From NCBI RefSeq assembly GCF_006345805.1, contig NC_043022.1, forward strand, positions 23,374,001-23,438,000: a stretch of 64,000 nt of DNA, given 5' to 3'. Below are positions 1 through 64,000 of this stretch, in pieces. Numbering within the stretch: the stretch's first letter is position 1; every line of letters starts with the position of its first letter. The translations under genes and the position numbers were made by a program. Source of the DNA: Octopus sinensis. Its lineage: Eukaryota. The notes under the pieces were generated by a model. The model was not told where the DNA came from and ran no database searches. It saw only the letters and a list, made by a program, of their open reading frames with translations.

Positions 1-124
1 GACATTTCTACGGTTTTGAATATGCTCCTAGCATATTTGAGCTGCTAATAACCTTCTATTTATACACGCCACTGTTTATTGCTGTCACCCTGTAATTAGT
101 AAAAGTATGACACGTAAAAAACAC

Positions 125-477
125 CAATCGATCGTGACCGTTTGCCAGCCTCCTCTGGCTCCTGTGCAGGTGGCACGTAAAAAGCACTCACTACACTCAT
201 GGAGTGGTTGGCGTTAGGAAGGGCATCCAGCTGTAGAAACACTGCCAGATCAGACCGGAGCCTGGTGCAGCCTCCTGGCTTCCCGGACCACGGTCGAACC
301 GTCCAACCCATGCAAGCATGGAAAACGGACGTTAAACGATGATAATGATGATAATGATGGTGGTGGTGGTGATAATAGTGATGATGGTGATGATGATGAT
401 GATAATAATGGTGGTGGTGGTGGTGGTGGTGGTGGCGGTGACGGTGGGGGTGGCGGCGGTGACGGTGGTGGTGGTGG

Positions 478-528
<51 letters not shown>
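125..528 (+). mobile_element. SINE/LINE-tail repeat with GGATGCCCTTCCTAACGCCAACC core and expanded (GAT/GGT)n tail
   Basis: The same family recurs at about 2330-2837, 10385-10530, 39300-39500, 40730-41030, 42440-42700, 48370-48760 and 59990-60300. The tail 338-528 is a GAT/GGT microsatellite. Confidence 0.8.
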
Positions 529-530
<2 letters not shown>

Positions 531-1593
531 CTGGCTCTGCGAGTTGAATGAATTTCGGGCAGAAGTAGTCTGTCCTCTCACAATTAAATGACTGATGAAT
601 TTATGTATTAACCCTTTTGTTACCATAATGCTGTTGAAATACAATGTTTTTGCTTTAATTTATGTTGAAAATAACAAAGAATCTATTAAGATATATTTCG
701 TCATTAATAAGCAAGTGCAAGATGGCAAGCTAGCAGAATTGTTAGCATGCCAGACAAAACGCTTAGTGGCATTTCATCTCTCTTTACATACTGAGTTCAA
801 AACCTGCTGAGGTCAGCTTTACCTTTCATCCTTTTGGGGTCAATAAAGTGCTAGTTGAGCACTGGGGTTGATGTAATTGACTTACTCCCTCCCACTAACT
901 TATTGACCTTGAGCTAAAATTTGAAACCATTATTAAGCAAGTTTAGAATATAAATTCTTTTCTACTCTAGGCACAAGGCCCAAAATCTTTGGAAAGGGGC
1001 TGGTCGATTAGATTGACTCCAATATGCAACTGGTACTTAATTTATCGACCCCGAAAGGATGAAAGGCAAAAATCAACCTTGGCGGAATTTGAACTCAGAA
1101 CTTAGAGACAGACGAAATACTGCTAAGCATTTCACCTGGCATGCTAATGTTTCTACCAGCTCACCACCTTTTGTTTAGAATATAAATTAACATGGAAATT
1201 TTATAGGGGATTTTTATTTAGACCACCTTAAAACAGTAAAGTTTTCAGCTAAAAACTGATGAACATCCTGAATACCTACATACAACACTGGATTAATCAT
1301 TATACAAAATAAATACATGCTTAGGGCATCAAGGGAAGCAGGGAATCAGAGAATTGGTGAATGGTTTATGGCAAAAAAGAAATCATTTTAAACTTGGTAA
1401 AATAATATTGAGGATACCTTATTTATTAGAGAAGAAGACGTGTTACATAAAATTAATTTTAGGGATATGATCAAAGACTTTGTAATTAAAAAAAAGTAGG
1501 AGAAAACTTTTCCAAAATAAAGAAAATAGAAGTATACAAAAATAAACAATTTCCAACATATTGTTAATTTTGTTTCATCTTGAAAAATAAAAA

Positions 1594-1611
1594 TTTATTT
1601 TATGGTTTATT
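1594..1611 (-). promoter_or_regulatory. Candidate poly(A) signals of gene A
   Basis: Two minus-strand AATAAA (plus-strand TTTATT at 1594-1599 and 1606-1611). Both are conserved downstream of gene B at 22261-22278. Confidence 0.4.
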
Positions 1612-1858
1612 ATTGTTTATATTTTGAATAACATATGTATGTAGGCAGGATTAAGACCCATAGATGCAGGTCCAAAGCACTTAAAATATTTTGGTACTTC
1701 AATATATGTCATATCAACAGATATTTAGAAATTAAATTATATAATAATGCTCTTCTTAAAATATTTTGGTACTTCAATATATGTCAGAAATTACATGATA
1801 TAATATTGCACTTCTTATTCAAAACATATACCATGGTGGATAAATTTTTTTCTGCTAA

Positions 1859-2064
1859 TCACTCCTCATCTAATGGTAAATATGGAATCGCACCATGACA
1901 CTCAGCATCAATGAGAGCCTTAGTTAAATTGCCTATTGTACACATCCCTGTCTCAGATATTTCCCACCATTTCTTCAACATTTGAAAACACTGTTCTTCA
2001 GTATTCCCTGGGATGTCAGATTGAATATTACCCAGGAAAACATCTTGAATGTCTAAATTTCGAC
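1859..2064 (-). CDS. Gene A exon 5 (last coding exon): C-terminal part of a death domain, Imd/RIPK-like adaptor
   Basis: Acceptor ttttattttcag|GT at 2064. Translates (G)RNLDIQDVFLGNIQSDIPGNTEEQCFQMLKKWWEISETGMCTIGNLTKALIDAECHGAIPYLPLDEE* with TGA at 1859-1861. 206 nt, phase-1 start fits exon 4. Death-domain pattern (R.L, EQ.FQML..W, T.G.L..AL). Confidence 0.88.
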
Positions 2065-3488
2065 CTGAAAATAAAAATATTATATCATTGACAACAACAA
2101 TAATAGTAGTAAATGATTTATAAATTTCAAGGGATACATAATGAAAAAATTTATGATAGGGAAAAATGGTGGACTGAAACAGTTGTCAACTGTTAACACT
2201 AAATTTTTAATACTGACTTTGGTTCTATGATACAAATTTCTTGTTTTTAAAGTGATTTTAATTAAAATCTTGAACCCAAATTTTATGTTAATTTAAATCA
2301 AAATCAAAATCAAGTTCAATGACTGGCAAAGAGCACCATACGAGTGTGATCGCTGACAGAATAGCTAACCGGCTTCAGTGCCAGTGGCACATAAAAGGCA
2401 CCATTCGAGTGTAATCGTTACCAGCGTCACCTTACTGGCACTTGAGCCCTGTGCTAGTAGGGTGCTAAGAGCACCATACGAGCATGATCGTCGCTAGAGC
2501 GACTAACTGGCTTCTGTGCCTGTGGCATGTAAAAGGCACCATTTGAGTGGGATCGTTACCAGCATCGCCTTACTGGCACCTGAGCCGGTGGCATGTGTAA
2601 AAAGATTCGAGCGAGGTCATTGCCAGTACTGCCTGACTGTCCCCCGTGCCGGTGGCACATAAAAGCACATACTACACTCTCGGAGTGGTTGGCGTTAGGA
2701 AGGGCATCCAGCTGTAGAAACTCTGCCAGATCAAGATTGGAGCCTGGTAGAGCCATCTGGTTCACCAGCGCTCAGTCAAATCGTCCAACCCATGCTAGCA
2801 TGGAAAGCGGACGTTAAATGATGATGATGATGATGACTAGCTTAATCTCAAAACAGTTATATTCATAAATTCATTATTTTCAACATTAATTACAACAAAA
2901 GAAGTGTTCCAACAAAAGTATGGTAACAAAAGGGTGAAGATTCTTTTCTTCTCCTCCTAGCAAGAACAACTTTAACTGAAATTTTTTCTTCATCACATTA
3001 AGTATCGTATCACTCACTAAACATTATTTTGTAGTTAGATAGGCATAGGGGTGGCTGGGTGGCAAGAAGATTTGTTTCCCAACTGCATGATTCCAGGTTC
3101 ATTCCCACTGCATGGGACCTTGGCCAAGTGTCTTCTACTATAGCCCCAGCCCAACCAAAACCTTGTGAGTGGATTTGGTAGATGGAAACTGAAAGAAGCC
3201 TGTCACACATGTGTGTGCATGTTTGTGTCTGTGTATGTTTCCACCACTGCTTAACATCCAGGGTTGGTGTGTTTGCATCTCTGTAACTTAGCAGTTCAGC
3301 AAAAGTGACTGATAGAATAAGCACTGGGCTTTAAAAACAAAGAAAATAAAGTATTGGATTCATCCGACTAAAACTTCTTTGAGGTGCTGCCCCAGCATGG
3401 CAACAACATAATGACTGAAGCAAGTAAAAAAACACATAAAGATATGATAGAAGCAAAACATCTAAAGCAATGTATATTTTATACTTAC

Positions 3489-3563
3489 CAACAGACTTCC
3501 ATTTATTCCCTAGGTATACGGCTATTTTGTTGAGTTGTTTCTGAGTCAGTTTTGTATTAGACT
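3489..3563 (-). CDS. Gene A exon 4: N-terminal part of the death domain
   Basis: tttttgcag|AG...G|gtaagt, 75 nt, phase 1-1. Translates (K)SNTKLTQKQLNKIAVYLGNKWKSV(G) and joins exon 5 in frame. Confidence 0.88.
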
Positions 3564-3597
3564 CTGCAAAAATATTTCCATGATTCTTAAGAATTTA

Positions 3598-3858
3598 TAA
3601 TAATAATAATGAAATTAATTGTATACAGTGCTCAGGTGCACCACAACTTGTCAGAAAGTGCGTATAAAGTACATGCAGTAATGTAGAAATGTCTAAAAAG
3701 CGAACAATGTATGAGTCAGATACATGCTTGTGTGTGTATGGAGGGGAGAAAATCAAGTGTAGTGTTGGCGAATCTCAAGAAGCATGGAAGTTTTGAAGGA
3801 TGCAGTGCTCCGACAACTAACAACTGATGCCGGTAGTTTGTTCCATGCTTCAGCAACC
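3598..3858 (-). mobile_element. CR1-type LINE 3' end
   Basis: Minus strand encodes ..AEAWNKLPASVVSCRSTASFK.. (CR1 ORF2 C-terminal W N.LP motif), followed by a 3' UTR and an (ATT)n tail. Confidence 0.7.
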
Positions 3859-4781
3859 CTATTGAAATGTTTCATATTTACTTTTTTGTTTAGAAATAAC
3901 AGCCAAATCACCATCAAATTTCACACTCTATCTTAACCCTGTGTTAATCATATGGGGTGTTTTGTCATCCCCCAATTTTTTAAATGCTTGCAATCCTTAG
4001 TTGGCAACTTGTTTTATTTTGCTCCTTCCCACTACCTTTCTGACTAAGTGAGGGTGTGTAGCATGTTGTGTGGTGCCACTGTAGCTCAGTTGTTGTGGAA
4101 GGCAGATGTCGCTTTGACATCAACTGGTGTGGAATCTGAGTGAACAGTACTGGCTATATATTAGGGAATACTGAAAAGTTCCTGGCTTTGAGTAAAAAAA
4201 AAAAAATTACTGGAGAATCAGTTTATTTATGATGTTATTCAACATCTTCTCTCAGATTCACACATTTATTGCAACAGTGTGACAGTTTTTCTAAGACCTG
4301 TAAAAGAGCTCAAAATATTCAACCTCCAGCCTGGCCTTATGGAACTTTTCAGCATTGCCTTCATAATCAGCTCACATTGATTTTGCTTTCCATTTCAACT
4401 CATAAGAAATATATTGTGGCTATTTTTGATGACTGAAACTTTTCTCTGTTATTGTATTGGGGTGTTTCACCTACAATTTGCAACATAAGTTTTTGCAATA
4501 AATTTATTATAATTTAAATTTCAACGAATAGTTATATTAGTTATATATTTAGTTGAAATTTTGATTTAATTTATATCGTAAAAGAGATTCCCTGTTATGT
4601 TATTTTTCTAAGCAGCATGACAATATTTTACATAATTGTAACTCTATAAGTATTTTTGTAAACACCCCACGGGACTATCCATTTTTGGAAACTTTAGACA
4701 TTCCACTCTTCAAGGCAATTTCACTGTACTCTTTCCATTACATTTTCCAAATAATGTAAGTGTTGCTGATGCCATGCTCAC

Positions 4782-4883
4782 TTATCATCTGCTCCCAATT
4801 CCAAACATCTCTCTCTTGTCCCCCATCCTTACTTATCATCTTCTCCCAATTCCATAAGTCTCTCTCTTGTCCTCCACCATCAA
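4782..4883 (-). CDS. Gene A exon 3 (51 nt, or 102 nt with the internal duplication)
   Basis: tggtcag|TT acceptor at 4883. Two in-frame donors: A|gtaagg (exon end 4833) and A|gtgagc (exon end 4782). Translates (F)DGGGQERDLWNWEKMI[SKDGGQERDVWNWEQMI]. A further in-frame acceptor lies at 4940 (ccccag|AT). The acceptor choice is uncertain. Confidence 0.6.
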
Positions 4884-4971
4884 CTGACCACATAGAGTGT
4901 ATTGTTTCAGGTTGGTAAGATCCACAAAAAAGTACTCTATCTGGGGAGAGATAAATTTTATTTAATATATA

Positions 4972-5545
4972 CACAAGCTGGAAACTACAGACTAGAAGAT
5001 GAGCCTCGTCCTGGAAGATCTGTGGAGCTCAACTAGGACATCCTGCAAACCCTGGTGGAACAAAATCCTATTGTAAGTGTTGAGGAACTAGCAGAAAAGC
5101 TTGGATTCATCGACACCTGTGTGCCATCGGAAAAGTAAGCAAATTGGGTCAATGGGTTGCTCACAAGCTTTCCAAGTCTAATCACGTGCTGTGAGTGAAT
5201 GTGTGCTCTTCTTTGCTGTCACATCTCATGAATGAACCTTTTTTGCCTCACCCACCATATTTGCTGGACATTGTCCCATCATTTATTCTGCAGTCTTCAA
5301 AATCATTTGAACGAAATAAATATGAATTCTGTAGAGAAGGTCAGAACAATACTGGAGAAGTATTTTTCATCACGGACAAGAGAATTTTGAAAGAGAGGCC
5401 TTGCAAGTCTACCAGATAAACAGAAGAGCATTGTAGAAAATGAAGGAGAGTAGAATTTAGATTAGAAAAGAACTTTGTTTATCTTAATTTTGGAAAATAA
5501 AAGAAGTATAAAAAATGCATTATTTACAGGGATAACCCAATATAT
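4972..5545 (+). mobile_element. Decayed, internally deleted mariner transposon
   Basis: LEDEPRPGRS..QNPIVSVEELAEKLG and GKVSKLGQWVAHKL resemble the mariner HTH/WVPHEL region. Contains stops and ends in a TIR-like ..ggataacccaata. Confidence 0.75.
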
Positions 5546-5547
5546 GT

Positions 5548-5566
5548 ATTATAGATAGATAGATTG

Positions 5567-5638
<72 letters not shown>

Positions 5639-5659
5639 TATATATAGATAGATAGATAG

Positions 5660-5726
<67 letters not shown>

Positions 5727-5747
5727 TTAGATAGATAGATAGGTAGG

Positions 5748-5795
<48 letters not shown>

Positions 5796-5883
5796 GTGAT
5801 AGATTGACAGATTGATAGATTGATATATATATAATAGATAGATAGATAGATTGATAGATAGATAGATAGATTGATAGATAGAT

Positions 5884-5914
<31 letters not shown>

Positions 5915-5988
5915 CATATATATGAATATACAAAAGTGTGTGTGTGTGTGTGTGTGTGCATATATATATATATACATACACACATATA

Positions 5989-6033
<45 letters not shown>

Positions 6034-6055
6034 TGGTGTGTGTGTGTGTGTGTGA
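5548..6055. repeat. Compound microsatellite (TA)n/(GATA)n/(TG)n
   Basis: Directly visible. Confidence 0.95.
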
Positions 6056-6433
6056 GGTCCAGTGATAGGGTTTCACACTCACAATTGCCAGATTGTGGGT
6101 TTCATCCCTGGATCAAGTGTTTTGATGTATTCTTGAGCAAAACATTTAATCTTGCTTTGATCTGCAATCAAATGACTGAAACAAGTAAAAGAGTAAAAAG
6201 TGTAAAAAGTGTAAACAAATGGAAACTACTTTTACTTACCGAGATACCTGCTGAATTTCACTTCCTCTTTATCGGTCTCACATTTTTTCTTCTCAGGTTC
6301 TGCGGTTTTCCTATTTGTGACATTAGATTCACCCCCAACTGCAACATTCTTTCCATTTCCAATATTTGCTGGAATAAATGTAAAATTTCTAACATAGCAT
6401 CAAGATCATAAATTCTTGAGAATATAATACATA

Positions 6434-6847
6434 GGCGCAGGAGTGGCTGTGTGGTAAGTAGCTGGCTAACCAACCACATGGTTCCGGGTTCAGTCCCACT
6501 GCGTGGCACCTTGGGCAAGTGTCTTCTGCTATAGTCCCGGGCCGACCAATGCCTTGTGAGTGGATTTGGTAGACGGAAACTGAAAGAAGCCTGTCGTATA
6601 TATGTATATGTATATATTTATATGTATGTGTGTGTGTTTGTGTGTCTGTGTTTGTCCCCCTAGCATTGCTTGACAACCAATGCTGGTGTGTTTACGTCCC
6701 TGTCACTTAGCGGTTCGGCAAAATAGACCGATAGAATAAGTACTGGGCTTACAAAGAATAAGTCCCAGGGTCGATTTGATCGACTAAAGGCGGTGCTCCA
6801 GCATGGCCGTAGTCAAATGACTGAAACAAGTAAAAGAGTAAAAGAGA
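6434..6847 (+). mobile_element. Full-length tRNA-derived SINE (abundant family with a (TA)n(TG)n middle and ..GAAACAAGTAAAAGAG tail)
   Basis: tRNA-like A/B boxes (tggctgtgtggt..ggttcagtccc). Further copies at 22311-22720 (+), 31165-31600 (+), 17379-17675 (-), 30183-30577 (-), 41755-42070 (-), 45175-45548 (-) and 57660-58030 (-). Confidence 0.85.
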
Positions 6848-8007
6848 CAGGCATTGCTGTGTGTTAAAAAGTTTGCTTCTCAAAGTGACATCTTGGACCA
6901 AGTGTCTTCTAATATATCCTTAGGCAAACCACAACTGAGTGGATTTGATAGATGGAAACTTAAAGAAGCCTGTCGTATATATTGAGTGTAAGACATTTAC
7001 ACCCCCACCCCAACGAAAATTACCCCTAAGGACAACAGATGTTCATTTAAAACTTCCTGATATATTGGAGAGGGGGTAATTGTCCTGTGTGTGTGTGTGT
7101 GCTGATTATGACTTTGCCTTTTATCCTTTCAGAGTTGATGAAATAAGTACCAGTTAAACACTGGGTCAATGTAATCAATTCATCCCTTCCCCCAAAAATG
7201 CTGGCCTTGTGCCAAAATTTGAAATCATCATCGTTATTATTATTATTATTATTATTATTGATGAGCGATGGCTAGAAGTATATTGAGTTTAACTTCATAA
7301 CCAGCTGATCTAGCAAGCGGGGCCTCATATCAGTGAGGGGGGCCGGTGCGCATTGATGCCGTCGAGAGGTAGGCCCCGAAACAGCACACATTCTCTCCTG
7401 ATGACCCCATACACTTGCTAGCTTCTGGTATACGGAGCTTTTAACTGGTAGCACTTGCATGTGCAAGTTGTTTGCAAGACATTATTATTATTATTATTAT
7501 TATTATTCAAAACAGTTTTAAGGAGGTGAGCTGACAGAACCATTAGCATGTTGGGCAAAATGCTTAGCAGTATTTTGTCTGTCTTCATGCTCTGAGTTAA
7601 AATTCCGCTGACATGAAGAGGGGAGGCTGGTATGCATGAGTGACTGCTGGTCTTCAATAAACAAAAGGATGCAAGGCTCCGGCAGGGGTGGTGGCGACCC
7701 CTGTTGTACTCTTTCACCCCAACTTTCTCTCACTCTTTCTTGCTTCCTGAGTAAAGCTGCGATGGACTGGCGTCCCATCCAGCTAGGGGGAACACATACA
7801 CCACAGAAACCAGGAAAACGGGACCATGAGCCTAGCTAGGCTTGAAAACGGCGCATAAATTTATTTTTTTTAATGAGAAAGTAATGATAATAAAGAAATG
7901 ATGGAAAAGTAGTGATGACAACATAATGAGTAATGATTATTAAGTAATGATAATAAAGTAATGATGGTGAGGTTATCTAAGAAAATATAAAAAAGAATGG
8001 TGCTTAC

Positions 8008-8345
8008 AGCCTTGTGGAAACATTTGGGGTACATTTGCAGAGTTTAGCTGGTTGTTTGGGGAATTAATGGAAAGGGATTTTGTTTCAGATTCCTCAATAG
8101 GAAAGTGTGCTGCTTCTTGAGCATAAGAGCTACTAGCTCCTCTAAGAGAAAGCACAATGCAAGTATTCTTGCTGGAATTGTTACAAAGTGGAGGTAGTGC
8201 GTTAGTTTCATTAGATTTGGGTATTTCTCTTATTTTATCATTACCTTCTCCTGTAGGCTTGGGTACTACATTATTGTTCCCTTTTACATCTTCACTACTG
8301 AGTAATATATCAGGGTAACTGCTGGGCATAACAGTTTCATTTTTG
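8008..8345 (-). CDS. Gene A exon 2: low-complexity/disordered N-terminal region
   Basis: tttcattccag|C...T|gtaagc, 338 nt, phase 2-1, open (KNETVMPSS...NVPQMFPQG). Paralogous to 35940-36418 with the same splice phases. Confidence 0.8.
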
Positions 8346-9264
8346 CTGGAATGAAAATGAAAGATAAATAAAATATCCATTATGAGTTCATTCCACAAAC
8401 ATACATGTATACATTTATGTGTAAATATATATCAGGGTAACTGATAATGGATAAAATGCTGGTGGACTGTGATTTTAATATATCCTATTCAGATAATATC
8501 CTAATAAAAAGTGAGTGACATAAACAACATAGAAAAGATGTTATACTTAGTAAAAGGAAGAAAATGAGTATACAAGAGACACATAAATCAACTAAAAGAT
8601 TCGTTGAGTGTGAACCCAAGATAATGGAAGAACCAATGGAATGGTTATATGACATTTTTCAAGTGCCAATGCCAATACAAATAACCCAGATGCACAAGAA
8701 AAAGAAAATATATATAGTTCCAGGAAGTGGATGCCAAACGAAAAATATATTAAACTTGTAACTGTATGGAAAAAACCCCACTTAAGTTGGATGATGTAAA
8801 AGTTATTGTTAATAAAAAGAAATGAAAATTACACTCCTTAAGAAAAAAAACTTAAAATTGAGATGTTATGGGGATAATAATAATAATGGAACACCCCTCC
8901 CTTGAGACAAGTGGTATGTGCTAGTCATTACAAATACTGTGACATAAGAAGTTGGAGAAGTCAATCATAGATAGTCATGTCTTACTTGTCTAACTAATTA
9001 TACTGCTATCCCAGAGTGGATGGTACAACAGTCTGACATTGGATTACAACAGGATCAATAAAATAAGTACCAATTGAACACTGTGGTTGATTTAATCGAC
9101 TTCGTCCTTTCCCCAAAACTGATGACCTTATGCCAAAATTTGAAACCAATATAAAGAATAAATTAATTTGATAAATAATATCAGTTCAATTTTACTTCTG
9201 TAAAACAAAAACTTATGAATCTGTTGTTCAACACTGAAAAATGACTATGACAAAGACTTCACCT

Positions 9265-9461
9265 TTCAACTAAGAAAATGTATTTTGTATGTAGTTTATT
9301 TTAAGATATTTTTGTTTCTTCTCACTCTCCATAACTACATTCCCTGACCACTCCTTTTCCACCTCCAACTGTACACAGTCAGGAAATGTAGTTATGGAGA
9401 GTGAGAAGAAACAAAAATATCTTAAAATAAACTACATACAAAATACATTTTCTTAGTTGAA
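9265..9461. repeat. Near-perfect inverted repeat (84-bp arms, 29-bp spacer)
   Basis: 9265-9348 is the reverse complement of 9378-9461 with one mismatch. Abuts an RTE ORF2 fragment at 9462-9580. Confidence 0.9.
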
Positions 9462-11295
9462 GGTAGACTGTGCGATGCATGCGTACAAACAGCCATGCTA
9501 CATAGCAGTGAAACATGGGCCGTGACTGCTGAGGACATGCATAACCTCGCAAGAAATGAAGCCAGCATGCTCCGATGAGAATTATCAAGAATTATCAACA
9601 ATACTGCTAATTGATGCATTTGACACATTATTAATTAGCATAATAGAATAGCCTGGAAAAAACATGGATTACATGGAAAAATGCAAGCAAGAGAAATAAT
9701 ATTCTTAAGATTATAAATGTGGAAAATTACAGGACAATTACACTTGGAAAAGTCCAGGACAACTTATTTCATCTGATAAAGTACAGAAGAAAATTTTTAT
9801 TTAAAATTTGAATATTAAGAATTATTTGATTTTAATTTACAAAGTAACATTAATTATGAAAAGGCACCATCATTTTGTTAAAATATTGACACACAAGAAT
9901 ACTTAAAAAATGAGAGCCAGAAATACCAATATAGCTAAAGTTTTATGCAAAGTAGAACAACATATATATTGGTAGGCAAATTCATAATGTAAAAAATAGG
10001 CATTGGCCACAGCTATGATTTCATTTGGCTTGACAGGTCTTCTGAAGCATAGCATATCACCAAAGGTCTAAGTTTTCTGAATAACAGTGTATCACAAAAG
10101 GTCTTAGTCAACCTCTTCCACAGGCTCCCTCCACAGTTAGAGATTAACACTCTTTGTGAAGGGTGCTTTTTACATGTCACTGGTACAGGGGCCTGTTACA
10201 TGACACCAGCATCAGCCATAACTACGATTCCACTTTTCTTGGCAGGTCTTCTCAAACATGGCTCCCTGGGGCAGCCTGTACTAAATTCCTTTGTTATTGC
10301 CTGAAGGACTATGATAAACAAGAGGGGGCTGAAGAATGATCCTTGATGAGCCCCTACTTGTACCCTATATATATAAATATATATCATCATCATCATCATC
10401 ATCATCGTTTAGCGTCCACTTTCCATGCTGGCACGGGTTGGATGGTGCAACTGGGGTCTGGGAAGCCAGAAGGCTGCACCAGGCCCAGTCTGATCTGGCA
10501 ATGTTTCTACGGCTGGTTGCTCTTCCTAACTGGGTGAAGGTAAAGAGATATTTTACCATTAATTTATAGAGCAATTAGAAAATAGAGGGGATCAAGAGGT
10601 GGTTCATCACATTGTGTTATGTTAACTTCTTTATTTATAATATAGTGTCTAAAAGTTGATGAACCACCTATTGATCCCCTCCATTTTCTTATTGCTATAT
10701 ATATATATATATATATACATCTGCTTACAGTGTGGGCCCCAACGTATAATGATGGGACTTTTAATGGAATGATGAATTTGTTCCTTATTTTTTCTAGTTG
10801 TTTCAGTCATTTGATTGAGCCTATACTACAGTATCACCTTGAAGGGGTCACAAATCAATTCCAGTGCTTATTTTTAAGCCTGGCATTTATTCTATCAGTC
10901 ACTTTTGCTGGACTGCAAAGTTACAGTGACATAATCACACCAATACCAGTTGTCAAGTGATGACGGGTGGACAATCATAGACATAAAGACACACACACAT
11001 GGCTGCATTTATATATACATGTATATAAATAGCCATATATATGTGGGCTTCTTTCAGTTTCCATCTACCAAATCCATTCTTGAGTCTTTGGTTGGCCTGA
11101 GAATATAATAGAAAACACTTGCTTGAGGTGCCATGTAATGGGACTGAACCCAGAACCATGTGGTTGCGAAGTATGCTTCTCACCACACAGCCATGCCTCC
11201 ATATATGATTATGAAAAAAAATTTTCTTTTCTTAATTTTTTTAAACTCTACTCCAAAAAGTTGCATCTTTTTCAATTTTTTTTCTTATTAATAAA

Positions 11296-11691
11296 CTAGC
11301 AGTATCGCCCAGCGTTGCTCGGGTTTGTAAGGGAAATAATTATATAAGCATTTTTAGAGATGTAAAGTATAATAGCCATCTCAATATGGCTAACCACAAA
11401 GGGGGAGGGGTGTTACTGTAGCTTTTTTACGTTCTGAGATTTAATAATAAATTTTAGAGAGTTACTTCCCTTATATATGTCAAAATGGATTAAAAATGGG
11501 AAAAATTGATGGTAAATTTTTTTTTTAAATCGTAGACTCATCGTAGACGCGCGCTAATACCCAGACGGTCTCGATATGAATCACGACTATAAGATACCCA
11601 GTTTTGGTTAAACTGCTCCGCAAAATGTGGGAGTAGTTAGGAATCTAAATCGTAGGAGACAGACACACAACCTCACTTTTATATATAAAGA
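11296..11691 (-). mobile_element. Non-autonomous Helitron-like element
   Basis: Minus strand begins TC(tttatatataaaag) and ends with the cccgagcaacgctggg hairpin plus CTAG. A related copy lies at 43114-43486. Confidence 0.7.
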
Positions 11692-11859
11692 TTTCCTCTA
11701 TTTACATAATATTGAGGTCTCTTTCTTTCTTTTGTTATCTTACTGTTTTTACCAATATACATATATATATATATATATATATAAATATATATATAGTTAC
11801 AGAGATGTACTTGCATAGCAAGTGACTTGATCTAAGATCGTGTGCTGGAACGAAAACAG

Positions 11860-12118
11860 TTGCAGCGTTGAAGGTGTTTATAAGCCATTTAAGAAACACA
11901 CAAAAACCGTTAGATTCACTTCAACATTTAAATTTAATTTGTCAAAATATTTTCGTCACTTTGAGACCGCGACCTGTTAGCACAATATTTTTGTCAGTGA
12001 ACAGGTCGCGGTCTCAAAGCGAGGAAAATATTTTGGCAAATTAAATTTAAATGTTGAAGTGAATCTAACGGTTTTTGTGTGTTTCTTAAATGGCTTACAA
12101 ACACCTTCCACGCTGCAA
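11860..12118. repeat. Palindromic repeat (about 118-bp arms)
   Basis: 11860-11978 is inverted relative to 12001-12118. Single-arm copies occur near 40620-40690 and 44215-44270. Confidence 0.85.
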
Positions 12119-12485
12119 TATATATATATACACACATATATATATATGTATGTATGTATGTATGTGTGTATATGTGTATGCATGTATGTGTGTGTGTGTG
12201 CGTGTCTGTGCTTGTGATTGTCCTCCACCACTGCTTGACAACGAATGTTGGTTTGTTTACATCCCTGTCACCTAGTGGTTTGACAAAGGAAACAGATAGA
12301 ATAAGTACAATGCTTACAAAAATAAAACTGGAGTTGATTCATTAAACTACAATTCTTCAAGGCATTGCCCCAGCATGGCCACAGACCAATGGCTGGAAAA
12401 AGCAGAAGAATAAAAGAATACATTCTCTGCTTTGGTTTTATGTTCAAGGCATGAGAAAGCTTGAGTTTACATGAGAAGGCCTAAC

Positions 12486-12750
12486 AGACCTGGTAGAAAC
12501 AGCAGCCAAATCTCCCTCAAATCACACCTTACTGTCTTATGTATGTATATATATATGAGCCAATGAGGGGGACCTCTACATGGTAGCTAGACCTGGTAGA
12601 AATAGCAGCCAAATTTCCCCCAAATCACACCTTACTGTCTTATCTATGTATATATGTATGTATGAGCCTATGAGGGTGACCCCTACATGGCAGCTAGACA
12701 TGGCAGAAATAGCAGCCAAATCTCCCTCAAATCACACCTTACTGTCTTAT
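12486..12750 (+). repeat. Three tandem ~95-100-bp units
   Basis: agacctggtagaaa..agccaaatctccctcaaatcacaccttactgtctta is repeated three times. Confidence 0.8.
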
Positions 12751-13439
12751 GTATGTATATATATATATATACAAGCCACTACGGTTATTTAATGTAAAGT
12801 CTTCCTCAAATCACTCTCGCTATTTACTCTCTTCCAAGAACATTTTCACTCACTCTTATCTCTTAGCTTGCCATACATTTTACTCATGTATCTATCAGCG
12901 CGATAGACAGAAACAAATATTACATCGCCATCGCCATCGCATTCTATTGTCTACCTGTCAACACACACACAGTGAATTACTTTCATTTTATTCGTTGCAC
13001 ACTGTGTGTGTGCGTGTGCATGTGGTGTAAACCACATTAAGAAAAGCATTTGACATACACACCAGAATGTGAGTTTTCTGTAAATTTAGCTTAATTGGAG
13101 TTTAAATTTTAAAAACTGGACCTGGCATGACCCGATGCATTCTACTCTTAAAAATGCTAAGTAAATTGTAATTGAAGAAATCCTATATTGTAGATTTCTA
13201 TAACTGACAAAGGGATGCAGATAAAATCTGCCTTTTATAATAAGAGATTCCAGCAATTAACCACCCTTGAGTGCATCATCATTCCATTAAATGTGTTTAT
13301 GGGGAGAAAAACGTTGAAAAACATCAATAAATGTCAGTGCAAGGAAGACATGAGGTATTAGTGAGCTGTGCTAAAATAAAGTTATATTGCCTTAAACGCA
13401 CACACCAAATGTTTTAGTTTTCATAAACATAAGAATTCC

Positions 13440-13890
13440 TATGTATAGAACACAAACACACAAAAATTTTCCGAAAATTCCAAAAATCAAAAAGTTATAA
13501 GAGGTTTTATGGAGTGCTGGTACTTCCTGGTTGGCAGTACAGTATTAAGTTTTCATAATCATTTGGATTCCTGTGTATAGAGCACATATGAATTCCCATG
13601 TATAGAACACAAATTCACAAAAATTTTCTGAAAATTCCAAAAAATCAAAAAGTTATAAGAGGTTTTATGGAGTGCTGGTACTTCCTGGTTGGCAGTACAG
13701 TATTAAGTTTTCATAATCATTTGGATTCCTGTGTATAGAACACATATGAATTCCCATGTATAGAACACATATGAATTCCCATGTATAGAACACAAGATCA
13801 CTAAAATTTTCTGAAAATTCCAAAAAATCAAAAAGTTATAAGAGGTTTTATGGAGTGCTGGTACTTCCTGGTTGGCAGTACAGTATTAAG
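13440..13890 (+). repeat. Three tandem ~150-180-bp units
   Basis: gaaaattccaaaa..gaggttttatggagtgctggtacttcctggttggcagtacagtattaag is repeated three times. Confidence 0.85.
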
Positions 13891-14011
13891 ATAGTTCATT
13901 TTAAGATAAGAAAGTTTCAGGATTTGATAGAGATCTAACAGGCACAGAATATAAACTAACAAAAAGAATGAGGTTATTTAAAACTAAAACTTATTTGAAA
14001 AGTTAACTAAC

Positions 14012-14037
14012 CGATGCATTTCTCTGGATTCATCCAT
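14012..14037 (-). CDS. Gene A exon 1 coding part (MDESREMH-R)
   Basis: accATGG Kozak context, 26 coding nt, CG|gttagt phase-2 donor matching the exon 2 acceptor. Lies in a block homologous to 44590-44700. Confidence 0.75.
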
Positions 14038-14794
14038 GGTGGTCCCAACTATTTTCTGTGAATGACGTTCAACAAGAAGCTACAGCACAAGAAATACAAT
14101 ATATAGCTTATATATGTAGCTGTTCACGCAGGTGAGGAAAAAAAAGTGAATGACAGAGTGGGAGTGGGTAGTAGTGGCAGTCACTGATACAATAGACGAT
14201 TTCAATTACATAATTGTATTTAGGTCATCAGTTTCTATCTCTCTCATGCATGCACACAATTATTCATTTACCTGTTTCAGTCAGTTCACTGCAGCCATGC
14301 TGGAGCATTGCCTTTAGTTGAACAAATCAATCCCAGGAGTTATTCTTTGTAAGCCTAGTACTTATTCTATCAGACTCTTTTGCCGAACTGCTAAGTTACA
14401 GGGATGTAAACACACCAACATCTGTTGACAAGCAATGGTGATGGGGACACGGACACACAAATACATACATATGTTCACCATGTTGGACTGCTGAACTCTA
14501 CAAATTTTTATCATTCTCTCCCTGTTTATTTTCTTAAATGGCTGATAATCATCTTCCACGCCGCAACTGATATTGTTTCAGCACATGATCACAGATCAAA
14601 GTACTTTCTACGTAAGTACATTGCCGTAATTTAATTTTCATTTCGTGTCAGAATTTTCGTCGCTCGACCAGTATCACAGATGAAGTTTATCCAGGACAGA
14701 CACTAGCAGACAGACCAGATTTAACTGACAGAATATTTAATATGAATGTTTGGGAACTCTTGCATGATATTTTGGAGAAGAATGTTTTGGGAGA

Positions 14795-15640
14795 GGTTGC
14801 AGAGAACATGTGGGAGTGATTGCAGGGTGCATGTGGGAGAGGTTGCCGGGTACATGTGGGAGAAGTTGTAGGGTACATGTGGAAGAGGTTACAGAATACA
14901 CGTTGAAGAGGTTGCTGGGTACATGTGGGAGAGGTTGTAGGGTACATGTGGAAGAGGTTGTAGGGTACATGTGGGAGAGGTTGCCGGGTACATGTGGGAG
15001 AGGTTGTAGGGTACATGTGGAAGAGGTTGTAGGGTACATGTGGGAGAGGTTGCCGGGTACATGTGGGAGAGGTTGTAGGGTACATGTGGAAGAGGTTGTA
15101 GGGTACATGTGGGAGAGGTTGCCGGGTACATGTGGGAGAAGTTGTAGGGTACATGTGGAAGAGGTTACAGAATACACGTTGAAGAGGTTGTAGGGTACAT
15201 GTGGGAGAGGTTGCCGGGTACATGTGGGAGAGGTTGTAGGGTACATGTGGAAGAGATTACAGAATACATGTGGAAGAGGTTGTAGGGTACATGTGGGAGA
15301 GGTTGCCGGGTACATGTGGGAGAGGTTGCCGGGTACATGTGGGAGAGGTTGTAGGGTACATGTGGGAGAGGTTGCCGGGTACATGTGGGAGAGGTTGTAG
15401 GGTACATGTGGAAGAGATTACAGAATACATGTGGAAGAGGTTGTAGGGTACATGTGGGAGAGGTTGCCGGGTACATGTGGAGAGGTTGCCGGGTACATGT
15501 GGGAGAGGTTGTAGGGTACATGTGGGAGAGGTTGCCGGGTACATGTGGGAGAGGTTGTAGGGTACATGTGGAAGAGATTACAGAATACATGTGGAAGAGG
15601 TTGTAGGGTACATGTGGGAGAGGTTGCAGGGTACATGTGG
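14795..15640 (+). repeat. 23-bp minisatellite (gggtacatgtggRagaggttgYM) with variant units
   Basis: About 36 units. A variant ..ttacagaatacac.. recurs periodically. Confidence 0.9.
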
Positions 15641-16337
15641 ATTATAGAGTTTCAAAAGCATGTGCTACTCCATTGTCATATGTTGTTCGTATTAAAAAAA
15701 GATCCAGAAGATTATGATAAATTCGTTTATGCAGAACTTCCAATCCACAAACACAGCCAATTCTGTTTCGACATGTCACCAACAACATGCTAGATGGTTT
15801 ATGTGGGAGAGATAAACCCAATGCAACATGTATGGTTGATGGGAAATGTTAGGAACGTTTCCCTAAAGACTTTCAGGAAAATACATTACACAGTTATAAT
15901 GGCTATCCACTTTACCGATGTCGAAATAATGGTTTTTACATTTACAAAGTCGAATATTGAATTAGATAATCGTTCAGTAGTACCATATTCCTCACTTCTT
16001 TTTAGTCAAAAAAGGAGGTCATTTTAATGTAGAGATATGTGCATCTGTAAAATCAGATAAATATACTAGCAAATATATTGATAAAGGTCATGATTGGGTG
16101 ACAGTCAGTATCAGTGGACAAACCAATGCACAACAAACACACAAAGATGAAACTGAAAATTATATCAATGGTCGCTATGTATCTTCATCAGAAGCAGTCT
16201 GGAAGATTTTAGGGTTCAAATGACATGGTTCATATCCTGCAATCAAACAGCTTACAGTTCATTTACCCCAACAGCAATACATTTACTTTAATGACGATGA
16301 TGATATTGAACATGTTATCTGCACACATGACATGGAT

Positions 16338-16980
16338 GTGAGTTAACTGGGAATCACACACTGAATGGTTGTGAGTTAACCGGGAATCACACACTGAATG
16401 GTTGTGAGTTAACTGGGAATCACACACTGAATGGTTGTGAGTTAACTGGGAATCACACACTGAATGGTTGTGAGTTAACTGGGAATCACACACTGAATGG
16501 TTGTGAGTTAACTGGGAATCACACACTGAATGGTTGTGAGTTAACTGGGAATCACACACTGAATGGTTGTGAGTTAACAGGGAATCACACACTGAATGGT
16601 TGTGAGTTAACTGGGAATCACACACTGAATGGTTGTGAGTTAACTGGGAATCACACACTGAATGGTTGTGAGTTAACTGGGAATCACACACTGAATGGTT
16701 GTGAGTTAACTGGGAATCACACACTGAATGGTTGTGAGTTAACTGGGAATCACACACTGAATGGTTGTGAGTTAACAGGGAATCACACACTGAATAGTTG
16801 TGAATTAACCGGGAATCACACGCTGAATGGTTGTGAGTTAACTGGAAATCACACACTGAATGGTTGTGAGTTAACCGGGAATCACACACTGAATGGTTGT
16901 GAGTTAACCGGGAATCACACACTGAATGGTTGTGAGTTAACCGGGAATCACACACTGAATGGTTGTGAGTTTACTGGGAA
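16338..16980 (+). repeat. 33-bp minisatellite (gtgagttaactgggaatcacacactgaatggtt), about 19 copies
   Basis: Head-to-tail units with no unique spacers. Confidence 0.92.
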
Positions 16981-19299
16981 TTACCAGCTAAATCATTTGC
17001 ATGTACATTACTTTAGACTGATTTCCCTGAATTTTACTTATGGAATAATAGTGAGAAAATGTGGCATCTCAGAAAAAATAATACACACTCAGTTGGGGGC
17101 ATCTACTTTGTTTCACTCAAGGAACAAGAGCAATTCTGAGAGCTTTACTATATCATATTCCCTGAGCTACATCATTTGAGGATATGAGGACTATTAATGG
17201 CGTAGTTTGCCATAGTTACAAAGAGGCTGCAATGAAACTGGGTTTAGCACATGATGACCATGAATACTATTGCGCTGTGGATTTTGTAAATATTTCAGCT
17301 ATTCTGTATAAAATGCCAAAACTTTTCTGCTAAATTCTGAATTAATACATTCCATATTTTTTATTTTTATTTTTCATTTCTTTTACTTGTTTCAGTCATT
17401 TGACTGTGGCCATGCTGGAGCACCGCATTTTAGTTGATCAACTAGACCCCGGGACTTATTTTTTGTAAGCCCAGTACTTATTCTATACGCACACACATAT
17501 ATATATATATATACGACAGGCTTCTTTCAGTTTCCATCTACCAAATCCACTCACAAGGCTTTGGTCGGCCCGAGGCTATAGAAGACACTTGCCCAAGGTG
17601 CCATGCAGTGGGACTGAACCTGGAACCATGTGGTTGGTAAGCAAGCTACTTACCACGCAGCCACTCCTGCGCCTATGTATACTTATGTGCATCTGTAACA
17701 CAAATTATATGATACAATGTAAAATATGCTATCTTAAAGATAGTGTGTTTGCACTACTATATATATATATATCTTATGTAAAATCCATTGTCTGTCTGTG
17801 TGTGTGTGACTTCTCGGATCTCGGGCATCCTCCATCCGATTGCGCTCAAATTTGAAATGTAGATACCGACGGTATCAGGGCATGTATAAGTCTTGAAAAA
17901 ATTGATTCCAGGTGAGAATGCGATTGATAAAGCCGTTTTTGTCCTGCTTTTCTTCCGTCAACTAGTACATAACTGCACCTTCCGTTTTTTGTTGTTTTTG
18001 TACTGCTTAAAGGCACATTTTTTTCCTGCCAAGCTTACTGTTTAAACCATGTTTGTGTTCTCCTAGTCAACAGCCTTATCATTACTGGTACTTTAAACTC
18101 TTCGGTTGCATATTTGTGTGAATAAAATCGTTTTTCTTTGGAATAGAAAAAGAGTCTATTTTTGTTTCTTCTTTTGCTGGTGTCTCAAATTTAGGTTAAA
18201 TCAGTGTTTCTCAAAGGGGGTGGGGCTATGGGATGGTCGAACAAGTTGTTTTGAGAAAATTTGCTTTAAATGTTTGACAACTCAGCACTATCCATTGGCG
18301 GGGTGGGGTGGGGGCCTTTTGCTCATATATATATATCGTTGTATATATATATACATATATATACAGCCACTGAACCTCATATCCAGCAACCTTGTGACCA
18401 GAGATGGTCCAGAATTCTGGATTTTCCAGATTTCTGGACACAGGCTAAATATATACCAAAAATATAAAAGGTTGATATTTACTTTAATACTCGGCCACCA
18501 AAAAATTAAAAAAAACAAAGTGGGAATGGCACTCGTCATTGCTGGTGACCTGTATATGGCACCTCTGAATTGTGATTGTGATCGTTGCTGGTGTCTGTAA
18601 ATAGCATCTGTGGTGGTGGCACATAAAAGTACCCATTAAACTCCTGGAGTGGTTAGCATTAAGAAGGGCATCTGGCTTTATAAGCCATGCCAAATCGAAC
18701 TGGAACCTCGTGCAGCTCTCCAGCATATCAACCCCAGTCAAACTGTCTAACCTGTGCCAGCATGGAGAGTGGATGTTGAATGATGTTGATGATATATCTA
18801 TGTATATATATACATGTATATAAATATATACACACATATATATATACATGTATATATATACATACATATACATATATCTATATATATATACATACCTACA
18901 TATATATATATGTGGATGTATGTGTGTGTGTTTATATGTGTGTGTGTTTGTGTGTATGTATTTATATAATATAGACTTCTACTATAACATAGGGCCAACC
19001 AAATCCTTGTGAGTAGATTTGGTAGATGGAAACTGAAAGAAGACCTTTATATGTATGTTTATGCTTATATATATCATCATCATCATCGCTTAACGTCCAT
19101 TTTCCATGCTAGTATGGGTTGGATGGTTTGACTGAAGACTGGCAAGCCGGGAGACTGCACCAAGCTCCACTCTATTCTGGCAAGGTTTCTACAGTTGAAT
19201 ACCCTTCCTAACATCAACCACTCCAAGAGTGTAGAGGATGCCTTTTACATGCCATTGGCACAGGTGCTAGCCAGGAGGCACTGGCATCTGTCACGGCAA

Positions 19300-20255
19300 C
19301 AATTTCACTTCTTTCAACAAATCTTTACAAGCACAGTATATTGCCTGACGGATAAAGGGTACTTTTAAACAGGCTGGTTATGCAACACTGGCATTGGCCA
19401 TGGCTATGATCTCACTAGGCTTGCCAGATCTTCTCAAGCACAGCATATCTCCAAAAGTCTCAGTTACTTGTCATTGACTCTGTAAGGCCCAACATTCAAA
19501 GGTCATGCTGCACCACCTCATCCCATGTCTTCCTGGATCTACCTCTTCCACAGTTAGGGTGTGACTCTTCTTCACGCAGCCCTCTGCATCCATATGCAAC
19601 ACATGACCATAGTAGCGCAGTTGTATCTCTTGCACACCACATCTCATGCTTTTTATGTCCAACTTTTTTCTCAGAACGCTTACACTCTGTCATGTATGCA
19701 CACTGACATTACACATCCAGCAGAGCATACTAGCTTCATTTCTTTCAAGCCTGTGCATGTCCTCTGCAGTCACAGCCTTGTGTAACATGGTTGTTCACAC
19801 ACATGCATCATACAGTCTACCTTTCACTCTGAGCAAGAGGCTCTTTGTTACCAGCAGAGGTAGGAGCTCTCTGAACTTTGCCCAGGCTATTCTTATTGTA
19901 GCAGCTACGCTCTCAGAGCATCCACCCCAACTACTGACTTGGTCAACTAGGTAACAGAAGCTATCAACTACTTCTAGTTCTTCCCCCTGGCATGTGATGG
20001 AATCTATTTTCTGTACATCTTCGCTGTTTATTGCTCCTGTGCATCTACCACACACAAAAACTATATTCCCAGTTAACCTTTCTTTGATATTGCTATACCT
20101 CTTAGGTGTCCATAACTTACACCGGGTACATCTTATGGAGTTTCTAACGCCTTTTCAACAGATCAAACAGGGCCATCTACCTGAAGGGAATTGTGATTTG
20201 TCTGCCTTCCTATTTACTAAGACTTTAGATTTTGCTAGACTGACTTGCTTCCACA
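19300..20255 (-). mobile_element. RTE-clade LINE ORF2 C-terminal fragment
   Basis: LEVVDSFCYL.D.VSSWGGCSESVAATIRIAWAKFRELLPLL..KGRLYDACV.., followed by ..GRGRSRKTW. Confidence 0.8.
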
Positions 20256-22250
20256 CCTGAAACTTCTTCTTTATTGCAAATAGCTGTTACGGGGTTGCAG
20301 GGCATGCTAAAGTTGAACAGTTCCAACCAGTCAATTTCAAAATGAATGCTTGTATTTTGTAATACATAAGCTTTTGCTTTTATAGTTTTACAATGAAATG
20401 TAACATTACAAATAATTTCACCTTCAAAAATTAATTTAATCCTCAAGACTCCACGAGCAAGCTTTGAGGTTTTCTGTAGTGAAGGTTTCCTGATTTTTTT
20501 TCCATGTATTTTCATTAATTAAAATAATGTCACTACCTGTGTCTAACTGTAATTTTACATTTGTATTATTAAATTTTACATACATAAATTTCTTTTAAGT
20601 CTCATCTTTATTTCTTGTCACTGATAAACAGTTTACGTGATTTTTTTCTGTTGAACCATTTGCTACATTTTGTTTAAAAGTGTGATTTTTTATGACCTAT
20701 CTTACTACACTTGAAGCATTTTCAATTTTTATAAGGACAGTCAAATTTGTAGTGTAATTCTCCACATCTAAAACATGGGTTAATATTCTCCTTTTCATTA
20801 CTTACCTTTGGTCACACCAATTGTATATGTGATCGGCATTCCTCAGATATTTTAGATATATCTTGTAATATTAGCTTCTGATTCTGCTCTAATTTAGTCA
20901 GAATTTGGTTCCGAATTTCCACATTTTTCTTTGCTATTAAACTTTTCACGAAAATTAAATATTTAAACATATAGCTCATTACTTTTAAATCTCTCACATT
21001 CTCTATCCCTATTAACAATTCCAGTATATGTAATAAAATATTCATCTTATTTTTCTGTAATATTCATGCATTGCCAATGCATATTAAATAAAGAGCTTTT
21101 TCGCTGAAAATCTTAGACAGAATATTCACATTTTCTTCAAAACAGACTTTACCTGGTCTCTTTGGTAATATGTAATTTCAATATTTCTCATGCTTGGCTG
21201 ATGCCAGCTATCTCAACAAAAGTCAGGTTTGATTTATCGTCTTGCTAGTCAGAGCACTCATCTTTAAAAATTTCTTCATACCCTCTAAAGTAAGAAGGAA
21301 AAGTAGTACCCTCCTCTGGGTTATATACAAACTCTCAGATGGAGTTTGTGACCATGTCAGAATGAACTACACATTCTGCCTATATATTGATTGATTGAAA
21401 TAATGTTGTCATTAAGCTTTTACCTTTATATTATACTACAGAAGACGGTTAGGATTACAATTTTTGTATGACTTAACAGAGCTGTCGCTGTTTAGTTATG
21501 TAATTAGGAGTGGTTGTAATTTACTTATGGAATGTATTTATCGATATGTTTGTACATTGGGTAAATGTGTTTGAAAGTTGTGGTTTCTTTGGTTTACTTG
21601 TTCCCAAACAACACTTATTTTAGTGCTGTTGACACTGCCAGATTGAATGGTACAGCCCAGGTGTTAAAACCATAATGATATCTGATGGGCAGCTGATGAT
21701 GGGGATATGTTGGATTATTGGTATGGCTGTTTTTGTATACATGGATTAGTATTATTGGATTGTTGGTATGACTGTGGAATAGTATTATAACACATCCTTT
21801 TGATATATTTTCTGTTTTCTTCTGTAGCCATTGTACTAACAGTTGCTGTTGCTTCTGCAATTCCAACAACTGCTGGTATTGCTGCTGTTTCTGTAATTGA
21901 ATTACCAGAGCTAGTAAATCTTCCATGTTCAAACAATAACCTGTCCAGCATGGGTTCGAATATCCTCATCACCAAAAATATTATGACATGTGTGTAAGAA
22001 TAGTATTACCCAAATAATTACTTGGATATGGTTATCTAGAATAACCTATCACAGAATTATTACGTTAACACAGAATGCACTCCGTACTACTCCAAACCTA
22101 GCTATGATATTAAACTAACACAGTAACCAATATGGACAATCAATGCTATCAACTTTCTGATAGTTCACACAGTTCTTTATTTATTGAAAATCCGTTAGTC
22201 CGTTTTTTTGTCACATGGAGGTGTTCAGGATCCTTCCACAACAATTTTGA
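20255..22250 (-). mobile_element. Decayed Ty3/gypsy LTR element: 5' LTR, PBS, gag and protease remnants
   Basis: Candidate LTR about 21984-22250 starting TGTGG. PBS-like TGGTGATGAGGAT at 21962-21974. Gln-rich gag start MEDLLALVIQLQKQQQ, then EFVYNPEEGTTFPSYFRGYEEIF, and protease-like FEGEIICNVTF..AYVLQNT..DW. Multiple stops. Confidence 0.7.
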
Positions 22251-22260
22251 AAAATAAAAA

Positions 22261-22278
22261 TTTATTTCATGGTTTATT
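22261..22278 (-). promoter_or_regulatory. Candidate poly(A) signals of gene B
   Basis: TTTATT at 22261-22266 and 22273-22278, homologous to 1594-1611. Confidence 0.4.
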
Positions 22279-22894
22279 GTTGTTTATATTTTGAACTACA
22301 TATATATGTAGGCGCGGGAGTGGCTGTGTGGTAAGTAGCTTGCTAACCAACCACATGGTTCCGGGTTCAGTCCCACTGCGTGGCATCTTGGGCAAGTGTC
22401 TTCTGCTATAGCCCCGGGTCGACCAATGCCTAGTGAGTGGATTTGGTAGACTGAAACTGAAAGAAGCCCATCGTATATATGTATATATATATATGTGTGT
22501 GTATGTATATGTTTGTGTGTCTGTGTTTGTCCCCCTAGCATTGCTTGACAACCGATGCTGGTGTGTTTACATCCCCGTCACTTAGCGCTTCAGCAAAAGA
22601 GACCGATAGAATAAGTACTGGGCTTACAAAGAATAAGTCCCGGGGTCGATTTGCTCGACTAAAGGCGGTGCTCCAGCATGGCCACAGTCAAATGACTGAA
22701 ACGAGTAAAAGAGTAAAAGAATAGGCAGGGCTGGATTAAGACCTATAGAAGCCCTAAGCACTTAAAAGATTTTAGTGTTTCAATATAGATCATATTAATA
22801 CTGGTATAAGCAGATATTTAGATATTAAGTGATGTAGTAATGCTCTTCTTATTCAAAACACACACCATGGTAGAGAACATTTTTTTTTTAATAA

Positions 22895-23097
22895 TCACTC
22901 CTCTAATGGTAAAAATTGAATTGAATCATAACATCCAGCCTCAAAGAGAGCATTAGCTAAATTGCCACTTGTACATGTGTCCGGCTTGGAAATCTGTAAC
23001 CATCTGTTTAACATTTGAAAACTTTGTTCTTCAACATTATTTTGGTTGTTTGCTTCTATGTTTTCCAGCTCAGCGTTTTTAATTTCTAGATCCCGAC
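22895..23097 (-). CDS. Gene B exon 5 (last coding exon): C-terminal part of a death domain
   Basis: ttttattttcag|GT, 203 nt. Translates (G)RDLEIKNAELENIEANNQNNVEEQSFQMLNRWLQISKPDTCTSGNLANALFEAGCYDSIQFLPLEE* with TGA at 22895-22897. Confidence 0.88.
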
Positions 23098-24206
23098 CTG
23101 AAAATAAAATATTATATCATTGACAAGAAGAATAATAATAGTAAGTCATATATCAATTCCGAAGGACAAAAATAGATAACGAAAAAAAAAATATCCAAAT
23201 ATGAAGATCTGGAAATGGCAACAAGCAGAATCTGGGGACTGAAAATAGAAAGAATCAAGATAATAATTAGTGATACTGAAATGATTATAAGTGATGTGGA
23301 CAAGCACATAAGCTAAATGACTTAAACATAGATACTGCATACAGAAAATGGCACTACAAGGTACATAGATATTACATGGAGAACTTCATAAGTAGTTAAA
23401 GTGTTGGACTCGTGATTGTAAGATTGTGGTTTCGATCCCTGGATTGTTGGTATGGCTGTGGAAAAGTATTATAACACATCTTTTTGATATATTTTCTGTT
23501 TTCTTCTGTAGCCATTGTACTAACAGTTGCTGTTGCTTCTGCAATTCCAACAACTGCTGGAATAATCCAACATCTCTCCATCATCAGCTGCCCCTCAGAT
23601 ATCATAAATTCCCTAAGTAAATTACAACCACTCCTAAATACATAACTAAACAGCAACAGCTCTATTAAGTCATATACTTCCTTTCACATTAACCCTCCAG
23701 TTCCACTCAGCAGGCAATAATGAGTAATCCTGCGATGGACCACCATCCCATCCCATCCAGGAGAAAATATATATAGGTCAGAGAAACCTGGAAACTGGCC
23801 ATATTCAGTTAATGTAGGGAAAGTGAAAAGATCTATATTACCAAATAAGGGAAGATCATGATGATGTGACTGACGCTTAGCATAAAGGTTGTACCCAAAA
23901 TATGTCCACAGCTGCCACTGTACTCACTAAGCCTCTCTAGCTAATAATGTCTTTATCTCCTCATTGTATTATTTCAAACTTTGATTAGTTACAATTTCGA
24001 AGTTGTCTCCCTTTGTCTTGAATTCGATTTCGTTAACACTAACTTTTTGATACTGACTTTGGTTCTATGCTACAAATTTTGCCAATTATCAGTGTTTTCG
24101 TAATCAATGTGAAAATCCATTGCACGGGTGATTAGCCCATTCAACTTCCCTAAAATTTGATGGCCTGAACACAATATGGCAAAGAACAAATTAAGTTTCG
24201 ATTTAA

Positions 24207-25268
24207 CCCTTTCGTTACCAAACCGCCCAAAGCCGCTCGAAAAAAATTTTGGTTAATGTGACCAAACCCGCCCGAATTTACCTATTCATATTTAAATTAG
24301 AATATCAGAGCAAATCTCTTTATTACATTCGTGAAAACACGTGATTATGCTTTGTAAACAGTTCATCTACAGTTTTGTACAAAGATCGACGTGTAATTTT
24401 AATTCCCTGAATTTTGGGAGATTTTTTTCCACATTTTTTTCGGCATCGATTTTTCTTCAACTTTGAAAATGGATAGGAGTTTCATGTTATCAAGCATTGA
24501 TTCCGAATTGGAAAATTTGTGAAACAAATACTGGGTACTGTTGTGGATTTAGTTTTTATACAGGGAAACTAATGTTAAGTCAGCATGGCTTAGGGTATGA
24601 TGTGGTCCGGAAGTTATTGTTTGAAGCGATCAATGTGGAAACAAACTTACGCAGAACGTAAACAAACACAAAATGGGGGTTCAAATTTCGGAAAATTTGT
24701 GAAGCAAATACTGGGTACTGCGTGGATTTAGTTTTTATACAGGGAAAATAATGTTAGTCAGCATGGCCTAGGGAACGATGTGGTCTGGAATTTATCACTT
24801 CCATACCATAACCAGGGCCGTATATTATTTTTTGACCGATTTCTTTAGTTCTGGATTCAAGTATTTCAATTTATTCCACCTTTATGGTACACCTGTTGTG
24901 CATTAAATTCAACTGATGATATAGTAATGTGCACAATTCTTCTTTATCAAAATTTTGTTGCATACCCATTTGAATATTAGCTGATGATTCATTTTCTGTG
25001 GTGATGTTTAAACAAAATTTTAATATTTTTACCTTTTGCTCAATTTACCTGGATTTACCTGTAATTAAAGTCACTTTGAGACAAAAGTTATGCAATAGAA
25101 TTGATTAAGAACCCTTTCTTTAATTATGTTCCAAATATCACATTAATATGTTGATAAGTAAAAAAGTTACAGTTATTTAATGAAACAAGCCTAGATTCAT
25201 GATTATTTTAGAATTTAATTGAAACTCATGAGGGGTGTATTTTGGTCAGAAATATAGTAACGAAAGGG
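24207..25268. mobile_element. Non-autonomous piggyBac-like element
   Basis: TTAA at 24203-24206 and 25269-25272. Perfect 12-bp TIRs CCCTTTCGTTAC. Related end fragments at 608-700 and about 36488-36568. Confidence 0.85.
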
Positions 25269-25501
25269 TTAACAAAAGTGGAAGTGGATTGGTAGCACAA
25301 TTTGAAAAGACACACCAAATGTAGCGGAAAGTGTTTTACAGTGGAATCCGGATGAATATAGAAAGAAAGGCAGGCCTAAGAACTCATGGCATAGATCAAC
25401 ACAAAAGGAACTAGAGAAAGGGGGACATTCATGGCAAAGTACAGAAGCGAAAAATTATGCGACAAGGATTTCAATTATAAGTGGCCTATACTCCACATTG
25501 T

Positions 25502-26024
25502 GGAGGCGCAATGGCCCAGTGGTTAGGGCAGTGGACTCACGGTCGTAGGATCGCGGTTTCGATTCCCAGACCGGGCATTGTGAGTGTTTATTGAGCGAAA
25601 ACACCTAAAGCACCACGAGGCTCCTGCAGGGGGTGGTGGCGATCCCTTCTGTACTCTTTCACCACAACTTTCTCTCACTCTTTCTTCCTGTTTCTGTTAT
25701 ACCTGTATTTCAAAGGGCCAGCCTTGTCACACTCTGTGTCACGCTGAATCTCCCCGAGAACTACGTTAAGGGTACACGTATCTGTGGAGTGCTCAGCCAC
25801 TTGCACGTTAATAAATGAGCTGCGATGTCACAGGTGCCAAGCTGTATCGGCCTTTGCCTTTCCCTTGGATAACATCGGTGATGTGGAGAGGGAAGGGTGA
25901 TATGCATGGGCGACTGCTGGTCTTCCATAAACAACCTTGCCCAGACTTGTGCCTTGGAGGGTAACTTTCTAGGTGCAATCCCGTGGTCATTCGTGACCGA
26001 AGGAGGTCACACACATACTCCACA
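25502..26024 (+). mobile_element. tRNA-derived SINE (second family)
   Basis: Head ggcgcaatggcccagtggttagggcagtggactc..ggtttcgattccc. Related copies at 60470-60766 (-), about 32100-32440 and 33200-33530. Confidence 0.75.
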
Positions 26025-26684
26025 TTGGAGGGTTAAAGTCATAAAGAAGAAGCTTAATAACAAAACAGTTATATTCATAAATTCATTATTTTCAACATTA
26101 ATTACAACAAAAGAAGTGTTCCAACAAAAGTATGGTAGCAAAAGGGTGACGATTCTTTTCTTCTCCTCCTAGCAAGAACAACTTTAACTGAAATTTTTTC
26201 TTCATCACATTAAGTATCGTATCACTCACTAAACATTATTTTGTAGTTAGATAGGCGTAGGGGTGGCTGGGTGGCAAGAAGATTTGTTTCCCAACTGCAT
26301 GATTCCAGGTTCATTCCCACTGCATGGGACCTTGGCCAAGTGTCTTCTACTATAGCCCCAGCCCAACCAAAACCTTGTGAGTGGATTTGGTAGATGGAAA
26401 CTGAAAGAAGCCTGTCACACGTGTGTGTGCATGTTTCCACCACTGCTTGTCATCCAGGGTTGGTGTGTTTGCATCTCTGTAACTTAGCAGTTCAGCAAAA
26501 GTGACTGATAGAATAAGCACCGGGCTTAAAGAAAAAAAAAAAGAAAAGAAAGTATTGGATTCATCCGACTAAAAATTTTTCGATGTGCTGCTCCAGCATG
26601 GCAACAACATAATGGCTGAAGCAAGTAAAAAATAAAGATATGATAGAAGCAAAACATCTAAAGCAATGTATATTTTATACTTAC

Positions 26685-26759
26685 CAACACGCTTCCATTT
26701 ATTCCCTAAGTATATGGATATTTTGTTGAGGTGTTTCTCAGTCAGTATTGTATTAGACT
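26685..26759 (-). CDS. Gene B exon 4: N-terminal part of the death domain
   Basis: tttttgcag|AG...G|gtaagt, 75 nt. Translates (K)SNTILTEKHLNKISIYLGNKWKRV(G). Confidence 0.88.
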
Positions 26760-26961
26760 CTGCAAAAATATTTCCATGATTCTTAAGAATTTATATTGAA
26801 ATGTTTCATATTTACTTTTTTGTTTAGAAATAACAGTCAAATCGCCATCAAATTTCACACTCTATCTTAAATGCTGGACATTCCACTCTCCATGACAATT
26901 TCACTGTACTCTTTCCATTGCATTTTCCAAATAATGTAAGTGTTGCTGATGCCATGCTCAC

Positions 26962-27012
26962 TTATCATCTGCTCCCAATTCCATACATCTCTCTCTTGTC
27001 CCCCATCCTCAA
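26962..27012 (-). CDS. Gene B exon 3 (51 nt)
   Basis: tggtcag|TT...A|gtgagc, phase 1-1. Translates (F)EDGGQERDVWNWEQMI(K). The upstream acceptor seen in gene A is mutated here (cag->tgg) and the extension contains a stop, so only the 51-nt form is open in both copies. Confidence 0.6.
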
Positions 27013-27104
27013 CTGACCACATATACTATACTGTTTCAGAATGGTAAGATCAACAAAAAAAGTACTCCATCCAGGGAGAGATAAATAATATTTACTAAAA
27101 ACAT

Positions 27105-27318
27105 AATATATGTTTCTGTGTGCTACTATTAGTTTCATGTACTGAGAACATGCCAATCAGTGTTTTATAACACATCCAGTGTCCCAGCACAGTCATCAGA
27201 CACTTATGCCATGTTGGCACTGTCTGATGATTGTGCTAGGACACCAGACATGTTATAAAACACTGACTGGCAAATCCTCAGCATGTGAAACTAATAGTAG
27301 CACATAAAAACATACATT
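27105..27318. repeat. Imperfect inverted repeat/MITE-like hairpin (about 100-bp arms)
   Basis: tgtgctactattagtttca..cagtcatcagaca is inverted as tgtctgatgattgtg..tgaaactaatagtagcaca. Confidence 0.75.
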
Positions 27319-27344
27319 GTGTGTATTAAATATATATCATCTTC

Positions 27345-30150
27345 ACCATTTTTTCTCACCACATCATTCCATGTCTCCCTGGGTCTACTCCTTCCATATG
27401 TTCCTCCACATTTAGAGCTCAGCACTTCTTTATGCAGCTATCCTAATCCATAGGCATCACATGACCAAATCAGCACAGTCTTCTCTCTTGCACACAACAT
27501 ATGATGCCTCTTATACCCAGTTTTCCCCTTAAATCATTTACACTCTGTTATGCATATACTACTACTTCTAATGATCCACCCAAACATTTGAGGGAGTCTA
27601 TTGTCTGCATATTTTTAGTGCTTATTGTACCTGCACATTTGCCACACACAAAGACTATATTCTTAGTTAACCTTCCTTTGACACTGCTGCACCTCTTATG
27701 TGTTCAAAGTTTGCATGAGGAGTTTCTACCTACGCTCTTCTTACATACCAAGCAGGACCATCTCCTAGAAGGGATTTGTGATTTATCTGTTTCCCTACTT
27801 ACTAGGACTTTTGGTTTTTGCTAAATTAACCCTAAGGCTCTTAGATTCTAGATCTTGTTTCTAGATCCGAAATTGCTTCACTAGGTCAGTCAGTGATTCA
27901 GCTATAAGAACAAGGTCATCAGCATAGAGAAGCTCCCAAAGACAACCAATCTTGAATTCCTCTGTTAAGGCCTGGAGGACTAAGATAAACAGGAGGGGGC
28001 TGGGAACTGAGCCTTGGTGGACTCTCACCTATACACTGAATTCATTGCCAACCTTCACCTTACTGGCAGCATTCCTGTACATGGCTTGTTACTAAACACT
28101 CATTCACTATTAGCTTTCACATTGACCACCAGATAAGGGAGCAGGGCACCCTGTCAAAGGCTTTCTTCATGTTGACAAAAGCCAGGTACAGAGGTTTATT
28201 TTAAGCCAAATATTTCTCCTGCAGTTGTCTAACCAGGATTATGGCATCAGTCATGCTCCTGCCTGGCACAAATCTGAACCGCATCTCATCTACACTATCT
28301 CTGTTCCTAATTAATTGAGCTATGACTCTTTCTATGACTTTCATCACATGGTCCAGCAATTTGATGTCTCTGTAATTATCACTTTTGTCTTTGTAGCAGT
28401 TGACTATAATGCTGCTACACCAATCATTGGGTATGACTCCCTCATGGACAATCTGATTAAATATACTAGTGACTAAGCTATATCCTACTCGAGATATTTT
28501 AAGCATCTCAGCAGTGATTCCTGATGGGCCAGGGACTTTTCCTCTCTTCATGTCTTTAATTGCTTTATCTATCAAGTTACTATCGATTCAGATAGCTGGT
28601 CCCTCAGTAGGGCCAACATCTGGCAGACTCTCCTCCCATTAGTTCTCCACATTTAACAGCCTTTCATAATGGCATTTCCAAGCCATTTTCTTAGCAGAAT
28701 CATTAAATGCAAGTAAACTATCATCCATGCAGACACATTTCTCTCCTATGACATCACAATTTTCTCTCACACACTGTCTTGCAATCTGAAACACTTCAAG
28801 TCTCTGGTCCTCATGTAGCAGAACATTGGCAAACTTCTTTTCTGCTTTTTCCCTGGCTAAGTACACCTATCTCATAACTTTCCTTCTGACTATCTGATAT
28901 AGTTTCCTGATACCATCACACTTCCAGGCTTGTTTCTTTTCTTCTCTAATGGCCCTTTCAACTATACTGTTCCATCACCATGTCACCACAGATCAAGAAG
29001 GGACTTAGCAGATTTAAACAGCAGCCTTTAACAGGTTGTCTTGTAGGAACCTCCAGTTGTTTTCCACATTATATGTTGCTATATCTTCCTCTTTTCCAGC
29101 AAATCCTTCAAGTAACACATCTCTAAATCTCTGTCCATTCAGATGATCCTTAAGCTTCTAAACCTTTCTTTTCCATACAGGTTGTCATCTGGGCAGCCAT
29201 TTATCTCTGATCCTGAAGTATTTAACAACTAACTTATGTTGAGTGGGGTGCATTCTTCACCTGGGAAAGTTTTGGCATTTATAAGTAGCCATCTTCCCCA
29301 TTTTCTGGCAAGAATGTAGTCAACCTGACTAGTGTACCCTCTAGATTGGTAGGTGAACAGGTGACTGGGAGGTCTCCTGAAATTAGTATTGTAGATCATA
29401 AGGTCATTTGAATCACAGAACTCCAGCAGCCTGGCTCCCTCCTCATTACAGGAACCAAATCTGTTGCCACCATGCATGGCATGGAAGCTACCAAGATGTT
29501 GTCCAACATGCCCATTGAAGTTGCCAGCTACAAAGAGAAGGTCCCTGACATTCATCAATGAGGTGGTCTGCAAAAGGGTGTCATAAAATCGGTCTTTCTG
29601 TTCATCAGGTAGTCTCAGCTGAGGGGAATAGCCCAAGCTAATGGTTGCTGCTCCACATTGCAACACCAGTCTAAGCCTAAGTATTCTATCACACACTCTG
29701 ACTACCTCGATTACCTTATCAATCCATTTTAAAAAATAAGTTGGGGTTTTTTCAAAATTAACCCTAAGGCCCTTAGATTCCAGATCTTGTTTCTAGACCT
29801 GATATTGCTTCACTAGGTCAGGTAGTGATTCAACTATAAGAACAAGGTGATCAGTGTACAGAAGCTCCCAAGGACAACCCCCAACCCTATCACTGTTTCC
29901 TACCCAGAAGATTTTATACCTATGGTCTTTGCCTATGAGAAACCTAGCAGAACCTTCTCTGCACCTTACTTCTCAGATGCAACACACTCTACATTCCTCT
30001 GTTCAAGCATCTCAACAATCTCCCCAAACTTACCTTTCAACCTATCAATGTGCCCCATTAAATGTGTGTGGCAAATCTGAGGGTGTGGAAGGTGTGGGCC
30101 AGGGAGACACAGGGATGGGGGATAGCATTTTGCATCTAGAAAGCAAGCTT
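27345..30150 (-). mobile_element. Decayed, rearranged RTE-clade LINE (endonuclease and RT fragments)
   Basis: ISLGYSPQ..LFVAGNFNGHVG..YTSQVDYIL (APE endonuclease); GKVPGPSGITAEMLK..NYRDIKLLDHVMK..FRFVPGRSMTDAI (RT). Stops and frameshifts. 27850-27910 and 29760-29850 are duplicated pieces. Confidence 0.85.
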
Positions 30151-31336
30151 GCATGTATGCTTGACCGACATATCGTATACTCTTTACTCTTTTACTTGTT
30201 TCAGTCATTTGACTGCAGTCATGCTGGAGCACCACCTTTAGTCGAGCAAATCGACCCCAGGACTTATTCATTGTAAGCCCAGTACTTATTCTATCGGTCT
30301 CTTTTGCCGAACCGCTAAGTGATGGGGACGTAAACACATCAGCATCGATTGTCAAGCAATGCTAGGGGGACAAACACAGACATATACACACACATATATA
30401 TACATATGTACGACAGGCTTCTTTCAGTTTCCGTCTACCAAATCCACTCACAAGGCATTGGTCGGCCCGGGGCTATAGCAGAAGACACTTGCCCAAGATG
30501 CCACGCAGTGGGACTGAACCCGGAACCATGTGGTTGGTTAGCAAGCTACTTACCACACAGCCACTCCTGCGCCTATGTATAAGTACAAATAGGTTTCAAC
30601 CTGCATACACTTCACTGTCATTTTATTCACTTATATACATGTGTGTGTGTGTGTATAGATACAAAAAAATAAGGAGTGCATTGTGTTACATGAATAATAT
30701 TTTCAGGAGTCAAACATGTAGCGTAATAAACAAATGAACAGAAAAAGGACATGGGACACCATCTCCTCATCAGTTAAGGGCTAGGGTGTCAAATGCAATT
30801 TCATGACATTGAAAGCCTTACAAAAATATTATACAAAATCTACAGGTATGACTGTGTAGTAAGAAGTTTGTTTCCAAACCAAATGATTCTAAGTTCAGTC
30901 CCATAGCATGGCACTTTGAGCAAGTGTCGTCTGCTTTAGCCTCAAGCCCACCAAAGCTTTGTGAGGTTTGGTAGACAGGTAGACAGAAACTGAAAGAAGC
31001 TCATTGTGTATATATGCGTGCGCATGTGTGTTTGTGACTGTGCTTGTCTCCTCCCCCCGCCACCCACACTGACTGACAACCAGTGTTGGTGTGTTTATGT
31101 CCCTGTAACTTAGAAGTTCAACAAAAGAGCGCTGATAGAATAACTACCACACAGCCACTCCCACTAAGTGCAGGAGTGGCTGTGTGGTAAGTAGCTTGCT
31201 TTACCAACCAGATGGTTCTGGGTTCATTCCCACTGCGTGGCATCTTGGGCAAGTGTCTTCTGCTATAGCCTTGGGCTGACCAAAGCCTTGTGAGTGGATT
31301 TGTAGACGGAAACTGAAAAGAAACCCGTCGTATTTA

Positions 31337-31380
<44 letters not shown>

Positions 31381-31393
<13 letters not shown>

Positions 31394-32448
31394 ATTTATG
31401 TGTTTGTGTTTGTCTCCCCAACATCACTTGACAACCGATGGTGGTGTGTTTGCGTCCCTGTAACTTAGCGGTTCGGCAAAAGAGACTGATAGAATAAGTA
31501 CTAGGCCTACAAAGAATAAGTCCTGGGGTCAATTTGCTCGACTAAAGGTGGTGCTCCAGCATGGCCACAGTCAAATGACTGAAACAAGTAAAAGAGTAAA
31601 GAGGTTTAAAAAGGAAATGAGTGCTGGGGGTCGAATAGTTCGACTAAAATCCCTCAAGGCAGTGCCCCGGCATTGCAACAGTCTAATAACTGAAACAAAT
31701 AAAAGATTAATATGAAATCAACAAAGAGAAACTGCGTTTACTTACTGAAATATTTGCTGAATTTCTCCCTATGATTCACGCATTTTATCCTATCTTCTGA
31801 AGAGTATACATTTGTGACATTAGCGTTACCAATGAATACATTGCTCATTCCAATATTAATATTTGCTAGAATAAATGTATAAAATTCTAACTTAGCATTA
31901 GAGCATAAATTTTTGAGAATATAATATATACATAGGCATGGCTGTGTATTAAGAAGTTTGCTTCTCAACCACATAGTCCCAAGTTCAATCCCAGTGCAAG
32001 GTACTTTGGACAAGACTCTCCTAATATAGCCCCAGGTCAACCAAAATCTTTTCAGTAGATTTGATAGATAAAATCTGAAAGAAGCCCGTTTGTGTGCATG
32101 TGTATGTATGGCCCAGTGGTTAGAGCATCAAGTTCACAATCATGAGGTAATGACTTCAATTCCTGAATCGGGCTCTGTGTTGTTTTCTTGAGCAAAGCAT
32201 TTTATTTCGCATTGCTCCAGTTCACTCAGCTGTAGAAATGAGTTGTGACATCACTGGTGCCAAGCTGTATTAGTCATTACCTTTCCCTTAGACAACATCA
32301 GTGGTGCGGAGAGGGGGGGGGGCTGGTATGCATGGGTGACAGCTGGTTTTCCACAAAAAAACTTGACCAGACTTGTGCCTCAGAGGGGAACCTAGGTGCA
32401 ATCCCATGGTCATTCATGACTGAAGGAGGTCATTACCCTTTACTCTTA

Positions 32449-32494
<46 letters not shown>

Positions 32495-33545
32495 ATTTAT
32501 GTGTTGTGTTTGTCTCCCCAACATCACTTGACAACGATGGTGGTGTGTTTGCGTCCCTGTAACTTAGCGGTTCGGCAAAAGAGACTGATAGAATAAGTAC
32601 TAGGCCTACAAAGAATAAGTCCTGGGGTCAATTGCTCGACTAAAGGTGGTGCTCCAGCATGGCCACAGTCAAATGACTGAAACAAGTAAAAGAGTAAAGA
32701 GGTTTAAAAAGGAAATGAGTGCTGGGGGTCGAATAGTTCGACTAAAATCCCTCAAGGCAGTGCCCCGGCATTGCAACAGTCTAATAACTGAAACAAATAA
32801 AAGATTAATATGAAATCAACAAAGAGAAACTGCGTTTATTACTGAAATATTTGCTGAATTTCTCCCTATGATTCACGCATTTTATCCTATCTTCTGAAGA
32901 GTATACATTTGTGACATTAGCGTTACCAATGAATACATTGCTCATTCCAATATTAATATTTGCTAGAATAAATGTATAAAATTCTAACTTAGCATTAGAG
33001 CATAAATTTTTGAGAATAATATATACATAGCATCATGCTGTGTATTAAGAAGTTTGCTTCTCAACCACATAGTCCCAAGTTCAATCCCAGTGCAAGGTAC
33101 TTTGGACAAGACTCTCCTAATATAGCCCCAGGTCAACCAAAATCTTTTCAGTAGATTTGATAGATAAAATCTGAAAGAAGCCCGTTTGTGTGCATGTGTA
33201 TGTATGGCCCAGTGGTTAGAGCATCAAGTTCACAATCATGAGGTAATGACTTCAATTCCTGAATCGGGCTCTGTGTTGTTTTTTGAGCAAAGCATTTTAT
33301 TTCGCATTGCTCCAGTTCACTCAGCTGTAGAAATGAGTTGTGACATCACTGGTGCCAAGCTGTATTAGTCATTACCTTTCCCTTAGACAACATCAGTGGT
33401 GCGGAGAGGGGGGGGGCTGGTATGCATGGGTGACAGCTGGTTTTCCACAAAAAAACTTGACCAGACTTGTGCCTCAGAGGGGAACCTAGGTGCAATCCCA
33501 TGGTCATTCATGACTGAAGGAGGTCATTACCCTTTACTCTTTATA
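31381..33545 (+). repeat. About 1.09-kb direct tandem duplication
   Basis: About 31381-32455 and 32483-33545 are near-identical; the differences are mostly 1-bp indels. Confidence 0.9.
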
Positions 33546-33549
33546 TAAT

Positions 33550-33585
<36 letters not shown>

Positions 33586-33599
33586 AAGTATGGGGGTTT

Positions 33600-34890
33600 A
33601 GTTCACAGGTGATCTAAATGATTAAGTACAAACACCCTGAAGAGCTACAGCATTATGCTGATAAAAATGATATGAAAACATGTTATTCAGGACTTTGAAT
33701 GGTATGCGAGCCACAGAGTAGAGGCGCAACAAAACTCATAGGTCTTGGTGGCCAAACGATATTCCAGGAAAACCTGGAGATCCTTGATAGATTTGCCAGT
33801 CACTTTGACAGCCTACTTAATATCCCAAGTATCAATGGACTATGACACTCTCAAGAAGGTTACGCAACAGCTAATCATCCAATCCTTAGATGACAAACCT
33901 GTTTACAATCAATTCAATGACGTAATCAAACAACTGAACGAAAGTAAATACCCACTGAAATCTGGAAGCATGGAGGTGTAGAGATTATTAAAAGCCTGTA
34001 TAGCACTGTGCTCCAGATCTGGAAGACGGAAACGGTTCCACAAGACTGGAAAGACACAGGCATCATTCTTGTCTTCAAAACAGGTTGTAAAGTGAACTCT
34101 GGAAACTACTGAGGAATATCTCTTCTATCAATAGCTGGGAAGATCTTGGCTCATATTCTATTAAACAGACTAAATGAGTATATCTGTCTTACCTGAGACT
34201 CAGTGTGGCTTCCATTGCAGAAGCACTGTGGATATGATCTTCTGTCTATGCAAAATTCAGGAAAAATGCATTGAGCTGAATATGCCTATGTATGTAGTTT
34301 TCATAGATGTCACAATGGCTTTTGACACAGTATCAGTCCTACACGAAGGAATGCAAGCATTTATAGTACAAAATAGTAATACCTCAAGTGAGGTTGCAGT
34401 GATAAATGAAGTTAGTCAGGGGTGCATACTTGCTCCAGCACTGTTCTCCCTCTATCTCACAGCAGTGTTGGAAGTTGCCTTTAAGGAAGTTGGAGTGGGG
34501 CTTACATCTAGATGTGGCATGATGTTGATCTGTTCAAGGCTGCACAATATAAAGCAAAGACATGCATTATAAAGGCCCTATTGCAAAAGATGCTGATGAT
34601 AGTGCACCAGTTGCCTACAGTGCTGAAGATATGCAGAATCTGGTAGGTAACTTTGCTAGAGCTGCACAAAAATTCAGCTTAAAGATTAACATTAGAAAAA
34701 CCAAATGCCTTTACCAACCTGTGGAGAACCTACATGTGCCTGTAACAGAAGAAAACATCACTATTAGATATGAAAGGCTGGCCCAATGCAAAGCATTCAA
34801 ATACCTAGGCAGTACCATCTCAGATAATGCATGACTGGACCAGGAAATCACATACAGAATGAGCAGAGCTAGTGCTTCATTTGGCAGACT
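33600..34890 (+). mobile_element. RTE (BovB-type) LINE RT fragment
   Basis: ..GISLLSIAGKILAHILLNRL..LPETQCGF.CRSTVDMIF..KIQEKC..FID.TMAFDTV..QGCILAPALF..FKYLGSTIS. Contains stops. Confidence 0.85.
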
Positions 34891-35939
34891 GGTTATGTTC
34901 TGAGTTCAAATTCCGCCGAGGTCGACTTTGCCTTTCATCCTTTCGAGGCCGATAAATTAAGTACCAGTTACGCACTGGGGTTGATATAATCGACTTAATT
35001 CCTTTGTCTGTCCTTGTTTGTCCCCTCTATGTTTAGCCCCTTGAGGGCAATAAAGAAATAAGAATATTTGAGTTAGATATGGCCAGTTTAAATGCTAAAG
35101 AGTGAAACCCCATCCAGTAGTTCAGGACCACCAGGGTTTTGAGGAATGTGGAACCACCTCTGTTAGCCACTGTTTGTTGTTCCCAGGTCTACTTTGGCCT
35201 GAGTAGTAGCACCTGTCAGAGTTCCAGATAAGGCCTAAATAGCATGAAACTACCTGAGCCAGGGTACACTGAAGTTATGGGATGCAGCATGGTGAATGTG
35301 AATTATTTTGGCAAACTAATTTCTTGAATCAGTGACAAATGCCACTAGATGCTGAGTGAATGAACAAACAACAAAGTGTCAATGATCAGGATTGTCTTGT
35401 TAGCAAAATACTGCTTTTATCTGTAGTTGTGGCAAGTGCAAGTGAGATATTTTAGCTCATGAAAGACCAAGGTGATTAAAACCCAGGCCAGATGTGCATG
35501 CCATATGGATTATTCGGGATACTTGGAATGGGAGAGTTGTATTGGTACAAGTAAGTTTCCAAATCAGATGATGATGAATTATGACAAAGGGAAAACAAAG
35601 CGATGATGTAGATGATGTAGGTAATTCAGGATGAAACAGTAAGGATAACAAAATAATAATGACGAAGTGTTGCTAACAAAGTAAAAATAGCAATGATGAC
35701 AAAGTAATGATTGACAAAGACTGATGGAGAAGTAATGATGATGAAGTAATAACGGGAAAGTAATGATTACAAAGAATATTTGTAAATAATAATAAGAGAG
35801 TAATGATGATAAATAAGCGATGGAAAAGTAATGATGACAGCATAATAAGTAATGATAATTAAGAAATTATGATAGGGAAGCAATGCAAAGTAATGATGAT
35901 GAATTTATCTAAGGAAATATAAAAAAGATTGGAGCATAC

Positions 35940-36418
35940 AGCATTGTGAAAACATGTTTAGAGCTTTTGCTCCTTCTGAATGAGGATCATTATAAGAGGA
36001 GTCTGGCTGGTTGTGAAATAGATCATCTTTATGGCATCTTGGGTCAAATTCTTTTCTGGGATCCTCTCTGGGAAGGAGTGTTGCTTGCATATTATAGCTA
36101 CGAGTTCTTTTAGGGACCAACATGGCAGGAGTATTCTTGCTAGGATAATCACAAGGTCGAGGTACTGCATCAGTTTTACTGTCGCTATCTTCATTAGATT
36201 TGGGTATTGCCCTTATTTTATTGTGGCTTTCTTTTGTAGGCTTGGGTATTGAATCGTCATCATTTCTGTCATTTTCATTAATTATGGGCACTGCTTTAGT
36301 TTCTGGAGTTTCACTAAGACTAGGTAATGTATCAGAGTTACTGATGGACGTTTCAAAGCATACAGGCTCTGTATTGGTTTCAGAATTGTTTAATGGTACA
36401 GCATCAGTTTCATCTTCT
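35940..36418 (-). CDS. Gene B exon 2: disordered region with DETD|AVPL, ETK|AVPI and SKTD|AVPR motifs
   Basis: ttttattccag|A...T|gtatgc, 479 nt, phase 2-1, fully open. Confidence 0.82.
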
Positions 36419-36568
36419 CTGGAATAAAAATGAAAGATGAACAAAATATCTATTATGAGTTGATTCCACAAACATGAATGTATATATTTAACCCTTTTGT
36501 TACCATATTTCTGTTGAGATGCTCTGTGTTTCTTTCAATTATTTTAAATATAACAAAGAATTTAATAA

Positions 36569-36668
36569 NNNNNNNNNNNNNNNNNNNNNNNNNNNNNNNN
36601 NNNNNNNNNNNNNNNNNNNNNNNNNNNNNNNNNNNNNNNNNNNNNNNNNNNNNNNNNNNNNNNNNNNN
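36569..36668. other. Assembly gap (100 N) in gene B intron 1
   Basis: Run of n; the true size is unknown. Confidence 1.
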
Positions 36669-36751
36669 AATCCACTCACAAGGCTTTGGTTAAACAGCTT
36701 CTATGGATGTGTGTAGCTGAGAGAGATATCTAGAGAGAGAGAGAGGGAGAC

Positions 36752-36788
<37 letters not shown>

Positions 36789-37331
36789 GCGAGAGAGAGG
36801 GAAGCAAAGACAGAGAAATGGGATGAGTGGATAAATACGAATGTTATCTAACATAATTTAGCCTTCTGCTAGTAGAAGCTAGATCATTTCGTGTTGCAGA
36901 TATTTCATATTTAGTGCATCTGGTTTACCTCATCAGCTGATAATGAATGAAACCCGAAGTTGTCTCTTTCTCTCTCCCCACCTTTCCTCTTAGTAATTCT
37001 ACTTGTTGTTTGCTCCCGTCTTTTTTCTTTTTTGCTGTCTGTTGACTTCTGTAAGTTTCTTTTAATAAATACTTCAGAACAAGTCTATTGGACAGGTCTG
37101 CGATGATGTTATCTCTTGAATAACTGGTGGGGATGTTTGTATACAATTTTGTTGGCCAGAATTTTACTGATGTCATTATTCAATCTGCCAAAACTCAGTT
37201 TATCGTTTGCAACGAATTTCCTGATTGAAAACAAACACATGCCGTATTGGAATGCTACACATACCCACACACATACACGTGCATGCACTCATATACGTGT
37301 ATGTGTATATATACATACATATATATGTACA

Positions 37332-37365
<34 letters not shown>

Positions 37366-37473
37366 AATGGATGAATGAATTATCCTTTGTTTACCGTTAA
37401 CATACAAGTAACACGGATGAAGCGACCTATTCAAAGGTAGAAACTCCAGGTTAATGTGCAGTAATTTGTGTAG

Positions 37474-38016
37474 TATAAGTAAATAAATAGAGTTGAACGA
37501 AGATGTTATTAAAATTCTTTTACTTTCGACATATGTTTCGAAGACAACATTGATTTTATAGAGCGATCTTACAAATGTAAACACTGGCAGAAACATACCT
37601 TTAACTCATATAAGTGATTTCGCCAGTCTTTATAGTTTGAACAGTTAGTTTAACGTGCACTTTACTTCAATAGAGAAATCTACTTCTAAGCCTTTGAACA
37701 TTTTTTCAACCAACGTATCCCTCTTTATTTGTTCTCTACTTATTATTTCTTTTACCCTTCTCTTCCTAGTATCTGACGTCAAATCTACTAAATGGTTTTT
37801 TTAAATACTTAATAACGTTCTATTTATCATTTAGGCAGTCATCGTAATTGTTATAATGTCTTGTTGTTGAGATAGACTCTCTTTCTTTCCTGATGAGAAG
37901 ATTGCATTTTACACCGTTTATTCCTTTGGAATAAAACCAATGTTGGCTTCGAAACATATGTCGAAAGTAAAAGAATTTTAATGACATCTTCGTTCAACTC
38001 CATTTATTTACTTATA
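37474..38016 (+). mobile_element. Penelope-like element terminal (pLTR) fragment with inverted partial copy
   Basis: About 79-bp inverted arms (37474-37552 and 37938-38016) containing the 3' half of a hammerhead motif. No ORF. Confidence 0.6.
37885..37967 (+). ncRNA. Minimal type I hammerhead ribozyme motif
   Basis: Stem I ctttc/gaaag, CTGATGA at 37890-37896, stem II gaag..cttc with a long hairpin, GAAA at 37951-37954, stem III AC-atat-GT, predicted cleavage after C37962. Confidence 0.72.
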
Positions 38017-38760
38017 TATATATATATATATATTAATAATAGAAGGGTAAAATTTATTAATTAAATTAATTAATTAATTAATCAATTAATTAACAATTTT
38101 ACCAAGTAGATCGGTACGTTAAAATAACCATTATAGGTAAAATTATCCACATAATTATAATTAGGGGTCACCTAACTGCTTTACCACATACCGAAATTAG
38201 AAAAAGGATTTAAAAAAGGAATTTTTAACTCCTTTTTCTAATTTTGGTATGCAGTGAAGCAGTGAGCTGAACCCTAATTATATATATATTTATATATATA
38301 AATATAGATATACCTCATTCTACATTGGTAATTGGCTCCAGGAGATACGACTTAAGTAAAAAAACATCTTAAGTTGAATTAACTTGTCTCTAGGCTAGGC
38401 CAATTTACTTGTCTGTAGGCTAAACCGACAATAACCATTTCCAGTTTTGTACTTTATATATGAATGCATTTTCAATAATATATGTTTAATAAAAACCTAT
38501 TTTAAACTTACAAACAAATAATTTTTATTTTTTAATACAGTACAGTAAAAAAAAAAGTAATTTAAATTTATGAATACAATTTGGCAATGTTTACCAAACA
38601 TTGCGAACACATAATTTATGAATGCAGTTTGGAATAAGACATGGTAAAATAAAGCCTTTTTTAAGCTTAAAAATCAAATTCAGTAATTATTATTATTTTG
38701 CAATAGTAAAAAGAACTAAATTATTTAAAATTTACCAATACGTATATACGATTTGGTGGT

Positions 38761-39150
38761 TTACATTGCGGATGTAGATGGCTGTGGATCGTCAACATCA
38801 ATAGCTGACTCTGGCTGTTCTTGTTGTTCGATATGCTTAAAAAACCAGTTGAGAGTTCCTTGAACTGTCTTCTTCTTTTCCTCAAAGATTACATTATAAG
38901 GAGCAAAAGCACCCATAATCTCGGAAAAGTGTTGAGCATTTGGATCCATATCCTCGAACATAGAAAGACCTTTCCTGATATATGCAAATGCTTGCTGCAT
39001 TTTCTTAATGGTAAAGTGATGTGGCTCATGTTCGACTTCCTCTTCTTTATTTTTCTGCTCGTGAAGCTCTATCAAATCCTCATTTGTCAGGGGATGCTTA
39101 TCTTTATCAAATAAATCTATGAAATCCTCCTGTTTCTGTCCCTCTGTCAC
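38761..39150 (-). mobile_element. Tigger/pogo transposase C-terminal fragment
   Basis: LTNEDLIEL..FTIKKMQQAFAYI..FEDMDPN..YNVIFEEKKK..TL.WFFK resembles the Tigger1-like C-terminus. Confidence 0.75.
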
Positions 39151-39544
39151 ACTAACTTTTCACCACCTGACACAAGGTTACCTCCTCCAACAATCTGCTC
39201 TCAAAGGATCTTTGTTTGTTAAGGTGCTTGGTGACCCCACCAGTGCTGGGTGCCACACAAAAAGCATCCAGTTCACACTATAAAATGGTTGGCATTTGGA
39301 AGGGCATCCACCTGTAAAAACCATGCTGAGGCTGACCCCGCCAGTGCTGGTTGGTATTAGGAAGGGCATCCAGCTGTAAAAGCCAAACCATAGCAAACAG
39401 TAAAACCTAGTGCAGTCCTCTGGCTTCTCAACTCCTGTCAAACTGTCCAACCCATATTAGCATGGAAAGTGGACATTAAATGATGATGATGATAATGACG
39501 ATGATGATCGTGGTGAGGATGATGATACACATACACACACATAC

Positions 39545-40500
39545 CTAAGAAAAATATTCAAGAAATTCAATCAGTCCCCAACAGTTACCACCGACTTGAC
39601 CGTGGTCAACTTCCTTGAAATGATCCCTAGACCTGAAAACAGGTAAGTACTGCTTCACAGGAAGCCCAACAAGGTAACTGTGTACATCCACAGAAGTTTG
39701 AAACACTCACCTGCTATAATTAGAAACCTAGTTTCAGGTGTTAGCAGAAGACCATTCAAGTTTTCAGCTTATAAGCTCATGTTCAACAGGGATGCTCTCT
39801 ACTACAATGATCCATTGGTGAGGAGTGAATTTTCTGAAAAGTTAGCATATATGGAAGACTCCCAACCTCTACCCTCACACTCAAAGATGACCAGAAAGAG
39901 AAAGATAATCTGTTTCAATTTTCCATTTAACCTAGAAGTTTCCACCAATGTAGCTAAGCCACATGTTCATTAAGGAACATTTTCCCAGTGGTCATAAATA
40001 CTATAAGCTTTTCATCTCACATAATGACAAGGTGAGCTACCCCTGTTTAGACAATATTTTTCTAACATTGCAAGCTACAAAAGACACAAACATGCACTTG
40101 CACAACTTCCAACTCCAGGCTGTAATTTTTGAAACCTTACCATCTTCCCTCTAGGGGGATCCTACCTCTCAAGGGCCATATTCTACAGAGCCACCCTCAC
40201 ATCTGATGATATCACAAGGCACTATGAACATGGGAACCAGTGACTTCAAGGGAAGGTACACCCAGCATATGCATTCACTTAGAGGCAGGGATAAAGAAAA
40301 TTCCATCTCTTTGTCTCATTTCCTCTCATTAATGCATCTGGTGTCACTGGAGTGTCGATCTCACTTCTAACAATACCAAGTGACCTGCCTTGGCTGATGC
40401 CATCCCAGTTTCTGATAGCCATCTTGGACTTTCTGCATCCCTGCATTTAGTAAACTAAGCCTGACAAGCAAGGTTTTTGTAACGAGCCAACAAAACTCTA
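39545..40500 (+). mobile_element. Decayed Penelope-like retroelement (RT C-terminus to GIY-YIG region)
   Basis: VNFL..RKPN..VYIH.S.KHSPAIIRNLVSGVSRR; CFNFPFNLEVSTNVAK..HKYYKLF..KVSYPCL. Frameshifted. Confidence 0.75.
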
Positions 40501-42697
40501 AGTTGCATGGAGCTGAATCAAACTGTTTTAAATATTAATATATGTAATTCCTATTAAATGTATTAAGTGTCCCTCTTTCTTTTGTTTTTCCAATCAACTG
40601 TATTTATATACAAAAACAATTGCAGCATGGAAGGTGCTTATAAGCCATTTAAAAACACACAAAAACCGTTAGATTCACTTCAACATTTAATTTATATACA
40701 CAATATATGTCCCCTGTGCCGGTAGCATGTAAAGAGCACCTTCTGAACGTGGCCGATGCCAGCGCAGCCTTGACTGGCTTCTGTGCCGGTGGCACGTAAA
40801 AAGCAGCAACCGATCGTGACTGCTGCCAGCCCCCCCTGGCACCTGTGCCGGTAGCATGTAAAAAGCACCCACTACACTCACAGGGTGGTTGGCGTTAGTA
40901 AGGGCATCCAGCTGTAGAAACACTGCCAGATCAGACTGGAGCCTGGTGCAGCCTCCTGGCTTCCCAGACCCTGGTTGAACCATCCAACCTGTGCTAGCAC
41001 AGAAAACGGACATTAAACGATGATGATGAAGAGTTACATATACAAGAGTTATATATTCAAGAGTTACATATGTTAAATAGTGAGCAGAGCCTCAGAAGTA
41101 AATATTCAAGTGTGGTGTATACCACAGGCTACTCTTCAAACCAAGGATATCTTGATTAAATGCACATTCACATTGCTGCAAGGAGGTACATGTTAACATG
41201 GCAGATTCAATCATAACTACATTGCATTGCTTTTGTTTTCTGTGGATAGATACCCTTCTTAACATCAACCACTCCACAGAGTGTGCTGGGTGCTTTTTAT
41301 GTGGCACCATCACCTGTGCTTTTTATACAGCACCAGCACTCCCATACTAAACAAATAAAAGCGTAAAAGAATATATATATATAAATATAAATGTATATAA
41401 ATATATGTGAAGACCCAACAAATGAAGAGAGTGTATGGCTTGCAGGACAGCCTGCTGTGCTTACCTTGGATTGTAGGGCAACCTGCTGCATGGCTCGCAG
41501 GACGGCCTGCTGTGTTTACCTTGGATCATAGGGCAACCTACTGTGCTTGAGGAGACCTACTGAGTCAAGTACATCAACATCAAAATAAAAATCAAATGGA
41601 AATTGTAGTTATGACACCTGTGCCGGTGGCACATAAAATACACCATCCGAACGTGGCTGATGCCAGCACCACCTTGACTGGCGTTCATGCCGGTGGCACG
41701 TAAAAAGCACACACTATACTCACAGAATGGTTGACATTAGGAAGGCTATGCTGAAGCACTGCCTTTAGTCGAGCAAATTGACACCAGGACTTATTCTTTG
41801 TAAGCCTAGTACTTATTCTATCTGTCTCTTTTTGCCAAACCGCTAAGTTACGGGGACGTAAAAACACCAGCATCAGTTGCCAAGCGATGTTGGGGTGACA
41901 AACACAGACACACAAACATACACATATATACATACATATATATGACAGGTTTCTTTTCAGTTTCCGTCTATCAAATTCACTCACAAGGCTTTGGTCAGCC
42001 CAAGGCTATAGTAGAAGACAATTTTCCAGAACCATGTGGTTGGCAAGCAAGCTACTTACCACACAGCCACTGTATATAAATATAAATGAATATATATATA
42101 TATATGGCATGGCTGTATGGTTAGGGAGCTTGCTTCCTAGATACATGGTTTCAGGTTCAGTTCCACTTTGGGTAGGTGTCTTCTACTATAGCCCCGAGTC
42201 GACCGAAGCTTTGTGATTGAATTCGGTAGGCGGAAGTTACTGCCATGTGTGTATGTGTGCGTGTAGGTGCTCAGAGCCTCTCCAAAAGGGAGAGAGGGAT
42301 ATATAAATATATATGTGCACCAGTCCCGCATAGCCCCAGCCCATTGGATTTCAGAACAACCTGCTGTGCTTGAGGAGACCTATTGAGTCAAGTACATGAA
42401 CATCGAAATAAATATCAAATGGAAATAGTAGTTATGATACCTGTGCCGGTGGCACATAAAAAGCACCAACTGATTGTGGCTGCTGCCGGACTCCCCTGGC
42501 AACTGTGCCGGTGGCACGTAAAAAGCACCCACTACACTCATGGAGTGGTTGGCGTTAGGAAGGGCATCCAGCTGTAGAAACCCTGCCAGATCAAACTGGA
42601 GCCTGGTGCAGCCTCCTAGCTTCCCAGACCCCGGTCGAACTGTCAAACCTGTGCTAGCACGGAAAACGGATGTTAAACGATGATGATGATGATGATG

Positions 42698-42732
<35 letters not shown>

Positions 42733-42773
42733 AATATAAATGTAAATATAAATATATATGTAAATATATATAT

Positions 42774-43095
42774 ATAAAATTAGAAAAAAATCACCTTTCA
42801 TCAATTCAAAATGAACAATTAAATTACACCATCCAGTAAATTACACATAATAGAAATATTAACATTAAAATAACAATAAAATGTCAAAGATTAAGTAAAT
42901 TGCAAAAAAATAATAATAATAATTAGTACAAATTGTAGAAAATTAGTTATTATTATTATTTTTTTGCAATTTACTTAACCTTTGACATTTTATTGTTATT
43001 TTAATGTTAATATCTCTATTATGTGTAATTTACTGGATGGTGTAATTTAATTGTTCATTTTGAATTGATGAAAGGTGGTTTTTTTCTAATTTTAT
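42774..43095. repeat. Long near-perfect inverted repeat (about 150-bp arms, 24-bp spacer) flanked by (TA)n
   Basis: 42774-42922 is the reverse complement of 42947-43095 with about 3 mismatches plus A-run length differences. Confidence 0.9.
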
Positions 43096-44621
43096 ATATA
43101 TATATATATATTACTAGCAGTATCGCCCGGCGTTGCTCAGGTTTGTAAGGGAAATAACTATAAAGCATTTTTAGAGAGTTATAGCCAAAAAATAGCAAAA
43201 AAATGATGGTAAATTTTTTTGAGAGTTAAAAAAGGTGGAGTTGCGTCCCCTAGACAGTTTGTGGTTTGTGTTTCTGATTCTCGACCCCATGTCGAATTTA
43301 TCGATTTTTTTCAGAACTGGGGGAACTTTTCAAAATTTTGGCTGCGTTAGTTTTGAATTATGACATTGGGCTATGTGTGTGTCAAGTTTCATCAGAATCG
43401 GTTGAAAGCCGTGGTCAGGGTGAGGGTACAAGCAAACAGACACACAGAAACACGCACAGACAAACTGCCGTTTATATAGAGAGAGATATTGTGTGAAATT
43501 TGATTTAGTACTTCTAAATTGAATTTTTTTTCCTTGTAAGTTTTGGATTTGATCCCCTCAAATATTAATAATTATGTAAATATATATATATATACACATA
43601 CATACATAAGTATATATATACACATATATATATATTTCTTTACTGCCCACAAGGGGCTAAACATAGAGGGGACAAACAAGGACAGACAAAGGGATCCCAG
43701 TGCGAAACTGGTGCTTTATTTATCGACCCGGAAAGGATGAAAGGCAAAGTCGACCTCGGCGGAATTTGAACTCAGAACGTAACGACAGACGAAATACCGC
43801 TAAGCATTTCGCCCGGCGCGCTAACGTTTCTGCCAGCTCATATAAGTGGAAGGCCAGTTTATGGGATTATTTTAGATTTCCCGTCCATTAAGGATTTAGC
43901 CTTATGGCGTATCGTTAGATCCCAAAAATCCGTTGGCCCATGACCTCTTGTACATACAATAAGCATAACAAATTTTTTGTTTGACTGTCACTCCTCAATT
44001 TTCAAACAGTGCAGCCAAAGAGAGAAAATTCACTCGAAAGTAAAATATATCTATCTACACACACACACATTCTTATACAAGAATGTTGTTGACAATAACT
44101 TCGAAGTTTCAGCCAGCTAACCCAACGTCCGACGAAGGTTTGGCTGGCCAAATCTTCGACGGACTATGAACAACATACTTGTATAAGGACAAATCTGTAA
44201 ACAATTGACAAATTAAATTTAAATGTTGAAGTGAATCTAACGGGTTTTGTGTTGTTTTTAAATGGCATTCTGTATTTGTTTCAGCACACGATCTCAGATC
44301 AGGTCACTTGCTATGCAAGTACATCTCCGGGAAATAAATTTGTACACCACAGTACAGAGTAACCCATCAGATTAATGTAAAATTGCTTTTATTATAACAG
44401 GACGTTAAAACAAACACGTGCGCGCGCGTGTGTGTATGTGTGTGTGTGTGTGTGTACGTAGGCGCTTCCTGGTTCACTGGATAAGAATTACGTGTTTATT
44501 CTATGATAAGAATGTTTCAGCATTCGATAGAAATTTAACAGCCGTAAAATAAAAACAAAAAGAGATGGATTTAAACGCAAAAGTTATTTTGAAAAGTTAA
44601 GAATAGTATTCTTTGACTGAC

Positions 44622-44647
44622 CTATGTAGTTCACTGGATCCGTCCAT
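44622..44647 (-). CDS. Gene B exon 1 coding part (MDGSSELH-R)
   Basis: gccATGG Kozak context, 26 coding nt, AG|gtcagt phase-2 donor. Same length and phase as gene A exon 1. Confidence 0.75.
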
Positions 44648-45895
44648 GGCAGCCCCTACTGTTTCTGTGAACGAAGTTCGACAAGTGACGACAAAGCAGG
44701 AAGGAAGATATATATATAGAAATATATATTGACACGAAATGGGAAGTGATTTCACGTAATAATCAGCACTGGGCAAAGCCACGGTGATATTGAACAAGCA
44801 ATTTCAATTCTGTTACAACAAAAAACAAAAACATCGAATGCACACGGCACTCAGAGCCAAACATACACACACACTCACACATGTGCGTGCATACATACAT
44901 ACATATGCACACAATCGCGTACACTTGCGAAAGTGCAGAGATTAGCAACAATATCGAATTACAAGTGAAATTGACAACGAAAGTCCACCCCTCTGTCTCT
45001 CTCTTTATCTCTCTCTCTCTCGGCATATTCATACACAAACCTGTATGTATATATGTATGCATGTTGGCGGAAGGATTTTAGTTGTGATACGCTGAGATGC
45101 AGCAGCTTGTAAAAATTACGTGGTTTGATGTTGGCCTGGTTGGAGTTCGGGAACAAGCAAAACATCACATACTCTTTTACTTGTTTCGGTCATTTTTACT
45201 GTGGCCATGCTGAAGCACCGCCTTTAGTCGAGCAAATCGACCCCAGGACTTATTCTTTGGAAGCCTAGTACTTATTCTATCTGTCTCTATTGCCGAACCG
45301 CTAAGTTATGGGGATGTAAACACGCCAGCATCGATTGTCAAGCGATGTTGGGGGGACAAACACAGACACACAAACATATACACACACATACATATATACG
45401 ACGTGCTTCTTTTAGTTTCTGTCTACCAAATCCACTTACAATGGTTTGGTCGGCCCGAGGCTAAAGTAGAAGACACTTACCTAAGGTGCCACGCAGTGGG
45501 ACTGAACCCAGAACCATGTAGTTCGTAAGCAAGCTACTTACCACACATGGTGAATAAATAAACAAAAAAAATGGGAGATTGTTTAAAGTTTTTAGTAGCT
45601 TTTTAATTTCATTAATAATGAGATTGTACCATTAAAAAAACTAGGAAAAAATCTAAAATACTCGGTCAATATAAACTTTGAGACCCGTTAACAAAAACAA
45701 AAATAAAAATAAAAAACCCAGCCTGCTAGATGTTAAAAGCTGTGTAGAAAAGGAATATGCAAACAAAAAATTGCACAGACAAACGGTGGGGTGGGTGAGA
45801 AGAGGGCTATCGGAAAATTCACAAGATCCGATTTTTCCCTATTACTTTCAGGAAAAAATTTCATCAATATATGATGAAATTCTATAAAAAAATAC

Positions 45896-46316
45896 GGATC
45901 TTTTTGGTTTGAACGGCAGTTTTTCTAGTGGTGCCATATGAAATTGTCACCCATAATTATGACCCTAGAATCGATCTATTGCATTTCAATCTCTTTTAGG
46001 GTTAGGGTTAGGGTTAGGGGTGGGGGCAAGAGTATCTTTTTTTCTTCACAAATGTAAATAAAACCAATCTGTTTCTTAAACGAGGGACATATTCATACGG
46101 CACAGAATGCTTTTTAACTCAATAGACGTCACTGATTGGTTGAAATTGCAGAAATTGAAGAAAAAAAACAGAAATATCTTACAAACTATAGAATTTTCTC
46201 AATAAAGCCAAGAGAAAAAGATGTTTTATAAGCACATTCTACCAGTATACGAGGTTTAAATTTTTTTAGTTACCTAGAAATTATGTTAAAAACTGCCGTT
46301 CAAACCAAAAAGATCC
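45896..46316. mobile_element. MITE with about 28-bp TIRs starting GG and an 8-bp TSD (Merlin-like)
   Basis: TIR GGATCTTTTTGGTTTGAACGGCAGTTTT. AAAAATAC at 45888-45895 and 46317-46324. Contains (TTAGGG)3. A second, inverted and truncated copy lies at about 58330-58727. Confidence 0.75.
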
Positions 46317-46956
46317 AAAAATACCATTCAAATGGCACAAATTATGATTATAAAGATATTACTGGGGGAGAATTTTTTCGAAGAGATGAGGAGAGGACTG
46401 TTGGAAAATTCACACGATCCGTTTTTTTCCTCTTATAATTTTCAGGAAAATGGATATCTTTTAATGAAATTTTACAGATGCACCTTTCAAACAGCATAGA
46501 TAACGATTATAAAGAAATTTGTGGGGAAAATGTTTTCCAAAAGGGTGAGGAAAAGACTGTCGGAAAGTTCACACAATCCGTTTTTTCCCCCACTCATAAT
46601 TTTCGGGATCTAGTTTAGCGCCCGGTCACCAAAGCAAATTTTTTTAACCGGATTCCTATGTTTTCAATGTTGGAGATTCCGCATATGCAAAAACCACGTT
46701 TAAAAATTTTTTAATCCCCACCCCACAGTTTTAATTTTTAACTTTTTATGTATTTAAAAAAAAAAAAATCTACATGGATGTCCTTCCTAATGCCAACCAC
46801 TCCAAGAGTTGTAGTGGGTGCTTTTACATGCCACCAGCACGAGGGCCAGTCAGGTGGTACTGGCAACGGCCACTCTCAAATGGTGTTTTTATGTACCACC
46901 TGTACATGAGCCAGTCCAGCAGCACTGGCAACGACCTCGCACGAATGTTTCTTTTT

Positions 46957-48335
46957 ACCGTATATTTCCATGTATATGATGACTTTTAGATAAGACGAGG
47001 TCAAAATTTGTAAAAAAAATTTCATGAATTTATCTCATATCTGTAGTATAAGACGACTGCTGAATTACAAAACCATCTGTGTACAGGCTCGCTTTTGCAT
47101 CAGCAGGTATCTTTAGAAATATTGGTCTTGTAAAGATGATGTTATTACAAAAGTTTTTCTTAGGAATTTAAATAAATGAAATATCAAATCCATTTCTATA
47201 TCATGTTTTTTTCATACACACATAGCCTAAAAGGGAACCATTGTTTTGTTCGTGTTTCATCTGTTGATCTCTTGCAAATACTGATTTCCTTCTTCTTCCT
47301 CTCCTTTTCCTGTTCACATACCAATACATACCAATATGTACTGTATATAACCTAACATCTCTCTATATATAAACGGCAAAATGTCTGTGTCCTTTATACA
47401 AATCCACACAATTTTTCAGTTAGAGGGCTCGCACTTTCTATAGTTATTCAAAACCGTCCAAGGGTGGTCGTGCAAATCTTTACATTTCCCTAGTCACCCC
47501 ACAAAGCCATTAAAAAATCAATAGAAGTGACTTTTTTGTGAATTTTCTATCCAAAACCCAATCAAAATGCCTGAAACTTGATACACCAACTGAATGCCAG
47601 CTAGCAGTATGTGATTGGTCGGAGATTTGGACAGTACTCGCGTGTAAGTGCGCACACACGCAGATGTATATACATGCACTAGCACTATGACCCAGCGTTG
47701 CCGGGTCATAGTGCTAGTTTACCAATAAAAGCAAAGACAATTCTATATCATGTTTTTCCTATACACTTTGCCTAAAAGGGAAACCATTGTTTTGTTTATG
47801 CTTCTCAGCTGATCTCCAAAGAATTCTGATTCTTCTTCTTTATCAAAACTTTTTCACTATCATAACAAATGCTGACAATATGATAATGGTGTTTCATATG
47901 ACTGAAATGTTCTAAACAGTTACAGCCAGCCTGGAGTATTAATAACCATTTACCAACACTTCATGTAAAACCACAAAGTGTCTAGTCAAGTGAAATTTAT
48001 AATCATTTTATACCCATAACAATATGCAACCACCTGCAAAAAAGAAGAAAATATGAGACTAGTTTCAAATTGAAAGTTATAAAAGTAGCCAAGAGTTCTA
48101 ACAATTGTGCTGCTGCTAGAACATTCAATGTTACTGAGAAGATAGTATGAGAGTGGAAAAAGAATGAGGAAAAATTAAGACAAATGGCTAAACAAAAATG
48201 TACAATGAGAAGAGAAAGCACTTGTTGACTGAATTTGGAAAATGATGTAGCAGAATGGGGATTCCAGTAGAGACAAGACAGCTACATTGTAACATGAAAT
48301 ATATTAAGATATTATGCCCTAAAATGGACTAAATT
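46957..48335 (+). mobile_element. pogo-family DNA transposon 5' part (decayed)
   Basis: TIR-like taccgtatatttccatgtata at about 46957. MQPPAKKRRKYETSFKLKVIKVA..NNCAAARTF.. from 48024 (Brinker/CENP-B HTH type) with stops. Confidence 0.7.
47358..47717 (+). mobile_element. Non-autonomous Helitron/Helentron-like element
   Basis: 5' TC.., 3' hairpin gcactatgaccc..gggtcatagtgc plus CTAG. A second copy lies at about 63392-63744. Confidence 0.7.
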
Positions 48336-48969
48336 ATATAAAGAAAAAAGTAAAGATTTTAAAGCAAGATCACTTAGGGTGCCAAGAGCACCATCCGAGC
48401 GTGATCGTTGCCAGAGCAGCCAACTGGCTTCCGTGCCAGTGGCACGTAAAAGGGCTTAATTCGAGCATGATCGTTACCAACGTTGCCTTACTGGCACCTG
48501 TGCTGGTGGCATGTGTAAAAGGATTCAAGCGAGGTCGTTGCCAGTACCGCCTGACTGGCCCCCGTGCCAGTGGCATGTAAAATGCACCCACTACACTCTC
48601 GGAGTGGTTGGCGTTAGGAAGGGCATCCAGCTGTAGAAACTCTGCCAGATCAGACTGGAGCCTGGTGCAGCCATCTGGTTCACCAGCCCACAGTCAAACC
48701 GTCCAACTTATGCTAGCATGGAAAGCGGATGTTAAACGACGGTGATGATGATGATGATATTTATTACCTATATTATGATTTTTTTTATTTTGTTAATCTC
48801 TTTGCATATCTGCATATCTGAGATTAAGGTTAGTTTACTTATAAGATCACTAAAAATTCTAAGTTTGATTTTTAGAATTGTGGTATAAGATGACCACAAA
48901 TTTTTAGGGTAATTTTAGGATTTAAAGGTCATCTTATATGCAGAAATACACAGTATATATATATATGTG

Positions 48970-49039
<70 letters not shown>

Positions 49040-49257
49040 GTGTATCTGTGTTTGAGTTTGTATTTGTCCCCCACTACTGCTTCACAAAAGGTGTTGCTGT
49101 GTTTATGTCCTTGTAACTTAATAGTTTGGCAAAAGAGGCCAACGGAATAAGTATTATGCTTAAGAAATAGGGCCTGGGGTCAATTTCATCATCATCATCG
49201 TTTAAGATCTGCCTTCCATGATGGCATGGATTTTGTTTGACTGAAACCCTTCTAGGC

Positions 49258-49277
49258 AGGGATAGATAGATAGATAG

Positions 49278-49312
<35 letters not shown>

Positions 49313-49438
49313 CAGACAAACAGACAGACGGGCGGATGGACGGATGGACGGGCGAGGTGAATAGATGAAAAGATAGATAGATAGATAGAGAGAGAGAGAT
49401 GGATGGATGGATGGGAGAGTAGATGAAGAGATAGATAG

Positions 49439-49478
<40 letters not shown>

Positions 49479-49594
49479 CAGACAAACAGACAGACGGGCG
49501 GATGGACGGATGGACGGGCGAGGTGAATAGATGAAAAGATAGATAGATAGATAGAGAGAGAGAGATGGATGGATGGATGGGAGAGTAGATGAAG

Positions 49595-49677
<83 letters not shown>

Positions 49678-49750
49678 CAGACAGAAACACACACAGATAG
49701 ATAGACACAGATAGATAGATAGACAGACAGACAGTCGGACGGACATACAG
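49258..49750. repeat. Compound (GATA)n/(GGAT)n/(GACA)n microsatellite with an internal ~180-bp duplication
   Basis: Directly visible. Confidence 0.92.
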
Positions 49751-50452
49751 ACAAACAAAGTAGGCATAAAAGACTAATAAGATATTCGAGAGATAGTTTA
49801 TCTTACTAACTGGCTTTGCATTCACACACTGACTGCTATGTTTCCCCTGCACTCCCTTGCTCTCTATAACCTAATTATTATTACTGTTACCATCATCTTA
49901 ACTTTAACTAGATTCTCTGTATGTAAGCTATTACTACCATCTCTGTCTTACTCTTTCACGCACATTATGACTGCACGCTCCATTCTTTACTTGAATAAAC
50001 CCTATTGTTTTTTTGTGGCTATATGGTAAGAAGTTTGCTTCTGAAGCACATGCTTTTGTGTTCGACCTCACTGCATGACACCTTGGGCCAGTGTCTTCTG
50101 TTACAACCCCAAGTTGACCAAAGCCTTGTGAGTGGATTTGGCACACAGAAACTGAACAAAGTCCAGTATATATGCATATATACATATATATATACATATG
50201 AAGGGGTGCTGAAAGTTCCTGACTTTAAGGGTATTGTAAAAGGCCTTAAGGCGGTGAGCTGGCAGAAACGTTAGCATGCTGGGCGAAATGCATAGCCATA
50301 TTTCGTCTGCTGTTACGTTCTGAGTTCAAATTCCGCCGAGGTCGACTTTGCCTTTCATCCTTTCGGGGTCGATAAATTAAGTACCAGCAGCTGCTTCGGC
50401 CAGGGTCAAGATACAGGACTCTTGACATGTCCAACAAAGCATGACACCTAAA

Positions 50453-50580
50453 CCAATCAGCTCAACCAACCAATCAGCTTAAGTAATTGAGTGATACTAC
50501 ACACTGATTGGTCAGAATACAGTTTGCAAAACCTAACATCTGGAGCCTACACAGCTGTATTTAAAGCACAGATTCAATCA
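50453..50580 (+). promoter_or_regulatory. Pol II promoter-like cluster immediately 5' of the LINE insertion
   Basis: CCAATCAG at 50453 and 50470, inverted CTGATTGG at 50504-50511, TATTTAAA at 50558-50565, Inr-like TCAATC at about 50574-50579. Confidence 0.45.
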
Positions 50581-50806
50581 TCTCGCTACAGTAAAAAATT
50601 TTTTTTTTAATTGCATTTTTCATCTGCGTTTTGAGAAATTGCTGCCTTTGTTGAGAGAGTTCGAAATTTTGATCATCGTTGTTTGTGTTAATTGTTATTT
50701 GAACAGTGCCCGTTGTGTAACGGTAATTTTCGCCCTACGGGGCAGAAAATTCTGTATTTAAAATTGTTATTACCTTCGAGGTAATTTTTGAAACATTCTT
50801 TGAGGA

Positions 50807-52240
50807 ATGGAATTCGACTTGGCGTCGAAGAATGACTTCCCCGCGATGGGAACAAGTGAATTAAAGGAAACGGAAGTAACCAAACAGTCTTTTTCGGCCG
50901 CGGTAGGCGGAACCATGATGGACGTTGAATTCAAGATCGAACAACTGTTCGAATTCAGGAACTTGGTAAAAATGGAAGGAAACGAAGTCAAACTTGTACC
51001 GCCGCAGGCAAAGGTACAAGAAATAAAGGAGAAAACAGTCATATATAAAGTGTATAGCTACAAAGAAAAGAAAATTATGGACGTTAGAAACGAATTGGTC
51101 GAAAAGTGCTTGTCCCCGGTGTGGGACAAAAGCCGCCATGTCGTCCGAGGTGCGCGTAGCGCTACTGTTGAGGCACATTTTGACTCGGCTGAGATAGCAA
51201 GAGAGGTATCATCATTGACCCTGAAAAATGATGAGATCATGCTGCTACCCTCGTACATGGGAAAAAGAACAGCGAAACTGCTGGTAGAGGACATACCGAG
51301 AGGATACGATATAATGTGGGTAGCAGCAGCGGTCCTGCACAATATAGAGCGGGAAATTTCGATTCTGCAGATGAGAAGGAAAGAGGAGGTACGCTGGAAG
51401 GGACAGACGCTGGAGCTCCTCGTTCAGGCGGAAAACAAGATATTAGAGAACCTGCCCGATAGGATATTCAACGAAGATGGAACATCCATGAGAGTATCAG
51501 TAGAGGGACACAGACCTAGATGTTTTAAATGTGGAGAGAAGGGTCACGTCCGCTCGAACTGCATAAAAAAGAAGAAAACCAACGAAGCCCCTCCTCAAAG
51601 TGCTTCAAACACTGAAGGGGAGAAGGCAGAAAAGGATAACAAGACGACGACAAGCATAGAAACAGAAACGGATTGTACCGAACACATGGACTACACACAG
51701 GTAACACACAAAAGAAAAAAAGACAACACCCTGGAGTCCCCTCCCCAAACAAGGAAAAAACCAGCAAGCACCGCAGACATACACACGAAACAAATCCCCC
51801 AGCCCTACCCCCATGGCACTGTTTTCATTGGGAAACAGTTCGCCAAGCCCCTCCCCATAAAACAAGATGTGAAAAAGTCTTTAAAAAAAAATGATAAGAT
51901 CATTGCTTTTGATGAAAAAAATGAAAGGGTATATAAATACTATAAATTTTCAAAATTTAAATTATATAGCAAGGCCACAGACATAAAAGCAACCACTCGC
52001 TTCGCGAAAATAAAGGAAGACGAGTGGAAGGAGGAAGTTCTTCAAGAACATCTAAAGAATAGACTGATCAGAGATGTGACAAAAGAAGTTCTGGAGGGTA
52101 AACTCGTTATAACCCCGGCAACCACACCTACCCAGAGCCCGGTGGCAACGCCGGTTAAGAGCCCTGCAGCTACGACCACAAGGGAGGAAGAAGGGGAAGC
52201 GGGCAGACTTAAACTGTCATGCTCCCTTTCTCAACCGTAA
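50807..52240 (+). CDS. LINE ORF1 (477 aa), gag-like with a CCHC zinc knuckle
   Basis: CFKCGEKGHVRSNC, uninterrupted frame. Confidence 0.9.
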   Translation: MEFDLASKNDFPAMGTSELKETEVTKQSFSAAVGGTMMDVEFKIEQLFEFRNLVKMEGNEVKLVPPQAKVQEIKEKTVIYKVYSYKEKKIMDVRNELVEKCLSPVWDKSRHVVRGARSATVEAHFDSAEIAREVSSLTLKNDEIMLLPSYMGKRTAKLLVEDIPRGYDIMWVAAAVLHNIEREISILQMRRKEEVRWKGQTLELLVQAENKILENLPDRIFNEDGTSMRVSVEGHRPRCFKCGEKGHVRSNCIKKKKTNEAPPQSASNTEGEKAEKDNKTTTSIETETDCTEHMDYTQVTHKRKKDNTLESPPQTRKKPASTADIHTKQIPQPYPHGTVFIGKQFAKPLPIKQDVKKSLKKNDKIIAFDEKNERVYKYYKFSKFKLYSKATDIKATTRFAKIKEDEWKEEVLQEHLKNRLIRDVTKEVLEGKLVITPATTPTQSPVATPVKSPAATTTREEEGEAGRLKLSCSLSQP

Positions 52241-52266
52241 GTTCATTTATTTTTCTCTCACCGACA

Positions 52267-55200
52267 ATGGCTAAGCTGGGTTGTGTGAATGTACGTGGAA
52301 TGGGGTCGAAACGGAAACAAATTTGTTTCCTGAACGACCTCACGACACATGGAGTAGACATAGCTATTGCAACCGAGTCCAAGATGAGCGAGGCCCAAGC
52401 GTTCTCGCCTCTTCTAAATGGGTTCGAGAAATTTATTTCTCCTAGCCGAGGAGGAGGCAGAGGCGTGGCAGTCCTTATCAGGAAGAGCTTGGACTTGCAG
52501 GTAAGTACTGTCTTTCTGGACCCAGAAGGCAGGCTGGTTGTTCTGGATGTGACCCACGTAAGTAAACACTCCTTCAGGTTGGTAGCTGTCTACACTCCGA
52601 ACGAGGGTAAACAGACGGGTTTTTTTCGGAACCTGGAGCCCTTTTTAGCGACGTCGAAAACGGTAATCTTAGTAGGGGACTTTAACACTGTCCTTGAAGC
52701 GCGGGTCGACAGTGTTGGCTCAACCAATAGGAAGGGGAACCCTAGCCTCAAGGGTCTACTAGAGAGCTTTGATCTAGTGGACCGTTATCGACTGGATGAG
52801 CCGAGCGTTCCACAGTGGACGTGGAGTAACAACGACGGCTCACACAGATCGTATCTAGATAGGATATTTATTAAGAAAAGAGATAAGGATACGTTTAGTT
52901 GTCCACAATTTCACATTGTGCCTTACACGGATCACAAATTTGTGACGTGTAGGATGCAATTAGACAAGTGTCATAGACAGGGATCCGGGTACTGGAAGCT
53001 GAACAAGGCTATTTTGAATTGTGAAGACTTCCGTACCCGGATTAAGGTGTTAGTACAGAGGGCATTGTGTGGCACCATCATTAACAATAGATGGTGGCAC
53101 TCCCTCAAAAGAGCCATTCGTTCAGAGTCCATCAGATTTAGCAATCAGCTAAGGATAGATAGGTCTAGGATAGAGGACGATTTAGTTAAGAATCTAAACG
53201 AGGCAATGGAAGCTGGCTCTGCATCCGGAGTGTTGGCGGCAAGGACGGTATTGTACCGTCACCTTAACTCCAAACACGAAGGTTGCAGAGTCAGAGCTAA
53301 GCTACGCGCTGGGAAACGAGAAGGTATTAACGTTGCTGGATGGGCCCGTCGAGTGGAGAGTCAGAGAGGTAACAAAGCCTCAATCCAATCTTTAACTGAC
53401 GAACAGGGACAAAAGATCTATGGACAGGAGGAGATGCAAAAGTTTCTTCACCAGCATTTCGCCCGCGTGTTCGGGGGTGGTGTGGCGCCGGAGCGGGGGA
53501 GGACCTTAAAGGACTTCCTGGCCGGCGGGCCACGGCTCTCGGGGCGTGAGATGGAGTGCTGTGAAGAAGCGATCACTCCCGCGGAGATAGAGGGGATACT
53601 GGCCGGATGCGCCGGGGAGAAGTCGCTGGGGTTGGATGGTCTGCCCTACGAGTTTTACCAAAGTATGCCGGACTTGTTCGGGGGAATATTGGCAGGCGTC
53701 TACACGAACTGGCAGCAGAATGGGAGGATTCCCAGTTCTGTAAGCCGGGGAGTGGTGACGCTAATCCAGAAAGACCCGAGCAAGGGGGATAACATTAGTA
53801 ACTACAGGCCCATAACTCTACTTAATGTAGAGTTAAAGATTCTGGCCAAGGTGTTGGCAAAAAGGTTGACGGTTGTCGTGGAGAAACTTGTAGGGAGAGC
53901 ACAGACATGTGCAATTCCAGGCAGGTCGATCCAGGACAACCTTCACCTTATACGCTACACCTTAGATAGGGTGGGTAAATTAACCGGCAAGGGCGGGGTA
54001 ATGGTCCATTTAGACCAAAGTAAAGCGTTCGATAGGGTAGACCATGAGTACCTGGCGACGGTCCTCGAAGCGGCTGGACTGGGCCCTGAATTTCGCGGGT
54101 GGATCTCCGCTATGTATAGCGGCATCAAGTCCACCGTCCAGATAAACGGTTACCTAACGGAACCGTTTTCGATCGAATGTTCAGTTCGTCAAGGGTGCCC
54201 CTTGTCACCACTTTTGTACGTATTGGCTCTTGAGCCATTGCTGCGAAGGTTGGAGAGACTGGGAAGTAACTCGGATGAGATCGGAGGTGGGAGGACGGTT
54301 ACTGCTTATGCGGATGACGTCACCCTCATCGTGTCCAATGAGGCCCAGCTACCTTGTGTGGAAGAGGCTATCAGAGGATACGAGGCGGTGGCAGGAGCAA
54401 AGGTTAACAAGGACAAGTCGGTTGGCTTGCGCCTCGGCACCTGGAGGAGCAAGTCGATATCGTCCAGTGTCCCACGACACTGGACGGATGGCCCTGTTAA
54501 GTTGCTAGGAGTTTGGTTTGGGCCAGACTCCCAAACGGAGAGGAACTGGAGTGAAGTGACGAGCAAGGTGGAGGCCATAGTACGGACCTGGTCCGGAAGG
54601 TTTCTGTCCTTGAAAGGAAGGGCGGAGGTGGTACGGATGTTCATTGCATCTGTAATCACTTACCGCCTGACCGTTGTCCCTTGCCCCGACTCATGGCTTA
54701 GCAAGTTGGAGCGAATCCTTTTCCGCTTTTTGTGGAAGGGAGGAAAGCCACTTGTGAGGCGCTCCGTTTGCTGCCAGGAACCGTCGAAGGGTGGGTTAGG
54801 AATGCCTTGGTTGATGATGCACAGACATGCGTTGAGGCTGAAGCATCTCTGGCACCACCTGGAGGGTGATAAGGTGTGGAGTCCGCTGGCAGGGGGATTT
54901 TTCCCGAGTCCGGCCTCCTTAGTGAATTTTAAACCCGGTCTCATCAGAAGATGGAAACTGACTTCATGGCAAAAGGAGTGCCGACAGGCACTCACGCTGA
55001 TCCACAAGGCGGGCAAGGCCGGCTGCGGAAATACCACCTCGGTATTTTATAGAAGGCTGGTAGAGGTAAAAAACGACGACGTCCTAGGAGGGGCTCTGGG
55101 GTTTGACGAAGACCAGCTTATCAACCTGTTTAAAAAGACTTTCAGGACGGGGTATTTGGATAATTTCCAAAGATCCCTGGCCTGGCAGTGCTATAGGAAT

Positions 55201-55656
55201 GCTTTACCTGTTCGCGAGAAGTTATCGCGGCACGGAATTCCAGTGCCACCGACGTGTCCAAGGTGCGAGTTGGACGATGAAACCGTCCAGCACGCTTTTG
55301 TACACTGTCGGAAGTTGTCCGACTTGATAAGTTACACAGAACACGTGTTATCGCATCTGGGACGAGTACAGCTGTCGGCTGAGTCTATGATTAAGATGAT
55401 ACCGCCAACTGGACTCTCGAAGGAAGGTGAGGCATGTTTTCACTGCACGGTTGCAGTAGTAAAAGAGTGTATGTGGCGAACAAGAATGGAAGGAGTCGCG
55501 ATAGGATCCTTTGTCTCGGGCCCCGGCTTGCTCACTTACTTCAGATATCATCTGAAGAGCAAAATGGGGCTGGAAAAGAGGATCTTACCACGGGGTGTGT
55601 ATGAGAAAAGATGGAAGGAAGTGGAAAAAAAGGTGGGCGTCAGAAACCCAGCTTAA
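52267..55656 (+). CDS. LINE ORF2 (1129 aa from ATG 52267; the frame is open from 52219): APE endonuclease, reverse transcriptase, zf-RVT
   Basis: NVRG, VGDFN, YLDRIF, TDH (APE); KSLGLDGLP, NYRPITLL, DQSKAFDRV, QGCPLSP, YADD (RT); CPRC..ETVQHAFVHC. Confidence 0.96.
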   Translation: MAKLGCVNVRGMGSKRKQICFLNDLTTHGVDIAIATESKMSEAQAFSPLLNGFEKFISPSRGGGRGVAVLIRKSLDLQVSTVFLDPEGRLVVLDVTHVSKHSFRLVAVYTPNEGKQTGFFRNLEPFLATSKTVILVGDFNTVLEARVDSVGSTNRKGNPSLKGLLESFDLVDRYRLDEPSVPQWTWSNNDGSHRSYLDRIFIKKRDKDTFSCPQFHIVPYTDHKFVTCRMQLDKCHRQGSGYWKLNKAILNCEDFRTRIKVLVQRALCGTIINNRWWHSLKRAIRSESIRFSNQLRIDRSRIEDDLVKNLNEAMEAGSASGVLAARTVLYRHLNSKHEGCRVRAKLRAGKREGINVAGWARRVESQRGNKASIQSLTDEQGQKIYGQEEMQKFLHQHFARVFGGGVAPERGRTLKDFLAGGPRLSGREMECCEEAITPAEIEGILAGCAGEKSLGLDGLPYEFYQSMPDLFGGILAGVYTNWQQNGRIPSSVSRGVVTLIQKDPSKGDNISNYRPITLLNVELKILAKVLAKRLTVVVEKLVGRAQTCAIPGRSIQDNLHLIRYTLDRVGKLTGKGGVMVHLDQSKAFDRVDHEYLATVLEAAGLGPEFRGWISAMYSGIKSTVQINGYLTEPFSIECSVRQGCPLSPLLYVLALEPLLRRLERLGSNSDEIGGGRTVTAYADDVTLIVSNEAQLPCVEEAIRGYEAVAGAKVNKDKSVGLRLGTWRSKSISSSVPRHWTDGPVKLLGVWFGPDSQTERNWSEVTSKVEAIVRTWSGRFLSLKGRAEVVRMFIASVITYRLTVVPCPDSWLSKLERILFRFLWKGGKPLVRRSVCCQEPSKGGLGMPWLMMHRHALRLKHLWHHLEGDKVWSPLAGGFFPSPASLVNFKPGLIRRWKLTSWQKECRQALTLIHKAGKAGCGNTTSVFYRRLVEVKNDDVLGGALGFDEDQLINLFKKTFRTGYLDNFQRSLAWQCYRNALPVREKLSRHGIPVPPTCPRCELDDETVQHAFVHCRKLSDLISYTEHVLSHLGRVQLSAESMIKMIPPTGLSKEGEACFHCTVAVVKECMWRTRMEGVAIGSFVSGPGLLTYFRYHLKSKMGLEKRILPRGVYEKRWKEVEKKVGVRNPA

Positions 55657-56393
55657 CTATGGAGGGAGGAGAGGAAACAAAAGCTGCGGGGCCTTATAAA
55701 TTGCCGGGGTTTATAACTTCGGTAAGATCGAAAGTCTATGTAAATGTTACAATATTCTATTGGTCATGTAAAGGACAATTTACAGACGAATTTTTATAAT
55801 GAATAATCCAAATGTTACGAAAAATTTTTAATCGAACCTCTTAACTGTTTTTTACATGTATGTTCTGTATTTGTCCTTCTATGTAACGATTATATAATCA
55901 TAATAAAGAAATTACAGTAAAAAATTGTGAAGCATGACTGTCACCACTACTACATGAACCTGAAGATTGCAGAATTTAATGCATGAAAGTACAAGTTCAA
56001 TCAGAATGAACATTTAACATTCTACTATTTTATTTTATTCTATTATAATATATAATCTTATAATATATCATTATAAGATTGTAAATAAAACGTGAAAATC
56101 AGACAAGGTTGGAATTCCTTTTATTAATATATTCTTCTATACACAATCACACATACCCATATATATATATATATACACACACATATATACATATATATAT
56201 ACACACACACACAAATTATATATATATATATATATATATACATAGATATATATATACATCATCATCATTGTTCAACCGTGGTCGAGACAATGGAATTTAC
56301 CATGCTATGCCAGACTGTTGCTGGATGCCGACAAATTCTCAACAAATTTCCTAGGACCAACCTATATATATATATACACACACACATATACAT

Positions 56394-56442
<49 letters not shown>

Positions 56443-56944
56443 ATATGTATGTATATGTACAACAGGCTTCTTTCAGTATCCATCTACCAAATGCTCTCAC
56501 AAAGCTTTAGTAGACCCAGTAGAATATGCTTGCCAACAGAAGTGCAAACTGCTTACTGCACAACCATACGCTTGCTTCTGTTGATATTTAAACAATATAT
56601 TATTTTCAAAAATAGATATTTTCAGCAAAATTCAGCCTCAACAGAATTGACCTATGACGAAAATCATTTCAGCTATGACTAACCACCCATTGTTGAATCA
56701 GACCCGTGTAGTATATCTAAAAAGTTATGAATGGTGGTCTAAAACGCAATCAGTTCGGTTATAGTTTTGCCATTTTATTGACGCTTAATGCCTCTCGTTA
56801 TTCAGCAGTCAGTTACAGAATCAAATAATTTTTGCAATCAATCCTGCAGACCAGACCTATTAACCATTTTCCTTCAATAGTGCCATGCTTCTGACACAGT
56901 TCTTTTTGAATATCACTAGTTTGTTTGGTACCTCTCCAAATTTC

Positions 56945-57620
56945 CAGTTTAATCTCCCTCCCTCTCTCACACATTTTCTCACCCTCTCTCATTCCCTCTC
57001 TCTCTCTCACTGACTCCCTTTCCCTCTCTCTCTCTCTCTCTCTCTTATTATGTCTGTCTTCTATTTTTAACTCTAATCACTGTGTTGATAATTGCCCCCA
57101 CCCCCACCTTCCCTTTCCTCTTTCTCACTCTCTTTGTCGTAACAATTTTCCGTCCCTATTTCACTCCCCCTTCTCTTGGAGTGTTTATCTTCCTTTCATC
57201 CTCGAGTCTAATCTATGAGTGTCAATTCTAGCCTGTTCTCTCTCTCTCTCTCTCTTTTATAATGTCTCTCTTCCTTTCATCTTTGAATCTAAATTTATTG
57301 ATAGTAGGCTCTGTTTTCACTTCCCCTTTCTCTCTCACTCTCACCCCCTCTCTCTATTGGAAGTAGTAGTTGTCCATTCTTTTCCCTCGTCGCTCTTTCT
57401 CACTTCCGCTTTTCTCCCTCTCTGTGTCATGCTCCTTCTCTCTCTCTTGCAGCATATATCTTTCTTCCATCTTTGACTCAAATCTATGAGTTGATACTAG
57501 CCTCTTCTCATTCTTCGTTTTCTCTCTCTCTCTCTCTCTCTGTCTCTGTTGGGACTAACAGCTGTCTGTCATTCTTATTATTTCTCACTATCTCTCTCTT
57601 TCTTTCCCTCTCTCCCCACC
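56945..57620. repeat. Degenerate (CT)n-rich pyrimidine tract
   Basis: Directly visible. Confidence 0.8.
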
Positions 57621-60600
57621 AGGCACCTTACACATGGGGGAGGACTTTCCCTTTTTCCCTTTTACTTGTTTCAGTCATGTGACTGTTGCCATGCTGGAGC
57701 ACCGCCTTTAGTCAAGCAAATCAACCCCAGGACTTATTCTATCGGTCTCTTTTTTGCCGAACCGCTAAGTTATGGGGACGTAAGCACACCACCATTGGTT
57801 ATCAAGTGATGTTGGGGGGGGGGGGCAAACACAGACACACAAATACACACATACATATATATATATATATATACATATATACAATAGGCTTCTTTTAGTT
57901 TCCATCTACCAAATCAACTCACAAGGCTCGAGGCTATAGTAGAAGACACTTACCCAAGGTGCCACACAGCGGGACTGAACCCGGAACCATGTGGTTCGTA
58001 AGCAAGCTACTTACCGCACAGCTACTCCTACGACTTGGTGATCTTTAGTTCGCATCCTTTCTCTTTATACCAAATTTCAAAAATATATTTTAATACAATG
58101 TGCAGTGCTCCAGCATGGCCGCAGTCAAATGACTGAAACGAGTAAAAGAGAGTAAGAGTATTATCTGCACTAGTTTTTGTGTTTCTAAATCAATATGTAG
58201 AAAGTCTAACTTGGCTGTTATCTTTTTTTATCTTTTAGTTGTTTTGGTCTTTAGACTCAAGCCATGCTGGGGAACCGCCATGACGAATTTTTAGCTGAAT
58301 GAATCGACCCCAGTAGTTATTTTTATTTTGGATCTTTTTGGTTTGAACGGCAGTATTTTAAAATAATTTCCACGTAACTAAACACTTTTAAACTTTGTAT
58401 ACTGGTAGAATGTGTTTATAAAACATCTTTTTCTCTTGGCTTTATTGAGAAAATTCTATTGTTTGTAAGGTATCTGTTGTTGTTTTTTTCTTCAATTTCT
58501 GCAATTTCAACCTATCAATGACGTCTATTTGAGGTGAAAACATTCTGTGCCGTATGAATATGTCCCTCGTTTAGAAAACAGATTGGGTTTATTTACATTT
58601 GTGAAGAAAAAAAGATACCCTTCTACCCACCCCTAACCCTAACCCTAAAACAGATTGAAATGCAATAGATCGATACTAGGGTGATAATTATGGGTGACAA
58701 TTTCATATGACACTGCTAGAAAAAACTGCAGGGTTGGCGAAAGCGATGAGGTGGACAACGAAAAACCTGGCTGATGAGAGTCAAGGTTGATCTGGAACCC
58801 AACCTAGGGCCCCATATCTACAGCATTTGCCGCTGGAATAGGGAATCATTGGAGATCACACGGTCGTTAGCCCCAAATCACCAGGTCTGATCTGCGTTCG
58901 TGAGAGATGCAGCATTGAGGATGAATGAAGCCAGTCTGTCCTTGTTTGTCCTCTCTGTGTTTAGCCCCTTGTGGGTAGTAAAGAAATAGGTATTTCGTCT
59001 GCGGTTACGTTGTGAGTTCAAATTCCGCCGAGGTTGACCTTTCGGGGTTGATAAATTAAGTACCAGTTATGCACTGGGGTCAATGTAATCAACTTAATCC
59101 CCTGTGTGTCCTTGTTTGCCCCCTCTATATTTTAGCACCTTGTGGGCAATAAGGAAATAAGAAATAAGATAGACAGTTTCCATCTACTAAATCTACTCAC
59201 AAGGCTTTGGTTAGCCCAAGGCTGTAGCAGAAGACACTTACCCAAGGTGTCATGCAGTAGAACCGAACTCTAAACTATGAAGTTGGGAAGCAAGCTTCTT
59301 AACTATACAGCCACACTTGCACCCTCAAATAATTAAAACATGATTTTTAGAATTTAATCTTCAGCAAAATAGAATTTTAAAAAATTAATTTTATTAGTGA
59401 TGAAGTAGGTGTTACATAGCAACTTGGCAATCATGTATGTTATTAGGTTATAACCTCAAAAGAAACATGACCGTAGTTCTCTAGGCTTTCGGCCTCTAAA
59501 AAAAATCGCTCTTCCCTCTTTCATTTTATCAGTAAAAATAGATTTGAATTTTTATCAGTTGCTAAGATATGATTTGCCTGTTCTGTTTCCTTTATAGACC
59601 ACATGCAAATGACAAATAAGGAAACAAAATGATGCAAGAGTGGATTCGGGAGTATAAAACTGAAAGAAGCCTTATGTGTGTGTGTTCTTGTGTTTCTGTT
59701 TGTCTCCCTCCACCATTTGACAGCCAGTGTTAGTTTGTTTACATCCCCATAGTTTAGTGATTTGGTAAAAGAGACCAATAGAATAAGTATCAGGCTCAAA
59801 AAATAAATAAGTACTGAGGTTGGTCTGTTCAACTAAATCCCTGCAAGGCAGTGCCCTAATTTGGCTGCAATCCAATGACTGGAATAAGTAATGGTAAAAG
59901 ACAGACGCATACACAATTTATACACAGTTAAATGTATGAACCACATCTACTCAGTATATCAGCTAATTAAACGACTTTTTAGCATTTCCACCGGTGGCAC
60001 ATAAAAAGCACCATTCGAGCGTGGTCGTTACCAGCATCACCTTACTGGCTCCTATGCAGGTGACATGTAAAAAACACCATTTGAGCGTGGCCACTGCCAG
60101 TACCGCCTGACTGGCACTCATGCCGGTGGTACATAAAAGCACCCACTACACTCTCAGAAGGGCATCCAGCTGTAGAAACTGCCAAATCAGATTGGAGCCT
60201 GGTGCAGCGATCTGGTTCACCAGTCCTCAGTCAAATTGTCCAACCCATGCTAGAATGGAAAGCGGATGTTAAATGATGATGATGATGATGATGATGATAT
60301 AGTGAAAGTATCATAGATCAGCCAACTAAATGACCTGTCAGCATTTCAATAAAATTCAGACATAATGAAAGTACTAGGAAGTTGGATAGATAGAGATACA
60401 GAGACACAATTCTAGTTATATGAGTTGATAATGGAAAAGAAGTCAAGTACACCAAAAATGTTTTGTTGTTTGTTCCTTTTCAAGCCATGCCTGGCTCATA
60501 AGGGCTGGTTCCCCGGTTTCTTGGCGTATAGGTTCCCCACCTGGATGGGACGCCAGTCCGTTGCAGGTGAGCTGCAAGATGCAGGAGGAAAGAATGAGAG

Positions 60601-60779
60601 AAAGTTGTGGCGAAAGAGTCAGCAGAAGTTCGCCATTACCTTCTGCCGGAGCCGCGTGGAGCTTAGGTGTTTCGCTCATAAACACACATCGCCTGGTCTG
60701 ATATTCGAACCCACGATCCCTCAACCGCGAGTCTGCTGCTCTAACCACTAGGCCATGTGCCTCCACAACACCAAAAATG

Positions 60780-60812
<33 letters not shown>

Positions 60813-61714
60813 TTGTGTATGCATGTGACTGATGAAGCCAGTCACTGGGATGTTATTCTAAATACTCTGGCTGTCAGTAAATGTCATTAGTCTTTAGCCT
60901 CCATCACAAAAACAACAGCTGTAGTGTTGAGATGTATCCTGTTTTTGGTAGGGTAAAATGAGGACTTTCTTTGTCTGCTTTGTCTTCACAGTCCTATAAC
61001 TGTATCCTGCAGTATTGTTTGACGATCATATTGTGTTGGGACACATGTCCATATAAGTGAACTTTCATCATTTCACTGAAGTAAGAAGTTGTCTTTTGTA
61101 TGCCAGCCTATTTTGATAACTAGCAGGCAGATTAAGTTTTGCTTTGTGTATGAAATGCAGAGCAGCTTTCTGAAGCACTTGCACTTGAACTACTAAGTTA
61201 TATATTCATTCTGCATCCACTATGAATGTTCAGTTTTTTTCTACCCATAAAAAAAAGACTGAGGTCATCAGGGACTAGTTCAGTTTGAGCTTTGTTGAAA
61301 ACTAATAGAAATACTTAACTATATGGTGCTCAGCTATATCACAAGCCAGGTCTTAGTGAGCAGTAGGGTTTTTTTTCCATTCAACATGACATTTGTTACT
61401 GTATTGTGATTGTGGCTGTCAATCAGAATCTTATTATTTTCTGGACCGAATTTCATTCCTTATGTTCTTGACACTCTTTCCAGTCTGATGCTGACCAGTC
61501 ATCCTTTTTGCTAGATCACCTATGGTCTTATATGCTACACCACTGGTTTTCAGTTCATATTAATCAAATTAATATTCACAACAAGAAGGACTATTCATTA
61601 TAATACATCAGTTCCACACATTTACCCTGGTTCCATTTCGGACAACTGCACAAACATTTGCCATTTCACACATGTATGTAAACAAATTCCTTTCTTAAAA
61701 ATTTCAATTCATTT

Positions 61715-62530
61715 TCTTTTTCAATTCATACAAAGTTTTTTAGGACGAATATAAGATCTAAAGTATATCCAAGTAGCAGAAAGATCGCCCAAAAGTGTAT
61801 ATAGATATTTAAATGTATTTATATATTCATCTATACACAGATGTATGTATAATGTGTGTGTATATATTTCCATAGACGTAAAGTTATTTAGGACGAATAT
61901 AAGATCTAAAGTATATCCAAGTAGCAGAAAGATCACCCAAAAGTGTATATAGATATTTAAATGTATTTATATATTCATCTATGCACACATGTATGTATAA
62001 CGTGTGTGTATATATTTCCATAGAGGTAACCATTCAATTCATACAAAGTTTTTTAGGACGAATATAAGATCTAAAGTATATCCAAGTAGCAGAAAGATCG
62101 CCCAAAAGTGTATATAGATATTTAAATGTATTTATATATTCATCTATACACAGATGTATGTATAATGTGTGTGTATATATTTCCATAGACGTAAAGTTAT
62201 TTAGGACGAATATAAGATCTAAAGTATATCCAAGTAGCAGAAAGATCACCCAAAAGTGTATATAGATATTTAAATGTATTTATATATTCATCTATGCACA
62301 CATGTATGTATAACGTGTGTGTATATATTTCCATAGAGGTAACCATTCACTCCATACAAAGTTTTTTAGGACGAAAATAAGATCTAAAGTTATCTCTAAG
62401 AAACAGAAAGATCGCCCAAAAGTGTATATAGATATTTAAATGTATTTATATATTCATCTATACACACATGTATGTATAATGTGCATGTATATATTTCCAT
62501 AGAGGTAACCATTCAATCCATACAAAGTTT
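61715..62530 (+). repeat. Tandem array of ~149/164-bp monomers with a 313-bp higher-order period
   Basis: Identical ORFs at 61721-61936 and 62034-62249 give the 313-bp period. About five monomers. Confidence 0.9.
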
Positions 62531-62543
62531 TTTAGGATGAAAA

Positions 62544-63390
62544 TATTTATATATAAAAGAAAGGTTGTGTGTCTGTCTACTCCGATTTAGATTCCTAACT
62601 ACTCCCACATTTTGCGATGCCGTTTAACCAAAACCGGGTATCTTATAGTCGTGATTCATATCGAGCCCTTCTGGGTATTAGCACGCGTCTACGATGAGTC
62701 TACGATTTTACAAATAATTTACCATCATTTTTTTCCATTTTAATGCATATTTCTTTAAATAAAGGGAAGTAACTTTCAAACTTCACACCAATATGCATGC
62801 TCATATGCGACGTAATATCACATCAGCAGCATTTCCTCACACCCTCCTTGCACTTGGCGAAGGCAAAATACCAGGGGATGAAAATGGTAATATTGCCATC
62901 GATTCCATTTGTACTATTGTTAAGACGCCTTCTGATCTCAGAGATGCAGTGTTCCCAGATCTACAAGCTAATTATCAGAATATGGATTGGATTGGCAAAA
63001 AGGCTATACTGGCCCCGAGGAATAAAACTGTTCACCATATTAATGATGAAATGCTAAAACTCATTCCTGGGGAAGTCTATGTATATCAGTCTATCGATAC
63101 AACTCCTGACCCAGAGGACGTCATCAACTATCCAATAGAGGTACTCAATTCCTTTGAGCACCCCGGACTACCACCACACTTTCTCAAACTTAAAGTTGGT
63201 GCCCCTATAATGCTCATCAGAAATTTGGTTCCCCCAAAACAATGCAATGGCACACGTTTGATCGTTAAGTCCTTATCTCCCACCGTAAACTTATATCAAT
63301 ATTTGCCTGAATAATCATCATAATTCAGTGCAATCATTAACAGTACTTTCAAGCAATTCAGCCCCGAGCAACGCCGGGCAATTCTGCTAG
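62544..63390 (+). mobile_element. Internally deleted Helitron carrying a PIF1-helicase fragment
   Basis: 5' end like 11296-11691. ORF 62793-63314 reads ..AILAPRN..YPIEVLNS..PGLPPH.LKLKVGAPIMLIRNL..CNGTRL. 3' cccgagcaacgccggg hairpin and CTAG at 63387-63390. Confidence 0.88.
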
Positions 63391-64000
63391 TATATATATG
63401 GCAAAATGTTTGCATGCGTGTCCTTTATACAAATCCACAATTTTTCAGTTAGAGGGCTCGCACTTTCTACAGTCATTTAAAACAGTCCAACGGTGGTCGT
63501 GCAAATCTTTACATTTCCCCAGTCACCCCGCAAAGCCATTAAAAAATCAATAGAAGTGACTTTTTGTAAATTTTCTATCCAAAACCCAATCAAAATGCCC
63601 GAAACTTGATACGCCAATTGAATGCCAACTAGCTGTATGTGATTGGTCAGAGATTTGGACAGTATCCGTGTGTATGTGTGCAAGCACGCAACTGTATATG
63701 CATGCACTAGCATTATGATCCAGCGTTGCGGGTCATAGTGCTAGTCTCCAATAAAATACTAATTAAGAAAGGGCTGTTCTCCAAAGGAAGTGGAGGTATG
63801 GAAGTCAAGTAGTGTCTCTAGGATGATGTTTTCTATGGAGATGCTAAAAAAAAAACGAGATAGGATATAGTCTTGATGAACTCTGTCTTTTACTCTTTTA
63901 CTTGTTTCAGTCATTTGACTGCGGCCATGCTGGAGCACCGACTTTAGTCGAGCAAATCGACCCCAGGACTTATTCTTTGCAAGCCTAGTACTTATTCTAT

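Follow-up and report, generated by a model that had tools for sequence, protein, structure and literature searches.

A tandem pair of kinase-less RIPK1/Imd-family genes with a RHIM-like exon in Octopus sinensis

Octopus sinensis possesses two neighbouring genes, here called A and B, that sequence comparison places solidly in the RIPK1/Imd family, with death domains of the RIPK1 type. They lie in tandem and encode no kinase, and their products combine an N-terminus that is likely to be disordered, a segment from a RHIM-like exon and a RIPK1-type death domain; B may work by an Imd-like mechanism, and we consider this account as a whole probable. Imd is usually regarded as an arthropod adaptor, and we know of no worked-out route by which cephalopods relay microbial signals, peptidoglycan among them, to NF-kB. 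This question bears on haemocyte immunity and on the symbioses of squid with bacteria. A kinase-less protein that joins a RHIM-like segment, a death domain and a caspase/IAP motif offers a concrete candidate for the step, and the pair bears on the relationship between RIPK1 and Imd.

The window analysed here is a 64,000-nucleotide stretch of O. sinensis chromosome CM016884.1. An initial annotation of its sequence described a tandem pair of minus-strand genes with exon phases 2, 1, 1 and 1, first coding exons of 26 nt and fourth exons of 75 nt. All of this is present in both genes, which are paralogous and have GT-AG introns (Table 1). It also called the pair hidden. The death-domain exons of A and B are indeed absent from the mechanical list of open reading frames, but both genes are already RefSeq loci (LOC115224809 for A, LOC115224810 for B) and their orthologues in O. 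bimaculoides and O. vulgaris already carry the database name RIPK1 or RIPK1-like. Since the loci and the family label are in public databases, what is new is the corrected gene structure, the triad of motifs and the contrast between the paralogues, not the existence of the genes. The spliced models agree with public proteins from three Octopus species, and the O. bimaculoides orthologue, reassembled exon by exon, translates to exactly the public protein P0005; the public models span 205-311 aa. The initial annotation proposed a look at other octopus genomes, and the tandem duplication of O. sinensis is present in O. vulgaris and in O. bimaculoides as well. At the 5' end of gene B, MDGSS[G/E]LHR-EDE begins P0005, which is isoform X1 of O. 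bimaculoides, and also P0003, the model from O. vulgaris; RefSeq gives O. sinensis a different 5' exon about 1.5 kb past the window end.

Table 1. Exons of genes A and B, rejected exons and the assembly gap, in window positions.
Feature	Positions	Strand	Remarks
Gene B first coding exon, MDGSSELH isoform	44622-44647	-	26 nt; GCC ATG G context; donor GTCAGT
Gene B exon 2	35940-36418	-	479 nt; 100% identity to public protein P0001
Gene B exon 3, upstream duplicate	32843-32962	-	120 nt; same coding sequence as 31746-31865; donor (GTAATA) weaker
Gene B exon 3	31746-31865	-	120 nt; phase 1-1; donor GTAAGT; encodes SNINIGMSNVFIGNANVTNVYSSEDRIKCVNHREKFSKYF
Gene B exon 4	26685-26759	-	75 nt; death-domain helices 1-2
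Gene B exon 5	22895-23097	-	203 nt including stop codon; death-domain helices 2-6; 100% identity to P0001
Initial "exon 3" of B	26962-27012	-	unsupported; intronic, in intron 3
Gene A upstream 5' exon of RefSeq model	21153-21191	-	encodes MRNIEITYYQRDQ
Gene A exon containing the 26-nt first coding exon	14012-14079	-	coding part 14012-14037; ATG at 14037; RefSeq model lengthens the 5' end from 14037 to 14079
Gene A exon 2	8008-8345	-	338 nt; RefSeq isoform has an internal donor after 8245
Gene A exon 3	6240-6368	-	129 nt; phase 1-1; matches public protein P0007; encodes SNIGNGKNVAVGGESNVTN...
Gene A exon 4	3489-3563	-	75 nt; death domain begins
Gene A exon 5	1859-2064	-	206 nt including stop codon; remainder of death domain
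Initial "exon 3" of A	4782-4883	-	unsupported; 51 or 102 nt (4833-4883 or 4782-4883); 51-nt tandem duplication
Assembly gap (N)	36569-36668	.	within intron 1 of B; exon 2 acceptor 150 nt downstream

Five exons were proposed for each gene. Exons 1, 2, 4 and 5 are borne out by public models from three Octopus species; exon 3 is wrong in both. The proposed exons do reproduce exactly the predicted products of 277 aa (B) and 231 or 248 aa (A), but these are not the true proteins, whose corrected lengths are 300 and 257 aa. The real third exons lie elsewhere (Table 1), that of B being identical to residues 180-219 of P0001; for this reason the reading "EQMIK" is mistaken, and the true junction is KFSKYF-K-SNTIL. 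The segment first taken for exon 3 of B occurs in no public model and has a weak acceptor without a pyrimidine tract; its between-species identity, 94.6%, is the neutral level (dS 0.107). That of A is missing from public proteins P0007 and P0006. Could the initial models nevertheless be right in including the 51-nt exon and leaving out the RHIM exon? Their frame is open and respects the GT-AG rule, the 51-nt sequence is found in every copy and species examined, and its end aligns weakly with the stretch directly before helix 1 of the RIPK1 death domain. Yet none of the public isoforms from four octopod species includes the 51-nt exon, its acceptor is poor, and against O. bimaculoides all three of its differences are non-synonymous, at neutral identity, whereas every model includes the RHIM exon, whose splice sites are strong. 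We find this alternative hardly credible. The true exon 3 of B exists in two copies, held in a 1.05-kb tandem duplication (31347-32400 against 32447-33494, 98.6% identity) that sequence comparison shows to be absent in O. vulgaris and O. bimaculoides.

The exon missed at first is the carrier of the RHIM-like motif common to Imd and RIPK1. In gene B the RHIM-like stretch lies at 31804-31863, with its core VFIG at 31828-31839 (residues 178-181), and NVFIGNANVTNV aligns with IQIGxxNxMxI of RIPK1 and with VQLG or VHIG of Imd. When the window was scanned with a RHIM HMM built without cephalopod sequences, the best match was exon 3 of B (E 0.04). The same HMM gives a non-significant E of 2.7 on exon 3 of A, in which the RHIM-like stretch is weakened. 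The Pfam RHIM model, PF12721, matches neither B nor A; it does not match insect Imd either.

Death is the sole Pfam domain in A and B. PF00531 matches the products of the initial models at 4.5e-10 (B) and 4.2e-6 (A), and a further search gives 3.5e-10 and 6.6e-6; over the six-helix domain the scores of 40.3 bits for B and 26.6 for A are both above the gathering threshold of 22.6. Pfam detects no kinase domain in A, B or their orthologues, and clearly detects the one in Owenia protein P0039. Nor is there a kinase reading frame in the window, which upstream of B consists of LINE sequence, or in the LINE-derived DNA that O. vulgaris has at the position of the assembly gap. Among solved structures, a profile of the octopus proteins finds the RIPK1 death domain at 5e-14, ahead of ankyrin-2 (7e-6), FADD (6e-5) and TRADD (4e-4), so that RIPK1 stands about 26 bits above these three; a single octopus sequence finds it at 8e-9. 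MyD88, IRAK and EDARADD are not among the matches in these searches. The core residues of the death domain are conserved.

Does the likeness extend beyond the death domain? With hhalign, the octopus RHIM-plus-death-domain profile aligns with insect Imd end to end over 138 columns, RHIM included (98.2%, E 4.6e-14), and with RIPK1 at 97.5% (E 4.8e-12). Searches with the profile retrieve insect "protein immune deficiency" and vertebrate RIPK1 and align them over their full length. A single aligned stretch covers both modules in insect Imd and vertebrate RIPK1, as it does in kinase-RHIM-death domain proteins of an annelid and of amphioxus and in kinase-less proteins of a gastropod and a nemertean. 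By bit score B is about equidistant from Imd (40-44 with insects) and RIPK1 (38-41 with vertebrates); the kinase-bearing form of Owenia scores 42 and that of amphioxus 34. Placement in the RIPK1/Imd family is based on profile and alignment scores. The profile checks suggested at the outset agree with the proposal of an Imd/RIPK1-type adaptor pair: a RIPK1-type death domain, a full-length alignment with Imd, a RHIM-like exon and no kinase.

Exon 2 of gene B encodes the N-terminal region, which its composition suggests is disordered. Within it, residues 11-18 (36391-36414) read DETD/AVPL, the slash marking the putative cleavage point, and a second motif, KTD/AVP, occupies residues 90-95 (TD/AVP at 36160-36171). 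Two D/AVP motifs are rarely met in shuffled sequence (P=0.00035), both are conserved in O. bimaculoides, and a motif of this type occurs three times in another RHIM-plus-death-domain homologue. In insect Imd, LETD/A, LEKD/A or LTTD/A constitutes the DREDD site and the IAP-binding motif (PMC6626034); the insect sequences P0122 and P0150 also show this pattern. As a sequence pattern, the N-terminus of B matches an Imd-style caspase site followed by an IAP-binding neo-N-terminus. The motif scan finds no D/A-x-P motif in gene A. The kinase-less homologues from the gastropod and the nemertean show no caspase/IAP-binding motif, so that the one in B could be convergent or due to chance.

What do A and B do? 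We infer a role in NF-kB signalling. Arthropod Imd stands between PGRP receptors and TAK1/IKK/Relish. By analogy with Drosophila Imd, B would join a receptor complex once this is activated, using its RHIM-like segment, its death domain or both, and the death domain, by binding FADD, would bring in a caspase-8 homologue. Cleavage after D14, and possibly after D92 as well, would expose a new AVPL N-terminus, to which an IAP E3 ligase would attach by a BIR domain. B would then carry K63 ubiquitin chains that engage TAK1/TAB and IKK and switch on NF-kB/Relish. The logic of the Imd pathway and its cRHIM amyloids have been described (PMC6626034, PMC13506858).

In a bolder form, which we offer only tentatively, gene B would be a working mollusc equivalent of Imd, cut at DETD/AVPL by a caspase-8 homologue, ubiquitinated by an IAP and assembling through its RHIM-like segment with RHIM-bearing sensors to activate NF-kB, while A and the extra chimeric copies of O. 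vulgaris would be decoys evolving fast in conflict with pathogens. On this view the entire Imd module (caspase site with IAP-binding motif, cRHIM and death domain) would be older than the split between arthropods and lophotrochozoans, and vertebrate RIPK1 would be this adaptor plus a kinase. Gene B supplies precise residues for mutation: D14, A15 and VFIG 178-181.

The pair might instead act as RIPK1-like scaffolds in death-receptor or TNFR-type complexes, serving mainly caspase-8-dependent cell death rather than a path from peptidoglycan sensing to NF-kB. Such a role would accord with the rank of RIPK1 among solved death domains, the RIPK1-like annotation of the orthologues and the equal distance of B from the two families; a 2025 study, as related in a review, puts the origin of RIPK1/RIPK3 in Mollusca. 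It sits poorly, however, with the missing kinase domain, with an N-terminal D/AVPL that is a hallmark of Imd and no feature of RIPK1, and with a short architecture and RHIM-to-death-domain spacing that fit Imd end to end. We judge it unlikely and prefer the Imd-like mechanism.

The locus itself is dynamic. The assembly gap falls inside intron 1 of gene B, and hence no reading frame runs across it. In the gapless O. vulgaris assembly its flanks are 21.8 kb apart, with LINE copies between, and the gap position is the edge of a segment duplicated in that species; for these reasons a collapse or misjoin at this locus is possible in the assembly of O. sinensis. The initial annotation had asked whether extra N-terminal exons were hidden in the gap or introns. 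The 21.8-kb interval contains no kinase, DED, CARD, death-domain or RHIM exon. RefSeq gives both A and B further upstream 5' exons. O. vulgaris also has an extra exon 2 with a frameshift and extra chimeric copies, and in the O. bimaculoides orthologue of A the ATG of exon 1 is lost and the model is a 116-aa protein with a death domain only. An immune gene family would fit these features of the locus: gene conversion, a copy number that differs between sister species, and high dN/dS.

They also raise the question of whether A, or less probably B, is a decaying, non-functional duplicate whose frames stay open through youth or gene conversion. The frameshifted exon and the lost ATG would agree with decay, as would the weakness of the RHIM-like stretch and the lack of a caspase/IAP-binding motif in A. 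So would dN/dS values of about 1 or above (2.3 for A against the O. vulgaris copy, 0.94 overall for B against O. bimaculoides), since pairwise values of this order are also compatible with relaxed constraint. But the five-exon frame of A is intact, with good splice sites, in both O. sinensis and O. vulgaris, RefSeq models exist for both copies, and the core of the death domain is preserved. The divergence of A from B is old (dS 0.67) with a dN/dS of 0.59, so that the frame has long been maintained, and the death domain of A has 16 non-synonymous changes against 0 synonymous (P=0.026), an excess that suggests positive selection. Decay thus seems to us quite improbable. A keeps its death domain but has lost the D/A-x-P motif, and its RHIM-like stretch gives no significant score. 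More probably it serves as a modulator or decoy competing for death-domain partners, or is a fast-diverging copy.

How do A and B compare with known systems? Outside their orthologues, the death domains closest to those of A and B (1e-13 to 1e-20) are found in octopus ANK-RING (MIB-like) proteins (for example XP_029656683.1 and XP_036356145.1), and the death domain alone is therefore not specific to Imd. These proteins lack a RHIM-like exon and contain a RING finger as well as ankyrin repeats; they presumably differ in their role too. Owenia fusiformis CAH1778590.1 and Branchiostoma XP_066290314.1, the annelid and amphioxus proteins above, have a full kinase domain, unlike A and B. Vertebrate RIPK1 resembles A and B in its death domain and has a RHIM-type motif upstream of it, where they have the RHIM-like stretch; A and B lack its kinase and its long intermediate domain, and RIPK1 in turn lacks the Imd-type N-terminal caspase/IAP-binding module. 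Plakobranchus ocellatus GFO02766.1 (164 aa) and Tubulanus XP_074654609.1 (176 aa), both uncharacterised, are kinase-less, have the same two modules and were retrieved with the same profile, but are shorter and show no D/A-x-P motif. Argonauta hians GAB1602126.1, likewise uncharacterised, has the same architecture and is the closest relative outside Octopus. Insect Imd is only about 26% identical to the octopus proteins; the N-terminal region of B is much longer, with its second D/AVP motif, and A lacks the caspase/IAP-binding motif. Even so, the Imd proteins of Drosophila, Tenebrio (TmIMD) and Anabrus simplex (XP_067002410.2) are, like B, small (about 210-280 aa) and kinase-less, and end in a C-terminal death domain. 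Near the N-terminus they have a caspase site with an IAP-binding alanine after it (LETD/A or LTTD/A; the pattern in B is DETD/AVPL), and in mid-protein a cryptic RHIM, where B has its RHIM-like stretch.

The window is eukaryotic DNA (GC 38.5%), rich in transposons and microsatellites, with a single run of N (36569-36668), and it is 100% identical to O. sinensis chromosome CM016884.1 of GCA_006345805.1. The initial annotation described two hidden five-exon genes, which we call A and B, encoding Imd-like death-domain adaptors. When both models were rebuilt from the sequence, their exons, phases (2,1,1,1) and products were reproduced exactly, with GT-AG at every intron. Both products match Pfam Death (4.5e-10 for B, 4.2e-6 for A), and a mechanical ORF list does lack the death-domain exons. 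The genes are not hidden: RefSeq already lists both as loci, and their orthologues carry RIPK1-like labels. A protein search returned LOC115224810 (XP_036369520.1, 311 aa), the locus of B itself, together with two O. bimaculoides proteins, 'RIPK1 isoform X1/X2' of 302 and 300 aa, and one from O. vulgaris named 'RIPK1-like'.

Which exons do these public proteins support? The O. sinensis protein matches B exons 2, 4 and 5 without a difference, and the 26-nt first exon is confirmed in O. bimaculoides and O. vulgaris, whose proteins begin MDGSS[G/E]LHR-EDE. Exon 3 is another matter. Between exons 2 and 4 every public model of B carries SNINIGMSNVFIGNANVTNVYSSEDRIKCVNHREKFSKYF, as against FEDGGQERDVWNWEQMI in the initial annotation. 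The third exon of that annotation falls inside intron 3 and lacks a pyrimidine tract. The similarity of that third exon between species (94.6%) is on a par with neutral sites (dS 0.107), and 3/3 of its differences from O. bimaculoides are non-synonymous. We rejected it as coding and treat it as intronic sequence with in-frame continuity by chance. With exon 3 corrected (see table), B is 300 aa and A 257 aa. The O. bimaculoides orthologue of B, rebuilt exon by exon, has the same five-exon layout, and its translation equals the public protein exactly. In intron 3 of A, a tandemly duplicated 51-nt unit (4782-4883) supplies two in-frame GT donors, and these gave rise to the alternative models of A. 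The tandem pair, its death domains and exons 1, 2, 4 and 5 thus stand as first described; exon 3 does not.

Coordinates of gene models, exons and repeats (window positions unless a contig is named)
Feature	Position	Strand	Details
Gene B, initial model	44622-44647, 35940-36418, 26962-27012, 26685-26759, 22895-23097	-	277 aa, rebuilt from sequence
Gene A, initial model	14012-14037, 8008-8345, 4833-4883 (or 4782-4883), 3489-3563, 1859-2064	-	231 or 248 aa, rebuilt
Gene B, true exon 3	31746-31865	-	encodes SNINIGMSNVFIGNANVTNVYSSEDRIKCVNHREKFSKYF; acceptor TTATTCTAG, donor GTAAGT, phase 1-1
Gene B exon 3, identical second copy	32843-32962	-	
Gene A, true exon 3	6240-6368	-	counterpart of B exon 3; backed by RefSeq LOC115224809 (P0007) and O. 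vulgaris model P0006
O. bimaculoides A copy	L002 23300-23420 and 25321-25432		exon 1 start codon lost; exon 3 open
Full-length LINE	50807-55656	+	open ORF1 (zinc knuckle, 477 aa) and ORF2 (endonuclease, reverse transcriptase, zf-RVT, 1145 aa)
Reverse transcriptase fragment	34174-34834	+	Pfam RVT_1 match (34174-34572); inside intron 2 of gene B
ORFs with retroelement-like translations	27861-29696	-	intron 3 of gene B
173-aa ORF	62793-63314	+	Pif1 helicase 2B domain (2.5e-15)
Minisatellite	14788-15640		23-nt unit, 37 copies
Minisatellite	16322-16981		33-nt unit, 20 copies, 96% matches

To which family do A and B belong? Against solved structures, B is closest to the RIPK1 death domain, and a profile of four octopus sequences strengthens this match from 8e-9 (single sequence) to 5e-14; for the profile the next families are ankyrin-2 (7e-6), FADD (6e-5) and TRADD (4e-4). 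An exhaustive profile search with the RHIM-plus-death-domain region gave 740 matches. Some of these align over the RHIM-like part and the death domain together in a single stretch: vertebrate RIPK1, kinase-RHIM-death-domain proteins of the annelid Owenia and amphioxus, kinase-less proteins from Argonauta, a sea slug and a nemertean, and, among insects, Anabrus 'protein immune deficiency' and beetle Imd. A third, word-indexed search with a 14-sequence profile recovered chiefly vertebrate RIPK1 fragments and beetle imd, and sheds no light on kinase-bearing mollusc forms. In profile-profile comparison insect Imd scores 98.2% (E 4.6e-14) over 138 columns that include the RHIM, and RIPK1 97.5% (E 4.8e-12) over the death domain only; in pairwise comparison B is equidistant from the two. 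Pfam finds only Death in A, B and their orthologues, whereas the Owenia homologue has a clear kinase domain. No kinase was found in the 19 kb upstream of B within the window, a stretch filled by the full-length LINE and other repeats. On these observations, A and B are kinase-less members of the RIPK1/Imd family. An AlphaFold2 model from a four-sequence alignment was poor (mean pLDDT 60) and its Foldseek matches were meaningless (best E 2.5), so we make no structural claim. Among non-orthologous sequences, the death domains nearest to those of A and B belong to a family of ankyrin-RING (MIB-like) proteins and to a 132-aa protein annotated 'RIPK1', encoded at other O. sinensis loci (public proteins P0015, P0018, P0019, P0022, P0035). 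This pattern suggests an octopus expansion of a death-domain type common to A/B and the ankyrin-RING proteins.

The corrected exon 3 encodes the RHIM-like segment. In a 14-sequence alignment across phyla, NVFIGNANVTNV of B stands opposite GIQIGNSNVMHI and GVQIGDNNYMEI of RIPK1 and RVQLGNVINITV and GVHIGKSISYNI of Imd; the corresponding segments in amphioxus, annelid and nemertean proteins also align with it. This alignment places the RHIM cores at VFIG in B and VAVG in A; INIG as the core of B, and IGNG as a ruined core in A, were dropped. We built a RHIM HMM from which all cephalopod sequences were excluded and scanned it against all six-frame segments of the window. The two exon 3 copies of B rank first and second (E 0.04 and 0.4), and the exon of A ranks fourth, which is not significant (E 2.7). 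The Pfam RHIM model PF12721 matches neither octopus protein and misses genuine insect Imd as well. A RHIM census among the 150 best relatives recovered only the HMM's source sequences; it was circular, and we discarded it. Insect Imd reportedly forms signalling amyloids through a 'cryptic' RHIM (review PMC13506858). With moderate confidence we regard the segment of B as RHIM-like; for that of A our confidence is low.

Two features of the locus bear on gene B. A 1.05-kb tandem duplication (31347-32400 versus 32447-33494, 98.6% identity) gives B two identical RHIM-like exons. In a conceptual splice that includes both, the frame stays open and encodes 340 aa with two RHIM-like modules. The 1.05-kb unit is single-copy in O. 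vulgaris and O. bimaculoides, so the duplication is either very recent or an artefact of assembly. The second feature is the N gap. It falls within intron 1 of B, whose acceptor at exon 2 lies 150 nt downstream of it; no reading frame therefore spans it. The exon 1-exon 2 splice is backed by the O. bimaculoides and O. vulgaris models. The O. bimaculoides alignment ends at 36491, with only simple repeats beyond, and does not bridge the flanks. In gapless O. vulgaris, window 38200-36669 aligns with contig L005 8673-10202 and window 36568-35900 with L005 31986-32654; the flanks are not adjacent but 21.8 kb apart (L005 10203-31985). This interval holds at least three LINE copies (endonuclease and reverse transcriptase). 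The concern that the gap hides extra kinase, DED or CARD exons finds no counterpart there: no kinase, DED, CARD, death-domain or RHIM exon was found in the O. vulgaris interval. O. vulgaris carries two copies (99.2% and 99.4% identity), one at L005 59556-63165, of the stretch adjoining the gap (window 36568-32959). The gap thus sits at the edge of a segmental duplication, and the O. sinensis assembly may have been collapsed or misjoined at this point.

The RefSeq model of B has a long first intron, and the full-length LINE, which may still be active, lies within it. Two scanned ORFs among those in intron 3 of B had no Pfam match. The Pif1-type ORF probably belongs to a Helitron-type element or is a fragment of a Pif1-like gene. 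Both minisatellites produce long spurious ORFs and lie between the upstream 5' exon and the ATG exon of A, in a stretch that differs in O. vulgaris.

The A/B pair is a tandem duplication common to O. sinensis, O. bimaculoides and O. vulgaris. The downstream, A-type copy of O. bimaculoides has lost its exon 1 ATG and its RefSeq model is a 116-aa protein with the death domain only; exon 3 is still open (NISIGTNVVVMGDSSI...). At least one extra family copy lies between B and A in O. vulgaris (L005 49678-63165, L003 1-5243). It is a chimera in which exon 1 is of A type, exon 2 is of B type and carries a frameshift, exon 4 resembles that of B and exon 5 that of A. The sister species thus differ in copy number. 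Another A-type exon 1 lies downstream of A in O. vulgaris (L003 44605-44660); in O. sinensis no extra family copy was found within 8 kb downstream of the window. A and B are old paralogues (dS 0.67, dN/dS 0.59). Around exon 4, however, they are 93-97% identical (2839-4964 versus 26051-27094), including intronic sequence and a shared SINE-like repeat, against about 75% at exon 5. This contrast points to gene conversion, and the exon 4 region looks like a conversion tract. We compared A and B with O. vulgaris and O. bimaculoides (contigs L002, L003), where the counts are small. For B, dN/dS is 0.94 overall and 2.8 in the death domain (2 synonymous, 22 non-synonymous changes; P=0.12); for A it is 2.3 overall, with 0 synonymous and 16 non-synonymous changes in the death domain (P=0.026). 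Small as the counts are, they suggest rapid protein evolution of A and B, especially of the death domains, and such high pairwise ratios fit either positive selection or relaxed constraint.

How might B work? In Drosophila the caspase DREDD cuts Imd at LEKD↓A (arrow, cut position), and the cut falls at LETD↓A in other flies, LTTD↓A in beetles and LKSD↓A in moths; the freed alanine starts an IAP-binding motif required for DIAP2 binding and K63 ubiquitination (PMC6626034). Insect Imd sequences retrieved in our profile search carry LTTD↓SVPE and LTTD↓ARPQ. B begins MDGSSELHRE-DETD↓AVPL; this motif occupies residues 11-18, and a further one, KTD↓AVP, occupies 90-95. O. bimaculoides keeps both (DEID↓AVPL, KTD↓AVPQ), and a related RHIM-plus-death-domain protein from a transcript-sized contig has three (D↓AMPV, D↓ANPI, D↓AMPI). 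When the N-terminal region of B is shuffled, only 0.035% of the shuffles contain two such motifs. None was seen in the kinase-less gastropod and nemertean homologues.

By analogy, we infer that B works like Imd. It would be recruited through its RHIM-like segment and death domain, bind FADD and a caspase-8 homologue, and be cut after D14; the AVPL end would then be bound by an IAP, and ubiquitination of B would lead to activation of TAK1/IKK and NF-kB. Since A keeps the death domain but has no cleavage/IAP module, and its RHIM-like stretch is not significant, it may be a modulator that competes for death-domain partners.

The first description is thus partly confirmed, and its reading of an Imd/RIPK1-type adaptor is supported for family and architecture by the RIPK1-type death domain, the Imd alignment and the motifs; the mechanism is our proposal. 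A literature search found no paper describing a cephalopod Imd-like adaptor, and a 2025 study, as cited in a review, placed the origin of RIPK1/RIPK3 in Mollusca. New here are a revised exon structure, a contrast between the two paralogues, a probable fault in the assembly at the gap, and the recognition that B, as judged from sequence, combines all three Imd hallmarks: a putative caspase/IAP motif, a RHIM-like segment and a death domain. In sequence pattern B is like insect Imd, with a putative caspase site followed by an IAP-binding alanine near the N-terminus, whereas A has no D↓A-x-P-type motif.

What the first reader, a model, noticed from the sequence alone, without database searches (positions are those of the whole stretch)
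36157..36414. Gene B has caspase-site plus IAP-binding motifs that gene A lacks: possible active/decoy pair
Seen: B begins MDGSSELHREDETD|AVPL (D14; 36391-36414), has a second SKTD|AVPR (36157-36180) and a third ETK-AVPI (about 36282-36305). The equivalent positions in A read KNETVMPS and NETN-ALPP, with no Asp before the Ala. Known: Drosophila Imd is cut by the caspase Dredd after Asp30, exposing an Ala-initiated IAP-binding motif that recruits DIAP2, and AVPI is the Smac IBM. Inference: B is a caspase-activated IAP recruiter or antagonist with multiple latent IBMs, while A is a cleavage-resistant paralog (decoy, constitutive or re-wired adaptor).
Basis: partly seen in the sequence, partly recalled or inferred. 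Interest (0 to 1): 0.85.

Follow-up and report, generated by a model that had tools for sequence, protein, structure and literature searches.

The report
Octopus IMD-like adaptor gene pair
Two neighbouring octopus genes encode short immune adaptor proteins like the insect protein IMD; one carries the caspase-cut, IAP-binding motif that switches IMD on (in several copies) and its neighbour has lost it, which matters because molluscs were thought to lack this adaptor.

Summary
On the minus strand, gene B (Octopus sinensis LOC115224810) encodes DETD|AVPL, ETK-AVPI and SKTD|AVPR at the stated coordinates. Three AVP in 168 residues was never reached in 200,000 shuffles. Gene A (LOC115224809) has no Asp-Ala/Ser/Gly junction in its N-terminal region.

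Both genes encode kinase-less proteins with a disordered N-terminus, a RHIM-like motif and a RIPK1-type death domain. That is the architecture of insect IMD. A profile built from the octopus proteins retrieves named insect IMD proteins. A profile-profile alignment (99.3%, E 7.5e-21) places SKTD|AVPRP on the insect Dredd-cleavage/IAP-binding site LTTD|AVPIP.

A more distant relative of unknown taxon has three D|A-x-P modules that align with B's three AVP motifs. Mytilus has a similar protein.

A arose by duplication within the octopod lineage. It lost the motifs by deletions and point changes, and its RHIM core is degenerate.

So B as a caspase-activated IAP recruiter is well supported by homology. 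The middle motif lacks Asp. A as a decoy is plausible but untested. Nothing has been shown biochemically.

Published surveys I could search say molluscs lack Imd. I rate this a new variant of a known kind, of moderate to high interest.

The parts
44622..44647 (-). Gene B, proximal candidate exon 1 (ATG GAC GGA TCC AGT GAA CTA CAT AG; MDGSSELH plus 2 nt), donor AG|gtcagt
   Evidence: It is paralogous to A's exon 1 (70% over about 190 nt). NCBI's model of B uses a different, distal first exon outside the window.
35940..36418 (-). Gene B exon 2: disordered N-terminal region holding all the A-[VI]-P motifs
   Evidence: 99-100% to P0001. AlphaFold pLDDT is below 50 for residues 1-209.
36391..36414 (-). 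Site 1: D-E-T-D|A-V-P-L (D14 in the proximal-exon model, D25 in NCBI numbering)
   Evidence: It is conserved as DEID|AVPL in O. bimaculoides and aligns with KID|AMPV of P0011.
36283..36303 (-). Middle motif: E-T-K-A-V-P-I (no Asp at P1)
   Evidence: It aligns with KTD|ANPI of P0011.
36199..36255 (-). Two further related motifs: DDD-SIPK and KIR-AIPK
   Evidence: Both are conserved in O. bimaculoides.
36157..36180 (-). Site 2: S-K-T-D|A-V-P-R (D92, or D103 in NCBI numbering)
   Evidence: hhalign places it on the insect IMD site LTTD|AVPIP. O. bimaculoides has KTD|AVPQ.
31746..31865 (-). Gene B exon 3: RHIM-like core SNINIGMSNVFIGNANVTNV; donor GTAAGT
   Evidence: BLASTP aligns it with the RHIM of a vertebrate RIPK1 fragment (SGIQIGDSNYMEIG) and of the annelid kinase+RHIM+DD protein.
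32843..32962 (-). Second, near-identical copy of exon 3 in a 1.1-kb tandem duplication; donor GTAATA
   Evidence: Its use in mRNA is unknown.
26685..26759 (-). Gene B exon 4: start of the death domain
22895..23097 (-). Gene B exon 5: rest of the death domain plus the stop codon
   Evidence: Pfam Death scores 3.5e-10.
14012..14037 (-). Gene A exon 1 (MDESREMH plus 2 nt), donor CG|gttagt
   Evidence: It is used in NCBI model P0004.
8008..8345 (-). Gene A exon 2: N-terminal region without any D|A/S/G junction (KNETVMPS, NVVPKP, REIPKS, TNALPP)
6240..6368 (-). Gene A exon 3: degenerate RHIM-like stretch SNIGNGKNVAVGGESNVTN
3489..3563 (-). Gene A exon 4: start of the death domain
1859..2064 (-). 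Gene A exon 5: rest of the death domain plus the stop codon
   Evidence: Pfam Death scores 6.6e-06.

Best explanation
Genes A and B are tandem paralogs on the minus strand of Octopus sinensis chromosome CM016884.1. Both encode kinase-less adaptors with a disordered N-terminus, a RHIM-like motif and a RIPK1-type death domain. That is the architecture of arthropod IMD.

B most likely works as IMD does. These steps are inferred from homology:
- The death domain brings in a FADD/caspase-8-type complex.
- The caspase cuts after Asp in x-T-D|A-V-P, at DETD|AVPL and/or SKTD|AVPR.
- The new Ala-Val-Pro N-terminus docks into a type II BIR groove of an IAP E3 ligase.
- The ligase ubiquitinates the adaptor and so starts TAK1/IKK/NF-kB signalling.
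- The RHIM-like core supports oligomerisation.

The N-terminal region is an array of such modules. If both Asp sites are cut, an 80-residue fragment with an AVPL N-terminus is also released. It could titrate IAPs.

A arose by duplication within the octopod lineage. It kept the death domain but lost the cleavage/IBM modules through two deletions and point changes, and it lost the hydrophobic RHIM tetrad. It can probably still join death-domain complexes but cannot recruit an IAP in this way. That would make it a competitive damper, or an adaptor with a different output. The damper role is the weakest step.
For: Architecture:
- Pfam finds only a Death domain in both proteins.
- The best PDB matches are RIPK1 death domains at 6e-10.
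- The RHIM-like core aligns with the RHIM of a vertebrate RIPK1 fragment and of an annelid kinase+RHIM+DD protein.
- The N-terminal 209 residues have pLDDT below 50.

Homology to IMD:
- A profile of the octopus proteins, searched against 1.8 billion representatives, retrieves Schistocerca 'IMD-like protein', Anabrus 'protein immune deficiency' and scarab beetle homologs. Each has LTTD|A/S-x-P near its N-terminus.
- hhalign of the cephalopod profile against the insect profile gives 99.3% probability and E 7.5e-21 over 208 columns, with SKTDAVPRP aligned to LTTDAVPIP.
- Published work states that insect IMDs conserve LKSDA, LTTDA, LETDA or LEKDA as the Dredd site plus IBM (PMC6626034).

Selection on the motifs:
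- AVP three times was never reached in 200,000 shuffles.
- Each copy uses different codons.
- 24 of the 25 motif residues are kept in O. bimaculoides, against 82% identity for the exon as a whole.
- The three motif positions align with three D|A-x-P sites in relative P0011.
- Mytilus homologs carry DTE|AVVA at residues 12-17.

Gene A:
- All exons and splice sites are intact.
- Orthologs exist in O. vulgaris and O. bimaculoides.
- The deletions and substitutions at the motif sites are seen in the DNA alignment.
- The RHIM tetrad reads I-G-N-G.
- The duplication lies inside the Octopus clade, with 100% bootstrap.

Pathway partners: IAPs with type II BIRs, and the other Imd-pathway components, are reported in molluscs including Octopus (PMC8917759; PMC9835746).
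Against: - No cleavage, BIR binding or signalling data exist.
- The Pfam RHIM model does not hit either protein.
- The octopus death domain is closer to an annelid kinase-bearing RIPK-like protein (33-36% identity) than to insect IMD (22-29%). Strict orthology to imd is unresolved, and the N-terminal motif could be convergent.
- The middle AVPI follows Lys and AIPK follows Arg, so they are not caspase sites.
- The [VIL]-P core persists in A where the Ala is lost. This hints that part of the pattern serves another purpose.
- P3 Lys in SKTD is poor for mammalian caspases, although lepidopteran IMD has LKSD.
- The Argonauta homolog is N-terminally partial and shows no D|A at the site-2 position.
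- Exon 1 of B is not confirmed by transcript data.
Confidence: 0.6

Rival explanations
1. B is a kinase-less RIPK1 derivative that works in RHIM/death-domain cell-death complexes rather than as an IMD-type NF-kB adaptor. The A-[VI]-P array would be a proline-based docking motif for some other partner. The two Asp-Ala junctions would be incidental, or inactivating cleavage sites as in caspase-8 cleavage of RIPK1.
For: The death domain is nearest to a spiralian kinase+RHIM+DD protein and to RIPK1 structures. NCBI names the orthologs 'RIPK1'. The [VI]-P core recurs after Lys, Arg and Ser as well as after Asp-Ala, and survives in A without the Ala.
Against: There is no kinase domain. The profile-profile alignment to insect IMD includes the D|AVP site itself. 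An acidic residue followed by A-V-[PV] lies at residues 12-25 in insects, Mytilus, Octopus and P0011. In P0011 all three modules carry Asp at P1.
Confidence: 0.2
2. A is not a decoy. It is either a sub- or neo-functionalised adaptor that signals through its death domain by another route (for example, the FPIEESE stretch fits a P-x-E-x-x-acidic TRAF6-type pattern), or a copy drifting towards loss of function.
For: A evolves faster than B: about 64% against 79% identity to the O. bimaculoides orthologs over the death domain. It has lost the IBM modules and the RHIM tetrad. NCBI's isoform of A skips most of exon 2.
Against: All five exons are open with canonical splice sites. The death domain passes Pfam's threshold. 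Orthologs are retained in three Octopus species. The TRAF6-type match is a pattern I recalled from memory, not a tested feature.
Confidence: 0.35
3. The motifs are chance or compositional features of a low-complexity Ser/Asp/Pro/Glu-rich region.
For: The region is compositionally biased, and alignments within it are ambiguous (compare).
Against: The shuffle test gave 0 of 200,000. The motifs are conserved across species and the three positions line up with those of a relative with about 35% identity. The site matches the insect IMD site.
Confidence: 0.02

Closest known systems
Arthropod IMD (immune deficiency adaptor; Drosophila Imd, Tenebrio TmIMD, Schistocerca IMD-like)
   Same: It is a kinase-less protein of 200-300 residues. 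It has an N-terminal x-x-T/K-D|A-x-P caspase site and IAP-binding motif, a RHIM-like core lacking the canonical Gln (a cRHIM), and a C-terminal RIPK1-type death domain. The profile-profile match is 99.3% and includes the cleavage site.
   Different: B carries several A-[VI]-P modules rather than one: two after Asp, one after Lys, one after Arg, plus SIPK. P4 is Asp or Ser rather than Leu. The death domain is only 22-29% identical to insect IMD. B sits next to a paralog lacking the motif, whereas I know of no IBM-less IMD paralog in Drosophila (from my own knowledge, not tested here). B is from a mollusc, a phylum for which published surveys report no Imd (PMC9835746).
RIPK1 (vertebrate, and the spiralian kinase+RHIM+DD protein of Owenia fusiformis)
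   Same: The RHIM core followed by the death domain aligns end to end. The best solved-structure matches are RIPK1 death domains.
   Different: There is no kinase domain. The N-terminus is a disordered motif array. The Asp sites are followed by an IBM-type Ala-Val-Pro, which is not the case at the RIPK1 caspase-8 site (from my own knowledge).
Smac/DIABLO and Reaper/Hid/Grim-type IAP antagonists
   Same: The tetrapeptide AVPI is identical to the processed N-terminus of Smac. AVPL, AVPR and AIPK fit the A-[VTI]-[PA]-x IBM pattern (from my own knowledge). A double cut of B would free an IBM-headed peptide.
   Different: Those proteins expose the IBM by removal of a mitochondrial presequence or of the initiator Met, not by caspase cleavage inside an adaptor. 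They have no RHIM or death domain. In Octopus the AVPI copy follows Lys.
Mytilus and nemertean kinase-less RHIM+DD proteins (P0162-P0169; Tubulanus 'RIPK1-like' P0172)
   Same: They share the architecture. Mytilus has a conserved N-D-T-E|A-V-V-A at residues 12-17 and [SA]-D|S-L-P-Y near residue 50.
   Different: Mytilus has Glu at P1 and Val at the IBM's third position. The Tubulanus protein shows no such motif. These proteins share only about 25% death-domain identity with the octopus proteins.

Membership tests
IMD (immune deficiency) adaptor | C-terminal death domain of the RIPK1/IMD type | tested here: met
   Pfam Death scores 3.5e-10 for B and 6.6e-06 for A, both above the cut-off. The best PDB matches are RIPK1 death domains. 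hhalign to the insect IMD profile gives 99.3%.
IMD (immune deficiency) adaptor | Short adaptor without a kinase domain | tested here: met
   The five-exon models give 300 residues for B and 257 for A. No kinase hit was found. The NCBI models are 311 and 205 residues.
IMD (immune deficiency) adaptor | N-terminal caspase site ending in Asp, directly followed by an Ala-initiated IAP-binding motif (LxxD|A in insects, PMC6626034) | tested here: met
   B has DETD|AVPL and SKTD|AVPR, and the latter aligns with insect LTTD|AVPIP. P4 is not Leu. Gene A does not meet this feature.
IMD (immune deficiency) adaptor | Cryptic RHIM between the N-terminus and the death domain | tested here: inconclusive
   B's SNINIGMSNVFIG aligns with the RIPK1 RHIM SGIQIGDSNYMEIG and with Owenia NNVMVGSSNVMNV. 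The Pfam RHIM model gives no hit, and PDB phmmer with the motif alone gives none. A's tetrad is degenerate (IGNG).
IMD (immune deficiency) adaptor | Cleavage by Dredd/caspase-8, BIR2/3 binding of the neo-N-terminus, and K63 ubiquitination | not testable with these tools
   This is biochemistry. Only the sequence prerequisites could be checked.
IMD (immune deficiency) adaptor | Orthology with arthropod imd by phylogeny | tested here: inconclusive
   The NJ tree of about 120 death-domain columns resolves only shallow nodes. Octopus groups no closer to insect IMD than to the annelid RIPK-like protein.
RIPK1 | N-terminal Ser/Thr protein kinase domain | tested here: not met
   Pfam finds no kinase in either protein. 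No kinase-like ORF lies between the exons of either gene. NCBI's 'RIPK1' names rest on the death domain alone.
RIPK1 | RHIM followed by a C-terminal death domain | tested here: met
Processed IBM proteins (Smac / Reaper type) | An Ala-x-Pro/Ala-x tetrapeptide at the mature N-terminus that binds a BIR groove | not testable with these tools
   The tetrapeptides AVPL, AVPI, AIPK and AVPR are present internally. Whether they are ever exposed as an N-terminus was not determined.

The most novel reading that the evidence does not exclude
Cephalopods, and probably molluscs generally, have a true IMD-type adaptor. In the octopod version the activation module has been multiplied into an array of latent IBMs. 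These would be unmasked stepwise by caspases at the D|A sites, and perhaps by a Lys/Arg-specific protease such as a paracaspase at the K|A and R|A sites. This would give graded or multivalent IAP recruitment and would release Smac-like IBM peptides. The tandem paralog A, which lacks IBMs and has a dead RHIM, would be a built-in dominant-negative that caps death-domain assemblies. Together they would form a genomically linked activator/damper pair for NF-kB signalling.
Probability: 0.15. Interest if true: 0.8.

Novelty: new variant of a known kind. Interest (0 to 1): 0.6.

Why it matters
Whether the IMD pathway exists outside arthropods is an open question. A 2023 survey states that no Imd ortholog had been found in molluscs or brachiopods, and it reports the first spiralian imd from a nemertean on the basis of a death domain alone (PMC9835746).

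Here the octopus protein shows all the sequence hallmarks of IMD, including the cleavage/IBM switch. Mussels have a related protein. This would move the caspase-to-IAP activation switch back to the protostome ancestor, or else show striking convergence.

It also suggests that mollusc genes labelled 'RIPK1', and cited as evidence for necroptosis in molluscs (PMC8917759), may be misnamed IMD-like adaptors.

The A/B pair is a natural experiment: the same scaffold with and without the switch. That makes the function of the motif directly testable in a cephalopod.

Tried and rejected
- The Pfam RHIM model found nothing, either on the full proteins or on the isolated 47-49-residue stretches. The only output was a sub-threshold TIG hit, which I ignored.
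- PDB phmmer with the 35-residue RHIM stretch found no match.
I redid it with the NCBI proteins.
- A 13-sequence MAFFT alignment placed the insect LTTD|AVP against B's DDSIPKP. I judged this alignment of disordered regions unreliable and replaced it with the cephalopod-only alignment and hhalign.
- I could not find the taxon of P0011 (Logan runs SRR27666076 and SRR27666058). The accession is in no paper held and the contigs carry no other gene. I treat it as 'unknown, closest to octopods'.
- Paquette et al. 2010 (PMC2819219) is not held. Its content is cited through PMC6626034 and PMC9496462.
- A paper search for the LOC identifiers found nothing. One broad search for 'IMD-like' in bivalves and squid returned only irrelevant papers.
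- The 96%-identical block 4697-4829 / 26877-27009 looked like a possible extra exon. It has stops in all frames in A and is absent from the NCBI proteins, so I rejected it as coding.
- I considered that exon 2 joins the death-domain exon directly, as in my first model. The phases give a stop codon. The RHIM exon lies between them.

Full report
WHAT THE WINDOW IS

The window is identical, with 0 mismatches over 51,106 overlapping bases, to Octopus sinensis assembly GCA_006345805.1, chromosome CM016884.1. It is AT-rich and full of SINE-like repeats and microsatellites. Both genes of the finding lie on the minus strand.

THE OBSERVATION

Reading 35900-36600 on the minus strand shows an exon entered through ttccag. 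It encodes REDETDAVPLNNSE...ETKAVPIINE...DSIPKPTKE...IRAIPKSNE...SKTDAVPRPC.... A six-frame pattern search places DAVP at 36394-36405 and 36160-36171, and AVPI at 36283-36294.

The 168-residue N-terminal region has only 8 Ala and 5 Val. Three AVP motifs were never reached in 200,000 shuffles, and two DAVP were reached at 5e-6. The copies use different codons, so selection on the peptide, not a recent DNA repeat, keeps them.

The paralogous exon of gene A (8008-8345) reads KNETVMPS...NVVPKP...REIPKS...TNALPP and contains no Asp followed by Ala, Ser or Gly.

GENE MODELS

A search of the protein collection with a first spliced model found NCBI proteins for B in O. sinensis (P0001, LOC115224810, 311 aa) and O. 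bimaculoides (P0002, named 'RIPK1 isoform X2'). A profile search added gene A (P0004, LOC115224809) and its O. vulgaris ortholog (P0003).

tblastn of these proteins onto the window, together with reading the junctions, gives five exons for each gene. All have canonical splice sites and consistent phases. Coordinates are in the parts list.

I had first missed one exon between exon 2 and the death-domain exons. It encodes SNINIGMSNVFIGNANVTNV... in B and SNIGNGKNVAVGGESNVTN... in A.

It has a paralog upstream of A (MDESREMH, 14012-14037; 70% DNA identity over about 190 nt). NCBI's model of A does splice that paralog to exon 2 (P0004 contains ...MDESREMHRKNETVMPSS...).

NCBI's model of B instead starts in a distal exon, about 1.5 kb beyond the window end, with a weak GTTTGT donor. 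The Asp is therefore D14 or D25 depending on the first exon. The site itself lies in exon 2 and is present in either model.

WHAT THE PROTEINS ARE

Pfam finds only a Death domain in each protein: 3.5e-10 for B and 6.6e-06 for A. The closest solved structures are RIPK1 death domains at 6e-10, well ahead of ankyrin, FADD and others. There is no kinase domain.

BLASTP aligns B's SNINIGMSNVF-IG with the RHIM core SGIQIGDSNYMEIG of a vertebrate RIPK1 fragment. It also aligns with NNVMVGSSNVMNV of a kinase+RHIM+DD protein of the annelid Owenia, and the alignment continues into the death domain.

The core lacks the canonical Gln. The same is true of the 'cryptic RHIM' of Drosophila Imd and PGRP-LC (PMC9496462). 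The Pfam RHIM model does not hit it, so I call this feature inconclusive rather than met.

AlphaFold gives pLDDT below 50 for residues 1-209 of P0001 and 70-77 for the death-domain helices. This is consistent with a disordered region carrying short linear motifs.

LINK TO IMD

A profile of the four octopus proteins was searched against 1.84 billion representatives and found 539 proteins at E up to 0.001. Among the short ones whose match extends upstream of the death domain are:
- Schistocerca gregaria 'IMD-like protein' (P0091), with LTTD|AVPI at residue 17.
- Anabrus simplex 'protein immune deficiency' (P0072), with LTTD|SVPE.
- Scarab beetle homologs (the P0126 cluster), with LTTD|ARPQ.
- An unnamed protein with LETD|AVPT (P0151).

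Published alignments state that insect IMDs conserve LKSDA, LTTDA, LETDA or LEKDA. These are the Dredd cleavage site plus the first IBM residue. Cleavage exposes the IBM that binds DIAP2 BIR2/3 (PMC6626034; PMC9496462).

A profile-profile comparison of cephalopod sequences (B, O. bimaculoides, P0011) with six insect-type sequences gives probability 99.3% and E 7.5e-21 over 208 columns. The alignment starts exactly at ...SDSKTDAVPRP over ...ATLTTDAVPIP and runs through the RHIM-like core and the death domain. So at least site 2 is positionally and sequence-wise the counterpart of the insect switch. Site 1 occupies the same near-N-terminal position as in insects.

THE MODULE ARRAY

P0011 is a 299-residue protein from transcriptome assemblies of unknown taxon. 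It is about 35% identical to B over the RHIM and death domain and has the same LPLDE C-terminus. It has three tandem repeats of about 50 residues, each beginning with a D|A-x-P site: KID|AMPV, KTD|ANPI and KPD|AMPI.

In a three-way alignment these fall on B's DETD|AVPL, ETK-AVPI and KTD|AVPR (invariant D14, A15, P17; A51, P53, I54; D92, A93, P95). The three-module layout is therefore older than Octopus. The middle module has Asp at P1 in the relative but Lys in both Octopus species.

O. bimaculoides keeps 24 of the 25 motif residues, against 82% identity for the exon overall. By my binomial estimate this has a probability of about 0.05, so it is only marginally more than expected on its own.

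Mytilus has a family of proteins of about 228 residues with a canonical IQIG RHIM, a death domain and a conserved N-D-T-E|A-V-V-A at residues 12-17.

GENE A

The DNA alignment of the two exon 2 starts shows about 90% identity through the intron and acceptor. After that, A lacks three pieces:
- A 51-nt block holding D|AVPL. In B this block is bounded by a GAAAC direct repeat.
- A 39-nt block holding K-AVPI.
- 15 nt just before site 2.

Site 2 itself differs by point changes, TDAVPR to TNALPP. A's RHIM tetrad is I-G-N-G rather than I-N-I-G, with a one-residue deletion.

A's death domain is intact. It has orthologs in O. vulgaris (84% identity) and O. bimaculoides (about 64%). A neighbour-joining tree puts Octopus A and B together with 100% bootstrap and Argonauta outside. 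The A clade has 95% support and the B clade 99%.

The switch is present in insects, in Mytilus (with Glu at P1), in P0011 and in B. A has therefore most likely lost it since the duplication.

MECHANISM (INFERRED)

B would be recruited through its death domain to a FADD/caspase-8-type complex. It would be cut after D14 and/or D92, numbered on the proximal-exon-1 model. The Ala-Val-Pro neo-N-terminus would bind a type II BIR of an IAP ligase. The adaptor would then be ubiquitinated and signal towards NF-kB, with the RHIM-like core driving oligomerisation.

Cutting at both sites would also free an 80-residue fragment headed by AVPL, which could compete for IAPs.

A can probably enter the same death-domain assemblies but cannot recruit an IAP this way, and probably cannot form RHIM fibrils. 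A damper role is plausible. A rewired adaptor or a degenerating copy are live alternatives.

IAPs with type II BIRs are reported in Octopus. FADD, Dredd/caspase-8 and Relish orthologs are reported in molluscs (PMC8917759; PMC9835746).

CAVEATS

- Nothing here is biochemical.
- The octopus death domain is 33-36% identical to the annelid kinase-bearing RIPK-like protein but only 22-29% identical to insect IMD. 'Works like IMD' is much better supported than 'is the ortholog of imd'.
- K|AVPI and R|AIPK are not caspase sites. The [VI]-P core persisting in A suggests part of the pattern has another role.
- The Argonauta homolog is N-terminally incomplete.

NOVELTY

The genes are annotated, but only as 'uncharacterized' or 'RIPK1(-like)'. 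The papers I could search state that Imd has not been found in molluscs (PMC9835746, 2023). I found no paper describing these loci.

I classify this as a new variant of a known kind: an IMD-type adaptor in a new phylum, with a multiplied switch module and a linked switch-less paralog.

Noticed in passing
window 31347-33571 (exon copies 31746-31865 and 32843-32962, minus strand): The RHIM-like exon of gene B lies in a 1.1-kb tandem duplication (98.5% identity) bounded by dinucleotide microsatellites. The exon is 120 nt, so including both copies would stay in frame and give a two-RHIM protein. One copy has donor GTAAGT and the other GTAATA. NCBI's model uses one copy. It could be a real duplication or an assembly artefact.
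   Followed up: partly
window 50807-55656 (+): An apparently intact LINE. ORF1 (477 aa) has a CCHC zinc knuckle. ORF2 (1145 aa) has endonuclease, reverse transcriptase and zf-RVT domains. It sits between B's proximal exon 1 and NCBI's distal exon 1. Reverse-transcriptase fragments also lie at 34174-34834 (+) and 28201-29696 (-), inside B's introns.
   Followed up: partly
window 62793-63314 (+): A 173-residue ORF with a Pif1 helicase 2B domain (2.5e-15). It is probably a Helitron-type transposon fragment.
   Followed up: partly
window 36569-36668: A run of 100 N (a scaffold gap) lies about 150 bp upstream of B's exon 2, inside intron 1. It does not touch coding sequence.
   Followed up: yes
window 8247 region (gene A exon 2, minus strand): NCBI's isoform of A (P0004) uses an internal donor (GAAG|gtaatg) and skips the last two thirds of exon 2. 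It also extends the reading frame upstream of the MDESREMH start to an earlier ATG.
   Followed up: partly
P0162-P0169 (Mytilus edulis / M. coruscus proteins, not in the window): Mussels encode kinase-less proteins of about 228 residues with a canonical IQIG RHIM and a death domain. They have a conserved N-terminal NDTE|AVVAEAM and a second [SA]D|SLPY. This looks like an IMD-type adaptor with Glu at P1.
   Followed up: partly
P0022 / P0178 (O. bimaculoides LOC106882527, not in the window): An adhesion-GPCR-like protein of 1283-1535 residues ends in a death domain of the same subfamily as A and B, preceded by STSQQ repeats. It is a candidate membrane partner for these adaptors.
   Followed up: no
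window 14687-15641 and 16263-16993: Two long tandem-repeat arrays (units of about 69-92 nt and 66 nt) lie between gene A's exon 1 and gene B's last exon. They give long spurious ORFs on both strands.
   Followed up: no
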